This document shows positions 1 through 64,000 of a DNA stretch of 64,000 nucleotides, in pieces. The translations under genes and the position numbers were made by a program. This stretch comes from a bacterium. GTDB lineage: Bacteria > Hinthialibacterota > Hinthialibacteria > Hinthialibacterales > Hinthialibacteraceae. The notes beneath the pieces were generated by a model, which did not search any database, was not told the DNA's origin, and was given only the letters and a program-made list of their open reading frames with translations. The stretch is from NCBI GenBank assembly GCA_963662285.2, contig CAXXMV010000006.1:448001-512000 (forward strand). The letters run 5' to 3'. Each line of letters starts with the position of its first letter. Position 1 is the stretch's first letter.

Positions 1-593
1 ATGCGTTTACTCTTATAGAACTGCTGATTGTAGTTGCGATTATCGGTATTCTGGCCGCTATTGCTGTTCCCAACTTCCTCAATGCTCAGGTAAGAGCTAA
101 AGTATCCCGCACCAAAGCCGACTTACGGATGCTTGATAACCAGTCGGCCATCCGTCAAATGGATTGCGGACTATGGCTGATTGATGGGAATGACTGTGAC
201 GGGAAAATAAATTCCAAGTGCTGTTTCGTTGATGGGTCGAGAATGTTCGGCAAGAAACCCAGTGAAGTGGGGATAGCCAATCCGTCTTTGGGGGATAACC
301 ACTTCGACGGGCGGATATGGGCTTTGCTGACCACTCCCGTCAGTTATATTTCCTCAATTCCACACGATCCATTCACCAAAGGATTGTTCTACGGGTATGA
401 GGATAAGGAGTGCTCGAATACTACTGGTACTCATTATTTCATGTTCGCCTCAGGTCCCGATGGCGCCCATGGCAACTGGGGTATGCCCTATAATTCCAGC
501 AATGGCGTCTCATCAATCGGCGATATCTGGCGCTCCCGTAAACTGCGTGAAGGCGCTTACGATTGGATAGGCAAAGGTGATTCCTGGGAATAA
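1..593 (+). CDS. Prepilin-type N-terminal cleavage/methylation domain protein (T2SS pseudopilin G-like), 5' end cut by window edge
   Basis: Frame 3 is open from position 3 and reads AFTLIELLIVVAIIGILAAIAVPNFLNAQVRAKVSRTKADLRM into the listed 129..593 ORF. Class III signal motif, plus LTTPVSYISSIPHDPF, SGPDG and YNSSNGVSSIGDI shared with the 18484..19170 paralog. Confidence 0.9.
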   Translation, partial: AFTLIELLIVVAIIGILAAIAVPNFLNAQVRAKVSRTKADLRMLDNQSAIRQMDCGLWLIDGNDCDGKINSKCCFVDGSRMFGKKPSEVGIANPSLGDNHFDGRIWALLTTPVSYISSIPHDPFTKGLFYGYEDKECSNTTGTHYFMFASGPDGAHGNWGMPYNSSNGVSSIGDIWRSRKLREGAYDWIGKGDSWE

Positions 594-615
594 TGCATTT
601 CCTGGAGAACAATAA

Positions 616-2067
616 ATGACTCAGGCGATTACACGGAACCGGTCTTTTGTTCTGGTTCTTATGGTATTCGGAACTCTCATGTCACTGGGTTGGGCGATCA
701 ACGGCATGATTGGCAATGCACCCGGCTCGGCCATTCCCGGCGCCTTCGCCGCGTTGGCGGCGGTAGTTATTATCCGACCGCTGAGTAGTGAATCTAAAGG
801 GCTACGGCTGACGCGGATTGCGGCTTTTGGAGCCATGGGTTATTGGTTCGGGGGTGAGATGACCTATGGTCAGACATTCAGTCTGATGAATCCCAGTACC
901 GCTGATGGCGCTTATTATTGGTGGGCGTTATTAGGAGTGGCGGTTAAAGGCGGCGCCTGGAGCGGTGTGGGTGCGGCGTTTATCGGATTGGGTCTGATGG
1001 CCCGGCGATACCGCTGGTATGAAATAGCGCTGCTGGTTCTTGCCATGACGGGCGCTTCGATAGCCGGGCAATGGTTTTTTAATACTCCCAATGCAATTTC
1101 CGGTGTTTTACCTTTGATCAGGTTTTCCTTCGATCCGGCCAATCCCGGTAATCCCGGTCGTACGGAATGCTGGGGCGCTTTATGGAGCGGACTGATTGTT
1201 CTACTGGTTTACGTCCGCTGGTTCAAGAAAGATCGCGTCACATTGCGTTTCGGATTATGCGGCGTCCTGGGCGGCGCCTTGGGATTCGCACTCGGTCAGG
1301 TGTTTCAAGCTTATACATGGTGGCATCCCGCCATCGCGCTTAGACCTTGGATCGATTGGTGGAAAGTCATGGAGTTAACTCATGGCTTTGTGATCGGACT
1401 CTTCCTCGCCTATGCGTCGCTAACCACGCACCGCAGCGAATTGGTTGAGGGCGAACCGGGAAGTAAACCTTTATCGCAGACGGTAGAATGGATCGTCATA
1501 ATCATCTGGTTGACGCTTCTAATTGAGTATTTTGCGCGTAACGAATTTTCTGATTTACTGGCAGCCTTTCCCTTTGTAGTTGGCATCCCTCTCTTCGCTG
1601 CGCTGCTCTCTGCGCGTTGGCTGCCCTGGATTATCGTGGGCGTCCAGGTTCCCCTCGCCACTGGATTAATCTCAGCCAATGAGTGTATGCGCACCTTTCC
1701 CTACGACAACGGCTACAAAACGCCCGAAGGCGTTATGATCAGTCTCTTATCGGTATTGAGTTACGCCTGGCCTATGATTCTTCTGGGAGTAATAATGTGC
1801 GCCATCCCCATCTATATATACTTGTACCGCAAGTCTGATTCGGCCAAGAGTGCAATGTTTATCTTTCATTGCTTCATCGGATATCATGTGATTGCGGTTC
1901 TAATCCAATTTGTTTGGGCCACGCTGCATTTCGCGCCGTCATGGAATATCAACGACCTGTTCTTGTTCTCCCGTCCTTATATCACGCTATCCGTGGTTTA
2001 TATCTTTTTCTGGATAGTTATCATTATCGGTTTTTCCAAAAACAAATTGTTTTCTGAGAATGTATAA
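616..2067 (+). CDS. Polytopic integral membrane protein, unknown function
   Basis: 483 aa with many hydrophobic Gly/Trp-rich helices; GGAG RBS at about 604; follows the prepilin-like gene by 22 bp. Confidence 0.75.
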   Translation: MTQAITRNRSFVLVLMVFGTLMSLGWAINGMIGNAPGSAIPGAFAALAAVVIIRPLSSESKGLRLTRIAAFGAMGYWFGGEMTYGQTFSLMNPSTADGAYYWWALLGVAVKGGAWSGVGAAFIGLGLMARRYRWYEIALLVLAMTGASIAGQWFFNTPNAISGVLPLIRFSFDPANPGNPGRTECWGALWSGLIVLLVYVRWFKKDRVTLRFGLCGVLGGALGFALGQVFQAYTWWHPAIALRPWIDWWKVMELTHGFVIGLFLAYASLTTHRSELVEGEPGSKPLSQTVEWIVIIIWLTLLIEYFARNEFSDLLAAFPFVVGIPLFAALLSARWLPWIIVGVQVPLATGLISANECMRTFPYDNGYKTPEGVMISLLSVLSYAWPMILLGVIMCAIPIYIYLYRKSDSAKSAMFIFHCFIGYHVIAVLIQFVWATLHFAPSWNINDLFLFSRPYITLSVVYIFFWIVIIIGFSKNKLFSENV

Positions 2068-2076
2068 AACTATCAG

Positions 2077-4417
2077 TTATTGGAGTTTTGGCATCGGGAT
2101 AACGCTACCGTTTCTTTGCGCGACTTGTTCTGTTGAAGAGAAACTGCCATAGAAGGATGAGTTGCCATCCAGCCACAGATAAATTATTCTCAATTCTTCA
2201 TCACTCAAATTGACTTTATTCTCTTGAATATGACCGGATAAGATTTGCGGCAATGCGCTGACATCAGCAGGCATATTACCCGGACGGGTCAAAAGAGGCT
2301 CAATCGTATTACCCCCCCCATTCATACCATTTGACGAATGGTTTGATGCTTTCGTATGAGAGCGAAAATTCGTTGAGAGGATCGCTCCTTAAATCGAGGT
2401 GATTTTGTTTATCCGTTTTTGATCCATTATGACAACCGATGCAATGCTGATTGAGAATGGGTTGGATAAGACGGGTATAACTCCAGGGCAGGGAACCGTC
2501 CGGTCCTGGTTTGAGGATTGATGGTTCTCGTAGCATAGCAATGGGGCGTTGCGATGGAGACGTTATGGTTCCAACCGACTCATGACAGCCAACGCATCCC
2601 CGGCGTTCACCCGGCTGGAGGTAAGTGATGCTGCGCATACCCTGAACGGCGCGTCCTGCTTTATCCACTGCTTGAAACATGAGGGGTTTCCGTGCTGGAG
2701 CGCGAAAATATGCTGAACCATCTTTTTCCACAGGAATCGTACCGAGCAGCATGCGGGCGGATTCGGCGTTGGCATATCCCAGGCGGGGTTTATTGGCAAT
2801 GTGAGTTTCGCTTTTGGGAATGACTTGAAAGACGCGCAACTCTCGAATAGGTCTTGATGATGGCAAAGGAAAATGGCTCTTGTTTATATCCGTCAGAAAG
2901 AACTCGCCTTCCTCAACCATATTGGAGTCGAGAGCACTGGGTATAACTGATGGTCTTTCACGCTTACGCAAAGGAATGGGATACATTGATGAAATGCCTT
3001 CTTCGCGATAGAGCAGTTCAAGATTGCCAAATCGATCAAAAAGATAAATTCCGGTCTCTGTATCACGGGTGACATTTGGACCCATCCCTGGCAGGGGATC
3101 ATGGCTGTAAGAGACCAGGAAATAATTTTCTGAAAGAGGCCAGGGGCTGTGAAAATAGGCGTCAGGCCATCCCGGCGCTTCCGGGAAACAGATTTCAGGG
3201 GTCAGGGATTCTATAGAATTAAAATCATCTTGTCCCGTTTTGGCGTCAAGACCTGTTTTATTTGGGTCTAGAATGACCAGCGATCCACCAACGCTGGCAT
3301 GATGCGCTCCTGCCAGAAACATGATTTTATCAGAACCGGGAATGGCGCGGGGTTGATAACACGCATTGATGCGCTGGGTGAAATTCCCGAAAAGCGCATG
3401 TGAATTGCTGCCATCGGGTTTCGTAACCCACAAACCGTGAAAATGAGCTGCGGAACGATCCACATAATCCCATCGGGTATAAATGATCCCTCCATCGTTG
3501 AGCACGCTTGGGTGCCATTCATTGGTTTCGTGGAAAGAGAGTAATTTTATGTTGCTCCCATCGGGATTCATCCGGTGAAGATTATACGACAAAAGCGGTT
3601 CCCACTCGCCGCTGCAGCGAATGAAGCCTCCCCGGCGGGTTGACATGAATGCGATATCTCTATTTGGCAGTTCACATGGATCAAAATAATCGTTCAAGCC
3701 CGAAGTTAATTGATGTAAATTGGTGCCATCAATATCCATAGAGTAAAGTTGGAAACAGCTCCGGTCTGGTGAGTAAAAGTTGGTTTTTCTCTCGTTGCGT
3801 TGGGCAAAGGCAAAGTAAATCTTTCTTGCGTCATAAGTGAGCGACAAGGTGGTAAAGTTACCGCGTGGGAAACGGGCGTCTGTGAGGCTTGTGGTTTTGA
3901 AGGATTTCCCCGGCTCTTCGAGAATGTGAATTCCTCCTCCAGCAATGTCGCCATAGTCATAATAGTATCCCATATATTCGTGAAGCATTTGGCAAATAAA
4001 TCGTCGGCGCTTCATAAAAACGATTCGTTCTGATCCCAACAGAGGATTCTTTAAAGCAGCCGAACGAGATAGCCACCGGATGCTGTAATATAATTCAAGT
4101 CTTTCCTCTTCATTGAAGCCCTCCATGCCTTCGAGTTTTTCCCGAAGACTTTGAAGAATTTCCAAATCACTGGAGGTATTCATCACCATCGGTTCCGTCA
4201 TTTTTGATAAATCATTCAGCAAAATATCGCATCTTTGAAATGCATCCTTGATAGCATTGGGATCGCTTGGCTGTCTGTTTCTCTCAAGTTCCTGCTTACG
4301 CCAGTCTTGTTGAATCGTATCGCAATACAGATCGTTATGTTCTATGGATGCGTGAGTTAGGGAGGATAGAGAGATAAGAATAATAAGAGGAAGAAAATTG
4401 AATATTAGTTGAACCAT
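2077..4417 (-). pseudogene. HzsA-related (hydrazine synthase alpha middle-domain-like) secreted beta-propeller protein with two CxxCH motifs, split by a frameshift in a G8 run
   Basis: The 702-aa ORF (signal peptide, TolB-like repeats, YTRWDYVDR, CVGCH, CIGCH) stops at WYEWGG*. The overlapping 82-aa ORF continues GGNTIEPLLTRPG...WLDGN. Removing one G from the run at 2312-2319 joins them. Confidence 0.75.
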
Positions 4418-4451
4418 GGTTTATATGTAATTTCTCCAAGATATTTTAGTC

Positions 4452-4563
4452 TAGAGTGTTCTCAAAATAAATACGCCCTGAAAACGTTGGATTTGTTACA
4501 AGTTCCGTCTTTTGGGGACTTTTAACAACCACATAGACGCACGCTATTTTGAGAATCGCTCTA
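4452..4563. mobile_element. MITE-like element, subfamily A (112 bp)
   Basis: Terminal inverted repeats TAGAGTGTTCTCAAAATA / TATTTTGAGAATCGCTCTA; interior clearly alignable to 56326..56439. Confidence 0.75.
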
Positions 4564-4641
4564 ATCTACAATATTTCTATAAATATTACTACTTGCCATC
4601 TTGCAAAATAATTAACTTACGTCGAGGAAATAGCGTTTCTG

Positions 4642-4754
4642 TGAAGCGATTTTCTAAATTATGTTCGATTATTATTGCGTTTGTTTATCGAAAAAGCGAC
4701 CTTTTCCGGTTTTTGCTAATCGCGAATTACAGCGTTATTCTGAAAACCACTCTA
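4642..4754. mobile_element. MITE-like element, subfamily B (degenerate left end)
   Basis: AGCGATTTTCTAAATTATGTT...CGAAAAAGC...TGAAAACCACTCTA, alignable to 58190..58276. Confidence 0.6.
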
Positions 4755-4946
4755 ACTGCCTGATAAATCATGAAAAATTAGCTGATTTCGGGATATTTAA
4801 AAAAGTTAAAAAAGGAGTTGTAATTGTATCGATTATATATTATAAAGGTATTAAATTAATATTGTTTGTTATTTGTGAAAAAGCGTTGATCTTGAACAAA
4901 TTTTTTTTGTTCAAGAATAAAATACTCAGAGAAAGAGAGGAAAAGA

Positions 4947-6494
4947 ATGTTTAGCAAATCGATTGTATTTAGAACCTGCTTTGTATATCTACCACTTTTC
5001 GCTGTATGTATTTGTTCAAATAGTGTGACTTATGCACAGGAAAGAACAGAGATTACTGCCTATATTCCGCATATCCCGGATATAGCTCCTCCTGTCATAG
5101 ATGGCTACCTGGATGATGAGGCCTGGATTTATGCGACCCAGGGAAATGCTACAGCCAATGCATCAGATTGGTATGTCCGGATCAATCCGGATTTCGATGT
5201 CGATGATCCGGTTCAGACAGGAGCGATAGCTGGTCAGAATAATGGAGATCGACCAGAAGATGATGCAGATGCTTCTTTCCGCGTATGGACATTGTATGAC
5301 GATGAATATCTCTATGTCGCAGTGGCAACGCAGGACTGGGATTACGTCAACCATCTACCTCCAGACAGCGTTAACGAAGCAACATGGTACGAAGATTCCG
5401 TGGAAATCTTTGTGGATGGTGATTTCAGCCGGACTCCGGGAAGTGTAAACAGCCTTCCTGATCCATCTGCAGAATATGCGACAGGCGGACAGTTCGTCAT
5501 AACTTCCGCTGGAGCGATTCGCCACGCAGAAGCAGGAAATCCCGTTTTTGGTGATACGCCGGAAGCGGATTGGTTCGCATCCGTGTTTGATAATGACAAC
5601 GCTGACGGATCGAATTATGAATTCCGCATAAAACTTTCAAAAATCGGAAATCCTGTTTTTGGTAGTAAAATCGGATTTAATGTCGCAATGAATGACGCCG
5701 ACGATTCCGGTTCTTCCAGCGCCGATTATCAAATTCTCTGGACCGGTGCAAGTCATCAAGAAGATACCTATGGGGCGCTCGAATTCGGTAGACGTTCCAT
5801 TACTGCTCCATTGATAACAGACGCAGTTGTAATCGACGGTAAAATGGACGAGTCGATCTGGTCCAGCGCTGCAACTGGTAAGGGTGGTATGCCTTATGGA
5901 CCATATACTGGCAGCACAGTGCCCAAAGACCTGGCCGATCTATCTTTCGACTTTTGGGTCATGCATGATGCGGACTATCTCTATGTCGCCTTTGATGTAA
6001 AAGACGAAGAGGTATTCGCGGACAGCACCGATCCGGAATCAGGAAACGGTAGCACATGGTATGATGACTCGGTGGAAATATTTATCGATGGAAATCACAC
6101 TCATACTTCTGGGCGAACCGGGCAGACCGGATTCCATTTTGGCGGCCAGCTCGTAATTACCACCAACCAATCCTGGCGGGATAACGAAGCCTCCGAAGTT
6201 GAGGTAGTCTTCTATGGTCCTGAAGATGATCGTGATTGGTATGCTCTGACATCATTGACCGATACTGGTTATATTGCCGAATATCGCGTCAAGAAGAGTT
6301 CCCTGTTCGATGATCCAGCCAGGGATGTGATCGGTTTCGACATCTGCGTCAATGAAGACGATTCGGATCCGCCCAACGAAAAGGATGCGGGTCAACAGAT
6401 TACCTGGAATGGTCATTGTCATAATGAAGCGTCTTATGGCGATCTGATTCTAGGCGGCCCTGCCACCAATGTGCTGGATTGGGAAGTATATTAA
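4947..6494 (+). CDS. Secreted protein with two tandem CBM9-like (DOMON-type) sugar-binding domains and a V-x-D-W-x-x-Y tail
   Basis: Signal peptide; the block IDG.LD..W / D..YLYVA / WY.DSVEIF.DG / IGF...ND.D occurs twice; very acidic; ends TNVLDWEVY. Confidence 0.85.
   Translation: MFSKSIVFRTCFVYLPLFAVCICSNSVTYAQERTEITAYIPHIPDIAPPVIDGYLDDEAWIYATQGNATANASDWYVRINPDFDVDDPVQTGAIAGQNNGDRPEDDADASFRVWTLYDDEYLYVAVATQDWDYVNHLPPDSVNEATWYEDSVEIFVDGDFSRTPGSVNSLPDPSAEYATGGQFVITSAGAIRHAEAGNPVFGDTPEADWFASVFDNDNADGSNYEFRIKLSKIGNPVFGSKIGFNVAMNDADDSGSSSADYQILWTGASHQEDTYGALEFGRRSITAPLITDAVVIDGKMDESIWSSAATGKGGMPYGPYTGSTVPKDLADLSFDFWVMHDADYLYVAFDVKDEEVFADSTDPESGNGSTWYDDSVEIFIDGNHTHTSGRTGQTGFHFGGQLVITTNQSWRDNEASEVEVVFYGPEDDRDWYALTSLTDTGYIAEYRVKKSSLFDDPARDVIGFDICVNEDDSDPPNEKDAGQQITWNGHCHNEASYGDLILGGPATNVLDWEVY
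6471..6494 (+). other. Putative C-terminal sorting motif VLDWEVY*
   Basis: Last 7 codons of the gene; same pattern ends three other secreted proteins in the window. Confidence 0.7.
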
Positions 6495-6527
6495 CGAGTT
6501 ATGGAATCGTTAATCCATTGAATTACG

Positions 6528-6564
6528 AAGGGCTGGATGAACGCTTGTCCAGCCCTTTTTCTTT
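6528..6564 (+). terminator. Intrinsic terminator
   Basis: AAGGGCTGGA / TCCAGCCCTT stem followed by a T-tract. Confidence 0.75.
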
Positions 6565-6615
6565 ATAAGTGTTATATTCATTAAAAAATTGCAAAATCAT
6601 CATGAGAATCGTAAT

Positions 6616-9441
6616 ATGAAAAAAACCTGGATTATAGTTATCTTGCTCTTTGCTCTGTTTATCACAATAGGAGTGACATGGTTAAATTCCCCTGAAGACT
6701 ATTCAAGAGTGATAGATGAAGCAGGATTAGCGGAAGAGGGATTAGTTGAAGAAGATATCCCTGATGACTTATCTTTAGATGTTGCGGGAATGGAACAATT
6801 ACGCGCTTTGGGTTATGCGGGTGGAACGCATGAAAAACCAGCCCCCCGGCAGGCGATTAGCGTGTTTACTCCCAATACGGGTGATACAGTAATCCCTATA
6901 TCATTTCATCTCAGTGAAAAATCAGTCACGAATCTTTTAACTAATCAAGCTAATCTTCAGCAAGTTGAAATTGCCAGTCAAACACGAATGTCATTGAACG
7001 TTCTGCCTGGAACTGCTGTTTCTTTTCAAGGTCTTGTCAATGAAAAATGTAAATTACTCTTTGGAGCTGGGCAGGTATACGCCAAAATAAAACCCAATTC
7101 CCTTGTTCTCCAGCTGGATATTTTTGACTCCAAGGCCAATCTGCTGCAACAGGAAATCGTATCATCAATCGCGGGAGATTGGGTGGACCGGGTGATTGAT
7201 CTTAACCGTTATTCCGGTGAAACGATTCGGCTGGTATTTTCCGTCCTTTCATTCGATCCCTCCCAGGATCAAAATCCGGTCTCTATCAGCCCTCTGTTAG
7301 TAACCCATCCTGTATCCAATGAATCCAGGCATCCTCATGTGTTTTTTGTCCTGATCGATACGCTGAGATCGGATGCGTTGGGTTGCTATGGTCAGGCAGC
7401 GCCAGTGACTCCCCACCTCGATAAATTGGCGGAAGGAGGAATTCTGGCCGAAAACATGATCGTTCAATCTCCACATACCGAAACATCCATTCCAACAATC
7501 CTTCTAGGCGTTTATCCGCATATTCATGGTCGGATGCTGCGCGATTCAAAACACAATGCCGCTAATCCGGTCTATTTGAAGAAAAATAAATTAAGTGAAG
7601 AACACACCGTTATCTCTGAGGTGTTTCAAAAGGCGGGCTATTTAACCTATGGTTTTTACAATAATATTCTGATTTCTGCTGCGTTCGGATTTCACCGGGG
7701 ATTTTATAACTACACCGATTACGCAGCTGGTAGCGGGATGACCGACCCCTGGGGACGCATTGCCTTGCCCACCGCCCATCTGGGAGTGGAAGAGGCGGTC
7801 AAACTGATTGAACAGGCGCCGGAAGACATCCCTTTATTTGTATTTCTGCACATTCTCGATCCACACAATCCTTACACTCCGCCTGATAAATATAATTTGA
7901 GTATTAAACGAAAGGCTAAAAATATCGATGAAGCTGCCTATCTTGGCGAAGTCGCTTATGTTGATGAACAGGTTGGTAAACTCACTAACGCCTTAAAACG
8001 ATTGGGGCTTTATAAGAATAGCATTGTTGTGGTAACCAGTGATCATGGAGAGGAATTCGTGAATCCGCATGGGCGTCCCATCGGACATGGCCGCACCATG
8101 TTCCAGACCTTGTTGCACGTTCCATTTATATGCAGCTACCCGGAAATGGAATTACCCGGATATCGAATAAAGTCCATCGTGGAATCTGTCGATGTATTTC
8201 CCACAATACTCGATTTAGCGGGACTTAGTCTGGATCAGAAACTATCGGGGGAAAGTTTTGTTCCTTTAATGAAAAATATAGAGGCGACTTTGGATAAAAA
8301 AGAAGCCATCGCCGAAGGAATCCGTAAAGGCGAAGAGCGTAAGTGCCTAATTATAGATCAGTATAAACTCATTTATTATCGGGATTCAGACCGCACGGTT
8401 TTATACAATCTGCAAAACGATCCAAACGAATTGGAAGATATCACAGACCAAAACCAGGCGTTAGTTGCCACGATGAAAAAACGCATCCTCGAACGGTTCC
8501 AGATCGAGGAACCGGTTATTCATCCTCTGGAAGTCGTTTCTCTTGGGCAGGATGGAATGGATTTGGTCCATACATTCACATCAGGTTCCTCCTGGTGGCA
8601 GCCCGGTATATCCGACATCCATTTGAACGTTAAACCGTTTTCTGATGAGATTCAAAGGATTGATATCTGGGCTGACGACCGTCTGCATGGCAACCGTAAT
8701 TACTCCTTCGGATGGCGATGGCCTCCCATGGGAGAAAATCCGGTCGCTGTTCAATCCAGCAACGATTCTTTAGACTTGTATTTCGAAGCGTCTGAAAGTT
8801 TTCAAGCGTCTGATGTTTTTGTGAGGATAGTGGATAAGCAAGATAAAATCCATCTTGGATCGTTCCAGGGTGGAGATGTTACCGTTGTACCGCAAAAAGT
8901 GAAAAACAACTATCCGGCTTTAGTTTATTGGGATTTCGAGCGAGCCGAACCGTTTGAACGCTGGCGCATCGGTCAAGGGGGAACTTTGAACCGGATAACC
9001 AAAGGCGCCGGAAAAAGCAATACCATAATGCAGTTCGAATCGAATGCCCGTTCCGGTTCTTTTCGGGCTTATAACGTCATCCCCAAAGTTCCTGCGGGAC
9101 GTCGTTTAGCCGTTTCTTTTGAAATGGTCATCGAATCCGGTGGGGTGAAAATTGAACTTATTCATCCCCGGTCCGCCAAAAATATTGCGTCCCATACGTT
9201 TTCTATCGACGATTCGGGAACTCATATTACAAAAATAGCGCCGCAAACCATGAAAATCTGTGGATTAACTGGCGTCAGCGTGGCTCAGGAAGAACTATTG
9301 TTTTTGATATCTAATTATTCAACACAAAGTAAGCCGACCCGTGTTTTGTTTAATGATATTAAAGCCTATCTGTATCCGGTTGAATTAGAAACAGAGTCAC
9401 AATCTTCAATCAGTACCGAATCTCTTGATCATTCCTTGTAG
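6616..9441 (+). CDS. Membrane-anchored sulfatase-like (alkaline phosphatase superfamily) hydrolase/transferase with extra domains
   Basis: N-terminal TM helix; LIDTLRSDALGCYG, QSPHTETS, DPHNPY, TSDHGEEF, GHG, LYNLQNDPNE. ATG at 6616 (MKKTW) preferred over TTG 6589. Confidence 0.8.
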   Translation: MKKTWIIVILLFALFITIGVTWLNSPEDYSRVIDEAGLAEEGLVEEDIPDDLSLDVAGMEQLRALGYAGGTHEKPAPRQAISVFTPNTGDTVIPISFHLSEKSVTNLLTNQANLQQVEIASQTRMSLNVLPGTAVSFQGLVNEKCKLLFGAGQVYAKIKPNSLVLQLDIFDSKANLLQQEIVSSIAGDWVDRVIDLNRYSGETIRLVFSVLSFDPSQDQNPVSISPLLVTHPVSNESRHPHVFFVLIDTLRSDALGCYGQAAPVTPHLDKLAEGGILAENMIVQSPHTETSIPTILLGVYPHIHGRMLRDSKHNAANPVYLKKNKLSEEHTVISEVFQKAGYLTYGFYNNILISAAFGFHRGFYNYTDYAAGSGMTDPWGRIALPTAHLGVEEAVKLIEQAPEDIPLFVFLHILDPHNPYTPPDKYNLSIKRKAKNIDEAAYLGEVAYVDEQVGKLTNALKRLGLYKNSIVVVTSDHGEEFVNPHGRPIGHGRTMFQTLLHVPFICSYPEMELPGYRIKSIVESVDVFPTILDLAGLSLDQKLSGESFVPLMKNIEATLDKKEAIAEGIRKGEERKCLIIDQYKLIYYRDSDRTVLYNLQNDPNELEDITDQNQALVATMKKRILERFQIEEPVIHPLEVVSLGQDGMDLVHTFTSGSSWWQPGISDIHLNVKPFSDEIQRIDIWADDRLHGNRNYSFGWRWPPMGENPVAVQSSNDSLDLYFEASESFQASDVFVRIVDKQDKIHLGSFQGGDVTVVPQKVKNNYPALVYWDFERAEPFERWRIGQGGTLNRITKGAGKSNTIMQFESNARSGSFRAYNVIPKVPAGRRLAVSFEMVIESGGVKIELIHPRSAKNIASHTFSIDDSGTHITKIAPQTMKICGLTGVSVAQEELLFLISNYSTQSKPTRVLFNDIKAYLYPVELETESQSSISTESLDHSL

Positions 9442-9720
9442 ATACGGCGCCCCGCATGTGTAAGTATTTTTGAAAATCACTCTGGACTGTTTTTTCATAA
9501 TAGCCGGAAGGTTCGTATTAGTACGGTCTTAATGTTGTGAAACATTGAATTCTAATAACCATAAGGCTACCTTATCAAGAGAACATTCCGCAATTCACAT
9601 GCTTGTGACACAGTAAGCCAGGTTTTCCGGGAGGGACTGGACGCTATTGCTCTGCATGATGGTTTGATAGCGCCATGGATGTAATTTATATTCATATTTT
9701 CTACCAAAGGATGATTTATA

Positions 9721-10497
9721 ATGAAAACGTTACCCCTGATTATTTCCTTGATTCTCTTATCTAGCCCCTGTTTCGCACAGAGACCACCCCAAGACCCGAT
9801 GTCGCAGACCCGTTACACTCCGGAAAGTATGGGGTACAAACTTTTTTGGGAAGATCAATTCAATGGGGACAAACTGGATAATGAAAAATGGGAGGTCAGA
9901 GGCGTAGGGCCGCGGGCCTTGGGTTTTGTTTCCCCTGAAGCCGTTAAAGTCGAAGACGGATTCCTGAAATTGTCTGCTTTCGTCAAAGATGACAAAATTC
10001 AGATAAGCGCCGTTGGAACTCAAAATCATTTCATGACCAAATACGGCTACTTCGAGTGCAGGGCGCAGCTGCAAAAGTCGCCGGGCGTCTGGGCGGCGTT
10101 TTGGATTCAATCAACCGACATTGCCAAAGGCGAAGATCCTGCAAAATTCGGCGCTGAAATAGATATTATGGAATTCTTCAAAAAACTTGGAACCGACATT
10201 GTTTCGCATAATGTTCATTGGGCCTACGGACCAAATCAGCAGACCACTCATGGTATGCAAAGTTACCTAAAGGGCGTAAGCCAAGGCTTTCATACCTTTG
10301 CCTTGGAGTGGACGCCTGAAAAATATGTCTTCTTTATCGATGGATATAAGTTCTATGAGGTAACCACTGCAATATCTCATATTGAAGAATACATGATCCT
10401 CAGTATGGAACTTCCCTCGAAAAAGGAAGAACTGAAGAATGCCGTATTTCCTGACGTGTTTATTGTTGATTATGTGAAAGTTTACAAAAAGAAATAA
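9721..10497 (+). CDS. Glycoside hydrolase family 16, secreted
   Basis: Signal peptide; LFWEDQFNG, YGYFECRA, WAAFW, catalytic EIDIME, FHTFALEW, VDYVKVY. Confidence 0.9.
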   Translation: MKTLPLIISLILLSSPCFAQRPPQDPMSQTRYTPESMGYKLFWEDQFNGDKLDNEKWEVRGVGPRALGFVSPEAVKVEDGFLKLSAFVKDDKIQISAVGTQNHFMTKYGYFECRAQLQKSPGVWAAFWIQSTDIAKGEDPAKFGAEIDIMEFFKKLGTDIVSHNVHWAYGPNQQTTHGMQSYLKGVSQGFHTFALEWTPEKYVFFIDGYKFYEVTTAISHIEEYMILSMELPSKKEELKNAVFPDVFIVDYVKVYKKK

Positions 10498-10548
10498 GAT
10501 CAATTCCAGGCTAGAGTTCATAGTATTATACATTTATATGCGCTACTT

Positions 10549-10577
10549 AAAAAAAGCCAGTTTAGTCTGGCTTTTTT
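10549..10577. terminator. Bidirectional intrinsic terminator
   Basis: AAAAAAAGCCAG-TTTAGT-CTGGCTTTTTT. Confidence 0.7.
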
Positions 10578-10791
10578 GTCATCATAAATCATCAGAATCT
10601 CTTTTTTCCAATCCAATCCAATCCAATCTGTAAATGCTTCCCACTCTTCATGTTTTCCGTTCTGATTTTCATCAGTACAGGTTTCTTGTCTATTTATGAT
10701 GCAATTGAACAATACATAGGGAATTCCAACATTTCTTAATATCCCACCACGTCGGATTACTCCATCAATTACTGTCTAAGGACATCCACTT

Positions 10792-11130
10792 TCCCGAAAG
10801 TCTTTTAGAACAATGCAAACCATGTTCAAAACGCCACACAATCCTATTCCGAAGTTTTAGACTATGCTCTTTAATTATTTGATATAGGAAAATATCTAAT
10901 GGAAAAATCTCACCTTTTTGAATGTGGTTTCCAACCTACCAACAAATTGAACCATTTGGATGCAATAAGCGGACGCATTCAGAAATTGTTTGTATCTGCT
11001 GGTGAATATAACTATCTAAAGTGATTCTCTTTTCATAATTCTTGCCTATATTATATGGTGGAGATGTGACAATAAGATTCATGCTTTCATCTGCTAATGA
11101 ACGCATGAAAGACAAATTATCTTCACATCT
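10792..11130 (-). pseudogene. Site-specific DNA methyltransferase remnant (N4-C/N6-A, beta class)
   Basis: LIVTSPPYNIGK motif IV; GSICW then a TAG stop where Gln is expected, continuing in frame VGNHIQKGEIFPLDI...LRNRIVWRFEHGLHCSKRLSG, then similarity ends. Confidence 0.8.
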
Positions 11131-11182
11131 CATATTAACTTTTGTTTCAGCAAAAAGCCATTTGACAGTAGCAGTAACCATT

Positions 11183-11462
11183 TTAATATAACCATACCCC
11201 AAACATTCTATTCAGTGGTTCTTCGCCATTCTCCGTAGTCCCTCCGCTATGGGCGATAGTCATCGCTTCCCGAAGCGTAACCAGCCCGTCATCAGGATTT
11301 ACATTATCGAAGATAGAGGTGATGACAATTGAGTTAGCGTTGTCAAATTGCTGTGGAGAGGTCGCCTGAGCTTCATTTGTACACGGTAAACAAAGCATCA
11401 GATAGAATAATACTAATAAAGTTAATGCTGTACGAAGAAAAATAGTGGCTGTTTTTAATCAT
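11183..11462 (-). pseudogene. Truncated, frameshifted CSLREA-like secreted protein
   Basis: GGAG RBS with ATG at 11462; an extra A in an A5 run breaks the signal peptide MIK/TATIFLRTALTLLVLFYLMLCLPCTNEAQA; then IVITSIFDNVNPDDGLVTLREAM; truncated soon after. Confidence 0.6.
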
Positions 11463-11573
11463 AACAAACTCCAAAAACAACGAATTCAAAAAAAAACATT
11501 TCACAATCATGCGATACAATAACAAAATTTTAACAGATTATCTAAGGGTTAAAACATTAGTAGAGAGATTAAC

Positions 11574-11605
11574 AAAGAAAACGGGCTGCCCAAATGACAG
11601 CCCGT
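11574..11605 (-). terminator. Intrinsic terminator of 11714..12997
   Basis: ACGGGCTGCC-CAAAT-GACAGCCCGT stem preceded by an A-rich tract on the + strand. Confidence 0.6.
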
Positions 11606-11652
11606 AAGTGATAAATTATCCGCATGTAGGTGGACTAAAAAGCATGTAGCAC

Positions 11653-11686
11653 GTAGGGTGGGCTAAAAGCGAAAGCGTAGCCCACC
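11653..11686 (+). repeat. GTAG-type REP-like hairpin
   Basis: GTAGGGTGGGCTAAAAGCGAAAGCGTAGCCCACC; degenerate copy at about 11626-11650; inverted copy at 14605..14634. Confidence 0.7.
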
Positions 11687-11713
11687 AAAACCACCTATAT
11701 TATAAGATCAAGA

Positions 11714-12997
11714 TCAGCCGGGTTTCCAACCTTCTTCGCCAGTGTATATCTGTCCACCGGGTACAGGGATGGGAACTTTGGGCAGGTCTCTTAATTCATA
11801 ATATATAGGATAAGATTCATCGGATTTGATGGCTTCATCCCAGGTCATTTCTTTACCGGCGTATTCGGCCATGCGTCCAAAGATAGCGGTCATGGTGCTT
11901 TCGGCGATGTTGCGCGCTTCGTTGATTGGCTTATCCTTGCGGATGCAATCAATCAGGTCGGCATGTTCCTGGACGTAAGGAGAACTCTGCTCTCCCTGGT
12001 GACGCCAGATATCTTTACCTTTGTCATCCAGCAGGAACCAGGGGCCGCCTTGTGATGTACGGGCGGAACCTTTAGAACCTTGTACCCGTTCTTCAACGCG
12101 TCCCTGACCGGGGATTTGTTTGCACATGCTGAGCACATTTAGACCGTTTCCAAATTGATAATGGACGGAATGATGATCCCAGATGTCGCCGCGCTCTTGC
12201 CATGCGCGTCCACCCGAACCATAGGCTTTAACCGGATGATCGCCGACGATCCAGTTGATGACGTCCAGGTTATGGACGTGTTGCTCAACGATATGGTCGC
12301 CCGATAACCAGCCAAAGTGATACCAACTGCGCATCTGCCATTCCAGATCGGTCATACCCGGTTTTCTGTCGCCGAATCCGATAGGGCCGCCGCACCAGAA
12401 AGTCTGGGCGTTAATGACATCACCAATAGCGCCATTACGGATTTTATCGATAGCTTCAATATACTCAGCCTGATGGCGGCGTTGCGAGCCTGCAACAATT
12501 TTCAAGCCTGATTGTTTGGCTTTTTCACCTGCCGCAATAATGCGGCGGATTCCAGGAGGATCAACGCCCGCCGGTTTCTCCATGAAAACGTTTCGTTTCA
12601 GACCAACTGCATATTCCAGAGTTTCTGGACGATAGCAGGGTGGAGTAGCCAGAATTACATAATCAGTTTCAATCTTGATCGCTTCTTTGTAGGCTTTGAA
12701 GCCCAGGAAGGTCTCAATATCTGTGGGACGGCCTAGTTTTTCCAGTTCAGCTTTGGCTAGTTCAATTCGATCAGGAAAAATATCAACCAGATATTTGATT
12801 TGAACATCTTCACAGGCCTGGATGCTATTCATCATAGCGCCGCGTCCACGACCGCCGCATCCGACCAGACCTACAGTAACCGGCGCCGCCGCTCTTGCTT
12901 CTTTGGAGGGAAGAACGTTAAACGCAGTAACCACTGCAGCCGCTGCCGCTCCGCTCTTCACAAAATCTCTTCTAGTCACATCAGGTTTATTTGTCAT
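11714..12997 (-). CDS. Gfo/Idh/MocA family oxidoreductase, Tat-exported
   Basis: TRRDFVK twin-arginine signal; GLVGCGGRG, MEKP, EQHVHNLD. Confidence 0.9.
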   Translation of the reverse strand: MTNKPDVTRRDFVKSGAAAAAVVTAFNVLPSKEARAAAPVTVGLVGCGGRGRGAMMNSIQACEDVQIKYLVDIFPDRIELAKAELEKLGRPTDIETFLGFKAYKEAIKIETDYVILATPPCYRPETLEYAVGLKRNVFMEKPAGVDPPGIRRIIAAGEKAKQSGLKIVAGSQRRHQAEYIEAIDKIRNGAIGDVINAQTFWCGGPIGFGDRKPGMTDLEWQMRSWYHFGWLSGDHIVEQHVHNLDVINWIVGDHPVKAYGSGGRAWQERGDIWDHHSVHYQFGNGLNVLSMCKQIPGQGRVEERVQGSKGSARTSQGGPWFLLDDKGKDIWRHQGEQSSPYVQEHADLIDCIRKDKPINEARNIAESTMTAIFGRMAEYAGKEMTWDEAIKSDESYPIYYELRDLPKVPIPVPGGQIYTGEEGWKPG

Positions 12998-13124
12998 AAC
13001 CTATGCTCCCCATCTTACAAAATGGCCGCTTTTTTCCCCTCAAGCGGGCTGCGGCTATACTTATTCTTAATACTATCAAGCCAAACAGCAAGATCAACAA
13101 GCCGGATTTATTGGATTTCCCAGA

Positions 13125-13148
13125 TTAATAAGTCATCCAATCAGAAAC
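13125..13148 (-). other. Putative C-terminal sorting motif VSDWMTY*
   Basis: Last 7 codons of the gene; matches V-x-[DG]-W-x-x-[YF]. Confidence 0.7.
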
Positions 13149-14576
13149 GCCGACTTGAACAGAACCCTGCGACCCTATATAACCGCCATTACTTCCAGCA
13201 GTCAGTACTGGCGAGTTTTCCTGTAATTGGAATCCTGCACGGCTGAATGAGTCTGGATCAGTGGTTGGGTTAACATACAGTGGATCGACGGATAGTTCAT
13301 TATCCAATGTGACATTAAGAAATGCTTCGAATTCAGTTAGTACGTTGCAATAGGATGCGATAAGCGAATCCTCTTCGAAATAATCAAAATCATCGAGTTT
13401 ACCATTGAGCATCCCGGCCACTCCCACCACATTGGTATTGCTTACATTGATTTTTCTATCTTGATCGATAGGCGGTTCGAGACGTAACTCGAAGGATCCC
13501 GGCGCGTCGACCAGGTTCTGATAAAAATCGCAATGTTCGATGGTGACGATGGCTTCTTCACCATTCTCCTGCACAAATAGACCTTCCTGCAAACAACCAG
13601 CGATGATGCAGTTGGTCATATTGACATTACCATGCTTGACCCTGAGGCCGATGTTTCCCGAACCGATGATGGCAACATCGTCAAACTCAGCGAGGATAGG
13701 AAATTCTCCTGTCGCTTGTTTATCGATGTTCACATTACCACGGTTGCCTAAGAAAGAGCAGCGTCGGAAAACGATCTTGCCGCCGCCCAATGTTGCGGGA
13801 TTCTGACAATTGGTAATTATAGTGTCTTCGATCAGATGCCCCGCGCCGCTCGCTGTCCGGGCGGGATCGGCGGGAGAGGGCAGGGCGGCGCAATCCATCT
13901 CGATCCCGTTACCATTGCAATTCTGAATAGTGCATCCCCGTAGGGTGATGGAAGGATCGGTGGGAACGCCCTCAGTGGCTTTGATGACTTGGACGCCATA
14001 GTGGCATTCTTCAACCAGGCAATTATCCATGACGATGCCGACAGGCGCCAGAGTCGCTCCATATATGATGATGCCGAAATTAAATCCTTCGTAGGCCGTT
14101 CCTTCTCCACCGGCGCCCCGGATAGTGCAGTTGCGCAGCGTGGTATCATTGCAATCCATCAAAGCTATGGCGCTGGAGATATCGTTGGCGGATACTTCGG
14201 TGGTTTGATTCTCGAAGATGATGCCTTCAAACACAGCCCCCACGCACCCTGACGCAAGAACGCCAAGACGGTCAATTCCTGGGATGCCCAAGTCTCCCAG
14301 GCGTTCTGCAGTGTTTACCGCACGGATAGTAGGCGTTTGACCTTCAGCGGCTTTCAGGGTGAACTGAGCCGCAAAACCAGCCCCGGCGCCAGCCGTAAGG
14401 TCTTCTTCATAAACAGCGCTATCCAGGATGATAATCTCATCGCCATTGGCGGAGGTGGCGACGGCAATCTGGATGCTGTTGACATCACCGGATCCGTCCT
14501 GCGCTACAGTAATCGTCCCGGCGAAAACAGGTGATGCCATAACGATGAGCAGCATAATTACAAATGTAATTCGCAT
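13125..14576 (-). CDS. Secreted right-handed beta-helix (pectin-lyase fold) protein with a V-x-D-W-x-x-Y tail
   Basis: Signal peptide ending VFA; ITVAQDGSGD...IQ.A; repeated NCTI/NCLV/GCTI/NCII rungs; FQLQENSP; ends VGVSDWMTY. Confidence 0.8.
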   Translation of the reverse strand: MRITFVIMLLIVMASPVFAGTITVAQDGSGDVNSIQIAVATSANGDEIIILDSAVYEEDLTAGAGAGFAAQFTLKAAEGQTPTIRAVNTAERLGDLGIPGIDRLGVLASGCVGAVFEGIIFENQTTEVSANDISSAIALMDCNDTTLRNCTIRGAGGEGTAYEGFNFGIIIYGATLAPVGIVMDNCLVEECHYGVQVIKATEGVPTDPSITLRGCTIQNCNGNGIEMDCAALPSPADPARTASGAGHLIEDTIITNCQNPATLGGGKIVFRRCSFLGNRGNVNIDKQATGEFPILAEFDDVAIIGSGNIGLRVKHGNVNMTNCIIAGCLQEGLFVQENGEEAIVTIEHCDFYQNLVDAPGSFELRLEPPIDQDRKINVSNTNVVGVAGMLNGKLDDFDYFEEDSLIASYCNVLTEFEAFLNVTLDNELSVDPLYVNPTTDPDSFSRAGFQLQENSPVLTAGSNGGYIGSQGSVQVGVSDWMTY

Positions 14577-14604
14577 TACTTATTCTCCTTAAACAAGTGG
14601 TTCA

Positions 14605-14634
14605 GGTGGGCTACGCTTCGCTTTTAACCAACCT
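14605..14634 (-). repeat. REP-like hairpin, inverted copy of 11653..11686
   Basis: Reverse complement reads AGGTTGGTTAAAAGCGAAGCGTAGCCCACC. Confidence 0.7.
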
Positions 14635-14783
14635 GGCTATGACGCATTCCAGCGCCTTAAGCATCCTAACATATATGCAATGAAGCCTCAATAAGAAAAT
14701 TTGATTTTTTGAAGTAATAAATTAGGAGATGCAATTTCGCTTTGTCTACACCCGGCGGGAGAGGAGAGATTGCTGTTCTGTAT

Positions 14784-15677
14784 TTACTTGTTTAGTTTTC
14801 TCTTGGAATTAATAATAACAACTCCAACAATGGCCATCGCTCCACCGGCGAAAGTCAGCATTGTTGGTATGATGCCGTACCATAACCATGCCGTAAATAT
14901 GGCTACAATAGGTGATATATACAAGAAAAAAGCGGTTCTGCTTGCTCCGATTTTCTTCATGGAATTCATCCATATAGCGTAAGCGATCACCGTCGGACAA
15001 ACTCCCAGATAAAGCACTGCCAGCATTGACGCCAATCTAGCATTGGGCAGTTGAGTAATTGCTGAAGGTAGAAAGATTAACATGGGAACGGTTCCAATCC
15101 AAAGGCTCCAGGCGGTGAAACAGATCGATCCATACTTGATGGTCAATGGACGCCCGAACACAAAATAAACCGCTGTTGAGAAAGAAGCCGCTAGAATCAA
15201 AAACGCGCTGCTGGAGAAAGAAATCCCCTTGCCTTGGCCTATGATAATGATAACCGCGCCGCTAAAAGCGATGGCCACTCCCAGCCACTCCCTGGAGCGG
15301 ATATGCTCCCGGCCAAACCAGCTGGCCAACAGAGCAGTCCACATCGGAACGGTTTGCACCAGAAGAGAAGCCGTTCCGGGAGGCACCACGCGCTGCCCGA
15401 AATTTAACAGCAAGTGATAACTGGTGATGCCGAAGAGGCTGACAATGATCAACCGCGGCGCGTCTCTGCGCTGAGGCAATCCGATTTTTCCAAACCAGAT
15501 AACTCCCGCCAACACACTGGCCGTACTAAATCTCAATACAGCCAGTTCTCCAGCGCCGAATATTTCTAATCCTATAGATATTGCGGTAAAGGCCGATCCC
15601 CAAAACAGAATCGCAAGCCCCATCGCTGCATAGACCATATATTTATTTATTGAATCGAACATAATTTTAATAACCAC
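14784..15677 (-). CDS. DMT/EamA family transporter
   Basis: About ten TM helices in two EamA repeats; LFWGSAF, LRF, YLGVCPTVIAY..W, P..A...AWL. Start may be ATG 15662. Confidence 0.9.
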   Translation of the reverse strand: MVIKIMFDSINKYMVYAAMGLAILFWGSAFTAISIGLEIFGAGELAVLRFSTASVLAGVIWFGKIGLPQRRDAPRLIIVSLFGITSYHLLLNFGQRVVPPGTASLLVQTVPMWTALLASWFGREHIRSREWLGVAIAFSGAVIIIIGQGKGISFSSSAFLILAASFSTAVYFVFGRPLTIKYGSICFTAWSLWIGTVPMLIFLPSAITQLPNARLASMLAVLYLGVCPTVIAYAIWMNSMKKIGASRTAFFLYISPIVAIFTAWLWYGIIPTMLTFAGGAMAIVGVVIINSKRKLNK

Positions 15678-15719
15678 TCTATTATTCTATTAAAACGAAT
15701 GTATCTCACTTAAGGGAAT

Positions 15720-15749
15720 AAAAAAGCCCCCTGTGTTAAAAGGGGGCTT
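15720..15749 (-). terminator. Intrinsic terminator of 15781..17061
   Basis: A-tract then GCCCCCT-GTGTTAAA-AGGGGGC. Confidence 0.7.
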
Positions 15750-15780
15750 GATTTAATTGGTTTATAATAAAGCGATTATT

Positions 15781-17061
15781 TTAATCTTTCAAACCTTTAG
15801 TCTTGAACTCCAACTTTTCAGCCTTTTTGAGCATCTCATCCCAGGTCACAATATCGCCGGAGTAGGCGGCGCTGCGTCCCAGAACTGTGATCAGATTGCT
15901 GCGCACGCTTGGTTCGATAGTGGGGTTATCGACATTCTTCTCCATGATGTTTTTATGGAAAGTGGCGATATTGTTGGCGGCGCCTTCCTCAAATATAGGG
16001 CCGGTGTTGCCGCCTTTATAGGCTTTCTTGCCGCGAATCAGAACCTCTCCGCCGTATTCAGTTTCCAATACGCCATCCGAACCATACATGCGGTTCTTGA
16101 TGCCCCCGTCTGATTTATAGCCCTCGAACTGGCGCGATGTGAAAGATACGCCCACGTTATCGGGATATTGATAAACCAGCATGAATGAGTCATGGCAATC
16201 GCCGCCGTCGTCACGTACTTTATGACCATTGGCGCCACTGGCCTGTATTGGCGGAACACCCATGATCCAATTCATAACATCCAGAGTGTGAATATTCTGT
16301 TCGGTAATAATGTCTCCCGACAGAACCTTGTCTAATCCCCACCCGCGCAGGCGGTTTTCAGGATTAGTAGGATCAGCTTTCATATATTCAATATGCGGTG
16401 GAAAAGGGAATCCCGCATGGTAGTAAGCTTCACCAAAGGCTAACTGCCCGATATCTCCATCATGCACGCGGCGCAACGCTTCCTTGTAGAAATCATTGGC
16501 GCGGGTTTGGAAATCGATCTGGAAACAGAGCCCCAAACGGGTCGCTTTATGACCGCTGGCTTCAATAGTCCGGCAGCCGGGGACGTCAACCGCAATCGGC
16601 TTGGCGACGTATACATGTTTTCCCGCGTCCACTCCAGCCGCCGCTTGTTCGGGGTGGAAATAGGGCGGGCTTTCGACGGCGATAGCATCTATGTCGCCCT
16701 TTTCGAGCATACGCTTATATGCTGATAGTCCGGTATAGCGCTGCGCCTGCGGAATTTCAAATAAATCTCCATATCGGTCAACCCGATCCTGGAAATAATC
16801 CGCCACAGCGCTGAGAATATAACCGCCGTGTTTTGCGAATAGACGCGATATCCAAATGCCCCGGCCTCCACAACCGCTCAGCCCCAGTTTTACTTTAGAA
16901 TTGGCCGATGATCCATGAACCAGGTTGGCGTTGATAATGGAACAGGATGCGGCCACAGCGCCCGAACGTGCCAGAAATGAACGGCGGCTAACATGTTTTG
17001 GTGAATTTGCATCTGTATTGTCAGGCATAATTGACCTCTCGCTTTTTGATTGATATTTCAT
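15781..17061 (-). CDS. Gfo/Idh/MocA family oxidoreductase, Tat-exported
   Basis: SRRSFL signal; GCGGRG, AKPIAVD, EQNIHTLD. Start may be ATG 17028. Confidence 0.9.
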   Translation of the reverse strand: MKYQSKSERSIMPDNTDANSPKHVSRRSFLARSGAVAASCSIINANLVHGSSANSKVKLGLSGCGGRGIWISRLFAKHGGYILSAVADYFQDRVDRYGDLFEIPQAQRYTGLSAYKRMLEKGDIDAIAVESPPYFHPEQAAAGVDAGKHVYVAKPIAVDVPGCRTIEASGHKATRLGLCFQIDFQTRANDFYKEALRRVHDGDIGQLAFGEAYYHAGFPFPPHIEYMKADPTNPENRLRGWGLDKVLSGDIITEQNIHTLDVMNWIMGVPPIQASGANGHKVRDDGGDCHDSFMLVYQYPDNVGVSFTSRQFEGYKSDGGIKNRMYGSDGVLETEYGGEVLIRGKKAYKGGNTGPIFEEGAANNIATFHKNIMEKNVDNPTIEPSVRSNLITVLGRSAAYSGDIVTWDEMLKKAEKLEFKTKGLKD

Positions 17062-17302
17062 TGAACTGCCAAAGAGATAATATTCTTAGGTTCTATTCTC
17101 TCAGAAAAGGACAGGTTTAGTCAAGCGGGAGTTTACGATATTATAGGCTAAATCCTTCATGGCAGCCCGATGATAGATGCACTCTGTGTATACCAAAGAG
17201 TTTTGAGCGCCACAAGAAGCCAATGTCATTATGTTAACCGCGTCTTCCCCTCTCCCGGCGGAAGAGGATTAAAGTAAGGGGGAAATATCACCTACCCCAA
17301 GC

Positions 17303-17331
17303 GTAGGATGGATCAGTCTCACCGACTCATC
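17303..17331 (+). repeat. Degenerate GTAG-type REP
   Basis: GTAGGATGGATCAGTCTCACCGACTCATC resembles the reverse complement of 49517..49548. Confidence 0.45.
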
Positions 17332-17345
17332 AAAAGGCCACTATT

Positions 17346-18422
17346 ATGAAACAACTCATCAGTTATATAGCTCTATCCGCTCCCGCTACGCGCCGGTATG
17401 CGCAAGGCGATGAACCATTACTGCGGCCGGAAATCGGATTCACTCCGCAGTGGTTTCATCAATCCCTGGGAATAGATTTTGGCGGGCAATGGCATAATAA
17501 TCCAGCGTGTCGACGTGACGCGATTATTGCTATGCGCCAGGAGATTAGAAGACGGTTTCCTGATACTTCTATTGGTTTAGTGAATCAACCGGATGAGCCG
17601 CTTGATTTGCTGACTGGAACATTTGGCGCTAATACCATCGCGGCGATTTATGGAATCCCTATACAGTATTTCTCTAACCAGTGGCCTACTGCTATAAAAA
17701 AATATTTCAGCAATGAACAAATTGATCAACTGGAACCTCCGCATCTGGTGGAAAACTCATTTTTCAATAAACTGATAGAGCAACTCGATTGGATTGCTGA
17801 TCATGAAGGTAAAATCACGGGTTTCATCAATTGGCAGGGAATATTGAATAATGCGCATCGGCTGCGCGGCGAAAAGATATTCATCGATCTGATTGATGAT
17901 CCTGATAGATGCTTGCAATTGTTTGAATGTATATGCGCCACAATGATCGAAGCGGCTCAACTAATTCAGGAACGCCAGCGCAAAAGCGGCGTGGATATCC
18001 GATTTTTCACAATCAGCAATTGTCTGGTTAACATGATCTCGCCCAAACATTATGAGAGATTGATTCTTCCCTTTGATCGTAAAATTGCGGAATCATTTGA
18101 ATGCATCGGCATACACAACTGCGCGTGGAAAGCCGATCCCTATTTGAATGCTTATGCTTCCATCACCAATGTCGGCTATATTGATATGGGGATGGAGTCC
18201 GATCTGAACCGGGCGCGAGACCTCTTCCCTGAAACTCGTCGAGCGATTATGTATCCCCCGACAAAACTGCTCAATGGATCAAAAGAGGAAATAGAACAAG
18301 ACCTGCTTCGCATTGCTCAAACCTATGCTCCCTGCGATATTGTCTTTGCCGATATCGAAGAGAATGTACCCGATGATAAAATCCTCTTCATCATCCAGGC
18401 ATGCCAAAAAATCAGTACTTGA
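17346..18422 (+). CDS. Uroporphyrinogen decarboxylase / MtaA-like TIM-barrel family protein
   Basis: GILNNAHRLRGEKIFIDL...P, NMISPKHYE...LPFD, GIHNCA are typical of the URO-D/CIMS-like superfamily. Confidence 0.7.
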   Translation: MKQLISYIALSAPATRRYAQGDEPLLRPEIGFTPQWFHQSLGIDFGGQWHNNPACRRDAIIAMRQEIRRRFPDTSIGLVNQPDEPLDLLTGTFGANTIAAIYGIPIQYFSNQWPTAIKKYFSNEQIDQLEPPHLVENSFFNKLIEQLDWIADHEGKITGFINWQGILNNAHRLRGEKIFIDLIDDPDRCLQLFECICATMIEAAQLIQERQRKSGVDIRFFTISNCLVNMISPKHYERLILPFDRKIAESFECIGIHNCAWKADPYLNAYASITNVGYIDMGMESDLNRARDLFPETRRAIMYPPTKLLNGSKEEIEQDLLRIAQTYAPCDIVFADIEENVPDDKILFIIQACQKIST

Positions 18423-18447
18423 GCGAAACAGGTTTATTTCAAATAAA

Positions 18448-18485
18448 CGCCAAGGGCAAGAGCGCATTGCGCTCAGCTCTTGATC
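18448..18485 (+). repeat. Palindromic repeat family C, copy 1
   Basis: CGCCAAGGGCAAGAGCGCATTGCGCTCAGCTCTTGATC; other copies at 19311 and 22631. Confidence 0.8.
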
Positions 18486-19170
18486 AACCGCCATCAAACC
18501 CACCGCCGGAACGATACGAGATATTACCAGCGCTTCTCAATCCATTTGAAGATTGATAAGGAATCCCGCGGAATCCGCTTTGGACGATGCTGCCATCCGG
18601 CCCGCTTCCAATCAGCGCAAATTCCCCCCGGGTTAAAGGTCTGACAGAACCGGGAAAGCCCTGGTTGCTTGGTTGATAGGCGTCAATATTATGATTATGG
18701 GGCGACCATGCATCAGTGCAGCGGGGATCATGATCGACATAGGTATAGGTATCAAGTTGGCCGCTCCATGTTTCACTAGCGGCTTGTTTTTTTGGCTCCC
18801 GTAAAAATGGGTCTTGGGGAATCGATGCTATGTAGTTAGTCGGCGTGGTCAGCGGCGCCATAACATCACGCATTAACCGGGTGCCTTTCTGAGGATTAGC
18901 GATTTTACTGAAATATTTATTCAGAAGCCCCAGGCATATCTCACCATCATCATCCCAGATATCAATCAGCAGGAATCCACGGTCAATCCTGAACGACTCG
19001 ATGGCGGTTCCCAGGTTCTTGGTATCAGCCTGTGACCGGGCCACTTTGGCGCGGGTTTGCGCGTTAAGAAAATTGGGCACGGCAATCGCCGCCAGAATGC
19101 CGATAATCGCAACTACAATTAACAATTCTATAAGCGTAAATGCTTTGTGGTTGTAATAATTTTTATTCAT
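18484..19170 (-). CDS. Prepilin-type N-terminal cleavage/methylation domain protein (T2SS pseudopilin G-like)
   Basis: KAFTLIELLIVVAIIGILAAIAVPNFLNAQTRAKV; LTTPTNYIASIPQDPF; GSGPDG; YQSSNGLRSAGNI. Confidence 0.9.
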   Translation of the reverse strand: MNKNYYNHKAFTLIELLIVVAIIGILAAIAVPNFLNAQTRAKVARSQADTKNLGTAIESFRIDRGFLLIDIWDDDGEICLGLLNKYFSKIANPQKGTRLMRDVMAPLTTPTNYIASIPQDPFLREPKKQAASETWSGQLDTYTYVDHDPRCTDAWSPHNHNIDAYQPSNQGFPGSVRPLTRGEFALIGSGPDGSIVQSGFRGIPYQSSNGLRSAGNISYRSGGGFDGG

Positions 19171-19310
19171 GGTTCATCTGGCTCTTATCTTTTTGCTTTA
19201 AAATTTTGTGTCTATTGAGTCTTAACCACATAATAGCAAAAAGACAGTTGAGATGTCGAGGGATCAGGTACTAAATGCTTATATCCACACTAACTGAATC
19301 GACGGACGGG

Positions 19311-19347
19311 CGCCAAGGGCAAGAGCGCAATGCGCTCAGCCCTTGAT
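19311..19347 (+). repeat. Palindromic repeat family C, copy 2
   Basis: CGC-CAAGGGC-AA-GAGCGCA-A-TGCGCTC-A-GCCCTTG-AT, two perfectly paired nested stems. Confidence 0.8.
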
Positions 19348-19413
19348 GCGATCACTTCCGATTTTATTAAACTATCGTCACTGAATTCCAGCGGGCGCTT
19401 GCATTGCAGAGGC

Positions 19414-19437
19414 TTAATAAATAGACCAGTCCATTAC
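19414..19437 (-). other. Putative C-terminal sorting motif VMDWSIY*
   Basis: Last 7 codons of the gene; matches V-x-[DG]-W-x-x-[YF]. Confidence 0.7.
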
Positions 19438-21060
19438 TCCTACGGCAATATCGAAATTATCCGAAAAAACGACTTGCCCATCGACCAGAACTTCGACGTT
19501 ATCAAATTGAGATGTTATACCGATTTCGGTGCTGCCCGCCAGACCGGGATATCCAGTGCGTTCGCTGTTGGATGCATTATCCCAAAGCGGTAGTTCGAAA
19601 ATGTCGGCGCCGCCTTTTTCGACGATGCTGCCAGTCACAAGAGTACCTTCACCAATCAGGGTCATTGTGTACCATTGATTGAGTTCCCAGGCGTAATCGC
19701 TTCTCGAAGCCCATTCGACATGATCGTTGAGCATATCCACGCTGTTCACGTCGTCATGAAACATGAGGTTCAGCGCCATCTCACTGGAACCACTGGCATC
19801 CGGTTCGGGATTGCAGCGAATCATAACTCCTGACCGGGAAAGGTCATCGTCCACCCAGCTGGTCATCATTACATCGGCGCGAATGGTATAGTCTTGACCG
19901 CCAAAATCCTTCTCAATCCAAATGTGTTTCGGATCGAGACCCGAATCGGCGTAATGCTTCAAAACTCCATCGATGACCGCCCAGACGCCGTTCGCGCCGA
20001 TCTTCCAATCCGGTCCCAGACCGATTGCATGTTTTAACATGACATCCTTTAAATTGATGGATTCGCTTCCCTTGGTTACGCTGCCACAGAGTAGGCTGAT
20101 GATGGGAGCGTCTGCAGAAGGTATCTCCAGATCATAACTCATTTCCGCTGAACCGGTCTCATTACCAATATCCCAGATAATTTTATTATCGGTGATTTGG
20201 GCGTCGCCAACCGTGGTCACGATATTGGTCGCTGTCAAACCTGCGGGAATATTTTCTTCCACTGTTGTCGGGGTTGTGGGGTCAATCAACCCATCCAGAT
20301 TGATTTTGATGCCGGAAACGGTAGTTCCACCTTTATATATAATTTGCGGAACGGTGCGTTGCGCCAAAAAGGGAATCACCGTCAGTTTGACATCAGGAAA
20401 GTAACCGATAGTCGAGGCGTCCCTCTCGTTAGAGGTTACGGCCAATCCGACGTAAACCGGATCGGATAGATTATCCAGCACTCGCACCTCGTGCAGAATC
20501 GGCTGACCCGTATCGTAATCAATGTAATAACTCATTAAAGTGTTGCCCAGGCGGACCAGCTGGGCGCCGTCCTGTATATCGAAGGGGATCAATTCATGCC
20601 GCCAGTGATAGTTGGATTTACGGTCCAGAACCCCGCCCGCCGTCTCGCGCCATTCAGTATCCAATTGACCGTCGTTACGTACGAACATATCGAAATGCAC
20701 GGCGTCCGTGTCGAGAGAATCGCGAATCATCAAGGCCACTTTCACTTCGTTGCTTGAACTCTCGAAGGGATCGACCTCCAGCCTTGCGGAAATCGTAAAC
20801 GGCCCGCTCATTTCCTTGTAAACAAAATGAAAGTTGTCCGTTGCATCGCCGATTCCCGCTCCGCTGCCGGTTACTACATACTCTGCGTTTTGGAAAACGG
20901 CTGTTCCGGGAACGCCAACATCTCCTATGTCTATGTTATTTTCGAAAATTCCTACTTGTGAGAATCCGGGAATTGCCGCGAACAGAAACGCTGTTACAAC
21001 AACACAGCCCAAAGAAATCATTCTATTTCTTCTCATTGTCTTATCCCCTTTTACAAGCAA
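19414..21060 (-). CDS. Secreted multidomain beta-sandwich (ConA/LamG-, DUF1080-like) protein with a V-x-D-W-x-x-Y tail
   Basis: Signal peptide; GIFENNIDIGDVG...GSGAGI...DNFHFVY...LMIRDSL...VYVGLAVTS; second module ends QFDNVEV; ends VGVMDWSIY. Start may be ATG 21036. Confidence 0.75.
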   Translation of the reverse strand: MLVKGDKTMRRNRMISLGCVVVTAFLFAAIPGFSQVGIFENNIDIGDVGVPGTAVFQNAEYVVTGSGAGIGDATDNFHFVYKEMSGPFTISARLEVDPFESSSNEVKVALMIRDSLDTDAVHFDMFVRNDGQLDTEWRETAGGVLDRKSNYHWRHELIPFDIQDGAQLVRLGNTLMSYYIDYDTGQPILHEVRVLDNLSDPVYVGLAVTSNERDASTIGYFPDVKLTVIPFLAQRTVPQIIYKGGTTVSGIKINLDGLIDPTTPTTVEENIPAGLTATNIVTTVGDAQITDNKIIWDIGNETGSAEMSYDLEIPSADAPIISLLCGSVTKGSESINLKDVMLKHAIGLGPDWKIGANGVWAVIDGVLKHYADSGLDPKHIWIEKDFGGQDYTIRADVMMTSWVDDDLSRSGVMIRCNPEPDASGSSEMALNLMFHDDVNSVDMLNDHVEWASRSDYAWELNQWYTMTLIGEGTLVTGSIVEKGGADIFELPLWDNASNSERTGYPGLAGSTEIGITSQFDNVEVLVDGQVVFSDNFDIAVGVMDWSIY

Positions 21061-21360
21061 TTAGTATGTTGCTTTCGATGGATTTTAATAATACGATATA
21101 TCGATTCAATTCCGATATTACTAAAGCAACGCGAAAAAGTCAACAAAGGTTTTCATAACTACCATAATTGGTGGATATTTATATGTATCATCTCAATGAA
21201 TATCCTCATGATTTAAGTAAGAATCCTGAGAGAATGAATATCAAGAGCAAACGCAATAATTATGTGGATGCTTATTAGAGTGGTTGAAAAATAAAAACTC
21301 TGTACAATATGAAAGCGTCAAGAAACGAAAACTGCTCTATATGATAAAGTGGAGTGTAAA

Positions 21361-22593
21361 ATGAAAAATAGATTATTAGTTTTGTTTGTACTCATATTCA
21401 GCATTAATAATTTAAACGCTGCGGACATAACAAGTATCCAGAAATTCGGCGTCAAACCGGAAAACAGTGCAGCCCTGAACAAAATGAACCTTCAAAAGGC
21501 TATCGACTGGGCGTCAGTGCGTGGCGCCGCTTTACAGGTTGAAGCATCTGACGAACCATACCATATTGATGGCGGCATTATCCTGAAAAAGAATGTTTCC
21601 CTTATTGGCGTTCATGGCCCAACTCCACGCGGAACAGTTCATCAAACCAAGAAACAGCCCGTCGGCAGCGTCTTCAAAATTACAGATCAAGATAACCCTT
21701 TCATAACAGTGGAAACCGGTTCTCAAATTAAAGGGATTCAGTTTTGGTATCCCGAACAAACCATTCGCGATCCTAAATCAATTATTCCATATAAAGCAAC
21801 CATTAAAGTTTCCGATACGAGCAATACGCAGGGAGTCTATTTTTCCTGCTTGACTTTTTACGGTGAATATCTGGCATTTGATTTTAATGCAAAACGCAAA
21901 TTCGCATGTGAATTAATGACCTTTGAACATTGCTATGGCTATCCACTCAGTGGAGAATTTATACGCATTGACTATTGTTATGATATTCCTCGTATTTTGC
22001 ATTGTCATGTTAATCCGGCCATTCAAAGATATATCGGCGGACAATATAGTCGAGAAGTTGTTGATGCCGTAATTGCCAAAAAAAGTTTTGCATATGCAAT
22101 AAATCATACTGATAATGCTCAGATAATAGACTTATTTACATTCGGAACCTATGGCGGGATTCTATTAGGCAGTGAAACCTATGGACAACTAACCAACTTC
22201 AATCTCGACTGTGTTGCAGTCGGAATTTTGAAACGCGGCAGCAATACAAAAAATCGTAACTGGCAAATTGCGCAAGGTTCAATTATCGCCAATACCGGCG
22301 AAGATATAAAAAATATCCACCCCATAATTATTGAAGGAGAGGGTCATACATCGCTTACGAATGTTGAATCTTTTTCTGGAGAAAACACAGCATTAACAAC
22401 TGTTCCAGAAAAAATGTCCTGGGATTATCTACTTGTGAGAGGCGACCAAAAACTGACTGTATCAATATTGGGCGGCCGGATGAGAAACTACGTTTCAGAC
22501 TCCCCCGTTACCATCGAAAACAAGAACGCAATCCTTTTCTTCTCTGGTTGTTTCGATAATGATGAAAACTTATATAACAAGACTTTTGAGTAA
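21361..22593 (+). CDS. Secreted pectin-lyase-fold protein (putative glycoside hydrolase)
   Basis: Signal peptide MKNRLLVLFVL; FGVKP...LQKAID...LKKNVSLIG start typical of pectate_lyase_3-like proteins; FWYPEQ, DIPRILHCHVNP. Confidence 0.65.
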   Translation: MKNRLLVLFVLIFSINNLNAADITSIQKFGVKPENSAALNKMNLQKAIDWASVRGAALQVEASDEPYHIDGGIILKKNVSLIGVHGPTPRGTVHQTKKQPVGSVFKITDQDNPFITVETGSQIKGIQFWYPEQTIRDPKSIIPYKATIKVSDTSNTQGVYFSCLTFYGEYLAFDFNAKRKFACELMTFEHCYGYPLSGEFIRIDYCYDIPRILHCHVNPAIQRYIGGQYSREVVDAVIAKKSFAYAINHTDNAQIIDLFTFGTYGGILLGSETYGQLTNFNLDCVAVGILKRGSNTKNRNWQIAQGSIIANTGEDIKNIHPIIIEGEGHTSLTNVESFSGENTALTTVPEKMSWDYLLVRGDQKLTVSILGGRMRNYVSDSPVTIENKNAILFFSGCFDNDENLYNKTFE

Positions 22594-22630
22594 GAAAAAA
22601 TTAACTAACCTTCGCATTTAATCTACTGTG

Positions 22631-22668
22631 CGCCAAGGGCAAGACGACATTGTGTCCAGCCTTTGATC
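22631..22668 (+). repeat. Palindromic repeat family C, copy 3 (degenerate)
   Basis: CGCCAAGGGCAAGACGACATTGTGTCCAGCCTTTGATC. Confidence 0.65.
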
Positions 22669-22789
22669 AAACGACCAAAGATAGGATGAAATAACTTAAT
22701 GTCATTGCCTCCTAACCTCACCCAGGCTTGGGGGATAAATGTTTTATAGATTTAGGTGATTACCGCTGTTTCAAATATGGCGCCCCCCC

Positions 22790-22971
22790 ATCGGTCCTGC
22801 TGCCGCGTGTTCGAGTACAGCGCATACCCGACAGAAATGGCGATGCTGGGTAATGCGGCGATTGGCGCCGGAGAGATGCTCTACTGGGATGGCGAAAACA
22901 TGAAAGCAACCAACACTGACAAAGCCGAACCGTTTCTCAAATCCGAATATTACAACGGCTTTTCCATTTAA
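22790..22971 (+). pseudogene. C-terminal remnant of a Gfo/Idh/MocA oxidoreductase
   Basis: FEYSAYPTEMAMLGNAAIGAGEMLYWDGENMKATNTDKAEPFLKSEYYNGFSI resembles the end of 51431..52822 (LANIA...IEWDAENERITNNDDANKLLHYEYREPW); no N-terminal part. Confidence 0.7.
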
Positions 22972-22999
22972 TCGCAGTTGTTATATACAAAGAAACACG

Positions 23000-23032
23000 A
23001 ACGCCCCACCAGTTTTTGGTGGAGCGTTTTTT
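23000..23032 (+). terminator. Intrinsic terminator
   Basis: AACGCCCCACCA-GTTTT-TGGTGGAGCGTT followed by Ts. Confidence 0.65.
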
Positions 23033-23260
23033 GATTCCTTTAAGGTGACTTTCCAGCGTCAAGGCTTCTCTACCTATAACAAGAATTTCGTAATCGCTTA
23101 ACAAAAGTTCAGAGTCGATTGTTTAAAAGGTTAAAGGATTGGATTGTAGTAATTGCTTTGTTTCTCCTTTTGGATCGTATAAAGCAATCTTGGATTGAAT
23201 GGATGAAACTTGTTATTATGCTCACAATCCACTCCCTTTATTATCACATTGCGGTTTTGT

Positions 23261-25861
<2,601 letters not shown>

Positions 25862-26167
25862 TCATGAACGTTTCAATGTTTTAACCACCGTCTTTGAAAT
25901 ATCATGAATGCAATCAATCAATAATACCACATCAGAGGCATCAATTGCTAGATTGAAATGGTGGGATATATTAAGATTATTTATCTCATTGATGGTAAAT
26001 GTGCTGTTATTCATTAACTGTTTGCTACTATAAAATTGAGTAATTACAACGAATTTTCGCATTACTTGTTTCCTCAAGGGAATTTAAAAATACCTTTTAA
26101 GCACTGAGGATTATGCATTTATGTATTGTATTTAGCTTTACAGGACTTGTATATATCTGGTATGGTT

Positions 26168-26317
26168 ATTGGCGGCGGCTTCGAGTTAAATATCCGGTGG
26201 CGGGACGACAAACTCGTCAACACCACCGTACGTTCACTTGTGGGCGTTTCATGCCGTCTTCGCTATAGCGCAAATACGCGATGCCTGAATCTAGCCAAAG
26301 GCAAGAGCGCTCAATAG
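26168..26317 (+). pseudogene. C-terminal remnant of a GH95 alpha-L-fucosidase-like gene
   Basis: GGFELNIRWRDDKLVNTTVRSLVGVSCRLRY fits the GH95 tail pattern GGFEVDI.W..G.L....I.S..G..C..RY. Confidence 0.6.
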
Positions 26318-26362
26318 GATGGCATCCAATAACCCTGAACGAGCAACTTAAGGAGTGAAGAC

Positions 26363-29300
26363 ATGCAACGTTTTCATTATGTTTTAGGATTAGCAACTCT
26401 ATTTCTGCTGATCGCAATTGAAATTCCCTCATGTTCTGTAGAATCAACCGGGACAAACTCTCTGGTCTCAAAACACTGGACTGCCGACAACGGAAACGGC
26501 GCTTATTCCAATCCTTTGTTTTATGAAGAATTCGAAGATCCGGATATCATCCGTGTTGGAGAAGACTATTACCTCGTCGGTACGACCATGCACATGAATC
26601 CCGCTCTTCAGATCATGCATTCTAAGGATTTGGTTAACTGGGAATTGGTTGGTTATTGTATGGATAGGCTTGATTTTGGCCCAGCATTCCGTCTGGAAGA
26701 CGGTAAGAATATTTATGGTCAAGGCATCTGGGCGCCTTGTATCCGTTATCACAACGGCATGTTCTATATCTTTGCGAATGTAAACGGTGCAGGCCTACAA
26801 GTCTTTCGCTCCAAGTCAATCCATGGTCCATGGGAGCGCAACCAATTGCCCGGAAGGCACGACTTATCAGTTCTATTTGATGACGATGGAAAGGTATACA
26901 TCATCTCCGGTAATAGGAATCCTTATCCTATCGAAGAACTCACTCCAGATATCAAATCCATTGTTCCCAACTCACGGCGTATGATGCATGCTCCAGGTAT
27001 GGGAGAGGGCCATCATCTCTACAAGATTAATGGCAAATATTACGACATCTCAGCTATACCCGGCGCGACCACAGATCAAATGGTCGCTCGCGCCGATTCC
27101 ATCAATGGTCCCTGGACAGTCGAACTTATGGTACAGGGCGAATCGCTTGGAGTAACGACTGTGGCGCTTGATTATGCTAACGCCGATGATCGTGGTTTAA
27201 CGCTACACCAAGGGGGCATGTGCGATACTCCCTCTGGTGAATGGTGGAGCGTCATTATGTCTGATCACGGTAGTATCGGTCGTTTGGTATCTCTGGCGCC
27301 CATTACTTGGGAAAACGGTTTCCCTCTCATTGGCTTGCCCGGCAATCTTCGCAAAGCGCCCAATACCTGGATAAAACCCGATACAGGCTGCACTCAATAC
27401 CCCAAGCCGTCCTTCATACATAACGATAATTTCAATAGTGGTAAACTCAATAACGAGTGGCAGTGGAATCATGCGCCCGATGACAGCAAGTGGTCTCTCA
27501 CCGAGAAGTCTGGCGTTCTTCGATTGCATTCCCTGCCTGCCGAGAATTTCTATTCAGCAAGAAACAGCATTTGTCAGAGACCTCCAGGCCCCGAATCCAT
27601 TATGACTGTCGAGTTGGATACGACGGGTATGCTTGAAGGAGATACCGCTGGTTTGGCTCTATTAAGTTCTCCATACGCATGGATCGGAGTGGTGAAATCT
27701 ACCGAAGGAACTACTCTACAGATGTTCGACAGCACTGGCAGCGGCAGGGGGCTTAGTCGCGACCCTTCAGCTCCTGCAAATCCACCAACCATCAGCGCAG
27801 ATCAATCACCCGCGAATCTGTGGTTGCGAGTCGCATGTAATTTTGATAATGACAAAGCTATCTTTAGTTGGAGCACCGATGGTGAGACATTTACGCCTGT
27901 GGGTAATCCCTTTACCATGATATTCCAACTGCGAACTTTCCAAGGCGTTCGTCCCTCCCTGTTCCACTACAACACTTCTGGCAAGCCTGGCGGTTATGTT
28001 GACTTTGACAACTTTACTGTCGATGAACCAAGGGCGCGCGGCATCGAACGTGAAATTCCCATAGGCAAGACCATCATCCTAACCAGTGGCGCAGACGGCT
28101 CCATATTGGCCGCCGATCTCGCAACCTCGACTCTGATTAATATACCAGCGACCGACGCCCTACCTGACAATGCCAGGTTTCAAGTCATTGATCTTGGTAA
28201 AGGACGCATGATGCTCAAGGCTGTTAATGACAAAGTTGTCTCTGTAAGTGATGATAACGTGATTATCAAATATCTCGGTGATGCCGACCCTGGTAACTCC
28301 GAAACTTTCCAATGGGTAAACCTCATGAATGGCGATACCATGCTGATGTCTCTCACCAATCATCGCTATCTGACCACTAAACCCAACTCCACGGGGCCAG
28401 TAACCGTTTCTGCTGCCGGACCTAATCCGGCCCGTAAGGGCGGTGCTTGTTTTAAATGGAAAGATGCGAGTGCGCAGAAGACAACCATTAGGATTGAAGC
28501 GTCACAATCAGGCAAGCCAATCAGCCCCGATCTCTTTGGTATTTTCTTTGAAGACCTGAACTATGCAGCCGATGGAGGGATTTATGCCGAACTAATCCAA
28601 AACCGTTCCTTCGAATATAGCCCTACCGAGCAACCCGATTGGCATCCCCTCAAGTTTTGGGATATTGAGAAGCGAGGCGAAGGTGATGGCTCTGTCACTG
28701 TTGCCGAAATGCGTCCTATTCATGAGAACAATCCGCATTACGCTCTGTTGACTGTGCTCAATCCAGGGGAAGGTGTGGGCATTTCCAACAGCGGATTTGA
28801 CAGTATCCCTCTCAAATCTGGAGAAACGTACGTAGCGTCATTCTGGACATATCAGGCTTTCATGGGACAAATGTGGGGGCGGGGCGATAACAGCAAGCCC
28901 ATGACCGTAACTATACGTCTTGAAACTAAGAATGGTGAAGTGTTGGCTAACGCTTCAATGCAAATTAAGGGACGCGAATGGAGGAGGGTGAGTGCGAGAT
29001 TCACACCAACCCGTACGGTCAAAGATGCGCGCCTGGTCCTGCTGGCTCACGAAAAAGGATGCATTGCGCTAGACATGATTTCATTGTTCCCGGAGAAGAC
29101 CTTTCGTAATCATCCAAACGGATTGCGCGCCGACCTCGCTCAGGCTATTGCCGACCTGAATCCTAAATTCATTCGTTTCCCCGGCGGCTGTCTGGTACAT
29201 GGTGGAGGCATTCACCGATACTACGACTGGAAGGAATCAGTGGGACCGGTGGAAACGCGCAAAGCCCGGCGCAATTCCTGGGGCTATCATCAGACCCGAG

Positions 29301-30403
29301 GATTTGGATATTTCGAATTTTTCCAGTTCTGCGAAGACATAAACGCCTTGCCGTTGCCAGTCGTTACTGCTGGCGTATGTTGCCAACATGCGGGCAGTTC
29401 TCCGAACCGTGGGCAGGAAGGTTTACCTCTTGAAGAAATGCCCGACTATATTCAGGATGTCTTGGATCTGATCGAGTGGGCTAATGGTCCAGCGAACTCA
29501 AAGTGGGGTAAAGTGCGAACCGAGGCCGGATATCCCAAACCTTTTGGCTTGAAATACCTAGGAGTCGGTAACGAAGACGCCATCACACCGATCTTCAAGG
29601 AACGTTTCAAAATGATCTATGACGTGCTCAAGGAGAAGCATCCCGAAATCACAGTGATTGGAACAGTAGGCCCCTTCGCCAGTGGTGAAGATTTCGATAA
29701 CGGTTGGGATTTTGCGAATGAACTTAAACTCGAAATGGTGGATGAGCACTATTACGTTCCTCCACAGTGGTTCTGGGATAACCTGGATCGTTACGATTCC
29801 AATGACCGAAATGGTGCAAAAGTATACGTAGGCGAATACGCTGCTCATGATCGGGATCGCCGCCGGAACAGCCTTCGCTCTGCGATTGCCGAGGCCGCTG
29901 GACTAATCAGTTTTGAGCGCAACGGCGATGTCGTTCATTTCGCTTCTTACGCCCCATTGCTTGCGCGTCGAAACCACACTCAGTGGCATCCAGACATGAT
30001 CTATTTCAACGCGACGGAAGTTTTCGTTACGCCAAACTATTTTGTCCAACAACTCTTCGCTCAAAACAGCGGCGACGAGTATCTTCAGACGGTGATTCAC
30101 TCAAATTCCAAACAATCAAAACTAGCAGTTTCTACAGTCCGCGATTCGAAATCGGGTGATATTATTATAAAGATCGTCAACGGCGCAGATGAACCGACCG
30201 CATTGAAAGTAGAAATTAAAGGTTTGATGGATAGGGATTGGCGCGCGATCCAAACCGTCCTCACAGGTTCGTCAGCCGATCTTTTTAATGAGGATGGTCA
30301 ACCCCTCAAAGTAAAACCCGTCGCAAGTGATGTGACAATAAAGCCAACCTTTGATTACGAAGCGCCGACCAATTCACTCACTGTGTATCGAATTATGGAA
30401 TAA
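26363..30403 (+). CDS. GH43 xylosidase/arabinofuranosidase fused to GH51 alpha-L-arabinofuranosidase
   Basis: EDPDIIRVG, SKDLVNW, GIWAP, HQGG (GH43 and C2 domain); linker domain; then FGIFFEDLNYAADGG, RFPGGC, GVGNE, DEHYY, YVGEYA, SYAPLL (GH51). Confidence 0.9.
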   Translation: MQRFHYVLGLATLFLLIAIEIPSCSVESTGTNSLVSKHWTADNGNGAYSNPLFYEEFEDPDIIRVGEDYYLVGTTMHMNPALQIMHSKDLVNWELVGYCMDRLDFGPAFRLEDGKNIYGQGIWAPCIRYHNGMFYIFANVNGAGLQVFRSKSIHGPWERNQLPGRHDLSVLFDDDGKVYIISGNRNPYPIEELTPDIKSIVPNSRRMMHAPGMGEGHHLYKINGKYYDISAIPGATTDQMVARADSINGPWTVELMVQGESLGVTTVALDYANADDRGLTLHQGGMCDTPSGEWWSVIMSDHGSIGRLVSLAPITWENGFPLIGLPGNLRKAPNTWIKPDTGCTQYPKPSFIHNDNFNSGKLNNEWQWNHAPDDSKWSLTEKSGVLRLHSLPAENFYSARNSICQRPPGPESIMTVELDTTGMLEGDTAGLALLSSPYAWIGVVKSTEGTTLQMFDSTGSGRGLSRDPSAPANPPTISADQSPANLWLRVACNFDNDKAIFSWSTDGETFTPVGNPFTMIFQLRTFQGVRPSLFHYNTSGKPGGYVDFDNFTVDEPRARGIEREIPIGKTIILTSGADGSILAADLATSTLINIPATDALPDNARFQVIDLGKGRMMLKAVNDKVVSVSDDNVIIKYLGDADPGNSETFQWVNLMNGDTMLMSLTNHRYLTTKPNSTGPVTVSAAGPNPARKGGACFKWKDASAQKTTIRIEASQSGKPISPDLFGIFFEDLNYAADGGIYAELIQNRSFEYSPTEQPDWHPLKFWDIEKRGEGDGSVTVAEMRPIHENNPHYALLTVLNPGEGVGISNSGFDSIPLKSGETYVASFWTYQAFMGQMWGRGDNSKPMTVTIRLETKNGEVLANASMQIKGREWRRVSARFTPTRTVKDARLVLLAHEKGCIALDMISLFPEKTFRNHPNGLRADLAQAIADLNPKFIRFPGGCLVHGGGIHRYYDWKESVGPVETRKARRNSWGYHQTRGFGYFEFFQFCEDINALPLPVVTAGVCCQHAGSSPNRGQEGLPLEEMPDYIQDVLDLIEWANGPANSKWGKVRTEAGYPKPFGLKYLGVGNEDAITPIFKERFKMIYDVLKEKHPEITVIGTVGPFASGEDFDNGWDFANELKLEMVDEHYYVPPQWFWDNLDRYDSNDRNGAKVYVGEYAAHDRDRRRNSLRSAIAEAAGLISFERNGDVVHFASYAPLLARRNHTQWHPDMIYFNATEVFVTPNYFVQQLFAQNSGDEYLQTVIHSNSKQSKLAVSTVRDSKSGDIIIKIVNGADEPTALKVEIKGLMDRDWRAIQTVLTGSSADLFNEDGQPLKVKPVASDVTIKPTFDYEAPTNSLTVYRIME

Positions 30404-30658
30404 CTAAAATGAGTCAATCCTAAGAAATAATTCAATTGAAGGAAAAGTACGCACACCTGACGAAAATCAGGTACGCGTGAATTCATAAACCATTATTTCA
30501 ATGACGCTTAAAGAAAACCTACAAACAAATCTAAAATTTTATAAACCTTTATTTTACAGAAGGTTATGAAATAAATTATACGAAATTGCACGATACAACA
30601 AAACCAATTCACTGCCCTCCTGTCTAGTATCGTAAAATAAAGTCATCTCAACACAGTA

Positions 30659-30874
30659 TTAAACCGCAATCGGGGTAAGCGTATACACTCGACTATGTTT
30701 TGATGCTGTTTTTATATCCCCGACTCGCAATGCATCTCTAACAATATCCAGTTTATAAGCGTCTTCCAAAGAAAGATATGGCGACCATTCATCATTTGTT
30801 TTTAGCAGTTCCACATCAATTTCTGCCACATACTTCCCTTCATGCACTAGTTTAGTTCTAAGTCGCTTTTTCAT
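30659..30874 (-). CDS. Small protein, putative antitoxin partner of DUF4258
   Basis: MKKRLRTKLVHEGKYVAEIDVEL...WSPYLSLEDAYKLD; ATGA overlap with the upstream stop at 30871-30874. Confidence 0.7.
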   Translation of the reverse strand: MKKRLRTKLVHEGKYVAEIDVELLKTNDEWSPYLSLEDAYKLDIVRDALRVGDIKTASKHSRVYTLTPIAV

Positions 30875-31194
30875 GACCGTCTCCTCAAAAATCCTTCTTC
30901 CCATAATTCCAGATCTGGCCGATAAGCTGTAACTAGAACCACTGGACTTGTATAGCCCTTCGGGATTCCCCCTACAACATGAATCGGCTTATTATCTCTA
31001 TCTTTTTCTAAGACCAAGATACACGGGCCTTTGTGGTAGTCTGGATAGTCTTCTACCTGGATAGCGTCTTTAAATCCTTCAATCACATCCCGCGCAAAGA
31101 TATCATCTGCCGACAACTCATCATAACCATGTTCAGATACACGAACCTGATCCTCCAGAATAAGCTGTCGAATTTGTTCAATTGTTGAGAGCAC
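30871..31194 (-). CDS. DUF4258 domain protein (putative RelE/BrnT-like toxin)
   Basis: SEHGYDEL, EDYPDYHKGPCILVL, PIHVV, LVTAYRPD..W. Confidence 0.8.
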   Translation of the reverse strand: MLSTIEQIRQLILEDQVRVSEHGYDELSADDIFARDVIEGFKDAIQVEDYPDYHKGPCILVLEKDRDNKPIHVVGGIPKGYTSPVVLVTAYRPDLELWEEGFLRRRS

Positions 31195-31464
31195 ACGTTT
31201 TCCTTTATCATTTAATCACTTTTATTATTTTATACGAATCATCAAACAATTCAATTTCAGATAAGGAGTTGCAAATTCACTTTAGGCTTAAGTCTCATCA
31301 AATCAATAAGAACCGAATTTTGGGGAGGGATAGATTAACTATGGTCTCACTTTAGCTTAACAGCTACAGATTCATGCTTAACAAGCACAGATTGCTCTGA
31401 TTAAAGATTGCTTAATATAAGATGTTGCGTGAATTTCGTTCTTCACCCACTTTTTGCCGATTCT

Positions 31465-32325
31465 TCAATTACGTGTTTTTTCAAAGTAAACAGTGTCCAA
31501 TGTTTTATTTCTTTTAAGGGGTATATCATTATTTTGAGTTAAAGTTTCCATTGAGCCGATTAATAATTTTCCATCATTCTTCAGAATATCACTGATATTT
31601 TTAAGCACTCTGTGTTTAGCCCAATCGGCAAAATAAATGAGAACATTTCTAAGAAAAATCACATCAAACATCCCTAAAGATTCCAAAGAATCCATTAGGT
31701 TCCAATTTTTAAATTCTACCCGATTTAAAAATCCCTTTTTAAGTCTCCAATTGTGCTCTTCTTGATCGAAAAAATCATTGAGTATGTCGTTGGGCATGCC
31801 GCGTTCCATTTCGAATTTATTAAATTGTCCTATTTTGGCATTCGATAGAACATCCTGAGATATGTCAATAGCTAGTATCTCGAATAAATTTGACGATATA
31901 CCAGAGGATTGATTGCAAAACCGGTCAATCAGCATCATAAGAGAAAAGGCTTCCTGCCCTTTAGCTGAACCGGCGGATAAAATCCTAATATGTTTTCTTG
32001 AATTAGAGCGCAATTTATCGCCAAGTTCCGGCAAGATGATTTCTCGAAACAAATTGAAAGGAGTTCGATCACGAAACCATTGTGATTCGTGTATCGTGAT
32101 TGCATCAATTATTGCGTTAGCAAATATATTTTTGGGATTTGATCCGGCATTAGCCTTTGAAATTAACGCCGCATAATTTTCTAATGAAAAATGGGATAGC
32201 AATGGAGCGAGTTTGTGATCGATTAAATATCGTTTTTCTTCTGGAATAAGAATACCCGATAGAGTTTCTATGTATACCTTTATGAATTCATATTCCTGGT
32301 CAGTGTGTTGATATTCTTTTTTCAT
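31465..32325 (-). CDS. cheR: Chemotaxis protein-glutamate methyltransferase
   Basis: TIHESQWFRD, ILSAGSAKGQEAFSL, IDIS, FDVIFLRNVLIYF, IGSMETL. Confidence 0.92.
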   Translation of the reverse strand: MKKEYQHTDQEYEFIKVYIETLSGILIPEEKRYLIDHKLAPLLSHFSLENYAALISKANAGSNPKNIFANAIIDAITIHESQWFRDRTPFNLFREIILPELGDKLRSNSRKHIRILSAGSAKGQEAFSLMMLIDRFCNQSSGISSNLFEILAIDISQDVLSNAKIGQFNKFEMERGMPNDILNDFFDQEEHNWRLKKGFLNRVEFKNWNLMDSLESLGMFDVIFLRNVLIYFADWAKHRVLKNISDILKNDGKLLIGSMETLTQNNDIPLKRNKTLDTVYFEKTRN

Positions 32326-32326
32326 C

Positions 32327-33406
32327 CTATATCTTTCTTACAAGGGCTTGAATACGTTGGCCCATTTCACCCAAAGAGACTTGTTCATCCGATAATCCAG
32401 CCTGGTCTACCGCTCGCGGCATTCCATATACCGTACAGGATATTTGATCCTGGGTTATGCAGTATGCATTTTTTGCTTTGAGCGCTTTAACTCCTGCTAA
32501 TCCGTCGGTACCCATACCCGTCAATATTACGGCCAGAACACGACCATCATAATACCGACTGACAGACTCAAACAATCGATCTACAGCAGGCTTACAATTG
32601 TTCACAGGGGGATCATCGACTAAGCGCATTCGCAAAGTATTGTTATATCTGTTTCCATCTTGATGTTTAATAACGGTCAAATGCTTTCCACCAGGTGCAA
32701 GATAAAATATATCCGGTGAAACAACTTGATTATCTTGTGCTTCGACAACAGTAAATTGACTTGAACGATTTAATCCTTCCGCCAGAGATTGCGTAAAACC
32801 AGGAGGCATGTGTTGGACGCACAAAATCGGAACTCCAAGTTTATGGGGAAAACTGGACATAATCGTGGTTAATGCTTTGGGACCTCCAGTGGAAACTCCA
32901 ATAACAATCAAATCTATGGGTTGAGTTGTAATCTCTGGTATTGATTCTTTCTTTTTAGGTTTCAGGGTCAGTTGTTCAATCATCTGAAGATTGCGTTGCG
33001 TTTGAATGAGTGATATTTCACGTTTTAAATCTAATACGAAACGACTCCAGAGTCCCCGATCTTCTTCTGCAGAAGGTATTAACAATAATACGCGAGATCC
33101 CGCCATTAATACTTGTGATGTTTGTTTAGCAGAACGGGTAGCGCTTTGACTTAAGACAATAACATCAATGTCTGATTTATCTTTAAGATATTTAATCACG
33201 ATATCTATATCGTTTGATGATGCCGAATCAATATCCCAAAGTAGAACATCAATGTTTTCTATCCACTTAATCAAAGAGAATTTTGAGGAATCCCATATTT
33301 GAATTTTCCGACCGATTTCTGTTTGAACTATCTCATTAAAACGATTTATAACCAAAGGATTTCTGGAGGCAAATCCAATTACAATGTCTGACGATTTCTT
33401 TTCCAT
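32327..33406 (-). CDS. cheB: Chemotaxis methylesterase with degenerate receiver domain
   Basis: GVSTGGP, VQHMPPGFT, APGGKHL, KPAVD, LTGMGTDG, VYGMP. Confidence 0.92.
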   Translation of the reverse strand: MEKKSSDIVIGFASRNPLVINRFNEIVQTEIGRKIQIWDSSKFSLIKWIENIDVLLWDIDSASSNDIDIVIKYLKDKSDIDVIVLSQSATRSAKQTSQVLMAGSRVLLLIPSAEEDRGLWSRFVLDLKREISLIQTQRNLQMIEQLTLKPKKKESIPEITTQPIDLIVIGVSTGGPKALTTIMSSFPHKLGVPILCVQHMPPGFTQSLAEGLNRSSQFTVVEAQDNQVVSPDIFYLAPGGKHLTVIKHQDGNRYNNTLRMRLVDDPPVNNCKPAVDRLFESVSRYYDGRVLAVILTGMGTDGLAGVKALKAKNAYCITQDQISCTVYGMPRAVDQAGLSDEQVSLGEMGQRIQALVRKI

Positions 33407-33432
33407 TCATTTCAATCTTTCGAGTATTCTTC

Positions 33433-33927
33433 TTAAGAATAGACAGCAGGTTCCAATTTATCAGTGCCAAAGAGCGCACCCAAGTCCAAAACAATGATCA
33501 TTCCTTTTTGGTCGCGAACAACTCCATGTAAATAATCTCTACATAATGATCCGGTATTTGCTGGTACGGGAATCATAGTATTGTCATCAACTTCAACAAG
33601 GTCTTCGATTCCATCTGTAAGGATAGCAATCGTTTCTTCGGCGCCCAACCACGAAAGAGCACTTTTATCACAAGGTTTTAAATAAAGTTCCGATTCAGTT
33701 TTTAATAGAATTATGGGGAGATTTGACTTGAAACAAGCCGGCTTGAGCCCCAACATGCGTTTTAAGTCTACTACGGCAATAATTTGTCCTCGAATATTAA
33801 TTAATCCAAGAATATCAGAACGACTATTTGGAACGGGAGTACATACCGAAGTGGAAACGATTTCCCGCACGTTTAAAGCCGGAATGCCAAAACGTACTTT
33901 TTTCAGAAAAAACGTACAATACAGCAT
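33433..33927 (-). CDS. cheW: Chemotaxis coupling protein
   Basis: FGIP...VREI...TPVP...GLINIRGQIIAVVDL. Confidence 0.92.
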   Translation of the reverse strand: MLYCTFFLKKVRFGIPALNVREIVSTSVCTPVPNSRSDILGLINIRGQIIAVVDLKRMLGLKPACFKSNLPIILLKTESELYLKPCDKSALSWLGAEETIAILTDGIEDLVEVDDNTMIPVPANTGSLCRDYLHGVVRDQKGMIIVLDLGALFGTDKLEPAVYS

Positions 33928-36575
33928 TATGAAGGAATTCCTCCAATCTTTTCTATTACTATATAGGGATCAATAATCTGAGTTATTAATCCATCAATGC
34001 TGATGCTTCCTAAAACACCCGGAGCTGGAGTACATGCTTTTTCCCAATCGGGATGCAGGTCTTTTACGTTTAAAATACTGGATACGAGCAGTCCGGCATA
34101 CGGACGTTGTTCATTCTGTGAACACCCATCCTGTTTCAATACAATAACAAACAATTCATTTTGTTCTTCTGGCAGAGAACGAACGGGAACAACACGATTC
34201 AGTTCAAAGATGGGCAACCCTCCTCCATTATAATGCATAAACCACCATTCTCCGATTTGTTGAAGATCGCCTTTGTTAACTGTTTCCAGACGAAAAACGC
34301 ATTTCTGCGCCAATCCGAAACGTTCATTGGGATTAATAGAGAAAATAATGAAAGGCTCTTTATTGATACTTTGTTTCTTTTTTTGTTCTGCTTGAAGGCG
34401 TCTCTCGCTCTCTATAACATGCAGTGTATCGAAATTTAATCGCAGTTGACTGGCTAAACCTGATGCATCCAATATTAAAATAACCTGACCGTCTCCTAAA
34501 ATGGTGGCGCCATTAAACAAAGGGCTGGCGGCATTTTGCGACAAGGTTTTAACTACAATGTCTTCCGTATCAAACCAATAATCCACGAACAACGCAAAAA
34601 GATTCACGCCATCCCGTACAACAACAATACGTTTTGTATTGTTTTCCGACCTAATTCGCCGTGAAGATTTTCTCTGTTCGTCCAGTTTCTTTTGAGTATG
34701 ATTTTTTTTAACTGGAGAACGCCGATCTGTCAGTATTTTTCTATTATCGGGCAGCAGTTTTTTATGTAATTCATCCCAATAGTAGTTTTCCAAATTTAAT
34801 GCTTCGCTTAAACGGACTAATGGTAACAGGCGGTTGCGGAGGCGCAGCACGGGATCTTGATGGATCATTTCAATATAATCATTGATTTGGTGTTCTTCAA
34901 TGACTAACAATTCATCGATATTAAGTTGAGGAATGGCGTATCGTTGTTGACCGGATGAAATTACCATGGCCTGCATGATAGCCAAAGATAAAGGCAATCG
35001 CAACGTAAACTGCGAACCCTCTCCTATATGCGACTCGACCTCAATCGTCCCTCCCAATTTTTCAATATTACAACGGACGACATCCAATCCCACTCCTCGC
35101 CCCGATACATCGCTAACGGTTTCTGCGGTTGAAAAACCAGGAGTAAAAATTAAATCTATCACCTCATTCTCTGATAATGAGTTAGCGCTTTGAGCATTAA
35201 TAATATTATTTTTAATTGCCTTTTGCTTAACTAGATCGAGATCAATGCCGCAACCATCATCACGGCTCACGATCGATATTTGCCCGCCTAATTGTTTCGC
35301 CGAAAGAAGTATGCGTCCATACTCGGATTTCCCTTGACGGCGCCGTTCCTCTGGAACTTCAATTCCATGATCCACACAATTGCGAAGCATGTGAGTCAGA
35401 GGGTCGTTTAATAATTCGAGCACGTTTCGATCGACTTCAACTTCGCTTCCTTCAATCTTCAGTTCCACTTTCTTTCCAGACTTTTTGGCTAGATCTCGAA
35501 CCAAACGTTGGTTCCGGTTAAACAAGGCGCCCAATGGCTGCATTCGCGTCTGCATAGCGGTCTCTTGCAAAGACCTCATTACAAATTGATATGATTGAAG
35601 AATCGGTCGTAAGTTGGGGATTGTTTTTTCATAACCTTTTAAGGTTTGATTAATTTGATTACGAACTATAACCAATTCGCTGACTATATTCATTAAGTGA
35701 TCCAGTGTGTCTAAACGAAGGCGAACAGTCTGGGGCTGAGCATGAGATTGATCAGAAATATTTTCTGATTCGGTTTTTGCAGGGATAGACTCTGTCTTGA
35801 CCGGAATATTTTTAGTTTTTGAATCATTCTCCGGCCATGATTTCAAATTAAATTTACAGTAACACCTTTTGGGGAAAGGCAGCATCGTCTCGAGCAAATC
35901 CGGTTCGAGCACGGATGCAAAAACAAATTCAAAAATATCATGATTTTGTAATGAATCCAATCCAGGTAATGGATCAATTGATGATGCGATGAATTTACCA
36001 ACAGTTTTCATTTCATCAATGACAGATTCCCAATTTTCGGGAATCTCGCCAACATTTAGGCGTATATAATAAAGAAAGTTTCCTTGTTCCTGAGTTGCCT
36101 TTAACACGGATGTCGCAACAATAGAGTGAAAGTCATGAGAGATTTCCTCCAAAAGTAGATCTGAAGAATCGGAGTTATTTGAATTTAATTCTTGAATAAG
36201 ATATGTTTCCAAGACTTTCAAATCCTGGTCGATGGGAACGGTTTCGCAGGTAGATATATGAGTCAGCATATAACGCAACCGATCAATAGAGTTCAATAAA
36301 GCATCTACACAAGGAGAGGTGATCGATATTTCTCCGTCTCGAATCCTAACAAGAACAGACTCCATGGTATGGGTTAATTTTTTCAGGGCTTCAAATGGAA
36401 GAAATCCCGCCCCACCCTTAATACTATGAATGGCCCGGAAAATTCGATGGACGATCTCGGAGGATGCAGTTCCTTCTTTTTCTTCCAGTTCAAGCAAATC
36501 GGGTTCGATATTCTCAATATGCTCGAGACTTTCTATGGTGAATTCCTGTATGGCTTGCTCGTCGATCAGTTCCAT
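33927..36575 (-). CDS. cheA: Chemotaxis histidine kinase with two CheW-like domains
   Basis: HPt IFRAIHSIKGG; HMLRNCVDHGIE; DDGCG; IFTPGFSTA; GRGVGLDVV; P5 domain and an extra C-terminal CheW-like domain. Confidence 0.95.
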   Translation of the reverse strand: MELIDEQAIQEFTIESLEHIENIEPDLLELEEKEGTASSEIVHRIFRAIHSIKGGAGFLPFEALKKLTHTMESVLVRIRDGEISITSPCVDALLNSIDRLRYMLTHISTCETVPIDQDLKVLETYLIQELNSNNSDSSDLLLEEISHDFHSIVATSVLKATQEQGNFLYYIRLNVGEIPENWESVIDEMKTVGKFIASSIDPLPGLDSLQNHDIFEFVFASVLEPDLLETMLPFPKRCYCKFNLKSWPENDSKTKNIPVKTESIPAKTESENISDQSHAQPQTVRLRLDTLDHLMNIVSELVIVRNQINQTLKGYEKTIPNLRPILQSYQFVMRSLQETAMQTRMQPLGALFNRNQRLVRDLAKKSGKKVELKIEGSEVEVDRNVLELLNDPLTHMLRNCVDHGIEVPEERRRQGKSEYGRILLSAKQLGGQISIVSRDDGCGIDLDLVKQKAIKNNIINAQSANSLSENEVIDLIFTPGFSTAETVSDVSGRGVGLDVVRCNIEKLGGTIEVESHIGEGSQFTLRLPLSLAIMQAMVISSGQQRYAIPQLNIDELLVIEEHQINDYIEMIHQDPVLRLRNRLLPLVRLSEALNLENYYWDELHKKLLPDNRKILTDRRSPVKKNHTQKKLDEQRKSSRRIRSENNTKRIVVVRDGVNLFALFVDYWFDTEDIVVKTLSQNAASPLFNGATILGDGQVILILDASGLASQLRLNFDTLHVIESERRLQAEQKKKQSINKEPFIIFSINPNERFGLAQKCVFRLETVNKGDLQQIGEWWFMHYNGGGLPIFELNRVVPVRSLPEEQNELFVIVLKQDGCSQNEQRPYAGLLVSSILNVKDLHPDWEKACTPAPGVLGSISIDGLITQIIDPYIVIEKIGGIPS

Positions 36576-36614
36576 TTTGAATTCCAGACAAGGATTTGAT
36601 ATTACATCTTTTTA

Positions 36615-38939
36615 TTATTCACTACTCTTTTTATCCATCTTCGCGAGACGGAATTGAGAAACTAATTGCAACAATGTTTCAGCGACTTTGGCAATATTTT
36701 GCGTGCTGACGAGGTTATTGTTTGAACCGAGCAATACCTCATCAGAAGTAGATTTAACCAAATTAAAATTCTTAACAATGTTTTCCATCGCCTTTGAAAC
36801 AACGCTCGATTTTTCTGCCGCAAAGGATATTGCCTGCACTAATTCTTTTATATTCAGGTTAATCGCTGACACTTCCTGCACGGCAGTCGATACGTTCTGG
36901 GAAATATCATTTACGCCAAGAGCAGCTTCATTGATATTCGAAGAGACTTCTTCGATTTCTTCTGCAACCGTATGTACACTTTGCGATATATCATTCGAAG
37001 CCTGGGATTGTTGTTCCACTGTATCTGCAATCTCTTCTGAAATATGGTTAACTTGTTGAATAACATCCGTAATCTCATTGATATCAAGAGTAGTCGATTC
37101 TGTTTGTTTCTGAATTGTTTCGACTTGCAAGCGGATTTCTTCAGTTGACGCCGCCGTTTGACGCGCCAGTTCTTTGACTTCGTTGGCTACAACAGCAAAT
37201 CCCTTTCCTGCTTCACCCGCCGTGGCCGCTTCAATTCCGGCATTCAAGGCCAATAGATTTGTTTGCGAAGCTATCGATTTGATAATATCGACGACTTTCC
37301 CGATTGCTTTGGCTGATTGATTGAGTTGAGCAAAGGATTCCTTGGTTCGATTGGCGACCGATGATGCCTGTTGTGCTATCTCTGCTGCATGTTCAGTATT
37401 GTTAGAAGTATTTTTAAGAGATGTAGATATTTCCTCAATACCAGAGGCAATTTGATTTACGGCGGAAGACATTGATTTCGACGAACCAGCGACGGATTTT
37501 AAGTTAGAAGATGATTGTTCTACAGCCGCGGCTATGCTATCCAAATTATGAGAGATTTCATTAGAAGACGTTGCGACGGAATTGCTATTAGCCCCGATTT
37601 GCTCTATCGAACTGGCGATTCCAGAAATAGAAACGTCAACATTGGATATCTGATCCGTCGTGTCAATCGACATCTGGTTCAATTCCTGCATACGTTCAGC
37701 CGAAAGTTTGAATTGCGTTTCCATGTCTTCAGCGCCGGAAGCAACTGATTTTGAAGATTTTTGGATATTATGAATGATGTTTCCTAATTGGGTAGTCATT
37801 TCATTTAGCGCATTCGCCAATAGACCAATTTCGTCGTTCTGCTGAAGATCTAAAGTTTGTGATAAATCTCCCTTCGATACAATTTGAGAAAATCCTACTC
37901 CCATTTTCAAGGGTTTGATAATTCCTCGAGCCATAATCCAAGCCAGAGAAATTCCAAAAATAATGGATAAAATACTTATAATCACAACACCATCTCTGGT
38001 CTGTTTGGCTGATTGAAGCATCTCGCGGTCGGTCATAATATGTTCGGCGACAGTTTGCCGAACTTGGTTGAGAATTGATTGAACAGAATCAAGAGCAGGG
38101 ATTGTCTCTTCTGCATAAATCTGATGAGCTTGAAGATGTTGCTTGACCCGCGCATCGTTCCATGCAATTATTTCGTCTAAATTCGACAGTACGCTATTGG
38201 CCGCCGATTCAGTACTGTCGTAATAGAAACGTAGAGCCTCCTGTCGATTCCCGGCAGCTAACAGTTGGTTCAGCTTTTTTACGCTACTATGCAATGTATT
38301 GTGGGGTATTTGTAGATTATCCCAAAATGACGAAAATTCAGTATTTTCACTCTTGAGTTTTTGGGTTTCCTCCGAATACATCCATTTTCCTAGTCCGCAT
38401 TGCAATGGATCGAGTTGAACTTTGATTTCTGTCCTAGACTGATTCAATAAGACGTCTTTTACGGCATGAGTCCAAATAAGATGATCCGTTTTTTTTTCGC
38501 TTAAAAATTTCCCCAGTCCTTCATTAACTTGCACGTAATGATTGGTGATTTTGACAGCGGATTCATGTAGGAGTTGATGGGGTAATTCCACTTGAGCCAA
38601 TAGAGGTTTAATTTCAGGAACCAGTTTTTCAGCACGAATCCTTTCGTCACTATAATACCATTGGCCAAAACCACATTTATGACAATCGGTTTCAATATGC
38701 AGTTCGTGAATAGATTCATCGGTAATTAATGAATTTACTTGTTTTACCCATACAAGATGATCGACAATCCTCTGAGCAATGTCACCTCGTATTTTATTAC
38801 CGAGAATGACGCTATCTGCGTTTGAAACAATTGAACTTATTCCTCGAGTAGCCCATAAACACACAATGACTAACAACAACAACACTGAGCCAAAACCCAG
38901 GACGAATTTCATTGAAATCTTAAGATTTTTCCATTTCAT
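36615..38939 (-). CDS. Methyl-accepting chemotaxis protein with tandem CZB domains between TM1 and TM2
   Basis: DHLVW..CGFGQWYY..HQLLH and DHLIW..CGLGKWMY..HNTLH; HAMP (DEIG.L); [28 protein letters not shown]. Confidence 0.92.
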   Translation of the reverse strand: MKWKNLKISMKFVLGFGSVLLLLVIVCLWATRGISSIVSNADSVILGNKIRGDIAQRIVDHLVWVKQVNSLITDESIHELHIETDCHKCGFGQWYYSDERIRAEKLVPEIKPLLAQVELPHQLLHESAVKITNHYVQVNEGLGKFLSEKKTDHLIWTHAVKDVLLNQSRTEIKVQLDPLQCGLGKWMYSEETQKLKSENTEFSSFWDNLQIPHNTLHSSVKKLNQLLAAGNRQEALRFYYDSTESAANSVLSNLDEIIAWNDARVKQHLQAHQIYAEETIPALDSVQSILNQVRQTVAEHIMTDREMLQSAKQTRDGVVIISILSIIFGISLAWIMARGIIKPLKMGVGFSQIVSKGDLSQTLDLQQNDEIGLLANALNEMTTQLGNIIHNIQKSSKSVASGAEDMETQFKLSAERMQELNQMSIDTTDQISNVDVSISGIASSIEQIGANSNSVATSSNEISHNLDSIAAAVEQSSSNLKSVAGSSKSMSSAVNQIASGIEEISTSLKNTSNNTEHAAEIAQQASSVANRTKESFAQLNQSAKAIGKVVDIIKSIASQTNLLALNAGIEAATAGEAGKGFAVVANEVKELARQTAASTEEIRLQVETIQKQTESTTLDINEITDVIQQVNHISEEIADTVEQQSQASNDISQSVHTVAEEIEEVSSNINEAALGVNDISQNVSTAVQEVSAINLNIKELVQAISFAAEKSSVVSKAMENIVKNFNLVKSTSDEVLLGSNNNLVSTQNIAKVAETLLQLVSQFRLAKMDKKSSE

Positions 38940-39051
38940 TTCAGTACGCCTTTTTATAATTAATATATATCTCTATTAAGAATCAACTCAAATCTAATCT
39001 AATTATTTAGTAATTATCATAATCATTAAGTGAGCAAAACAAACGCATTGA

Positions 39052-41457
39052 TTAATGGGAACTCGTATTGTTCTCTTTCGCATTCATTCGAAATTGCGAA
39101 ACGAGTTCTAGCAACAAGTCTGATACCTTGGCAATGCTTTGGGCGCTTTTAACGTTATTGTTGGACTTTTCAAAGACTTCATCTGACGTGGATTTTACGG
39201 AATGAAATTTCTCAACAATTGCACCCAAAATACGAGACGAACTGCTGGAATTTTCCGCCGCATCAGATATGCTCATAGCCAACTCTTTGATATTCTGGCT
39301 AATGGCCCCAAGCCCCTGTACCGCAGTTAACACGTTATCCGATATATCGTTCACGCCAATTGCGGCTTCATTAATATTCGTCGATACATCCGAAATCCCA
39401 TCAGCCACAGTATGAACGCTTTGCGACATATCATTGGCTGCATTCGATTGTTGTTCTACTGCATCGGCAATTTCAGTGGAGATTGCATCAACTTGTTGAA
39501 TAACTTTTACAATTCGTTCAATATCAGTAAAGGTCACCGCAGTATGTTTTTGAATGGTCTCAACCTGAAACTGAATTTCTTCGGTTGATTCTGCAGTTTG
39601 ACGCGCCAGTTCTTTGACTTCATTGGCAACAACAGCAAATCCCTTGCCGGCTTCCCCGGCAGTCGCCGCCTCGATTCCGGCATTCAAAGCTAATAGATTC
39701 GTTTGCGAAGCAATGGATTGTATTATATCCACGACTTTTCCAATGGCTTTCGCCGATTGATTCAATTGTGCTACCGACTCTTGAGTTCGAGTGGAGCATT
39801 CCGATGCTTCACGAACAATTTTTGCCGCCTTATCGGTATTGCTTGAAACTCCTCTAAGAGAAGTGGATATTTCTTCAACTCCTGAAGCGATCTGGTTGAC
39901 TGCCGAAGACATGCTGTTCGCCGATCCCGCTACAGATTTTAAATTGGTGGATGATTGCTCAACGGCAGCAGCGATGCTATCCAGATTATGAGAAATTTCA
40001 TTAGAAGAAGAGGATACCGAATTGCTGTTCGTACTGATCTGGTGGATTGAACTTGCTACACTTGTCACCCGCAACTCTATATCGGAGATTTCATTCGACG
40101 CATCAGCTGATAATTGGTTGAGTTCACTCATACGTTCAGAGGTATGGTTTGACTGCACCTCCATATCTTCGGATGCTTGTGAAACAGTGGATGAATAATT
40201 TTTGATATCTTTGATCATTGGATGTAATTTGACGCCAATAGATTTTATCGCTTCATTTAAATGGTCAATTTCGTCATATCGTTTTATAGGTTCAATATAA
40301 TTATCCTTCGATTGCACCTCATCAAATTTTGTCAGGTCGCCGCGAGCTAGTGTGTATGCGGATTCTACGGATTCTTTTACTCGCTTAGTTATTGAATAGG
40401 TAAAGAGAAATGCAAAGAAAATGCTGAAAACAATACTCACAATCCCCAAAACAATCATCGTTTGAGTGGTTTTCCATACGGGAGCCATCAACATACTTTG
40501 GGATTTTCGCAAAATTAATAGCCAATCGCCCGTAGGAACTTGTGAACTAACATAATAGTATTTTAATCCATCTACAGGATCATTGGCTATTTGCAAATTG
40601 GAATCGCTTTTATTGTCATAAAATGGTTGAAATATTTCCTTATAAGGAGTTTCAGCAATAGCCTTCGTTCGAAGAATTTCTGATGAATCGGCATCAGAAG
40701 AAACAGAGGTGGCTGCAACAAATTTTCCCTGTCGGCTTATTAAAAAGAGATCGACAGAGTACTCGGATTTCATTTTACTCAAATATGCAATAATGTCGCT
40801 AAGGGCGCGATCAACACCGGCAATACCCTTAAACTCCCCGTCAATTGCTATGGGAAAGGTTTGCTCAACTATCATTTTCCCTTCATAGACGTAAGGCTCA
40901 GTTACCAGGGATTGCGGTTTGTTTGATTCGAGAAACAGTTTTTTGCACCCGGCGTAATAAAGACTGGTTTCCATATCTACCAATGGTTCTAATTTAATTT
41001 TGGTTGAATCTTGGCGATCTCGAAACCAATAGGGGATAAATCTTCCACCGATGCTTAAACCCGGTAAGAGTTGGGAATTTTCTTGGTTGCTGCGGAATTG
41101 TAAATCATTTTGATCAGCATCTGGTTCGTATCCAAAATAGGATGCCGTGAATTCTGGATAATTACTCAAAACCAGTTGGGCCAATTTACTGGATGCGCCA
41201 CGTTGGCCGAATAATCCGCTGTTCTGTGAAAGAGCCATGATATGAGAAGTTAAAACTGCACGCGAATTCCCACGCTCGATTTGCGCTGCAACCGCATCGG
41301 CCATGATGCGTAACTGGATTTCGTTTTCATTTCTTGAATGATTGAACATCACATAGTTACTAACAATAGTAACAGCGGACAGAAGAACAATAATGGGGAG
41401 CATTACCTTAAATAGTATTTGTCCGCGCAAACTGTTAAAAAAAGCAACATTCGACAT
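39052..41457 (-). CDS. Methyl-accepting chemotaxis protein with dCache-type sensor
   Basis: TM1; YEPDA, RFIPYW, YY, TEPYVY, GIAGVD; TM2; HAMP; MCP signalling hairpin. Confidence 0.92.
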
Positions 41458-41697
41458 TGATATCTCCCTGAGTATTTAATACAACAAATAATAAATTGAA
41501 TGTTGGGAAATAATAATATATCATTTCAATTCAACAAACAAATGAATATTTACATTGTACGATGATTTTAAAATATGTATAATGCAAATCATATAACTTA
41601 AAAAAGCAAGATATTTGCCGCCCTCCGAAAATCGAGTATCCTAAGCGTACTTAGAATAAGTCGATCCCTTCAGTGGAATCTATGAAGGAGAAATCTT

Positions 41698-42156
41698 TTG
41701 ACCGAAGACATTTGCCAACCATTCGAAACAGGAATAGAGGATTTTTTTTCAAAAATTCTCAATGAGAAAATTGATCGAATTGAAAAAAAACAGATTGGTA
41801 CTCAATATATTCAAACAGGGAAAAAGTGTTTCATCCAAATCAATGGCGTCTTGAATCTGGATATAGTTATGATACTGCCTTCCGCATTTACGGAAATGAT
41901 GAATGATCATATTTTTGAGGGTAAAATTCAAAAAGACGCCTCAATGAACGATCTTGCGTATGAGTTTATAAATATCGTAGCGGGAACAGCGAAACGTATA
42001 CTCTCACACCACACCAATTCCACTTTAACGTTAGGATTACCTTCGGTTAATGACTGTCATGAGCAAACAATTGCAGTTGATCCTATCCATGAATGTTATG
42101 AAATTTCTGTACATACCCGGATAGGAAATTTTTCGCTATTTCTTTTAAAAAAATAA
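41698..42156 (+). CDS. cheX: CheX-like chemotaxis phosphatase
   Basis: DLAYEFINIVAG (E-x-x-N) and LGLPSV; AAGGAG RBS before TTG; next to cheY. Confidence 0.65.
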   Translation: MTEDICQPFETGIEDFFSKILNEKIDRIEKKQIGTQYIQTGKKCFIQINGVLNLDIVMILPSAFTEMMNDHIFEGKIQKDASMNDLAYEFINIVAGTAKRILSHHTNSTLTLGLPSVNDCHEQTIAVDPIHECYEISVHTRIGNFSLFLLKK

Positions 42157-42180
42157 GATATCTTGAAAGGATTGTTAAAA

Positions 42181-42537
42181 ATGAGATTTTTAATTGTAGA
42201 TGATGCGCTTTTCATGAGAAATATGATTAAAAAAATCCTCACCGGAGCTGGTTATTCTGATTTTACGGAAGCAGAGGATGGCGCTAAGGCTGTTAATATT
42301 GTTGAAAATGAAACTTTTGATTTGATATTTATGGATTGGAATATGCCCATACCTGGAATTAATGCAGTCAGGGGGATACGCCAGTTGGGCATTGAAACTC
42401 CCATATTAATGGTAACCACGGAAGGTGAAAAAAAACGCGTCATTGAGGCTATCCAGGCGGGAGCTAATAATTACTTGGTGAAACCGTTTGAAGCAAGCGC
42501 ACTCCTTGAAAAAATCGATCAATTAATCAAAAAATGA
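42181..42537 (+). CDS. cheY: Single-domain response regulator
   Basis: FLIVDD, FMDWNMP, MVTTE, NYLVKPF; AAAGGA RBS before ATG 42181. Confidence 0.9.
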   Translation: MRFLIVDDALFMRNMIKKILTGAGYSDFTEAEDGAKAVNIVENETFDLIFMDWNMPIPGINAVRGIRQLGIETPILMVTTEGEKKRVIEAIQAGANNYLVKPFEASALLEKIDQLIKK

Positions 42538-42708
42538 TTTTTTTACCCAAAAATTACGATTAGATTAGGTTGAGATGAATTGCATTTCGACAGTCATATT
42601 ATAAAATTATCATCCACGGTTTGAAGCATGTCCATCTGTTCGCAAGGTATTATGTATAATCCACCCCGCTTCATTGCTCATGGTTTCTTCAAAAATATAT
42701 TTTTGACA

Positions 42709-42825
42709 TCATACATCCTGTTTTTCATGTAAAGGTAACGTCAATGTAAATATTGTTCCGCTGCCTTGTTGGCTGATCACTTTCATCGTCCCATCATGCA
42801 ACTCCATAAGTTTTTTGACAATACC
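42709..42825 (-). pseudogene. C-terminal remnant of a sensor histidine kinase (HATPase end)
   Basis: Minus strand reads GIVKKLMELHDGTMKVISQQGSGTIFTLTLPLHEKQDV* with no upstream gene body; not in the ORF track. Confidence 0.75.
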
Positions 42826-42916
42826 CCGTATAATCAAAAAAAACATTGACAGACAGCATTCCTTCATGGGAGAATCTATTTGTACATGATTTTATATTTG
42901 ATTCAATAGCACAAAT

Positions 42917-45900
42917 ATGAAATACACGCGTATAGGGAGAAGAATTATGTCTCGATTGAATAAACGTACTTTCATACCATGGGTTCTGTTTTTCTGGCCA
43001 ATTCTACTCTGTTCAATTTATTCCCACGCGGATTCCGCATTACAATTCAACTTATTTGATGAAACAGGCATATCCAAGGGCGTTTGCGCGATACTTGGCG
43101 CCGACAGTGTGGAACTAGGCGTAGAAATTGCAAAAACCGGGGATTACTTCGTCCATGTTATCGATCCACAAAGCGAACAAATTGAAAAAGCCCAGCACAT
43201 CGCCGATGTGAGTGGATTGTATGGAAACAAAATAACTGTTGAGAAAAGTTCCTTTTCCCCGCTTCCTTATGTAAACAACTTTCTCGATTTCGTCATTATT
43301 GCAAATGCAGACAAAGACAATCTAAGCCGTGTTCCTATCCAGGAAATCATGCGCGTTCTTCGCCCTGAAGGATATGTTATTATCGGCAATCCCGATCCCA
43401 AGGCGAACTTTTCTATACAAGATATAAGAAAACTTGCAAGTAAAGTTGATCTGATAAACTCAAAAGTCATTGATAATTCAAAAGGTAAATGGCTATTCAT
43501 GTCTAAGCCTCTGAATAAGGGGATTGATGATTGGAGAATGTGGGAGCATGGACCGGATAATAATCCTGTCTCAACCGATGAAATTATCAGGTCTCCTTTC
43601 ATGACCCAATGGCTAGGTACTCCGTTTTATAACACTATGCCAATGATCACTACGGCATCAGGTGGGCGTCTTTTTCTGGCCATGGGGCACATTGCTCATC
43701 ACCGGCGTGAGGAACCCTGGTTAAATACTCTTCTCGCGCGGAACGGCTATAACGGAACCATTCTTTGGAACCGTAAATTGCCTGACGGATATCTCGTACA
43801 TCGGTCCGCCTACATTGCCACTCCGGAAACCTTTTACATGATAGATATGGATGGATCAGGTTGTTTAATGTTAGATCCGGAAACCGGTTCAGAGCAAGGC
43901 AAAATTGAAATTCCGGATATTCGCGGTGAGTGGAAATGGATTTCCATGGTCGATGGTATGCTCTACGCTATGGTGGGAAAACAGAAAGATCCAGCGGAAA
44001 CCACTATCGTACGCAGCGAGTTTTCTCATTGGAGCTGGGGAGAACTGAGCAAGGGCTATTACGCTGATCGCGTACCCTGGGGATTCGGAGAAACATTGTT
44101 GGCGTACGATCTCAAGGAAAAAAAATTGCTATGGACGCATTCCGAAGAAAAATCCATTGATTCAAGGTCTCTATCGATTGGAGGAGGACGGTTGTATTTT
44201 TATGGTCCCGATTCGCATGTTGCTTGTCTAGACTTGGAATCAGGCAACATTGGCTGGAAAAACGATGATCCCGATTTGATCCGTTTAATAGAAGAAAAAG
44301 GCCGCGGTTTGGGATCAACTCCTGGATTCCGCTCTATGTGCTTTTCGTTATATACTCCAGCTGCTCTTTATCTCCAAGCGCAGACCCGACAGAACCTCGT
44401 AGCCGTATCCCTCAAAGACGGTCGCTATTTATGGAGCCGACAGAAAACAACCAACAATCCCAATATGCTTTTTACAGACGGTATGTTATATGCTGGAATC
44501 GGGCCGGATGGAAACACTCTTGAATTAGATCCATTAACAGGTGAAACCAAGCGGGATTTAGGCTTCAAAAAGCGTTCCTGCGCCAGATTGACGGCAACTC
44601 TAGAATCGTTTTTTTGTCGCGGCTGGAATGAAGGCATGACACGGTATGATAGAAAAACCGGTCAAATACAATTTAACGGCGCCTTCCGTTTATCATGCAA
44701 TGATGGAATGCTTCCCGCTAATGGTTTAATCTACACTGGCCCCTGGCCCTGTGATTGCAACTTATCATTGATGGGGCACATTTCCCTTTGTTCCGCTGGT
44801 GATTTTTCTTTTGAGAATAACATCGATCTTCCCGGACGATTAGAGTATGGTTCGGGAGATGCATTGCATGTCGATGATTTTGCTTGTGATGAAACTGATT
44901 GGCATACATATCGCAGTAACAACAAACATAACAGTTCTTCATCTGTGTCTATCCCTGAACGGATTATGAAAATATGGGAGTATAATCCAAAATTTCCATT
45001 CCAAGCCACTGCTCCTACAAGTGCTGGTGGACTTCTTTTTATCGGGGGAGATGACGGAAAAATACGCGCCATCGATTCGGCTACAGGAAAAGTCAAGTGG
45101 ATATACCGGACTGGGGGGACAATTCTTCAACCGCCCTCGATTTGGAATGGGCGCGTGTACGTTGGTTCAAGCGATGGTTCCATTTACGCGCTAGAAGCAA
45201 CGACGGGACGTTTATTGTGGCGTTTCCGCGCCTCGCCAATCGAACGACGCACTATGGTATATAATTCACTCAGTTCAACTTGGCCAGTGCATTCAGGTGT
45301 TCTTGTTCAAGATGGAATTGCATACGCGGCGGCCGGGATTATCGATTATGATGGAACCTTCGTCTATGCGCTTGATGCCATTACCGGAAAAGTCATCTGG
45401 CATAATAGTTCAAGTGGACATTTGGATCGTGATCTTCGCAAAGGCATCTCTGCACAGGGAACTATGACGATCCTGAAAGATCGTTTGTGGATGGCGGGCG
45501 GTAATGTTATCTCACCAGCTATATATGATCTTAAGACAGGAGATTATTTAGGAGCCAAACCCGTAGATGGTTCTCCTCAATCCAACCGTGGAGAAGAAAT
45601 AGGCGTCATCGGAGAATCTATTTTACAGGGAGGGAAATTGCGCTATACAACGGGTGAGAACGTCGTTAATCCGGCTCATTTTGACGCATTGACTCTTGAT
45701 AGCAAAGGGAATCCGCAGCTTTTATCCGTTCTGCATCAAGGCAAAATCCCTCCTGCCTGGAATGATCAGATAATAGTATATACTGATAGCCGCAATACGA
45801 TTCCGAAATGCAGTACCATTGATAACGCCATAACCAGCCCTGCGCAGAGAAGACGGTCTGGTATATCTAAAAATGTCTGGCAGGCTGATTCGTTGTATGG

Positions 45901-46804
45901 CAGCGACGCTGTTTCGCTGGCATTAGCAAAGAATGCTCTTTTAACCGTAAATGAAATACCGCGTCAACGATGGTTGGAAACGCGTTGGAGATTGAACATA
46001 TTAAATATAAAAGATGGATCAGCAATCGGACATCACGATTTATCTTCTCCCGCACAAACGGGCGGCTTGCTGATTGATAGGGATGGTAAAATTATTGTCA
46101 TTCACGAAGGTGGAAATATTTCCTGTTTTGGCGATTTGAACGCGCTTCGTCAATACGCAAGTTCTCTCGCAAATGAAGCGGGGGCGGAAGAAGGTAAGCG
46201 GTATTATAGAAGAACATTGATATCCGCGTTGAATATCGTTCATGATCCCGATGCGCGTTCGTCGTTGATCCGGGACTTAAAAGAAATTGGCGTCGATGTC
46301 GGAATCGCTGCGCAACAAGCTGGCTATATAGTAGATTGGAATATTCTCGATCCTATCCCTTGGGATATCGGCGATCCACATTCCGATGAAACTGTTATCG
46401 GAGCGCCGGACCTTATCCCTGATCGAACGTATCAAATAAAAAATATCGAATATACCTGGAACTCATATCGTACGCACTTGAATCATGGAGCCATTGACCT
46501 GGATCAGATTTTTGGGGAATGCAACAATTCTGCCATTTATGCTTATGCCGAATTCGAATGCGCCATAACTACCCGCGCTCAATTAATGATTGGCAGTAAT
46601 GATGGATACCGGTGCTGGCTCAATGGCGAAATTGTAGGAACCTTTGATGGCGGAAGGGCATACCGTGTTGATGAAGATAATATAACAGTTACTGTCCACA
46701 AAGGATTAAACCGGATTCTTTTGAAGGTTACCCAACACGGGAACGCATGGGCTTATGGCGTCCGCTTGCTGGATCAAAACGGTTGTGCGATTGTTGTACA
46801 ATAG
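42917..46804 (+). CDS. Large secreted PQQ-like/BamB-type beta-propeller repeat protein with SAM-methyltransferase-like N-terminal domain
   Basis: Signal peptide; LPYVNNFLD..EIMRVLRPEG; many A.D..TG...W repeats; C-terminal GSNDGYRCWLNG beta-sandwich. Confidence 0.8.
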   Translation: MKYTRIGRRIMSRLNKRTFIPWVLFFWPILLCSIYSHADSALQFNLFDETGISKGVCAILGADSVELGVEIAKTGDYFVHVIDPQSEQIEKAQHIADVSGLYGNKITVEKSSFSPLPYVNNFLDFVIIANADKDNLSRVPIQEIMRVLRPEGYVIIGNPDPKANFSIQDIRKLASKVDLINSKVIDNSKGKWLFMSKPLNKGIDDWRMWEHGPDNNPVSTDEIIRSPFMTQWLGTPFYNTMPMITTASGGRLFLAMGHIAHHRREEPWLNTLLARNGYNGTILWNRKLPDGYLVHRSAYIATPETFYMIDMDGSGCLMLDPETGSEQGKIEIPDIRGEWKWISMVDGMLYAMVGKQKDPAETTIVRSEFSHWSWGELSKGYYADRVPWGFGETLLAYDLKEKKLLWTHSEEKSIDSRSLSIGGGRLYFYGPDSHVACLDLESGNIGWKNDDPDLIRLIEEKGRGLGSTPGFRSMCFSLYTPAALYLQAQTRQNLVAVSLKDGRYLWSRQKTTNNPNMLFTDGMLYAGIGPDGNTLELDPLTGETKRDLGFKKRSCARLTATLESFFCRGWNEGMTRYDRKTGQIQFNGAFRLSCNDGMLPANGLIYTGPWPCDCNLSLMGHISLCSAGDFSFENNIDLPGRLEYGSGDALHVDDFACDETDWHTYRSNNKHNSSSSVSIPERIMKIWEYNPKFPFQATAPTSAGGLLFIGGDDGKIRAIDSATGKVKWIYRTGGTILQPPSIWNGRVYVGSSDGSIYALEATTGRLLWRFRASPIERRTMVYNSLSSTWPVHSGVLVQDGIAYAAAGIIDYDGTFVYALDAITGKVIWHNSSSGHLDRDLRKGISAQGTMTILKDRLWMAGGNVISPAIYDLKTGDYLGAKPVDGSPQSNRGEEIGVIGESILQGGKLRYTTGENVVNPAHFDALTLDSKGNPQLLSVLHQGKIPPAWNDQIIVYTDSRNTIPKCSTIDNAITSPAQRRRSGISKNVWQADSLYGSDAVSLALAKNALLTVNEIPRQRWLETRWRLNILNIKDGSAIGHHDLSSPAQTGGLLIDRDGKIIVIHEGGNISCFGDLNALRQYASSLANEAGAEEGKRYYRRTLISALNIVHDPDARSSLIRDLKEIGVDVGIAAQQAGYIVDWNILDPIPWDIGDPHSDETVIGAPDLIPDRTYQIKNIEYTWNSYRTHLNHGAIDLDQIFGECNNSAIYAYAEFECAITTRAQLMIGSNDGYRCWLNGEIVGTFDGGRAYRVDEDNITVTVHKGLNRILLKVTQHGNAWAYGVRLLDQNGCAIVVQ

Positions 46805-47060
46805 CCAAGAACTCTGCATAATCCTTCACTGTAGGGACGCCAAATATAGATTCGCCCATAACATTTACAGGAGGTCTGAAATCATTCTGCATATGCGCCT
46901 CCCACACTATAGACATTCAATTGCAATTGTATACATATCTTCCAAAATTAAGGTGTACCTCATTGTCAAGACAGAAATCAAGTAATTGTGAAGTAGGCTT
47001 TCGACCTCGATTTCTCTCAATTCAAGTCTCCGTATTTGGGAGCCTGAAATCATGATGATT

Positions 47061-47455
47061 CCTGATTTTCATACTTACTTGCCGATATTATCTACAAGAG
47101 GAGAGTTTCGTTCTTTCAATTGTTGGTAGATGGAATCTGCAGTGCCGAGATACTCCGAGCGCGTGCGAACCCGGCTTTTCCCAGAACCTCGAGTTTTACC
47201 CTGATTATCGGGATCAATTTTCTCACGCCAAGTGGTTTGATAGTAATAGCAGGTGTTACCATGAATTTGTTTTGCATATATTTTACCGGCCATAATGTCA
47301 CCTTACTCGTTGAATGTAACATTACATACAGTATTTTATACCCACTTATAAAGGCTGTCAATAATATTTTATGTAACTTTACGCAAATGAGCACGATAAA
47401 TCCTATGAATTAAAACGCTTAGAGAAATTAATTATTTGAAATTGGAAAACTCAGG
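47061..47455 (-). mobile_element. Internally deleted IS1634-like element (about 395 bp) carrying a 72-aa transposase remnant (47075..47293)
   Basis: MAGKIYAKQIHGNTCYYY...EYLGTAD resembles IS1634 transposase N-termini; ends CCTGATTTTCATACTT (47061) and revcomp CCTGAGTTTTCCAATTT (47455) form imperfect inverted repeats. Confidence 0.6.
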
Positions 47456-47650
47456 TTAAATAAACAAATTCTATCAAACAGATACAGTCCAATATTAAGC
47501 ATTGATCTGTTGGTTTTTAATCAGATTGTTCACATTACAACTTTATGAATAATAGAAAATCCAGGAACAATAAATCCGCCTAAATATAACATCTTCCATA
47601 ACACAAGTAATATCAATACAAAACAACAATGTGAAAAATTTTTATATTAT

Positions 47651-47665
47651 TGGCATGCTGATTGC
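47651..47665 (+). promoter_or_regulatory. Sigma54 (-24/-12) promoter of amtB-glnK
   Basis: TGGCATGCTGATTGC is GG-N10-GC, close to TGGCAC-N5-TTGC, 87 bp upstream of amtB. Confidence 0.75.
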
Positions 47666-47752
47666 CATTACATAAATTCGGCCTATTTTATTGACATTAT
47701 TTGACTTGGCCATGTATTAATTTACACAGCATAACTACCAAGGGGAACTTGA

Positions 47753-49455
<1,703 letters not shown>

Positions 49456-49462
49456 AATATTC

Positions 49463-49548
49463 GTAGGCTGGGTCGCGTTTTATGACCTACCGATTCTAGT
49501 TAACTACAGGTGGCTTATGGTGGGTCGGTGAGGCGCGACCCACCATAC
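49463..49548. repeat. Inverted pair of GTAG-type REP-like hairpins
   Basis: GTAGGCTGGGTCGCGTTTTATGACCTACC on + and GTATGGTGGGTCGCGCCTCACCGACCCACCAT on -. Confidence 0.6.
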
Positions 49549-51394
49549 TTGAGCACGCCAAACCGACTTTTTCAAATATCATATCGAGCCAATTACTGTA
49601 GGTCCATTGCCGGGCGATTCTTTTTTGGCCCTGTTCTCTGATCCGGTCGGCTTCATCGATGTGTTCTAAATAATAGGTCACCTGCTCCGCCAGTTCATTA
49701 ACGCTTTGATAGCGTATCATCTCTTTGCCGGGTTCGAGGAACTGGGAAAAATCGCCGTCGCTGATTAAGAAGCCCCCCATACCGGCGACATTGAAGTACC
49801 GCATGTTGGGGCTGGTTACATTGCCTACCGAATGGATGTTGACGAAGATGTGTCCCTCATTAAACAGAGCCGGTTCTTCAGCAATAGGCAGGTATCTCTG
49901 ATAACAATTCTTCAGCGCAGAATCTTCAGCGTTATCAGCCCAGTTGCCAAATAGCGCCAGCCCCTTATCAGCGATGCATTCCAATAATATTCGTCGCCGT
50001 GCTGCGGTGCATTGGCAGAGCAGGTAGCGGAAAATATCATAATACTCCTGCTCGTTTTCAACCTGCGGCATTGGATTGGCTTCCAGATAATCAAACAGAT
50101 TCAGTTGAAGATCGAAATTACTCAGTTCCTGTTCGGCATGAAGAATGGCGTTCCACAGCTGGGAGCGTTTCAACATTTTCGTGCGAAATCTCTGTTCGTC
50201 TTCTTTTGGTAAACCCAAAGGATTGCCCACGAAAACGATGGGATAACGGCGTGATGTTTGAACTGGTTGGTCTTCGGAGTAATTGGCCATGATCGGAACG
50301 AAAAATGGATTGGGCGCCCCGCGTTCAATATAAGCGGGCATCAGTTTGCGCTCGGCGATGGCGCTGTACTCATTCTGATAATAGCGGCGGTCGTAATAAG
50401 CGAAGTTAGACGCCGCCTGCACCCAGGGAACGCCCAGCGCTTCAAAAATCTCCTGTCCCACAATCTGGGGAGCATGATAGGCGTAACTGATAATCAAATC
50501 GGGTTGAAAATCTTTGAGGTTTGCTAAAAGCGACCGGATATAAAAGCGGCGGTAATCCGCTTCATGCATATCAAAGCGGTGACCTTGCAACGCAACCGTT
50601 TTTACATCTACGCCCCGTTGTCGCAAAGCCTTTTCTATTGAGCGGATATGCAGCCCCTGAGGAAACTCTCCCCAACACTCAAACAGCATAACCCGCTCAA
50701 CCGTCTTCTCATTTTTCTGCGCTGCATTCTGGCGTAAGCACTCAATTACTTCAGCGCTTTTTTGATGTTCTTTATCTGATCCGGCGTTGTATTGATCCAG
50801 GAAATTATGATATTTAGCCTGCTGATCTTCTGGATTGGAAAAATAAGCGTAGACTTTTTCTCTTCCCCATAGATTATATTGATTGATGCTTTGCAAAACA
50901 GTTGCAATATCATCTTCACCAATGGCAAGATGATATCTTCCACTAGCTAGAGCGTTGCGCATATCGAAGACTAACATGGCTGAGCGCAGCCGGGCGGCGC
51001 TCGGTTCAATCACCAGAACCGTAGTTCGGGGATTCTTCAACAGGGCGTCGGCGGCGATGCGTAAGGCGTAGCCCGTAGATGTTCCCAGAAATATGACTAA
51101 TCCAGCGTCTCTGGAAATCATCTTCAAACGAGTTTGTATTGCCGCCAGTTCCTGTCGGGGATGGTTTTCGCCGAAAATCCACCGGCTGGGATCAGACTGC
51201 GTTTTACAGCGTACAAATCCACCAAATTCCTGCAAGAGCAATTCTTCCGCTCCCTGGTTATTTTTGATCTTCTCAAAAAATTCCGCATCAAAAGCAGACA
51301 GATATTGGAGATTATCTTTCAGCAAAGGGGTTACAACCGCCCTGAGGGGAATCCAGGGTGGTTGTGATTGGGTTGTATCATTGTGATTCTGCAT
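49496..51394 (-). CDS. Glycosyltransferase family protein (CgeB/Glyco_trans_1_2-like C-terminal domain)
   Basis: IVFVG, LALFGNW, IFVNIH...PNMRYFNVAGMGGFLISD, YYLEH.DE...I...G; N-terminal FLGTSTGY...IEPS Rossmann-like domain. Confidence 0.75.
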   Translation of the reverse strand: MQNHNDTTQSQPPWIPLRAVVTPLLKDNLQYLSAFDAEFFEKIKNNQGAEELLLQEFGGFVRCKTQSDPSRWIFGENHPRQELAAIQTRLKMISRDAGLVIFLGTSTGYALRIAADALLKNPRTTVLVIEPSAARLRSAMLVFDMRNALASGRYHLAIGEDDIATVLQSINQYNLWGREKVYAYFSNPEDQQAKYHNFLDQYNAGSDKEHQKSAEVIECLRQNAAQKNEKTVERVMLFECWGEFPQGLHIRSIEKALRQRGVDVKTVALQGHRFDMHEADYRRFYIRSLLANLKDFQPDLIISYAYHAPQIVGQEIFEALGVPWVQAASNFAYYDRRYYQNEYSAIAERKLMPAYIERGAPNPFFVPIMANYSEDQPVQTSRRYPIVFVGNPLGLPKEDEQRFRTKMLKRSQLWNAILHAEQELSNFDLQLNLFDYLEANPMPQVENEQEYYDIFRYLLCQCTAARRRILLECIADKGLALFGNWADNAEDSALKNCYQRYLPIAEEPALFNEGHIFVNIHSVGNVTSPNMRYFNVAGMGGFLISDGDFSQFLEPGKEMIRYQSVNELAEQVTYYLEHIDEADRIREQGQKRIARQWTYSNWLDMIFEKVGLACSSMVGRASPTHHKPPVVN

Positions 51395-51430
51395 AAAAGC
51401 CTATTTATAAATCCATCCCGAAATCATAGA

Positions 51431-52822
51431 TTAGCCTAAAGTCCAGGGTTCACGGTACTCGTAATGCAGTAGTTTATTTGCATCATCATTATTGGTGATG
51501 CGCTCATTTTCGGCGTCCCATTCGATGCGGCATTTGGTCGCCAAAGCGATGTTGGCTAAATGGGCGAAAGTGGTTGAGCGATGCCCGGTTTCAATGTCGC
51601 AGTTACAGCGCTTTCTCGACTTGACGCAATCCAGGAAATTACGCACATGCTGGTCAGTAAGGTCTTGATCCATCCGTTTTACTTCAACTGCTTTGATTGA
51701 TGGACTCTTTTTTTGGAACTGACCGTTGTCCGAAGGAATAATCTTATATCCGCTGCCTTCTGAACCGGTATATAGGTTGCCCAGTGTTCCACGGAATTCA
51801 ACCTCGCCTTGTTCAATAGCGGTTCCCCCGCATGCTTCATACTGCCCGAATATCAGAAGGGTTTTGCAGGGCATTTCAAATATCACCTCCATGGTATCGG
51901 GAACAGTGCGGTCATCATCAATAGCGAACCGTCCGCCATGGGCTGAGACCGATATAGGCGCTTGCTGATCAAGCGCCCAGCGCATGGCGTCCAGGTAGTG
52001 AACTCCCCAGTTGGCCATTTGCGACGAATATGATTCCCACCAGCGGAACTTATAGGGCGCGATATTCCTACGGCTGTCCCGATCAGCCCGTGGACCAAGC
52101 CACATGTCCCAATCAAGACCCTCTACCGGTTTAGAATCAGGGTATTTGCCGATGCCGTCCTGATACATATTGCTGATGCGGTAGGCGCGGGCGACGGTTA
52201 CTTTACCGATGGCGTCAGCGCCGATCAGTTCAGCGGTTTTTTTATAAAGATTAGACGAGCGGCGGTGCAGACCAACCTGGTTGACTCTTCTGCTGCGTTG
52301 GGCGGCCTCGGCCATCTTACGTCCTTCATGGATGGTTATCGATAAAGGTTTTTCAACATAAACGTCTTTACCCGCTTCAAAGGCCATGATAGCCATGATG
52401 GCATGCCAATGATCCGGCGTGGCGATGCATACCGCATCGATATCCTTGCGTTCCAAGACGCGGCGAAAATCGTTATAACGTTCCACCGATGCATCAAACT
52501 TTTCATCTAATTTGGGAATTCGACCACCAAGCGACTTGAGTAATTCCTTGTCCACTTTCGCTAAGTTTCGTTGCCGAAATGGTTCATAAACATCGCATAA
52601 TGCCGCGACGTTCATATCCGGTTGTTTCATGAAACTATGCAGAAGTTGAGTGCCCCGGTTGCCAACGCCTATGAAGCCTACTTTAACAGTATCGTTAGGT
52701 TTAGTGGAAGAAAGAACAGCGGGAGCTTTTGCCGCATGCAATCCAAACGCCGCGCCAGTTGCAGTAAGCGTAGACTTTCGAAGGAACTCTCGTCTCTGTG
52801 TCTTATCATTACCATTGGTCAT
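51431..52822 (-). CDS. Gfo/Idh/MocA family oxidoreductase, Tat-exported
   Basis: QRREFL signal; GFIGVGNRG, ATPDHWH, YVEKP, NWGVHYLD. Confidence 0.92.
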   Translation of the reverse strand: MTNGNDKTQRREFLRKSTLTATGAAFGLHAAKAPAVLSSTKPNDTVKVGFIGVGNRGTQLLHSFMKQPDMNVAALCDVYEPFRQRNLAKVDKELLKSLGGRIPKLDEKFDASVERYNDFRRVLERKDIDAVCIATPDHWHAIMAIMAFEAGKDVYVEKPLSITIHEGRKMAEAAQRSRRVNQVGLHRRSSNLYKKTAELIGADAIGKVTVARAYRISNMYQDGIGKYPDSKPVEGLDWDMWLGPRADRDSRRNIAPYKFRWWESYSSQMANWGVHYLDAMRWALDQQAPISVSAHGGRFAIDDDRTVPDTMEVIFEMPCKTLLIFGQYEACGGTAIEQGEVEFRGTLGNLYTGSEGSGYKIIPSDNGQFQKKSPSIKAVEVKRMDQDLTDQHVRNFLDCVKSRKRCNCDIETGHRSTTFAHLANIALATKCRIEWDAENERITNNDDANKLLHYEYREPWTLG

Positions 52823-53056
52823 GACGTAAAACCCCCTATAGGATTGTATTGATTCTTATTATCGGATTGATTATACGCATTAAAAACCACAACCTCTATA
52901 GTGATTAAGCAAAGTTTTTGACTTTTTAACGTTTCTCCATATATTATGAAATGAGTCTATATTAGTTTTATGAGTGTGATTATAATTCCACCTTAGCGGT
53001 TTTGGATGAGGATTTTTATGTTATATTTTTCTTGAAATTTAATATCAGCGGGTGCT

Positions 53057-54427
53057 ATGTTTGTAATGAATATAAAAAAGAGTTGCATTTATCTTGGAAT
53101 AATTGTGTTGCTTTCGGTTTTTCTCAAAATCTTGATCTTTGGCATTACGGTTGTAGGTGATGAGGAATTGATATCAGGAGATATGCCCGGTTACTTATTA
53201 TTGGCTGACTCCATTTATCAAAAGCAATCGTTCGGGTCTTTTGAGGATGGGCAATTTCATCCCAATATCAGACGAACTCCCGGATATCCGGTTTTTATTG
53301 CGGTTCATAAACTCTTTTTCGGGAATTCACTGATTCCACTGTTTATTACACAAATATTGATGTCATCTTTATTGGCTGTTTTTGTGTATAGCATCACTAG
53401 AAAGATGACCGGTTCTACCATGATTGCTTTCCTTGGCGCAATCATGATTGCGTTAGAGCCGACCTACATTCACTTTTGTTTGTTACCCCTGACCGACATG
53501 TTTTTCACCTTTGTGCTGGTAGTCTCTGTTGCGTCATTTATCAAGTGGAAAGAATCCTCGGCAACCTGGTGGTTGTGTCTTTCGGCGTTTTTGCTATCTG
53601 TGTCCGTTCTTACCCGGCCTATTGCAATATTTTTATTTATTGTTTTTATTCCTTTTATATGCTTTTACAATGCCAATTGGAAATCCAGTGCAGTGAACTG
53701 TCTGATTTGGATCATAATTAGCGTGGCGCCAGTTGCGGGATGGATTGTACGAAATGCGGTTGTAGTTGGAGTTCCCCAATTATCTTCTATATCGTCAGTG
53801 AATATGTTGTTCTACCGGGGAGCTGGGGTGAAATCAAAATTAGAAGGAATACCCTGGTCTCAGGCAAAAAAAAATTTACAAGATGAAGCCATAGAATATA
53901 AAGAAATCCATAATCCAACTCAAAAGGAATACTTGGATTATCTATCGAGTCAAGGAATTAAATTGATTTTGAATCATCCTGTGTTGTATGCCAGAGTTCA
54001 TGCGGAAGGAGTGGCTCAAATGCTTTTTGGCCCCGCTTTGCGCTATGTTTTTTGGAGGTTAGGATTCCCGCAAGAAGGTTTTGGCATATTAACCGCTTTA
54101 AATAACGGGGATTTATCAGAAGGGATTAAAGCCTTAAAAAACAAAGGATTATTCTCTGTTTTTTTGGGAGGCATTGAATTGGCGTATTGTCTGGCGTTGT
54201 TTTTTTTAGTCGGTTTCGGTTTATTTTATTATCCCCGGTTCGGCTGGTGTTTTCTATTGGTATGTATAATATCGGCCTATTTCATAGTTCTATCAGGAGG
54301 GCCGGAAGCCGGAGCGCGTTTCAGGATGCCTCTATTACCTTTTTGGATTCCATTAGCGTTAAGTGGTTTGATGATTATATGTGAAAAATTGGGCTGTGTT
54401 CTAAATGACAAGGATAGATATAAATAA
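53057..54427 (+). CDS. ArnT/PMT-like (GT-C fold) membrane glycosyltransferase
   Basis: D..GY, RTPGYPVF, LTDMFF, LTRP, WIVRN, ARFRMPLLP; many TM helices. Confidence 0.8.
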   Translation: MFVMNIKKSCIYLGIIVLLSVFLKILIFGITVVGDEELISGDMPGYLLLADSIYQKQSFGSFEDGQFHPNIRRTPGYPVFIAVHKLFFGNSLIPLFITQILMSSLLAVFVYSITRKMTGSTMIAFLGAIMIALEPTYIHFCLLPLTDMFFTFVLVVSVASFIKWKESSATWWLCLSAFLLSVSVLTRPIAIFLFIVFIPFICFYNANWKSSAVNCLIWIIISVAPVAGWIVRNAVVVGVPQLSSISSVNMLFYRGAGVKSKLEGIPWSQAKKNLQDEAIEYKEIHNPTQKEYLDYLSSQGIKLILNHPVLYARVHAEGVAQMLFGPALRYVFWRLGFPQEGFGILTALNNGDLSEGIKALKNKGLFSVFLGGIELAYCLALFFLVGFGLFYYPRFGWCFLLVCIISAYFIVLSGGPEAGARFRMPLLPFWIPLALSGLMIICEKLGCVLNDKDRYK

Positions 54428-54447
54428 TATAGCAATAGAAAACTTTG

Positions 54448-54471
54448 GGGGGCTGATATATGTCAGCCCCC
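54448..54471. terminator. Hairpin between convergent genes (probable terminator)
   Basis: GGGGGCTGA-TATATG-TCAGCCCCC. Confidence 0.55.
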
Positions 54472-54519
54472 CTACCTAATATAGAATCTTAAAAATAAAT
54501 GCTATTTCCGTGCTGGATA

Positions 54520-54543
54520 TTAAAATAATTCCCATCCGGCAAC
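54520..54543 (-). other. Putative C-terminal sorting motif VAGWELF*
   Basis: Last 7 codons of the gene; variant of V-x-D-W-x-x-Y. Confidence 0.6.
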
Positions 54544-56169
54544 CGGAGTGCTGGCGAATATTGCGCCAAGACCCTGTCCTGGTGAACTAGGATCAAGCTG
54601 GAATGGATTATCTGAATCTGGATCGGTATTAAGGAAAACCGGGGTTTCACGAATTACTGTATCCAGTCCAAGAACCAAGTCTTCATATCCGCAATATAAG
54701 CGGGCGCCTAGAACATTATCTTTGTTGTCAGTTCCATCAATCAAAACATCTTCCCAGACGCGTGAATCCTCATTGGCGATTTCACCGACCAGGCAGTTAT
54801 CAACATTGAGAACCGCGACATCGGAGGTAGCGTTATTGAATGCCGCACACCAAATAGAACTACCGCTGAAATTAGAATAGAGGCCAGTTTCCCAAGCTGG
54901 ATATAATCCATTTTCATCCAGAAATTCGCTGCCTTCGAGGGGCAGGCCTGATTCATCAACCGCAGGAGGAGAATTGTATCCGATGAGATCGAAAATGCTG
55001 TTGGTAACCGTAAGCTTGGTATCTTCCGTACCTCCGCCTGAACCTATCGAGGCGCCGCTTAAGCATTTAATAAAGGTGCAGTGATCCACGGTCATTTGAC
55101 CGGCGTTATGGTTATTCACCCCGCCATAGTAGGCGCGTTGAGCAAATGAACTTCCAGCGTTAACGAAAATGCAATGAGTAACATTGGAGGTGCATGTGTG
55201 TCCGTCTTGCGTCTGGATTGCGATAGCTGAGTTTTCGCCGTCGCCATTATTGCCTTGGTTAGTTCGCGTGAATACGCAGTGATCAGCATTGATGTTGGCG
55301 CCACGGCCTCGCGCAGCGAATTTCCCCATAGCATCGAAACGGCAATAATTGAAATCGAGAGTTAAACTGCCTGGTCCGCTACCACGGTTTGAGGGGAACA
55401 CGCCGGCATCGTATGAATGATGGAAATAGCAATTTTCAAATGTGACGGTAATATCTTCCCCATAAGTGAAATGATCCATGCGGGCAAGAGTTCCGGCTTG
55501 TCCATTCTCATTGCTAAGCAGATAGCCCTGGCTGTCGAGAGACGGTTCCACATCTGCATCAGTAGCCACGCCTGAAAATTCACAATTACGAATGATGCAG
55601 CCATCGCAATTACGTCCGCCTTCTAATGCAGATCCATTAGCGCCTTCTTGAGCGAAGAATACAAGGGTATTGGGATAATTTATCTGACGTTCGGTTCCAG
55701 CAGCCGGGCGGAACAGGCAATTGTCGATAACAACATCATCCGCCATTACGAAAAGCGCTCCGACGCCAACAGAGGTAATGTCCATATCAGGATTGCCTTC
55801 AATGATCAAGTTTGAAAGCACTGAATTGTCAACGAAAAGGCCGAAACCGGCGCCTCTATCCACGTCACCGCGATGGACTTCCAGATAGGCTTTCGCTTCA
55901 CTTGGAGTGATAACAGGACGCGCATCGCCATCTTTGTCAGATGTCAGAGTAACTGCCGCGCCGCCTCTATTATCAGGATCGCCGATTTCAAGATTTTCAA
56001 CATAGGTGCTGCTGTCGGTGATAGTTATAACATCGGCGCCGCTGTCAATCGCCGCTTGAATTGTTGTGTAAGCTCCATTGGCGCCTGATTGATTCACTTC
56101 AACTGAAACCGACCAGCCGCATAATGCGAACACACTAGATAAAACTAATACACACAAAATCTTTTTCAT
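54520..56169 (-). CDS. Secreted right-handed beta-helix protein with a V-x-G-W-x-x-F tail (paralog of 13125..14576)
   Basis: Signal peptide; YTTIQAAID...ITITDSSTYVENL; NCLF/NCEF/NCYF/HCVF/HCTF rungs; FQLDPSSP; ends TPVAGWELF. Confidence 0.8.
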   Translation of the reverse strand: MKKILCVLVLSSVFALCGWSVSVEVNQSGANGAYTTIQAAIDSGADVITITDSSTYVENLEIGDPDNRGGAAVTLTSDKDGDARPVITPSEAKAYLEVHRGDVDRGAGFGLFVDNSVLSNLIIEGNPDMDITSVGVGALFVMADDVVIDNCLFRPAAGTERQINYPNTLVFFAQEGANGSALEGGRNCDGCIIRNCEFSGVATDADVEPSLDSQGYLLSNENGQAGTLARMDHFTYGEDITVTFENCYFHHSYDAGVFPSNRGSGPGSLTLDFNYCRFDAMGKFAARGRGANINADHCVFTRTNQGNNGDGENSAIAIQTQDGHTCTSNVTHCIFVNAGSSFAQRAYYGGVNNHNAGQMTVDHCTFIKCLSGASIGSGGGTEDTKLTVTNSIFDLIGYNSPPAVDESGLPLEGSEFLDENGLYPAWETGLYSNFSGSSIWCAAFNNATSDVAVLNVDNCLVGEIANEDSRVWEDVLIDGTDNKDNVLGARLYCGYEDLVLGLDTVIRETPVFLNTDPDSDNPFQLDPSSPGQGLGAIFASTPVAGWELF

Positions 56170-56325
56170 AATGCTTTCCTTTCATAAAAAATTTTAAAAT
56201 TATACAAAATACTAAAATGTATCATTCTATTTAACATATTAGGTAATGTGATGCTAGAGTGGGTATCTCAAAATGCAGGTTGATTATTTGATCACTAATT
56301 AGAACATTAGAATGAATTATTGCTC

Positions 56326-56439
56326 TTTAGCGGTTAACAAAAATATATGCGCATTGAAAACATTGGATTTGTTAAAAATCCCATCTTTTTGAGACTTTTG
56401 ACAACCGCATTGACGCACGTTATTTTGAGAATCGCTCTA
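56326..56439. mobile_element. MITE-like element, subfamily A, copy 2
   Basis: TGAAAACATTGGATTTGTTA...GACTTTTGACAACCGCATTGACGCACGTTATTTTGAGAATCGCTCTA, colinear with 4452..4563; its end coincides with the TAG stop of the ubiA-like gene. Confidence 0.75.
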
Positions 56440-57300
56440 ATGAAGCAGGAACACATCCAGGCAGGTGAAGAGAAACAGGCCGATGCTGATGATGCCGTTG
56501 ACGTTGAAGAACGCTATGTTTATCCGCTTTATGTCATTGGGGCTTACCAGGGCGTGCTCATAGATTATCAAGGCGCCGAAACCGAGAGCGCCAGTCCAAT
56601 AAAGCCATCCCAATTCACCAATTACGCCAAATAGACCAATCATGATTACACTGAGAATATGGGTAATCAGTGAGACGCGCAATGCGCCGGTTTTACCAAA
56701 TGAAACTACCAGTGAATGCAGTCCAGCGCCCCGGTCGAACTCTTCATCCATCAGGGCGTAGATGACATCGAATCCGGCTACCCAGAACAATACAGCGCAG
56801 GCCAGGATGAGCGGCGCTATAGCAAAGGCGCCGGTCACCGCGATCCATGCGCCGACGGGAGCGATGGCCAGGGCTAAACCCAGCACGAAATGGGATAGTG
56901 ATGTAAAACGCTTGCAGAATGAATATCCACAGATTATCACTAAAGCAACTGGTGAAAGCAGTAAGACTAGAGAATTCAGCTGATAAGCGCCGAAGAAGAA
57001 CACTCCTGATGATAAGAACCATAATCCAACCGCTTCCAGCAGATTAACTGCTCCGCTTGGCAGATGGCGATCCCTGGTTCGTGGATTTTGGGCGTCAATG
57101 CGGCGGTCCACAATACGGTTGAAGGTCATGGCGGAAGTTCTGGCGCCGACCATGCATACCATGATCCAGAGCATAATGCGCCATGAAGGAATTCCCTGAG
57201 CAGCGACCAGAGCGCTCATGAAGGCGAATGGCAGTGCAAAAATAGTATGTGAAAAACGCACTAAGCCGAGATAATTATTAAGACGTTGGATAATCGTCAT
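56437..57300 (-). CDS. mqnP: UbiA-like polyprenyltransferase (MqnP-type, menaquinone futalosine pathway likely)
   Basis: FSHTIFALPFA, ARTSAMTFNRIVDRRIDAQNPRT, YSFCKRFT, GFDVIYA..D.EFD, AFFNVNG. Confidence 0.8.
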   Translation of the reverse strand: MTIIQRLNNYLGLVRFSHTIFALPFAFMSALVAAQGIPSWRIMLWIMVCMVGARTSAMTFNRIVDRRIDAQNPRTRDRHLPSGAVNLLEAVGLWFLSSGVFFFGAYQLNSLVLLLSPVALVIICGYSFCKRFTSLSHFVLGLALAIAPVGAWIAVTGAFAIAPLILACAVLFWVAGFDVIYALMDEEFDRGAGLHSLVVSFGKTGALRVSLITHILSVIMIGLFGVIGELGWLYWTGALGFGALIIYEHALVSPNDIKRINIAFFNVNGIISIGLFLFTCLDVFLLH

Positions 57301-57955
57301 TAGATTCCAGGTGCGTCCTGGTTGAGATCGAATTTATTTCTCCCCAACCGCCTTTTAGTAAACTATCCGATTCGATGCCCAATTGCTGAAGGATGCGTCC
57401 AACCACGAAATTAACCATTTCATCAACCGATTTGGGATGATGGTAAAAACCGGGATTGGCGGGCAGAATAGTTGCTCCCGCCTGAGACAAGGTTAGCATG
57501 TTGTTCAAATGAATAGTGTTGTATGGCGTCTCGCGTGGAACCACAATCAGAGGTCGTCGTTCTTTAAGAGCCACGTCAGCCATACGCACCGCCAGGTTAT
57601 CCGAAGTGCCATGCGCTATGCGTCCCAACGTCCCCATGCTGCAAGGAACCACCGCAACCGCATTTATTCCATACGATCCAGAAGCGGGAGCGGCGCCCAC
57701 ATGAGTATAATGATGGTAAATCACCCACTCAAAGAAACCTTCAGTCAGACCTTTGATATGTCCGGTTTCCAGGTCGATATCAAGGCCCATTTCCATATTG
57801 GCGATATGTTTGGCGTTGGGGCTGATTGTGAGGTGAACCACAATATTTCGGTAAACTAATTCCTGCAGAAGCCGAAAACCATATATGACGCCGCTGGCGC
57901 CAGTGATAGCTAAGCCGATTTTTATGGATTTGGCGGGTTTATTGCTTCGCTCCAT
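57278..57955 (-). CDS. ubiX: Flavin prenyltransferase UbiX
   Basis: AITGASG, ASGS, PCSMGTL, RMADVALKERR.L..VPRETP, PGFYH.P; ATG 57955 preferred over TTG 58018. Confidence 0.92.
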   Translation of the reverse strand: MERSNKPAKSIKIGLAITGASGVIYGFRLLQELVYRNIVVHLTISPNAKHIANMEMGLDIDLETGHIKGLTEGFFEWVIYHHYTHVGAAPASGSYGINAVAVVPCSMGTLGRIAHGTSDNLAVRMADVALKERRPLIVVPRETPYNTIHLNNMLTLSQAGATILPANPGFYHHPKSVDEMVNFVVGRILQQLGIESDSLLKGGWGEINSISTRTHLESNDDYPTS

Positions 57956-58180
57956 AATGTGATAAGTCCTCGATATAAAATAGATAATATAGATTGTAAT
58001 TAGTACTTTTGAAATCAAATAGGGTGATAAATGCGATTTTTCCTGTTATGCATGGTTTTTAAGATGGCTTTTATCGCTGTAATTGACTACAATATATTGA
58101 CTTCAATCAAAAAGCGCTTGCTTGAAGCAGGTTTGTATTGATATCAGTGGAATTGTTCAAAATTCCATCTTTTTTGAATT

Positions 58181-58276
58181 TAGAGCGATTAGAGCGATTA
58201 TCAAAATTATGTTTGTTTATTATTACCTTTGGTCTCCGAAAAAGCCAATCAGAACATAATTATGAAAACCACTCTA
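58181..58276. mobile_element. MITE-like element, subfamily B, copy 2 (shortened; left 9 bp tandemly duplicated)
   Basis: TAGAGCGAT-TAGAGCGATTATCAAAATTATGTT...AACATAATTATGAAAACCACTCTA, imperfect terminal inverted repeats. Confidence 0.7.
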
Positions 58277-58492
58277 AGTAAAAAACATTTCGCCTTAACA
58301 ATAGGCTCTATAGAATTTCATTGGATTGTTTTGTTATAATGTATTTTAGGGCGGTTGCATAAAAAATTTCTTTTTTTCAGGCTTATAAACTAATATATGT
58401 TCGAAAATCTCTCGATTCAGCGTTTATGGCATAAAGATTGAATATATCTTTGAGAACCATACCAGTTGATTGATTTGGATGTTTTAATGGAT

Positions 58493-58554
58493 TGGTAAAA
58501 CTAATAAGTTCATGATCCACGACTGGTAAAAATAATAAGTTCATGATCCACGAC
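58493..58554 (+). repeat. 31-bp tandem duplication spanning a start codon
   Basis: TGGTAAAA(C/A)TAATAAGTTCATGATCCACGAC twice, one mismatch. Confidence 0.85.
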
Positions 58555-59097
58555 AGGGGAAAACAAATACTAGAGGATAATGAACGTGCGCTTCTTCTTT
58601 TATGGTTGCGCATAACAGTTGTGATATGTTTATATCTGGCCTCTATATCTGTCTTGGATGCATTTGTATCGCTTTTTTCGTATTGGGGATTTTTAGCGGG
58701 GCGAATGGATCCCAATATTCATCAGGAATGGTATGGGGAGTTTCAAAAAATTCAACAATCGCCATCTCTCTTTATAATAATGAATTTATATAATATTGTA
58801 ATATGGAATGGCGTAATTGTCTGTTCCATCTGGCTCTTACGTTATCATATATGGTCTCGAAGATTGCTGGGGGCTTTACTAGGTCTGGATATGGTTGTTA
58901 CTGTAATGCATCTCCTATTTAAGGCCTGGAGCGGCGACTTGGCTTTATCGAGTCCCGCATGGTTTATAATAATGAATGCCCTGCAAGTTGCCGCAATTAT
59001 TGTTCTGGCTCATCCCCGGATTATTGAATTGCTCGAACAGTTTGCAGAGCAGAGAAAACAAATATCCGAACCATTAAGACATTCTGATATCCAATGA
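58543..59097 (+). CDS. Four-TM membrane protein, unknown function
   Basis: 184 aa, four hydrophobic segments; probably co-transcribed with 59123. Confidence 0.7.
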   Translation: MIHDRGKQILEDNERALLLLWLRITVVICLYLASISVLDAFVSLFSYWGFLAGRMDPNIHQEWYGEFQKIQQSPSLFIIMNLYNIVIWNGVIVCSIWLLRYHIWSRRLLGALLGLDMVVTVMHLLFKAWSGDLALSSPAWFIIMNALQVAAIIVLAHPRIIELLEQFAEQRKQISEPLRHSDIQ

Positions 59098-59122
59098 GGG
59101 AGAAAGGTGGTTCCCGAATAAT

Positions 59123-61831
59123 ATGGAAACTCGCACCCTTCAAGTGATTCTTGAACATTGCTTTACATCCGCCAGACTTAAACAGATGTTCCCAAATTCG
59201 CCGATGGGTATGAATCTCTATCAATCTGCTGTTAATGAGATTTTGGACGAATCAAATATTGGCTTGGAACTCCTGGGTATACTGGATGATGAATCTTTAC
59301 CTCAAAGGCAAAAGATTCAATCCATGAAAGTCTCTGAACTGCGCAGCAATCTGGCCGTTGAATTTCTTGAACCTGGTCGTACCCTGGGTTTGATTTTGTG
59401 GTCGCTGATGCGTGATGATCGGCTTAGCTCCCGTAACTTGGCGGATCAATTGGCTAAACGCTTTAGCTCGCCTGTTGATGAAAATGATGATAAAACTGGT
59501 GATGAAACTGATGATTCTGTGCAGGAATCTGTTTTTATACAACACTCTGTTGAAGAAAATGAAACGCCATCCTTAACCCTGGATCAACAGATTGCAGAAA
59601 TAGACGAAACCGGCCTGCTTGAATCAGGCAGCGAAGATGATGTTGATGATCTTGATCTCGACTCTTTACTACAAGATATTCAAGATGAAGAGGATATCTC
59701 GGATCAGGATATGGGTGATGATATCGAAGATATCCTGGATGATCCATCTGAGATCGATACGCCGGGAGCGGCGGATTACTCCAAAGACGTTGAAGTTAAT
59801 GATGATTTGTTAGGTGAAGTAGATTCCTTTATTGCTTCGTTGGACGAAGATGAGCCGGATGATGAAACTGAGATAAATCTTGGCGACATTGAGGATGATC
59901 TTGATGCTGAAGCTTTGCTGGAAGATGTCGACTTTGGCGAATCTGATATCCCAGAGGAGGATGCTGAACCGGATGATGAAATAGAGATCGAGTTTGAATT
60001 GGATCAATACCTGGATGATGACAATGAAGAAGACTTTCCTCATATCGAAGCGGGAATCCCGGAAGAAAAAATTGATGAATTGCTCAATGATGATTTTTCT
60101 ATTCCTGAAGATTTAGAATCACAATCCCCGGACGATTTCGTTGAAGAAGATATGGAGGAAGACGATTTTATTATAGATGATGAAATTGAAGAACCTGAAG
60201 TAGTTGAAACTCTTCAAGCAGTTGCAGAAGAACCTGTTTCTCCTCCTGTGCCTACTATTCAACTGGGTGGAATATCGATCTCTCTTCACTCTTTGAAAAG
60301 AGCATGCGAGAACGTATTTAATGAACCAGTGGAACTGGTTACCGATGAGAATCTCACTGTTCAAGACCAAGTTGTGGTTGTCGGACGTCAATGCGGCGTG
60401 CGTATTATGCACGGCCCTACCTGGACTCAACCCATTGAACCCTTCAGAGAAAGCAGCGGCGAATCAATAACTATTAATCCGCAGAGTCTGACTTTCGCTT
60501 TATCACGCGTATATAAAGAATCAGTTGAATTGATCCCGGATAATGATCTCTTGGGGAAAGGCTCTATTTTATTTGCGGGTAAATCTACTGGTTTAACCAT
60601 AATGGAAAACCATCGGGTCGTCGTTCCATTGCCTGAATGGGCTGAAGGATTGGTGAAAACCGACGATGATTCTTCTGAACAAATGGCGCAGGAAATCAGT
60701 CTGTTGCGCAATCAGATTGATGTTTTGGCATCCCGGATCGAGACGCTTGAACAAGCTCCGCCTCCCATGCCAGCCACCGTGGTTGAAACGTCGCCCCAAC
60801 CTGTTGATGAACCGGTTTATGAAGAACCTGATATCGAAGAGCCAATCATTGATGAGCCAGTTGATGAATTGGATATTGATGAAGGAGATGTGTCGCAAGA
60901 ACCCATTTCTATTGATGAGATCGAATCTGAAGAATTAGAGCCGGTTGTCGAGCCGGATTTTGACCTTGATGAACTCGATGAGATAGACATAGCCTCCATC
61001 ACCGAAGATGAAGATGAAGATGAAATTGAAATTGAAGATACTCCCCAGGAAGAGACTGACGAAGAAGACGACCTTGATTTTGGCGATGTGAGTCTTGATG
61101 AATTAAATCTTGACGATATTGCTGGAGATGTAACCGAAACAACCGAAGAATCTATAGAGGATGATATAGGCGATATCTCTGATATTGGAGAGATCGATCT
61201 GAGCGAAATTGCAGAAGACGAAATCGAAGATGAAACCGAAGAAATTAGTGACATTGATGAAATTGATGTTGACTCTCTGCTTGAGACTGAAGACGCAGAT
61301 GAAAGCGAACTCTCTGATGAAGAGATTAACCTTGATGATCTCGACCTCAGCGCTGATTACGAGATAGATGATGATTCTGATGAAGCCGCAGAAATCGGTG
61401 ATGACGAACTGAATCTGGATGATATCGGCCTGGATGCGTCTGAACTTGATGAAGTCGATTTAGGCGGGATTCTGGATGAACTGGATTCTGAAGACGATTC
61501 AGCTGGAGAAGTTGAACCGGTTTTTAACGGCGAAAGTATTCTTCTGCTTGGCGGCGAAGCTAATAACCAGGAAGAATATATGCGGGTGGTCTCAGAACTG
61601 GGTGGAACCTGCGTCTGGCATGCCAACCTCAATGACATGCCTGAGGGAGAGATTGCCGGATTGGTTGAAGGCGCTGATATTGTTATGACCCTGTCATCAG
61701 AAGCAGTCTCCGATCCGGGAATTATGCAAGCGGCCAACTACGCCGAAGAACAAGGCAAGACCTTGATTCAACATCACTCTTCCAGCCCGGTCAGCATCCA
61801 GAAAGAACTGATCAAATCAGTTGAAGGATAA
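59123..61831 (+). CDS. Very acidic low-complexity protein with internal duplicated domain, coiled coil and DUF2325-like C-terminal domain
   Basis: Long D/E-rich tracts with LDDLDL-type repeats; C-terminal ILLLGG...ELGG...GADIV; AAAGGTGG RBS. Confidence 0.75.
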   Translation: METRTLQVILEHCFTSARLKQMFPNSPMGMNLYQSAVNEILDESNIGLELLGILDDESLPQRQKIQSMKVSELRSNLAVEFLEPGRTLGLILWSLMRDDRLSSRNLADQLAKRFSSPVDENDDKTGDETDDSVQESVFIQHSVEENETPSLTLDQQIAEIDETGLLESGSEDDVDDLDLDSLLQDIQDEEDISDQDMGDDIEDILDDPSEIDTPGAADYSKDVEVNDDLLGEVDSFIASLDEDEPDDETEINLGDIEDDLDAEALLEDVDFGESDIPEEDAEPDDEIEIEFELDQYLDDDNEEDFPHIEAGIPEEKIDELLNDDFSIPEDLESQSPDDFVEEDMEEDDFIIDDEIEEPEVVETLQAVAEEPVSPPVPTIQLGGISISLHSLKRACENVFNEPVELVTDENLTVQDQVVVVGRQCGVRIMHGPTWTQPIEPFRESSGESITINPQSLTFALSRVYKESVELIPDNDLLGKGSILFAGKSTGLTIMENHRVVVPLPEWAEGLVKTDDDSSEQMAQEISLLRNQIDVLASRIETLEQAPPPMPATVVETSPQPVDEPVYEEPDIEEPIIDEPVDELDIDEGDVSQEPISIDEIESEELEPVVEPDFDLDELDEIDIASITEDEDEDEIEIEDTPQEETDEEDDLDFGDVSLDELNLDDIAGDVTETTEESIEDDIGDISDIGEIDLSEIAEDEIEDETEEISDIDEIDVDSLLETEDADESELSDEEINLDDLDLSADYEIDDDSDEAAEIGDDELNLDDIGLDASELDEVDLGGILDELDSEDDSAGEVEPVFNGESILLLGGEANNQEEYMRVVSELGGTCVWHANLNDMPEGEIAGLVEGADIVMTLSSEAVSDPGIMQAANYAEEQGKTLIQHHSSSPVSIQKELIKSVEG

Positions 61832-61870
61832 TTATAAATTGTTTTAATAATATGAATCTTGATATAATTA

Positions 61871-61900
61871 AATCAGCCCGAATGCGCCAATGCATTCGGG
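61871..61900. terminator. Bidirectional terminator hairpin
   Basis: AATCAGCCCGAATGC-GCCAAT-GCATTCGGGCTGATT, perfect 15-bp stem between converging transcripts. Confidence 0.75.
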
Positions 61901-61968
61901 CTGATTATTTGACAAATTACAATAAGTTGATCGATATATTTTTACGTAAGTCTTGAGTTTAGAGAAAA

Positions 61969-62042
61969 CTGGGACGGCAGGACTCGAACCTGCAAACTCC
62001 TGAACCAAAATCAGGTGACTGTACCAATTCGTCTACGTCCCA
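61969..62042 (-). tRNA. tRNA-Gln (anticodon TTG), CCA not encoded
   Basis: TGGGACG/CGTCCCA acceptor stem, D-loop AATTGGTA, anticodon arm CCTGA-TTTTGGT-TCAGG, T-arm GCAGG-TTCGAGT-CCTGC. Confidence 0.95.
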
Positions 62043-62236
62043 TTGATTGGATAGGTATTTTATTTCTATTCCCTTTGGTGTCAATGCCCCAATAAGCAAT
62101 CTAGAGCCAAAATTTAACTATTCTATATCTTCGACTCAAGATCACTTTTGTCCAGTGCATTCAAGACCTATACTACTCTCGATTCCTATTAGTTTATAAT
62201 ATAAGTATAGGACATATATCTGAGGAGTTTATTCTT

Positions 62237-62602
62237 ATGAGAACCTTGATTTTAACCAGTTTAACATTAATGGCTGCACAGGCCTTCGCACAGGATGCGC
62301 CCGCCGGAACTACTACTACTCCCGATCCGATGGCGGGCATCGGTAATATGATGCTCTTGATGGGCAGCATTTTCGCTATCTTCTATTTTCTGCTGATTCG
62401 TCCCCAACAGAAACAGCGTCAAAAGCAGGAAGAGCGTATCAACCAGTTGAAAAAAGGCGATAAAGTTGTCTGTGGAGGAGGAATCTTCGGTTCGATTATC
62501 GGCGTTAAAGACGAAAAAGCATATATCAAAATTGCTGAGAATGTTAAAATTGAAGTCCTCAAATCCACTATTACCCATATCGTTGGTGAGGAAGAAAATT
62601 AA
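62237..62602 (+). CDS. yajC: Preprotein translocase subunit YajC
   Basis: IFYFLLIRPQQKQ, LKKGDKVV..GGIFG, IAENVKIEV.K..I; GAGGAG RBS. Confidence 0.95.
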   Translation: MRTLILTSLTLMAAQAFAQDAPAGTTTTPDPMAGIGNMMLLMGSIFAIFYFLLIRPQQKQRQKQEERINQLKKGDKVVCGGGIFGSIIGVKDEKAYIKIAENVKIEVLKSTITHIVGEEEN

Positions 62603-64000
62603 TGTTTAGAATCTCTGGCGCTAAATTTGGTATGATTTATATCGGCATCTTGTTAATTGCATGCAGTCAATTGGCGGCTCAGCCCTTGCTGACGACCTGG
62701 TCAGCTGACGATCTGGCGCAGATTGAATCATTCTCCGCCAACCAAAAGCGCTTGGGAACTCATTATTTCTATTGGTATGATTACCCCAATCAACATTTCT
62801 TCGATAATGCAGCGCGCACCGATGATGCTTTGCAGGATCATTTCCCCGATGCCGAATCGGTCAGTTTCCGTTCGGTCGATTGGCACGCGCAACAGCTGGC
62901 TGATTGCGCAGCCGCCGGGATTGATTTTATCCTGCCGGTCTATTGGGGAGTGGTTGATAACTACTTGAAACCTAACGTGTCCTTCAGCGTACAAGGCCTT
63001 GAACCTCTGCAAAAATCTATCGCTGGACGGTCTGAACAGGGCGAAAAATCGCCCAAAATCGGACTGTTCTACGATACATCAACCCTGCTGCCCGGCATAC
63101 GCGGCGATAATCAGAGTGAAAAATACGACCTGCGCTCCGCTAAAGGCAAGGACATCTTCTACCGCACCATCAGCGACTTCTTCTATCAAATCCATCCCAA
63201 ACACTGGGCGGCGATTGATGGCAAGCCTATTGTGGTATTGTATGGCAGCGGCTTCGCCAAGAATCACGATCAAAGCACGGTTGATTATGTCTATCAACAG
63301 TTCGCCAAGGATTTCCACGGTATAAAGCCATACATCATCAAGGACAGTTCCTGGGGCTTTCAATGCGATGCTACAACCCAATGGGGCGCAGCGCTCCAAG
63401 GGCCTAATATATTCGGCAAAGTCGCCCAAGTCGGGCCGGGCTACAATGACGGCGCAGTTCCGGGACGCACCACCCCCATCCGCGACCGGGAGAATGGCAA
63501 TTACTACCGCTTCGGTTGGAACAAGATTCTGAACTCTGACATCAATCTGGTTCTTGTCGAAACCTGGAACGAAATGCACGAGGGAACCGACATCTGCGCC
63601 TCACGCGAATTCGGGCGCCAATACATTGATATTACCCGCAATTACGTTGACCTATGGAAGAGCGGCGCCAAGGGAGGGGAAGATATAGTTCTCGAACATC
63701 CCGATCTGCTGCCCCATCCTCCATCAGATAAAGGCAGCGAGTACCGCAACGCAAACCAGGTCAGTTTCAGCGCCGCTAGTTCGGAGGGAATCTATCTGAT
63801 AAGCGGCAATGAGGATGGCCCCACCCAAAACGCTGAGTTAGGCGGCGCCCAATGCATCCGCACTCCAGAAGCCCGCAATACCTACATCTATTTTGCGGTG
63901 GCCGATCCATTTTATTTTGATTTAAGTGAACCGTTGCTTCTGGAATATACCGTTTGGGATGATGGACACGACTGGCATGTGGCGCAGTATGATTCCCATG
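62602..64000 (+). CDS. Secreted DUF5010 / GH99-like TIM-barrel protein, 3' end outside window
   Basis: Not in the ORF track. ATG overlaps the yajC stop; reads MFRISGAKFGMIYIGILLIACSQLAAQ...GTHYFYWY...AGIDFILPVYWG...KIGLFYDT...VGPGYND...LVETWNEMHEGTDI and stays open to the edge. Confidence 0.8.
   Translation, partial: MFRISGAKFGMIYIGILLIACSQLAAQPLLTTWSADDLAQIESFSANQKRLGTHYFYWYDYPNQHFFDNAARTDDALQDHFPDAESVSFRSVDWHAQQLADCAAAGIDFILPVYWGVVDNYLKPNVSFSVQGLEPLQKSIAGRSEQGEKSPKIGLFYDTSTLLPGIRGDNQSEKYDLRSAKGKDIFYRTISDFFYQIHPKHWAAIDGKPIVVLYGSGFAKNHDQSTVDYVYQQFAKDFHGIKPYIIKDSSWGFQCDATTQWGAALQGPNIFGKVAQVGPGYNDGAVPGRTTPIRDRENGNYYRFGWNKILNSDINLVLVETWNEMHEGTDICASREFGRQYIDITRNYVDLWKSGAKGGEDIVLEHPDLLPHPPSDKGSEYRNANQVSFSAASSEGIYLISGNEDGPTQNAELGGAQCIRTPEARNTYIYFAVADPFYFDLSEPLLLEYTVWDDGHDWHVAQYDSH

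Follow-up and report, generated by a model that had tools for sequence, protein, structure and literature searches.

To our knowledge, all bacterial C-terminal sorting signals described so far are either whole domains or signatures that a helix keeps at a membrane. The tripartite signals (LPXTG/sortase, PEP-CTERM/exosortase, GlyGly-CTERM/rhombosortase and MYXO-CTERM/myxosortase) consist of a signature motif, then a hydrophobic transmembrane helix and finally a basic cluster. The T9SS relies on a folded C-terminal domain (CTD) of about 70-100 residues, the dockerin is a duplicated calcium-binding segment of about 60-70 residues, and the cell-wall-binding WxL domain of Gram-positive surface proteins, likewise C-terminal, has two WxL motifs in about 160-190 residues. 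Minimal tags that are recognized only at a free C-terminus, independently of the fold of the cargo, are PTS1 (SKL-COOH, bound by the TPR domain of PEX5) and the PDZ ligands. A nine-residue tag that is read at the free end of soluble, Sec-exported proteins would constitute a new class.

Here, we describe a C-terminal tail that probably represents a new type of address label, because about 150 unrelated exported proteins share it and it matches no described sorting signal. It was noticed in a sequence-only reading of a window of 64,000 nucleotides from a bacterium of the Hinthialibacterota, in which four ORFs were said to end in VLDWEVY, VSDWMTY, VMDWSIY and VAGWELF; the translations agree exactly. 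The first gene (P0001, 4947..6494, forward strand) encodes a signal peptide, two CBM9_1 domains and the tail ATNVLDWEVY, whose codons, the last ten before the stop, lie at 6462..6491 on the forward strand (23.9 bits). The other three genes are on the reverse strand. P0002 (13125..14576) has a signal peptide, a right-handed beta-helix (Pfam Beta_helix) and the tail VGVSDWMTY (codons at 13128..13157, 23.1 bits). P0003 (19414..21060) is a ConA-like/DUF1080-type protein with the tail VGVMDWSIY (19417..19446, 24.2 bits); its true start is probably 39 nt downstream, at 21021, because the database twin has 535 aa. P0004 (54520..56169) has a signal peptide, no Pfam family and the tail STPVAGWELF (54523..54552, 21.7 bits). 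The architectures proposed earlier (tandem CBM9-like, beta-helix and LamG/DUF1080-like) were recovered by Pfam for P0001 and P0002, whereas P0003 and P0004 have no Pfam match and only homologues of P0003 carry PF06439 or PF07081. The mature regions are rich in Asp and Glu, as had been noted (D+E 13.1-18.6%, K+R 4.5-5.8%). Furthermore, other proteins of the window lack the tail, in agreement with the first description: the four tails score 21.7-24.2 bits with a 12-position weight matrix, and the remaining 37 of the 41 ORFs score at most -4.2 bits.

The tail is far more widespread than these four genes. Using the iterated 12-position matrix with a cut-off of at least 12 bits on 5,422 non-shadow ORFs, we detected 150 ORFs with the consensus [P/G]-T-x-V-x-[D/N/E]-W-x-[L/I/M]-[Y/F/H]-COOH, so that the tail marks about 3% of the proteome. 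Beyond these 150, there are 26 ORFs in which the tail is followed by one (25 ORFs) or two (one ORF) extra residues, the extra residue being mostly acidic. The last residue of the 150 tails is usually Tyr (94), Phe (27) or His (21). Counted from the end, positions 1, 2, 4, 7 and 9 are hydrophobic, position 3 is Ser, Met or Glu, and position 5 is Asp, Asn or Glu; in the four window proteins and in the consensus, the motif ends three residues after the Trp. The tail is confined to the C-terminus. Random internal windows, one per ORF, never reached 4 bits, and an exhaustive scan of 2,075,267 non-terminal positions yielded 28 matches of at least 14 bits, of which 17 lie one residue and one lies two residues before the end; the ten truly internal matches are at chance level. 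Similarly, the pattern proposed at first (V.[DGEN]W..[YF] before the stop) is found at 67 C-termini compared to 0.10 expected from its 39 internal matches in 2,140,331 residues.

The carriers are exported proteins. Signal peptides were called by our own lenient and strict heuristics rather than by a trained predictor, and these bear out the signal peptides claimed for the carriers: 146 of 150 tagged compared to 2,386 of 5,262 untagged proteins pass the lenient test, and 111 of 149 compared to 1,009 of 5,152 pass the strict test. The enrichment on signal-peptide proteins, whose lack had been named beforehand as an argument against a sorting tag, is thus strong genome-wide. A lipobox-like motif is present in only six of the 150 tagged proteins, and their content of Lys and Arg is low (5.9% compared to 10.2% in other exported proteins). 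The tail is independent of the fold that it follows, as the tagged proteins form 80 BLAST families, and BLAST sorts the 80 residues preceding the tail into 108 groups of at most eight members. In a Pfam survey of 63 of the 150 tagged proteins, we found CBM9, LamG, beta-helix, solute-binding, multihaem cytochrome, WD40, subtilase, beta-lactamase-like, CotH and GH42 families, and no match in 30 of the 63. A second argument named beforehand, that the tail is simply a core strand, does not hold in two AlphaFold models, in which the tail is predicted to lie outside the fold, beyond the final core strand, where confidence drops. For instance, the last strand of P0001 spans residues 498-502, residues 503-515 are not strand, and pLDDT is 65 for residues 511-515; in a tagged 445-aa propeller, pLDDT is below 50 for residues 440-445.

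When comparing the tail to the described signals, we find that it shares with the tripartite signals a short C-terminal signature, many unrelated signal-peptide proteins per genome and a clade-restricted distribution. However, it has neither a transmembrane helix nor a basic cluster, and the motif is the extreme C-terminus. No NCBIfam sorting model matched the four full window proteins at E<=1 or the last 45 residues of 28 of the 150 tagged proteins at E<=10, where two sub-threshold matches were unrelated; neither NCBIfam nor Pfam thus places the tail in a described sorting family, the third finding that had been named as an argument against it. The T9SS CTD likewise marks Sec-exported, often glycan-active cargo, for outer-membrane passage and surface attachment, with hundreds of clients per genome. 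Here, only about nine residues are shared, the 80 residues before them are diverse (108 groups), and Por_Secre_tail did not match any of the tagged proteins searched. The beta-signal of outer-membrane proteins, which is read by BAM and sensed by the PDZ domain of DegS in the periplasm, likewise ends an exported protein with an aromatic residue. The carriers of the tail are not barrels but soluble multi-domain proteins (CBM, LamG, beta-helix, propeller), and the hydrophobic residues do not alternate at 1, 3, 5, 7 and 9, positions 3 and 5 being polar or acidic. PTS1 and PDZ ligands differ in being eukaryotic, cytosolic and unrelated in sequence to the tail. For cohesin-dockerin docking, no Dockerin_1 match was found in the 63 tagged proteins scanned; the 11 weak dockerin matches of the genome lie outside tagged proteins, except for one in a tagged ORF of 2,717 aa on contig C1. 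The tail contains a W-x-L triplet as the WxL domain does, yet there is no shared preceding domain and no WxL Pfam match in the same 63 proteins.

The tail occurs in 32 of 35 genomes of the source phylum (Hinthialibacterota-type) and in about half of the genomes of a second phylum, labelled Sumerlaeota. The original term 'lineage-specific tag' is therefore too narrow, as the tail spans two GTDB phyla, although lineage-specific versions do exist. In two second-phylum genomes, G049 and G050, a form with an additional Glu matches 27 and 41 times and the plain form never, with no matches in controls; such a concerted change fits co-evolution with one putative reader. Among 120 homologues of P0001, 63 end in the tail, two in the tail plus one residue, and three in PEP-CTERM-like ends in the same slot; the homologues P0059, P0064 and P0069 have a genuine tripartite architecture. 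A PEP-CTERM at the same position supports a sorting or anchoring role. The interpretation first given is partly supported: none of the three arguments named beforehand against it held, and the channel, enzyme or scaffold that it invokes would be a putative reader.

The best lead for such a reader is an expanded family of GspG-like pseudopilins, with 121 paralogues in the genome. Two of them are in the window: one (18484..19170, reverse strand, matching N_methyl and IV_pilin_GFxxxE) lies directly downstream of the gene for P0003 on the same strand, with a gap of 244 nt, and the 3' part of another (C6_447955_448593, which starts 46 nt before the window) occupies 1..593 on the forward strand and is followed by an untagged ORF of 483 aa (616..2067). 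Genome-wide, tagged genes are linked to pilin-like genes: 21 of 149 tagged genes have a pilin-like neighbour, compared to 65 of 1,009 other exported genes and 136 of 4,143 remaining genes, and of 42 genes that lie immediately upstream of a pilin-like gene, 10 are tagged (binomial p = 1.7e-7 at a background rate of 2.8%; p = 0.007 when the share among exported proteins is taken instead). The majority of tagged genes (128 of 149) adjoin no pilin-like gene, sulfatases and oxidoreductases are also common neighbours, and the adjacency could reflect shared polysaccharide-use loci only. In the second phylum, pairs of tagged and pilin-like genes that overlap or nearly touch also occur; the upstream ORF is tagged in only three of 25 cases in a pilin-centred sample. 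Of 21 loci chosen for their tags, two adjoin a pilin-like gene. All 75 second-phylum genomes have between 10 and 131 matches to the pilin N-terminal pattern, and pilin-like genes are equally abundant in those without the plain tail, which counts against the pilin link.

The genome has eight secretins, one with an N-terminal TPR array, and three T2SS-like clusters that hold G, H, J, K, L, M and secretin genes. The carriers resemble type II substrates in that they are Sec/Tat-exported according to the heuristic calls and belong to a genome with a complete T2SS. In the source phylum, a long GspD-type secretin gives orthologue-level matches in 32 of the 33 genomes that bear the tail, whereas G001 and G027 have paralogue-level matches only. 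In the second phylum, the long GspD secretin and the tail do not co-occur: the tail-richest genomes (G094-G103) have matches of only 60-84 bits, with none above the cut-off in two of them, and the tail-poor G073, G108 and G048 have matches of 172-286 bits.

One operon illustrates the possible link between tail, pilin and nutrient uptake. A cobalamin riboswitch precedes a gene for a 278-aa protein, the tagged 445-aa propeller and a pilin-like gene; it is found at 23 of 30 orthologous loci, in one of them directly before the pilin-like gene. Bacteroides BtuG is reportedly a lipoprotein seated on the TonB-dependent BtuB and provides a similar case of a riboswitch-controlled, surface-directed beta-propeller beside cobalamin import. 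Here, in contrast, the propeller is tailed, its neighbour is pilin-like, and the operon contains no TonB-dependent receptor, of which there are only seven in 7.3 Mb. BtuG is absent among the best 50 PDB matches of the propeller, the best being sialidase-like and lectin propellers. As a point against the favoured reading below, the tail-poor genome G001 has retained the B12 operon with another end, ...AWEALR.

We tentatively favour the reading that the tail is a C-terminal recognition tag for routing after Sec translocation via a pseudopilus-type partner system. The tag would be short and unstructured, sometimes extended by one acidic residue, and would follow the final folded domain of acidic, Sec-exported proteins with many unrelated folds. 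Its reader is most likely a shared envelope component, which would recognize it at the free C-terminus or close by and direct the proteins to their fate after Sec, either passage through the outer membrane or display there. The likeliest partner would be the T2SS/T4P-like pseudopilus machinery with its expanded GspG-like paralogues, so that tagged binders and enzymes may be handed to, or carried by, pilin-like fibres. The cobalamin-regulated module of propeller and pilin, which takes the place expected for a TonB-dependent BtuB, could be an example. Secreted proteins linked to a pilin-type partner encoded next door have precedents: CofJ and TcpF reportedly dock on the type IVb minor pilins CofB and TcpB. 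There, an N-terminal peptide and one client are said to be involved, whereas the tail is C-terminal, has about 150 clients and 121 pilin-like paralogues, and its link to them is genetic.

A doubtful extension of this reading is that the tail serves as the universal docking peptide of a TonB-independent, pilus-driven capture system, in which about 150 binders and enzymes sit on fibres of more than 100 paralogues, are exported via secretins, and retraction imports cobalamin or glycans. If true, it would explain the pilin expansions of Hinthialibacterota, Sumerlaeota and perhaps Planctomycetes, and also why TonB-dependent receptors are scarce. Pili-like fibres of Planctomycetes bind dextran, with a suggested part in uptake (PMC5394234).

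The carriers span two poorly known phyla of polysaccharide degraders, and a simple sequence rule would predict which proteins of uncultivated bacteria are sent to the surface or beyond. The tail peptide also offers a handle for finding a putative receptor, and the link to pilins and a cobalamin riboswitch makes testable both the role of hundreds of pilin-like paralogues and large-nutrient uptake with few TonB-dependent transporters.

Unlikely in our view, the tail could instead retain binders and enzymes at the cell surface by docking non-covalently to a non-pilin component of the envelope, such as an outer-membrane protein, a cohesin-like scaffold, LPS or exopolysaccharide. This would suit its position in the PEP-CTERM slot of homologues, carriers that are mostly glycan binders or hydrolases, and its aromatic residues, since Trp and Tyr typically make contacts with sugars or at interfaces. 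The genome also encodes 12 cohesin-like modules, among them those of a locus with six giant paralogues that tagged genes flank. However, in the second phylum the distribution of cohesin matches differs from that of the tail: tail-poor genomes have them (G043-G048, G104-G109) and tail-bearing ones lack them (G035, G085), and the dockerin-like modules of the genome are the ordinary partners of cohesins. A nine-residue peptide would bind glycans weakly, and the crossing of the outer membrane would be left unexplained.

It is distinctly improbable that the tail is a ligand of a periplasmic PDZ or TPR protease or chaperone for quality control, escort or maturation, comparable to outer-membrane protein C-termini and DegS or to substrates of C-terminal processing proteases. 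That the tail sits strictly at the C-terminus and tolerates one extra, mostly acidic residue does suggest a carboxylate-reading pocket, and candidates exist (four HtrA-like proteases, one S41 CtpA-like protease, RseP, a secreted beta-helix-PDZ protein and the TPR secretin). Yet PDZ_2 match numbers in the profiled genomes do not follow the tail (1-6 in the tail-richest, 2-17 in tail-poor genomes), the proteases are near-universal housekeeping families whereas the tail is clade-restricted, the T2SS-like clusters contain no GspC-type PDZ protein, and a degradation tag on 3% of the proteome is implausible.

Very unlikely is a cleaved signal, in which a putative transpeptidase would cut off the tail and attach the protein by a covalent bond to lipid, glycan or peptidoglycan, in the manner of sortase, exosortase or PorU. 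Although the PEP-CTERM position in homologues and the many-to-one logic of about 150 clients per genome would agree with it, no helix or basic cluster could hold the substrate, the protein ends three residues past the Trp, sorting models do not match, and clustering of the neighbourhoods of tagged genes gave no recurrent sortase-type or other candidate enzyme. Conservation up to the last residue is also unusual in cleavage motifs.

That the tail has no shared function and instead caps the structure, arose by compositional accident or spread recently as a fragment is next to impossible and already contradicted by the counts (67 C-termini compared to 0.1 expected, in 80 unrelated families), by its position outside the fold in two models and by conservation across two phyla and in orthologue sets with variable linkers. 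For instance, all 27 propeller orthologues keep the Trp although their linker varies, and ten of ten close P0003 orthologues at 73-100% identity keep the tail.

The sequence-only reading had described a common C-terminal tail on four genes of the window, and their translations do end in ATNVLDWEVY (4947..6494, plus strand), VGVSDWMTY (13125..14576, minus strand), VGVMDWSIY (19414..21060, minus strand) and TPVAGWELF (54520..56169, minus strand), each immediately before the stop codon. We translated the assembly (GCA_963662285.2, here G000; 7.29 Mb, 8 contigs, 44% G+C) in six frames, which gave 11,847 open reading frames (ORFs) of at least 80 aa; removal of those mostly overlapped by a longer ORF left 5,422, a crude set that is not the output of a gene caller. 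Run genome-wide, the regular expression V.[DGEN]W..[YF] matched 67 C-termini compared to 0.10 expected from its 39 internal matches in 2,140,331 residues. A 12-position weight matrix, iterated until convergence and used with a threshold of 12 bits, detected the tail on 150 ORFs, and random internal windows (one per ORF) all scored below 4 bits. In the window (G000:C6:448001-512000), 4 of the 41 ORFs carry the tail at 21.7–24.2 bits, and the top score among the other 37 is −4.2. Among the 150 tagged ORFs, the most frequent residues are T (102) and V (27) at position −9, V (114) and I (29) at −7, D (51), N (32) and E (22) at −5, W (142) at −4, S (52), M (32) and E (29) at −3, L (89) and I (32) at −2, and Y (94), F (27) and H (21) at the last position.

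The tail is bound to the free end of the protein. When 2,075,267 non-terminal positions were scanned, we observed 28 matches of at least 14 bits, of which 17 lie one residue from the end, 1 lies two residues from the end and 10 lie at least 62 residues inside; none was found 3–61 residues from a protein end. In most of the 17 matches, the additional residue is Glu or Asp. With the threshold set to 12 bits, plain tails in the genome number 150; another 25 ORFs have one residue after the tail and one ORF has two.

The carriers are exported proteins of many kinds. By our own heuristics, a lenient signal-peptide test is passed by 146/150 tagged compared to 2,386/5,262 untagged ORFs, in agreement with the enrichment that had been proposed; when the test also requires that no hydrophobic segment follows, the numbers are 136/150 and 1,714/5,262 (odds ratio 20), and a stricter signal-peptide test yields 111/149 and 1,009/5,152 (odds ratio 12, p = 1.5e-45). 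A lipobox-like motif is rare among tagged proteins (6/150). The carriers had also been called acidic, which is borne out by net charges of −40 to −66 for the four window proteins; tagged proteins in general share this acidic character and contain little Lys (2.7%) and Arg (3.2%), with Asp at 8.6%, the corresponding values for other exported proteins being 5.6%, 4.6% and 6.9%. With the tail removed, the 150 proteins fall into 80 single-linkage BLAST groups, including one multi-domain group of 47 members, and the 80 residues preceding the tail form 108 groups of at most eight members; this grouping reveals no larger common C-terminal domain. A Pfam scan covered the four window proteins and 59 others from fetched loci (63/150 in all) and found carbohydrate- or ligand-binding domains (CBM9_1, CBM_11, Laminin_G_3, Peripla_BP_6), enzymes (Peptidase_S8, Beta-lactamase, CotH with LTD, GH42) and further folds (Beta_helix, multihaem cytochrome, WD40, FG-GAP, DUF11); 30 of the 63 had no Pfam match.

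Two structure models place the tail outside the fold of its carrier. In the AlphaFold model of the protein encoded at 4947..6494 (P0001, with two CBM9_1 domains; 93-row alignment, mean pLDDT 91), the final strand is predicted at residues 498–502, the Pfam CBM9 match also ends at residue 502, and residues 503–515 are modelled without a strand, with pLDDT down to 65 over 511–515. A tagged 445-aa protein, modelled with 27 orthologues, is predicted to be a beta-propeller (mean pLDDT 89) with its final strand at 427–434 and pLDDT below 50 at residues 440–445. The 27 propeller orthologues all retain the Trp of the tail, and their linkers vary.

Homologues show what else can occupy this position. Among the 120 homologues listed for P0001, the tail closes 63 sequences, and 2 have one residue after it; 3 have a PEP-CTERM-like end (helix and Arg cluster) directly after the same final CBM9 domain, and 52 have other ends, many of them a longer extension closing ...F[YF]RV.. 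in Verrucomicrobiales-labelled records. This recurrent extension (among P0050–P0124, some labelled Verrucomicrobiales) is possibly another sorting module. For the ConA-like protein encoded at 19414..21060, the tail is kept in 10/10 close orthologues (73–100% identity), for which the source names one Candidatus Hinthialibacter sp. A search for P0001 homologues in five tail-poor genomes, where the tail might have been replaced, returned a single weak match.

We searched further genomes by the DNA pattern V-x-[DN]-W-x-Φ-[YF]-stop, with the reversed pattern as control. Of the 35 genomes in the phylum of the window, which belong to one class, 32 have 5–48 matches (controls 0–2), and the remaining ones have low counts: 3 in G002 (77% complete), 1 in G001 and 2 in G027. 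A scan of the whole collection detected at least 116 loci. Among the matches listed, 20 assemblies have at least two loci each and together account for 53; their labels are Sumerlaeota or Sumerlaeales (ten), Omnitrophota (one) and 'bacterium' (nine). Another 47 are single matches in other named taxa, and many of these have stop codons a short way upstream, as is typical of chance matches. Entering a second phylum via one Sumerlaeota-labelled genome, we obtained 75 genomes, of which 33 have 5–39 plain matches, 9 have 3–4 and 33 have 0–2, the groups forming blocks along the list. Two of these genomes, G049 and G050, have no plain matches but 27 and 41 matches, respectively, to a form with an additional C-terminal Glu (controls 0). 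Absence in the second phylum is dependent on the pattern. A concerted switch of this kind was rejected for the phylum of the window, where the form with Glu makes up a minority in every genome (0–7 matches).

When comparing the tail to known sorting signals, we found no counterpart. No NCBIfam sorting-signal model matched the four window proteins (E ≤ 1), the C-terminal 45 residues of 28 tagged proteins (E ≤ 10) or the full length of 57 tagged proteins (E ≤ 0.001). Two sub-threshold matches on the 28 C-termini are unrelated, one of them to a 'choice-of-anchor Q' domain with 15 bits (cut-off 25), and sub-threshold matches of three LamG-type carriers to 'TafC fimbrial protein' are due to the LamG fold. 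The paper naming Hinthialibacterota contains neither 'C-terminal' nor 'sorting'. Literature on the C-termini of secreted proteins in Sumerlaeota, as far as it was available, matched only in unrelated work and held nothing resembling the tail, and titles and abstract openings on novel C-terminal sorting signals concern tripartite systems only, likewise without a resemblance.

The free-end position, the restriction to exported proteins, the independence of fold, the conservation in two phyla, the genome-wide switches between versions and the position equivalent to that of PEP-CTERM together fit a recognition tag, with some factor common to a genome reading it at the C-terminus. The pseudopilin system is the only machinery for which we observed a positive genetic link. 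When neighbours of tagged genes were clustered, the top family consisted of prepilin-type proteins of about 200 aa, with a consensus similar to GspG, the major pseudopilin of the T2SS; G000 has 106 members by an N-terminal regular expression and 121 by profile, and 84,806 relatives were found in the representative library at E ≤ 0.001. Besides the 121 GspG-like paralogues, three T2SS-like clusters and 8 secretin genes are present in this genome. Of the tagged genes, 21/149 (14.1%) adjoin a pilin-like gene, compared to 65/1,009 genes of other exported proteins (6.4%) and 136/4,143 remaining genes (3.3%). Among same-strand neighbours no more than 150 nt away from a pilin-like gene, the tail is carried by 10/42 genes directly upstream and by 3/40 directly downstream. 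The window contains such an order as well, with 19414..21060 followed by the pilin-like gene at 18484..19170 (both minus strand, gap 244 nt). Pairs also occur in the second phylum, including one with overlapping genes, but are rarer there (2/21 tagged ORFs, at loci chosen for their tags); in a sample centred on pilin-like genes, 3/25 upstream ORFs were tagged, one of them with the Glu form (G050). As this sole positive link is partial and could be indirect, a sorting tag linked to pseudopilus machinery is a serious possibility that we put somewhat short of probable.

Docking, recognition by PDZ or TPR proteins, and covalent sorting are the rivals to a pseudopilus-linked tag. A complex prediction for a tagged 441-aa protein and its adjoining pilin-like neighbour, run with our own alignments, scored 0.01 (mark 0.32) and speaks neither for nor against binding. 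As an exporter, the long multi-N-domain GspD secretin fits the phylum of the window: its 975-aa form has orthologue-level matches in 32/33 tail-bearing genomes, the miss being G029 (68% complete), and only paralogue-level matches in the tail-poor G001 and G027. It fails in the second phylum, where it is missing from the tail-richest genomes and present in several tail-poor ones. Cohesin-like modules were rejected as the reader since the Pfam Cohesin profile does not track the tail over the 75 genomes, and PDZ proteins were judged less likely since the numbers of PDZ_2 matches do not follow it; a GspC-type PDZ protein was looked for in G000 and not found. The expansion of pilins as such was dismissed, as all 75 second-phylum genomes are rich in pilin-type N-termini (10–131 matches), tail or no tail.

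One transcription unit combines tail and pilin-like gene under a riboswitch. G000 has three cobalamin riboswitches: one upstream of a BtuFCD-like importer, one upstream of an NrdD-like gene, and one outside the window (C6:1397253-1397464) upstream of three genes (operon C6:1397253-1400505). The first of the three encodes an exported protein of 278 aa (C-terminus ...DNWEAYQE) and the second the tagged 445-aa propeller (...AVDSWQLY); the third is the pilin-like gene, whose start overlaps the propeller stop. Propeller orthologues occur in 33/35 genomes of the phylum. Among 30 fetched loci, the riboswitch is present at 23, at one of them directly before the pilin-like gene, and a pilin-like gene adjoins the propeller in 7; at others, the neighbours look by sequence like cobalamin-synthesis genes. 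The tail-poor G001 has kept riboswitch, propeller and pilin-like gene, and its propeller ends ...TTGVPARAWEALR. TonB-dependent receptors number only 7 in G000, six of them in one tandem array at C6:1100838-1113169, and none is located at any of the three riboswitches. An identity of the propeller with BtuG was unsupported by the top 50 fold matches.

Lastly, several loci were observed in passing. The 12 cohesin-like modules of G000 include some next to a TPR-secretin and others at a locus that encodes giant paralogues. The former site (C8:420422-431653) encodes a secretin of 1,057 aa that combines TPR repeats at its N-terminus with an STN domain, and next to it a PilM/PilN fusion and two proteins of 530 and 620 aa with cohesin-like modules. 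The latter (C2:1568724-1590589) encodes six tandem giant secreted paralogues (735–1,522 aa) with cohesin-like modules, four of which end ...VNDGQIRINLNYPE, and has tail-bearing genes on both flanks. In family f6 of the phylum (G028, G030–G034), homologues of the long GspD lie within open frames of 1,636–3,966 aa, which suggests that the N-domain arrays of these secretins are very long. PMT_2-type (GT-C) glycosyltransferase genes are found in the window (53057-54427, plus strand) and at locus L001 (10511-13072); one gene of this type adjoins the fourth tagged gene of the window and another adjoins a gene for a DegS-like protease. HZS_alpha, the middle domain of the hydrazine-synthase alpha subunit, occurs in two exported proteins of about 700–770 aa (window 2309-4417, minus strand; locus L126, 10676-12988), and to our knowledge their host organism is not known for anammox. 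The window also encodes a 950-aa sulfatase (6589-9441, plus strand) with about 250 residues ahead of the Pfam Sulfatase domain, and its start (TTG) may have been called too far upstream.
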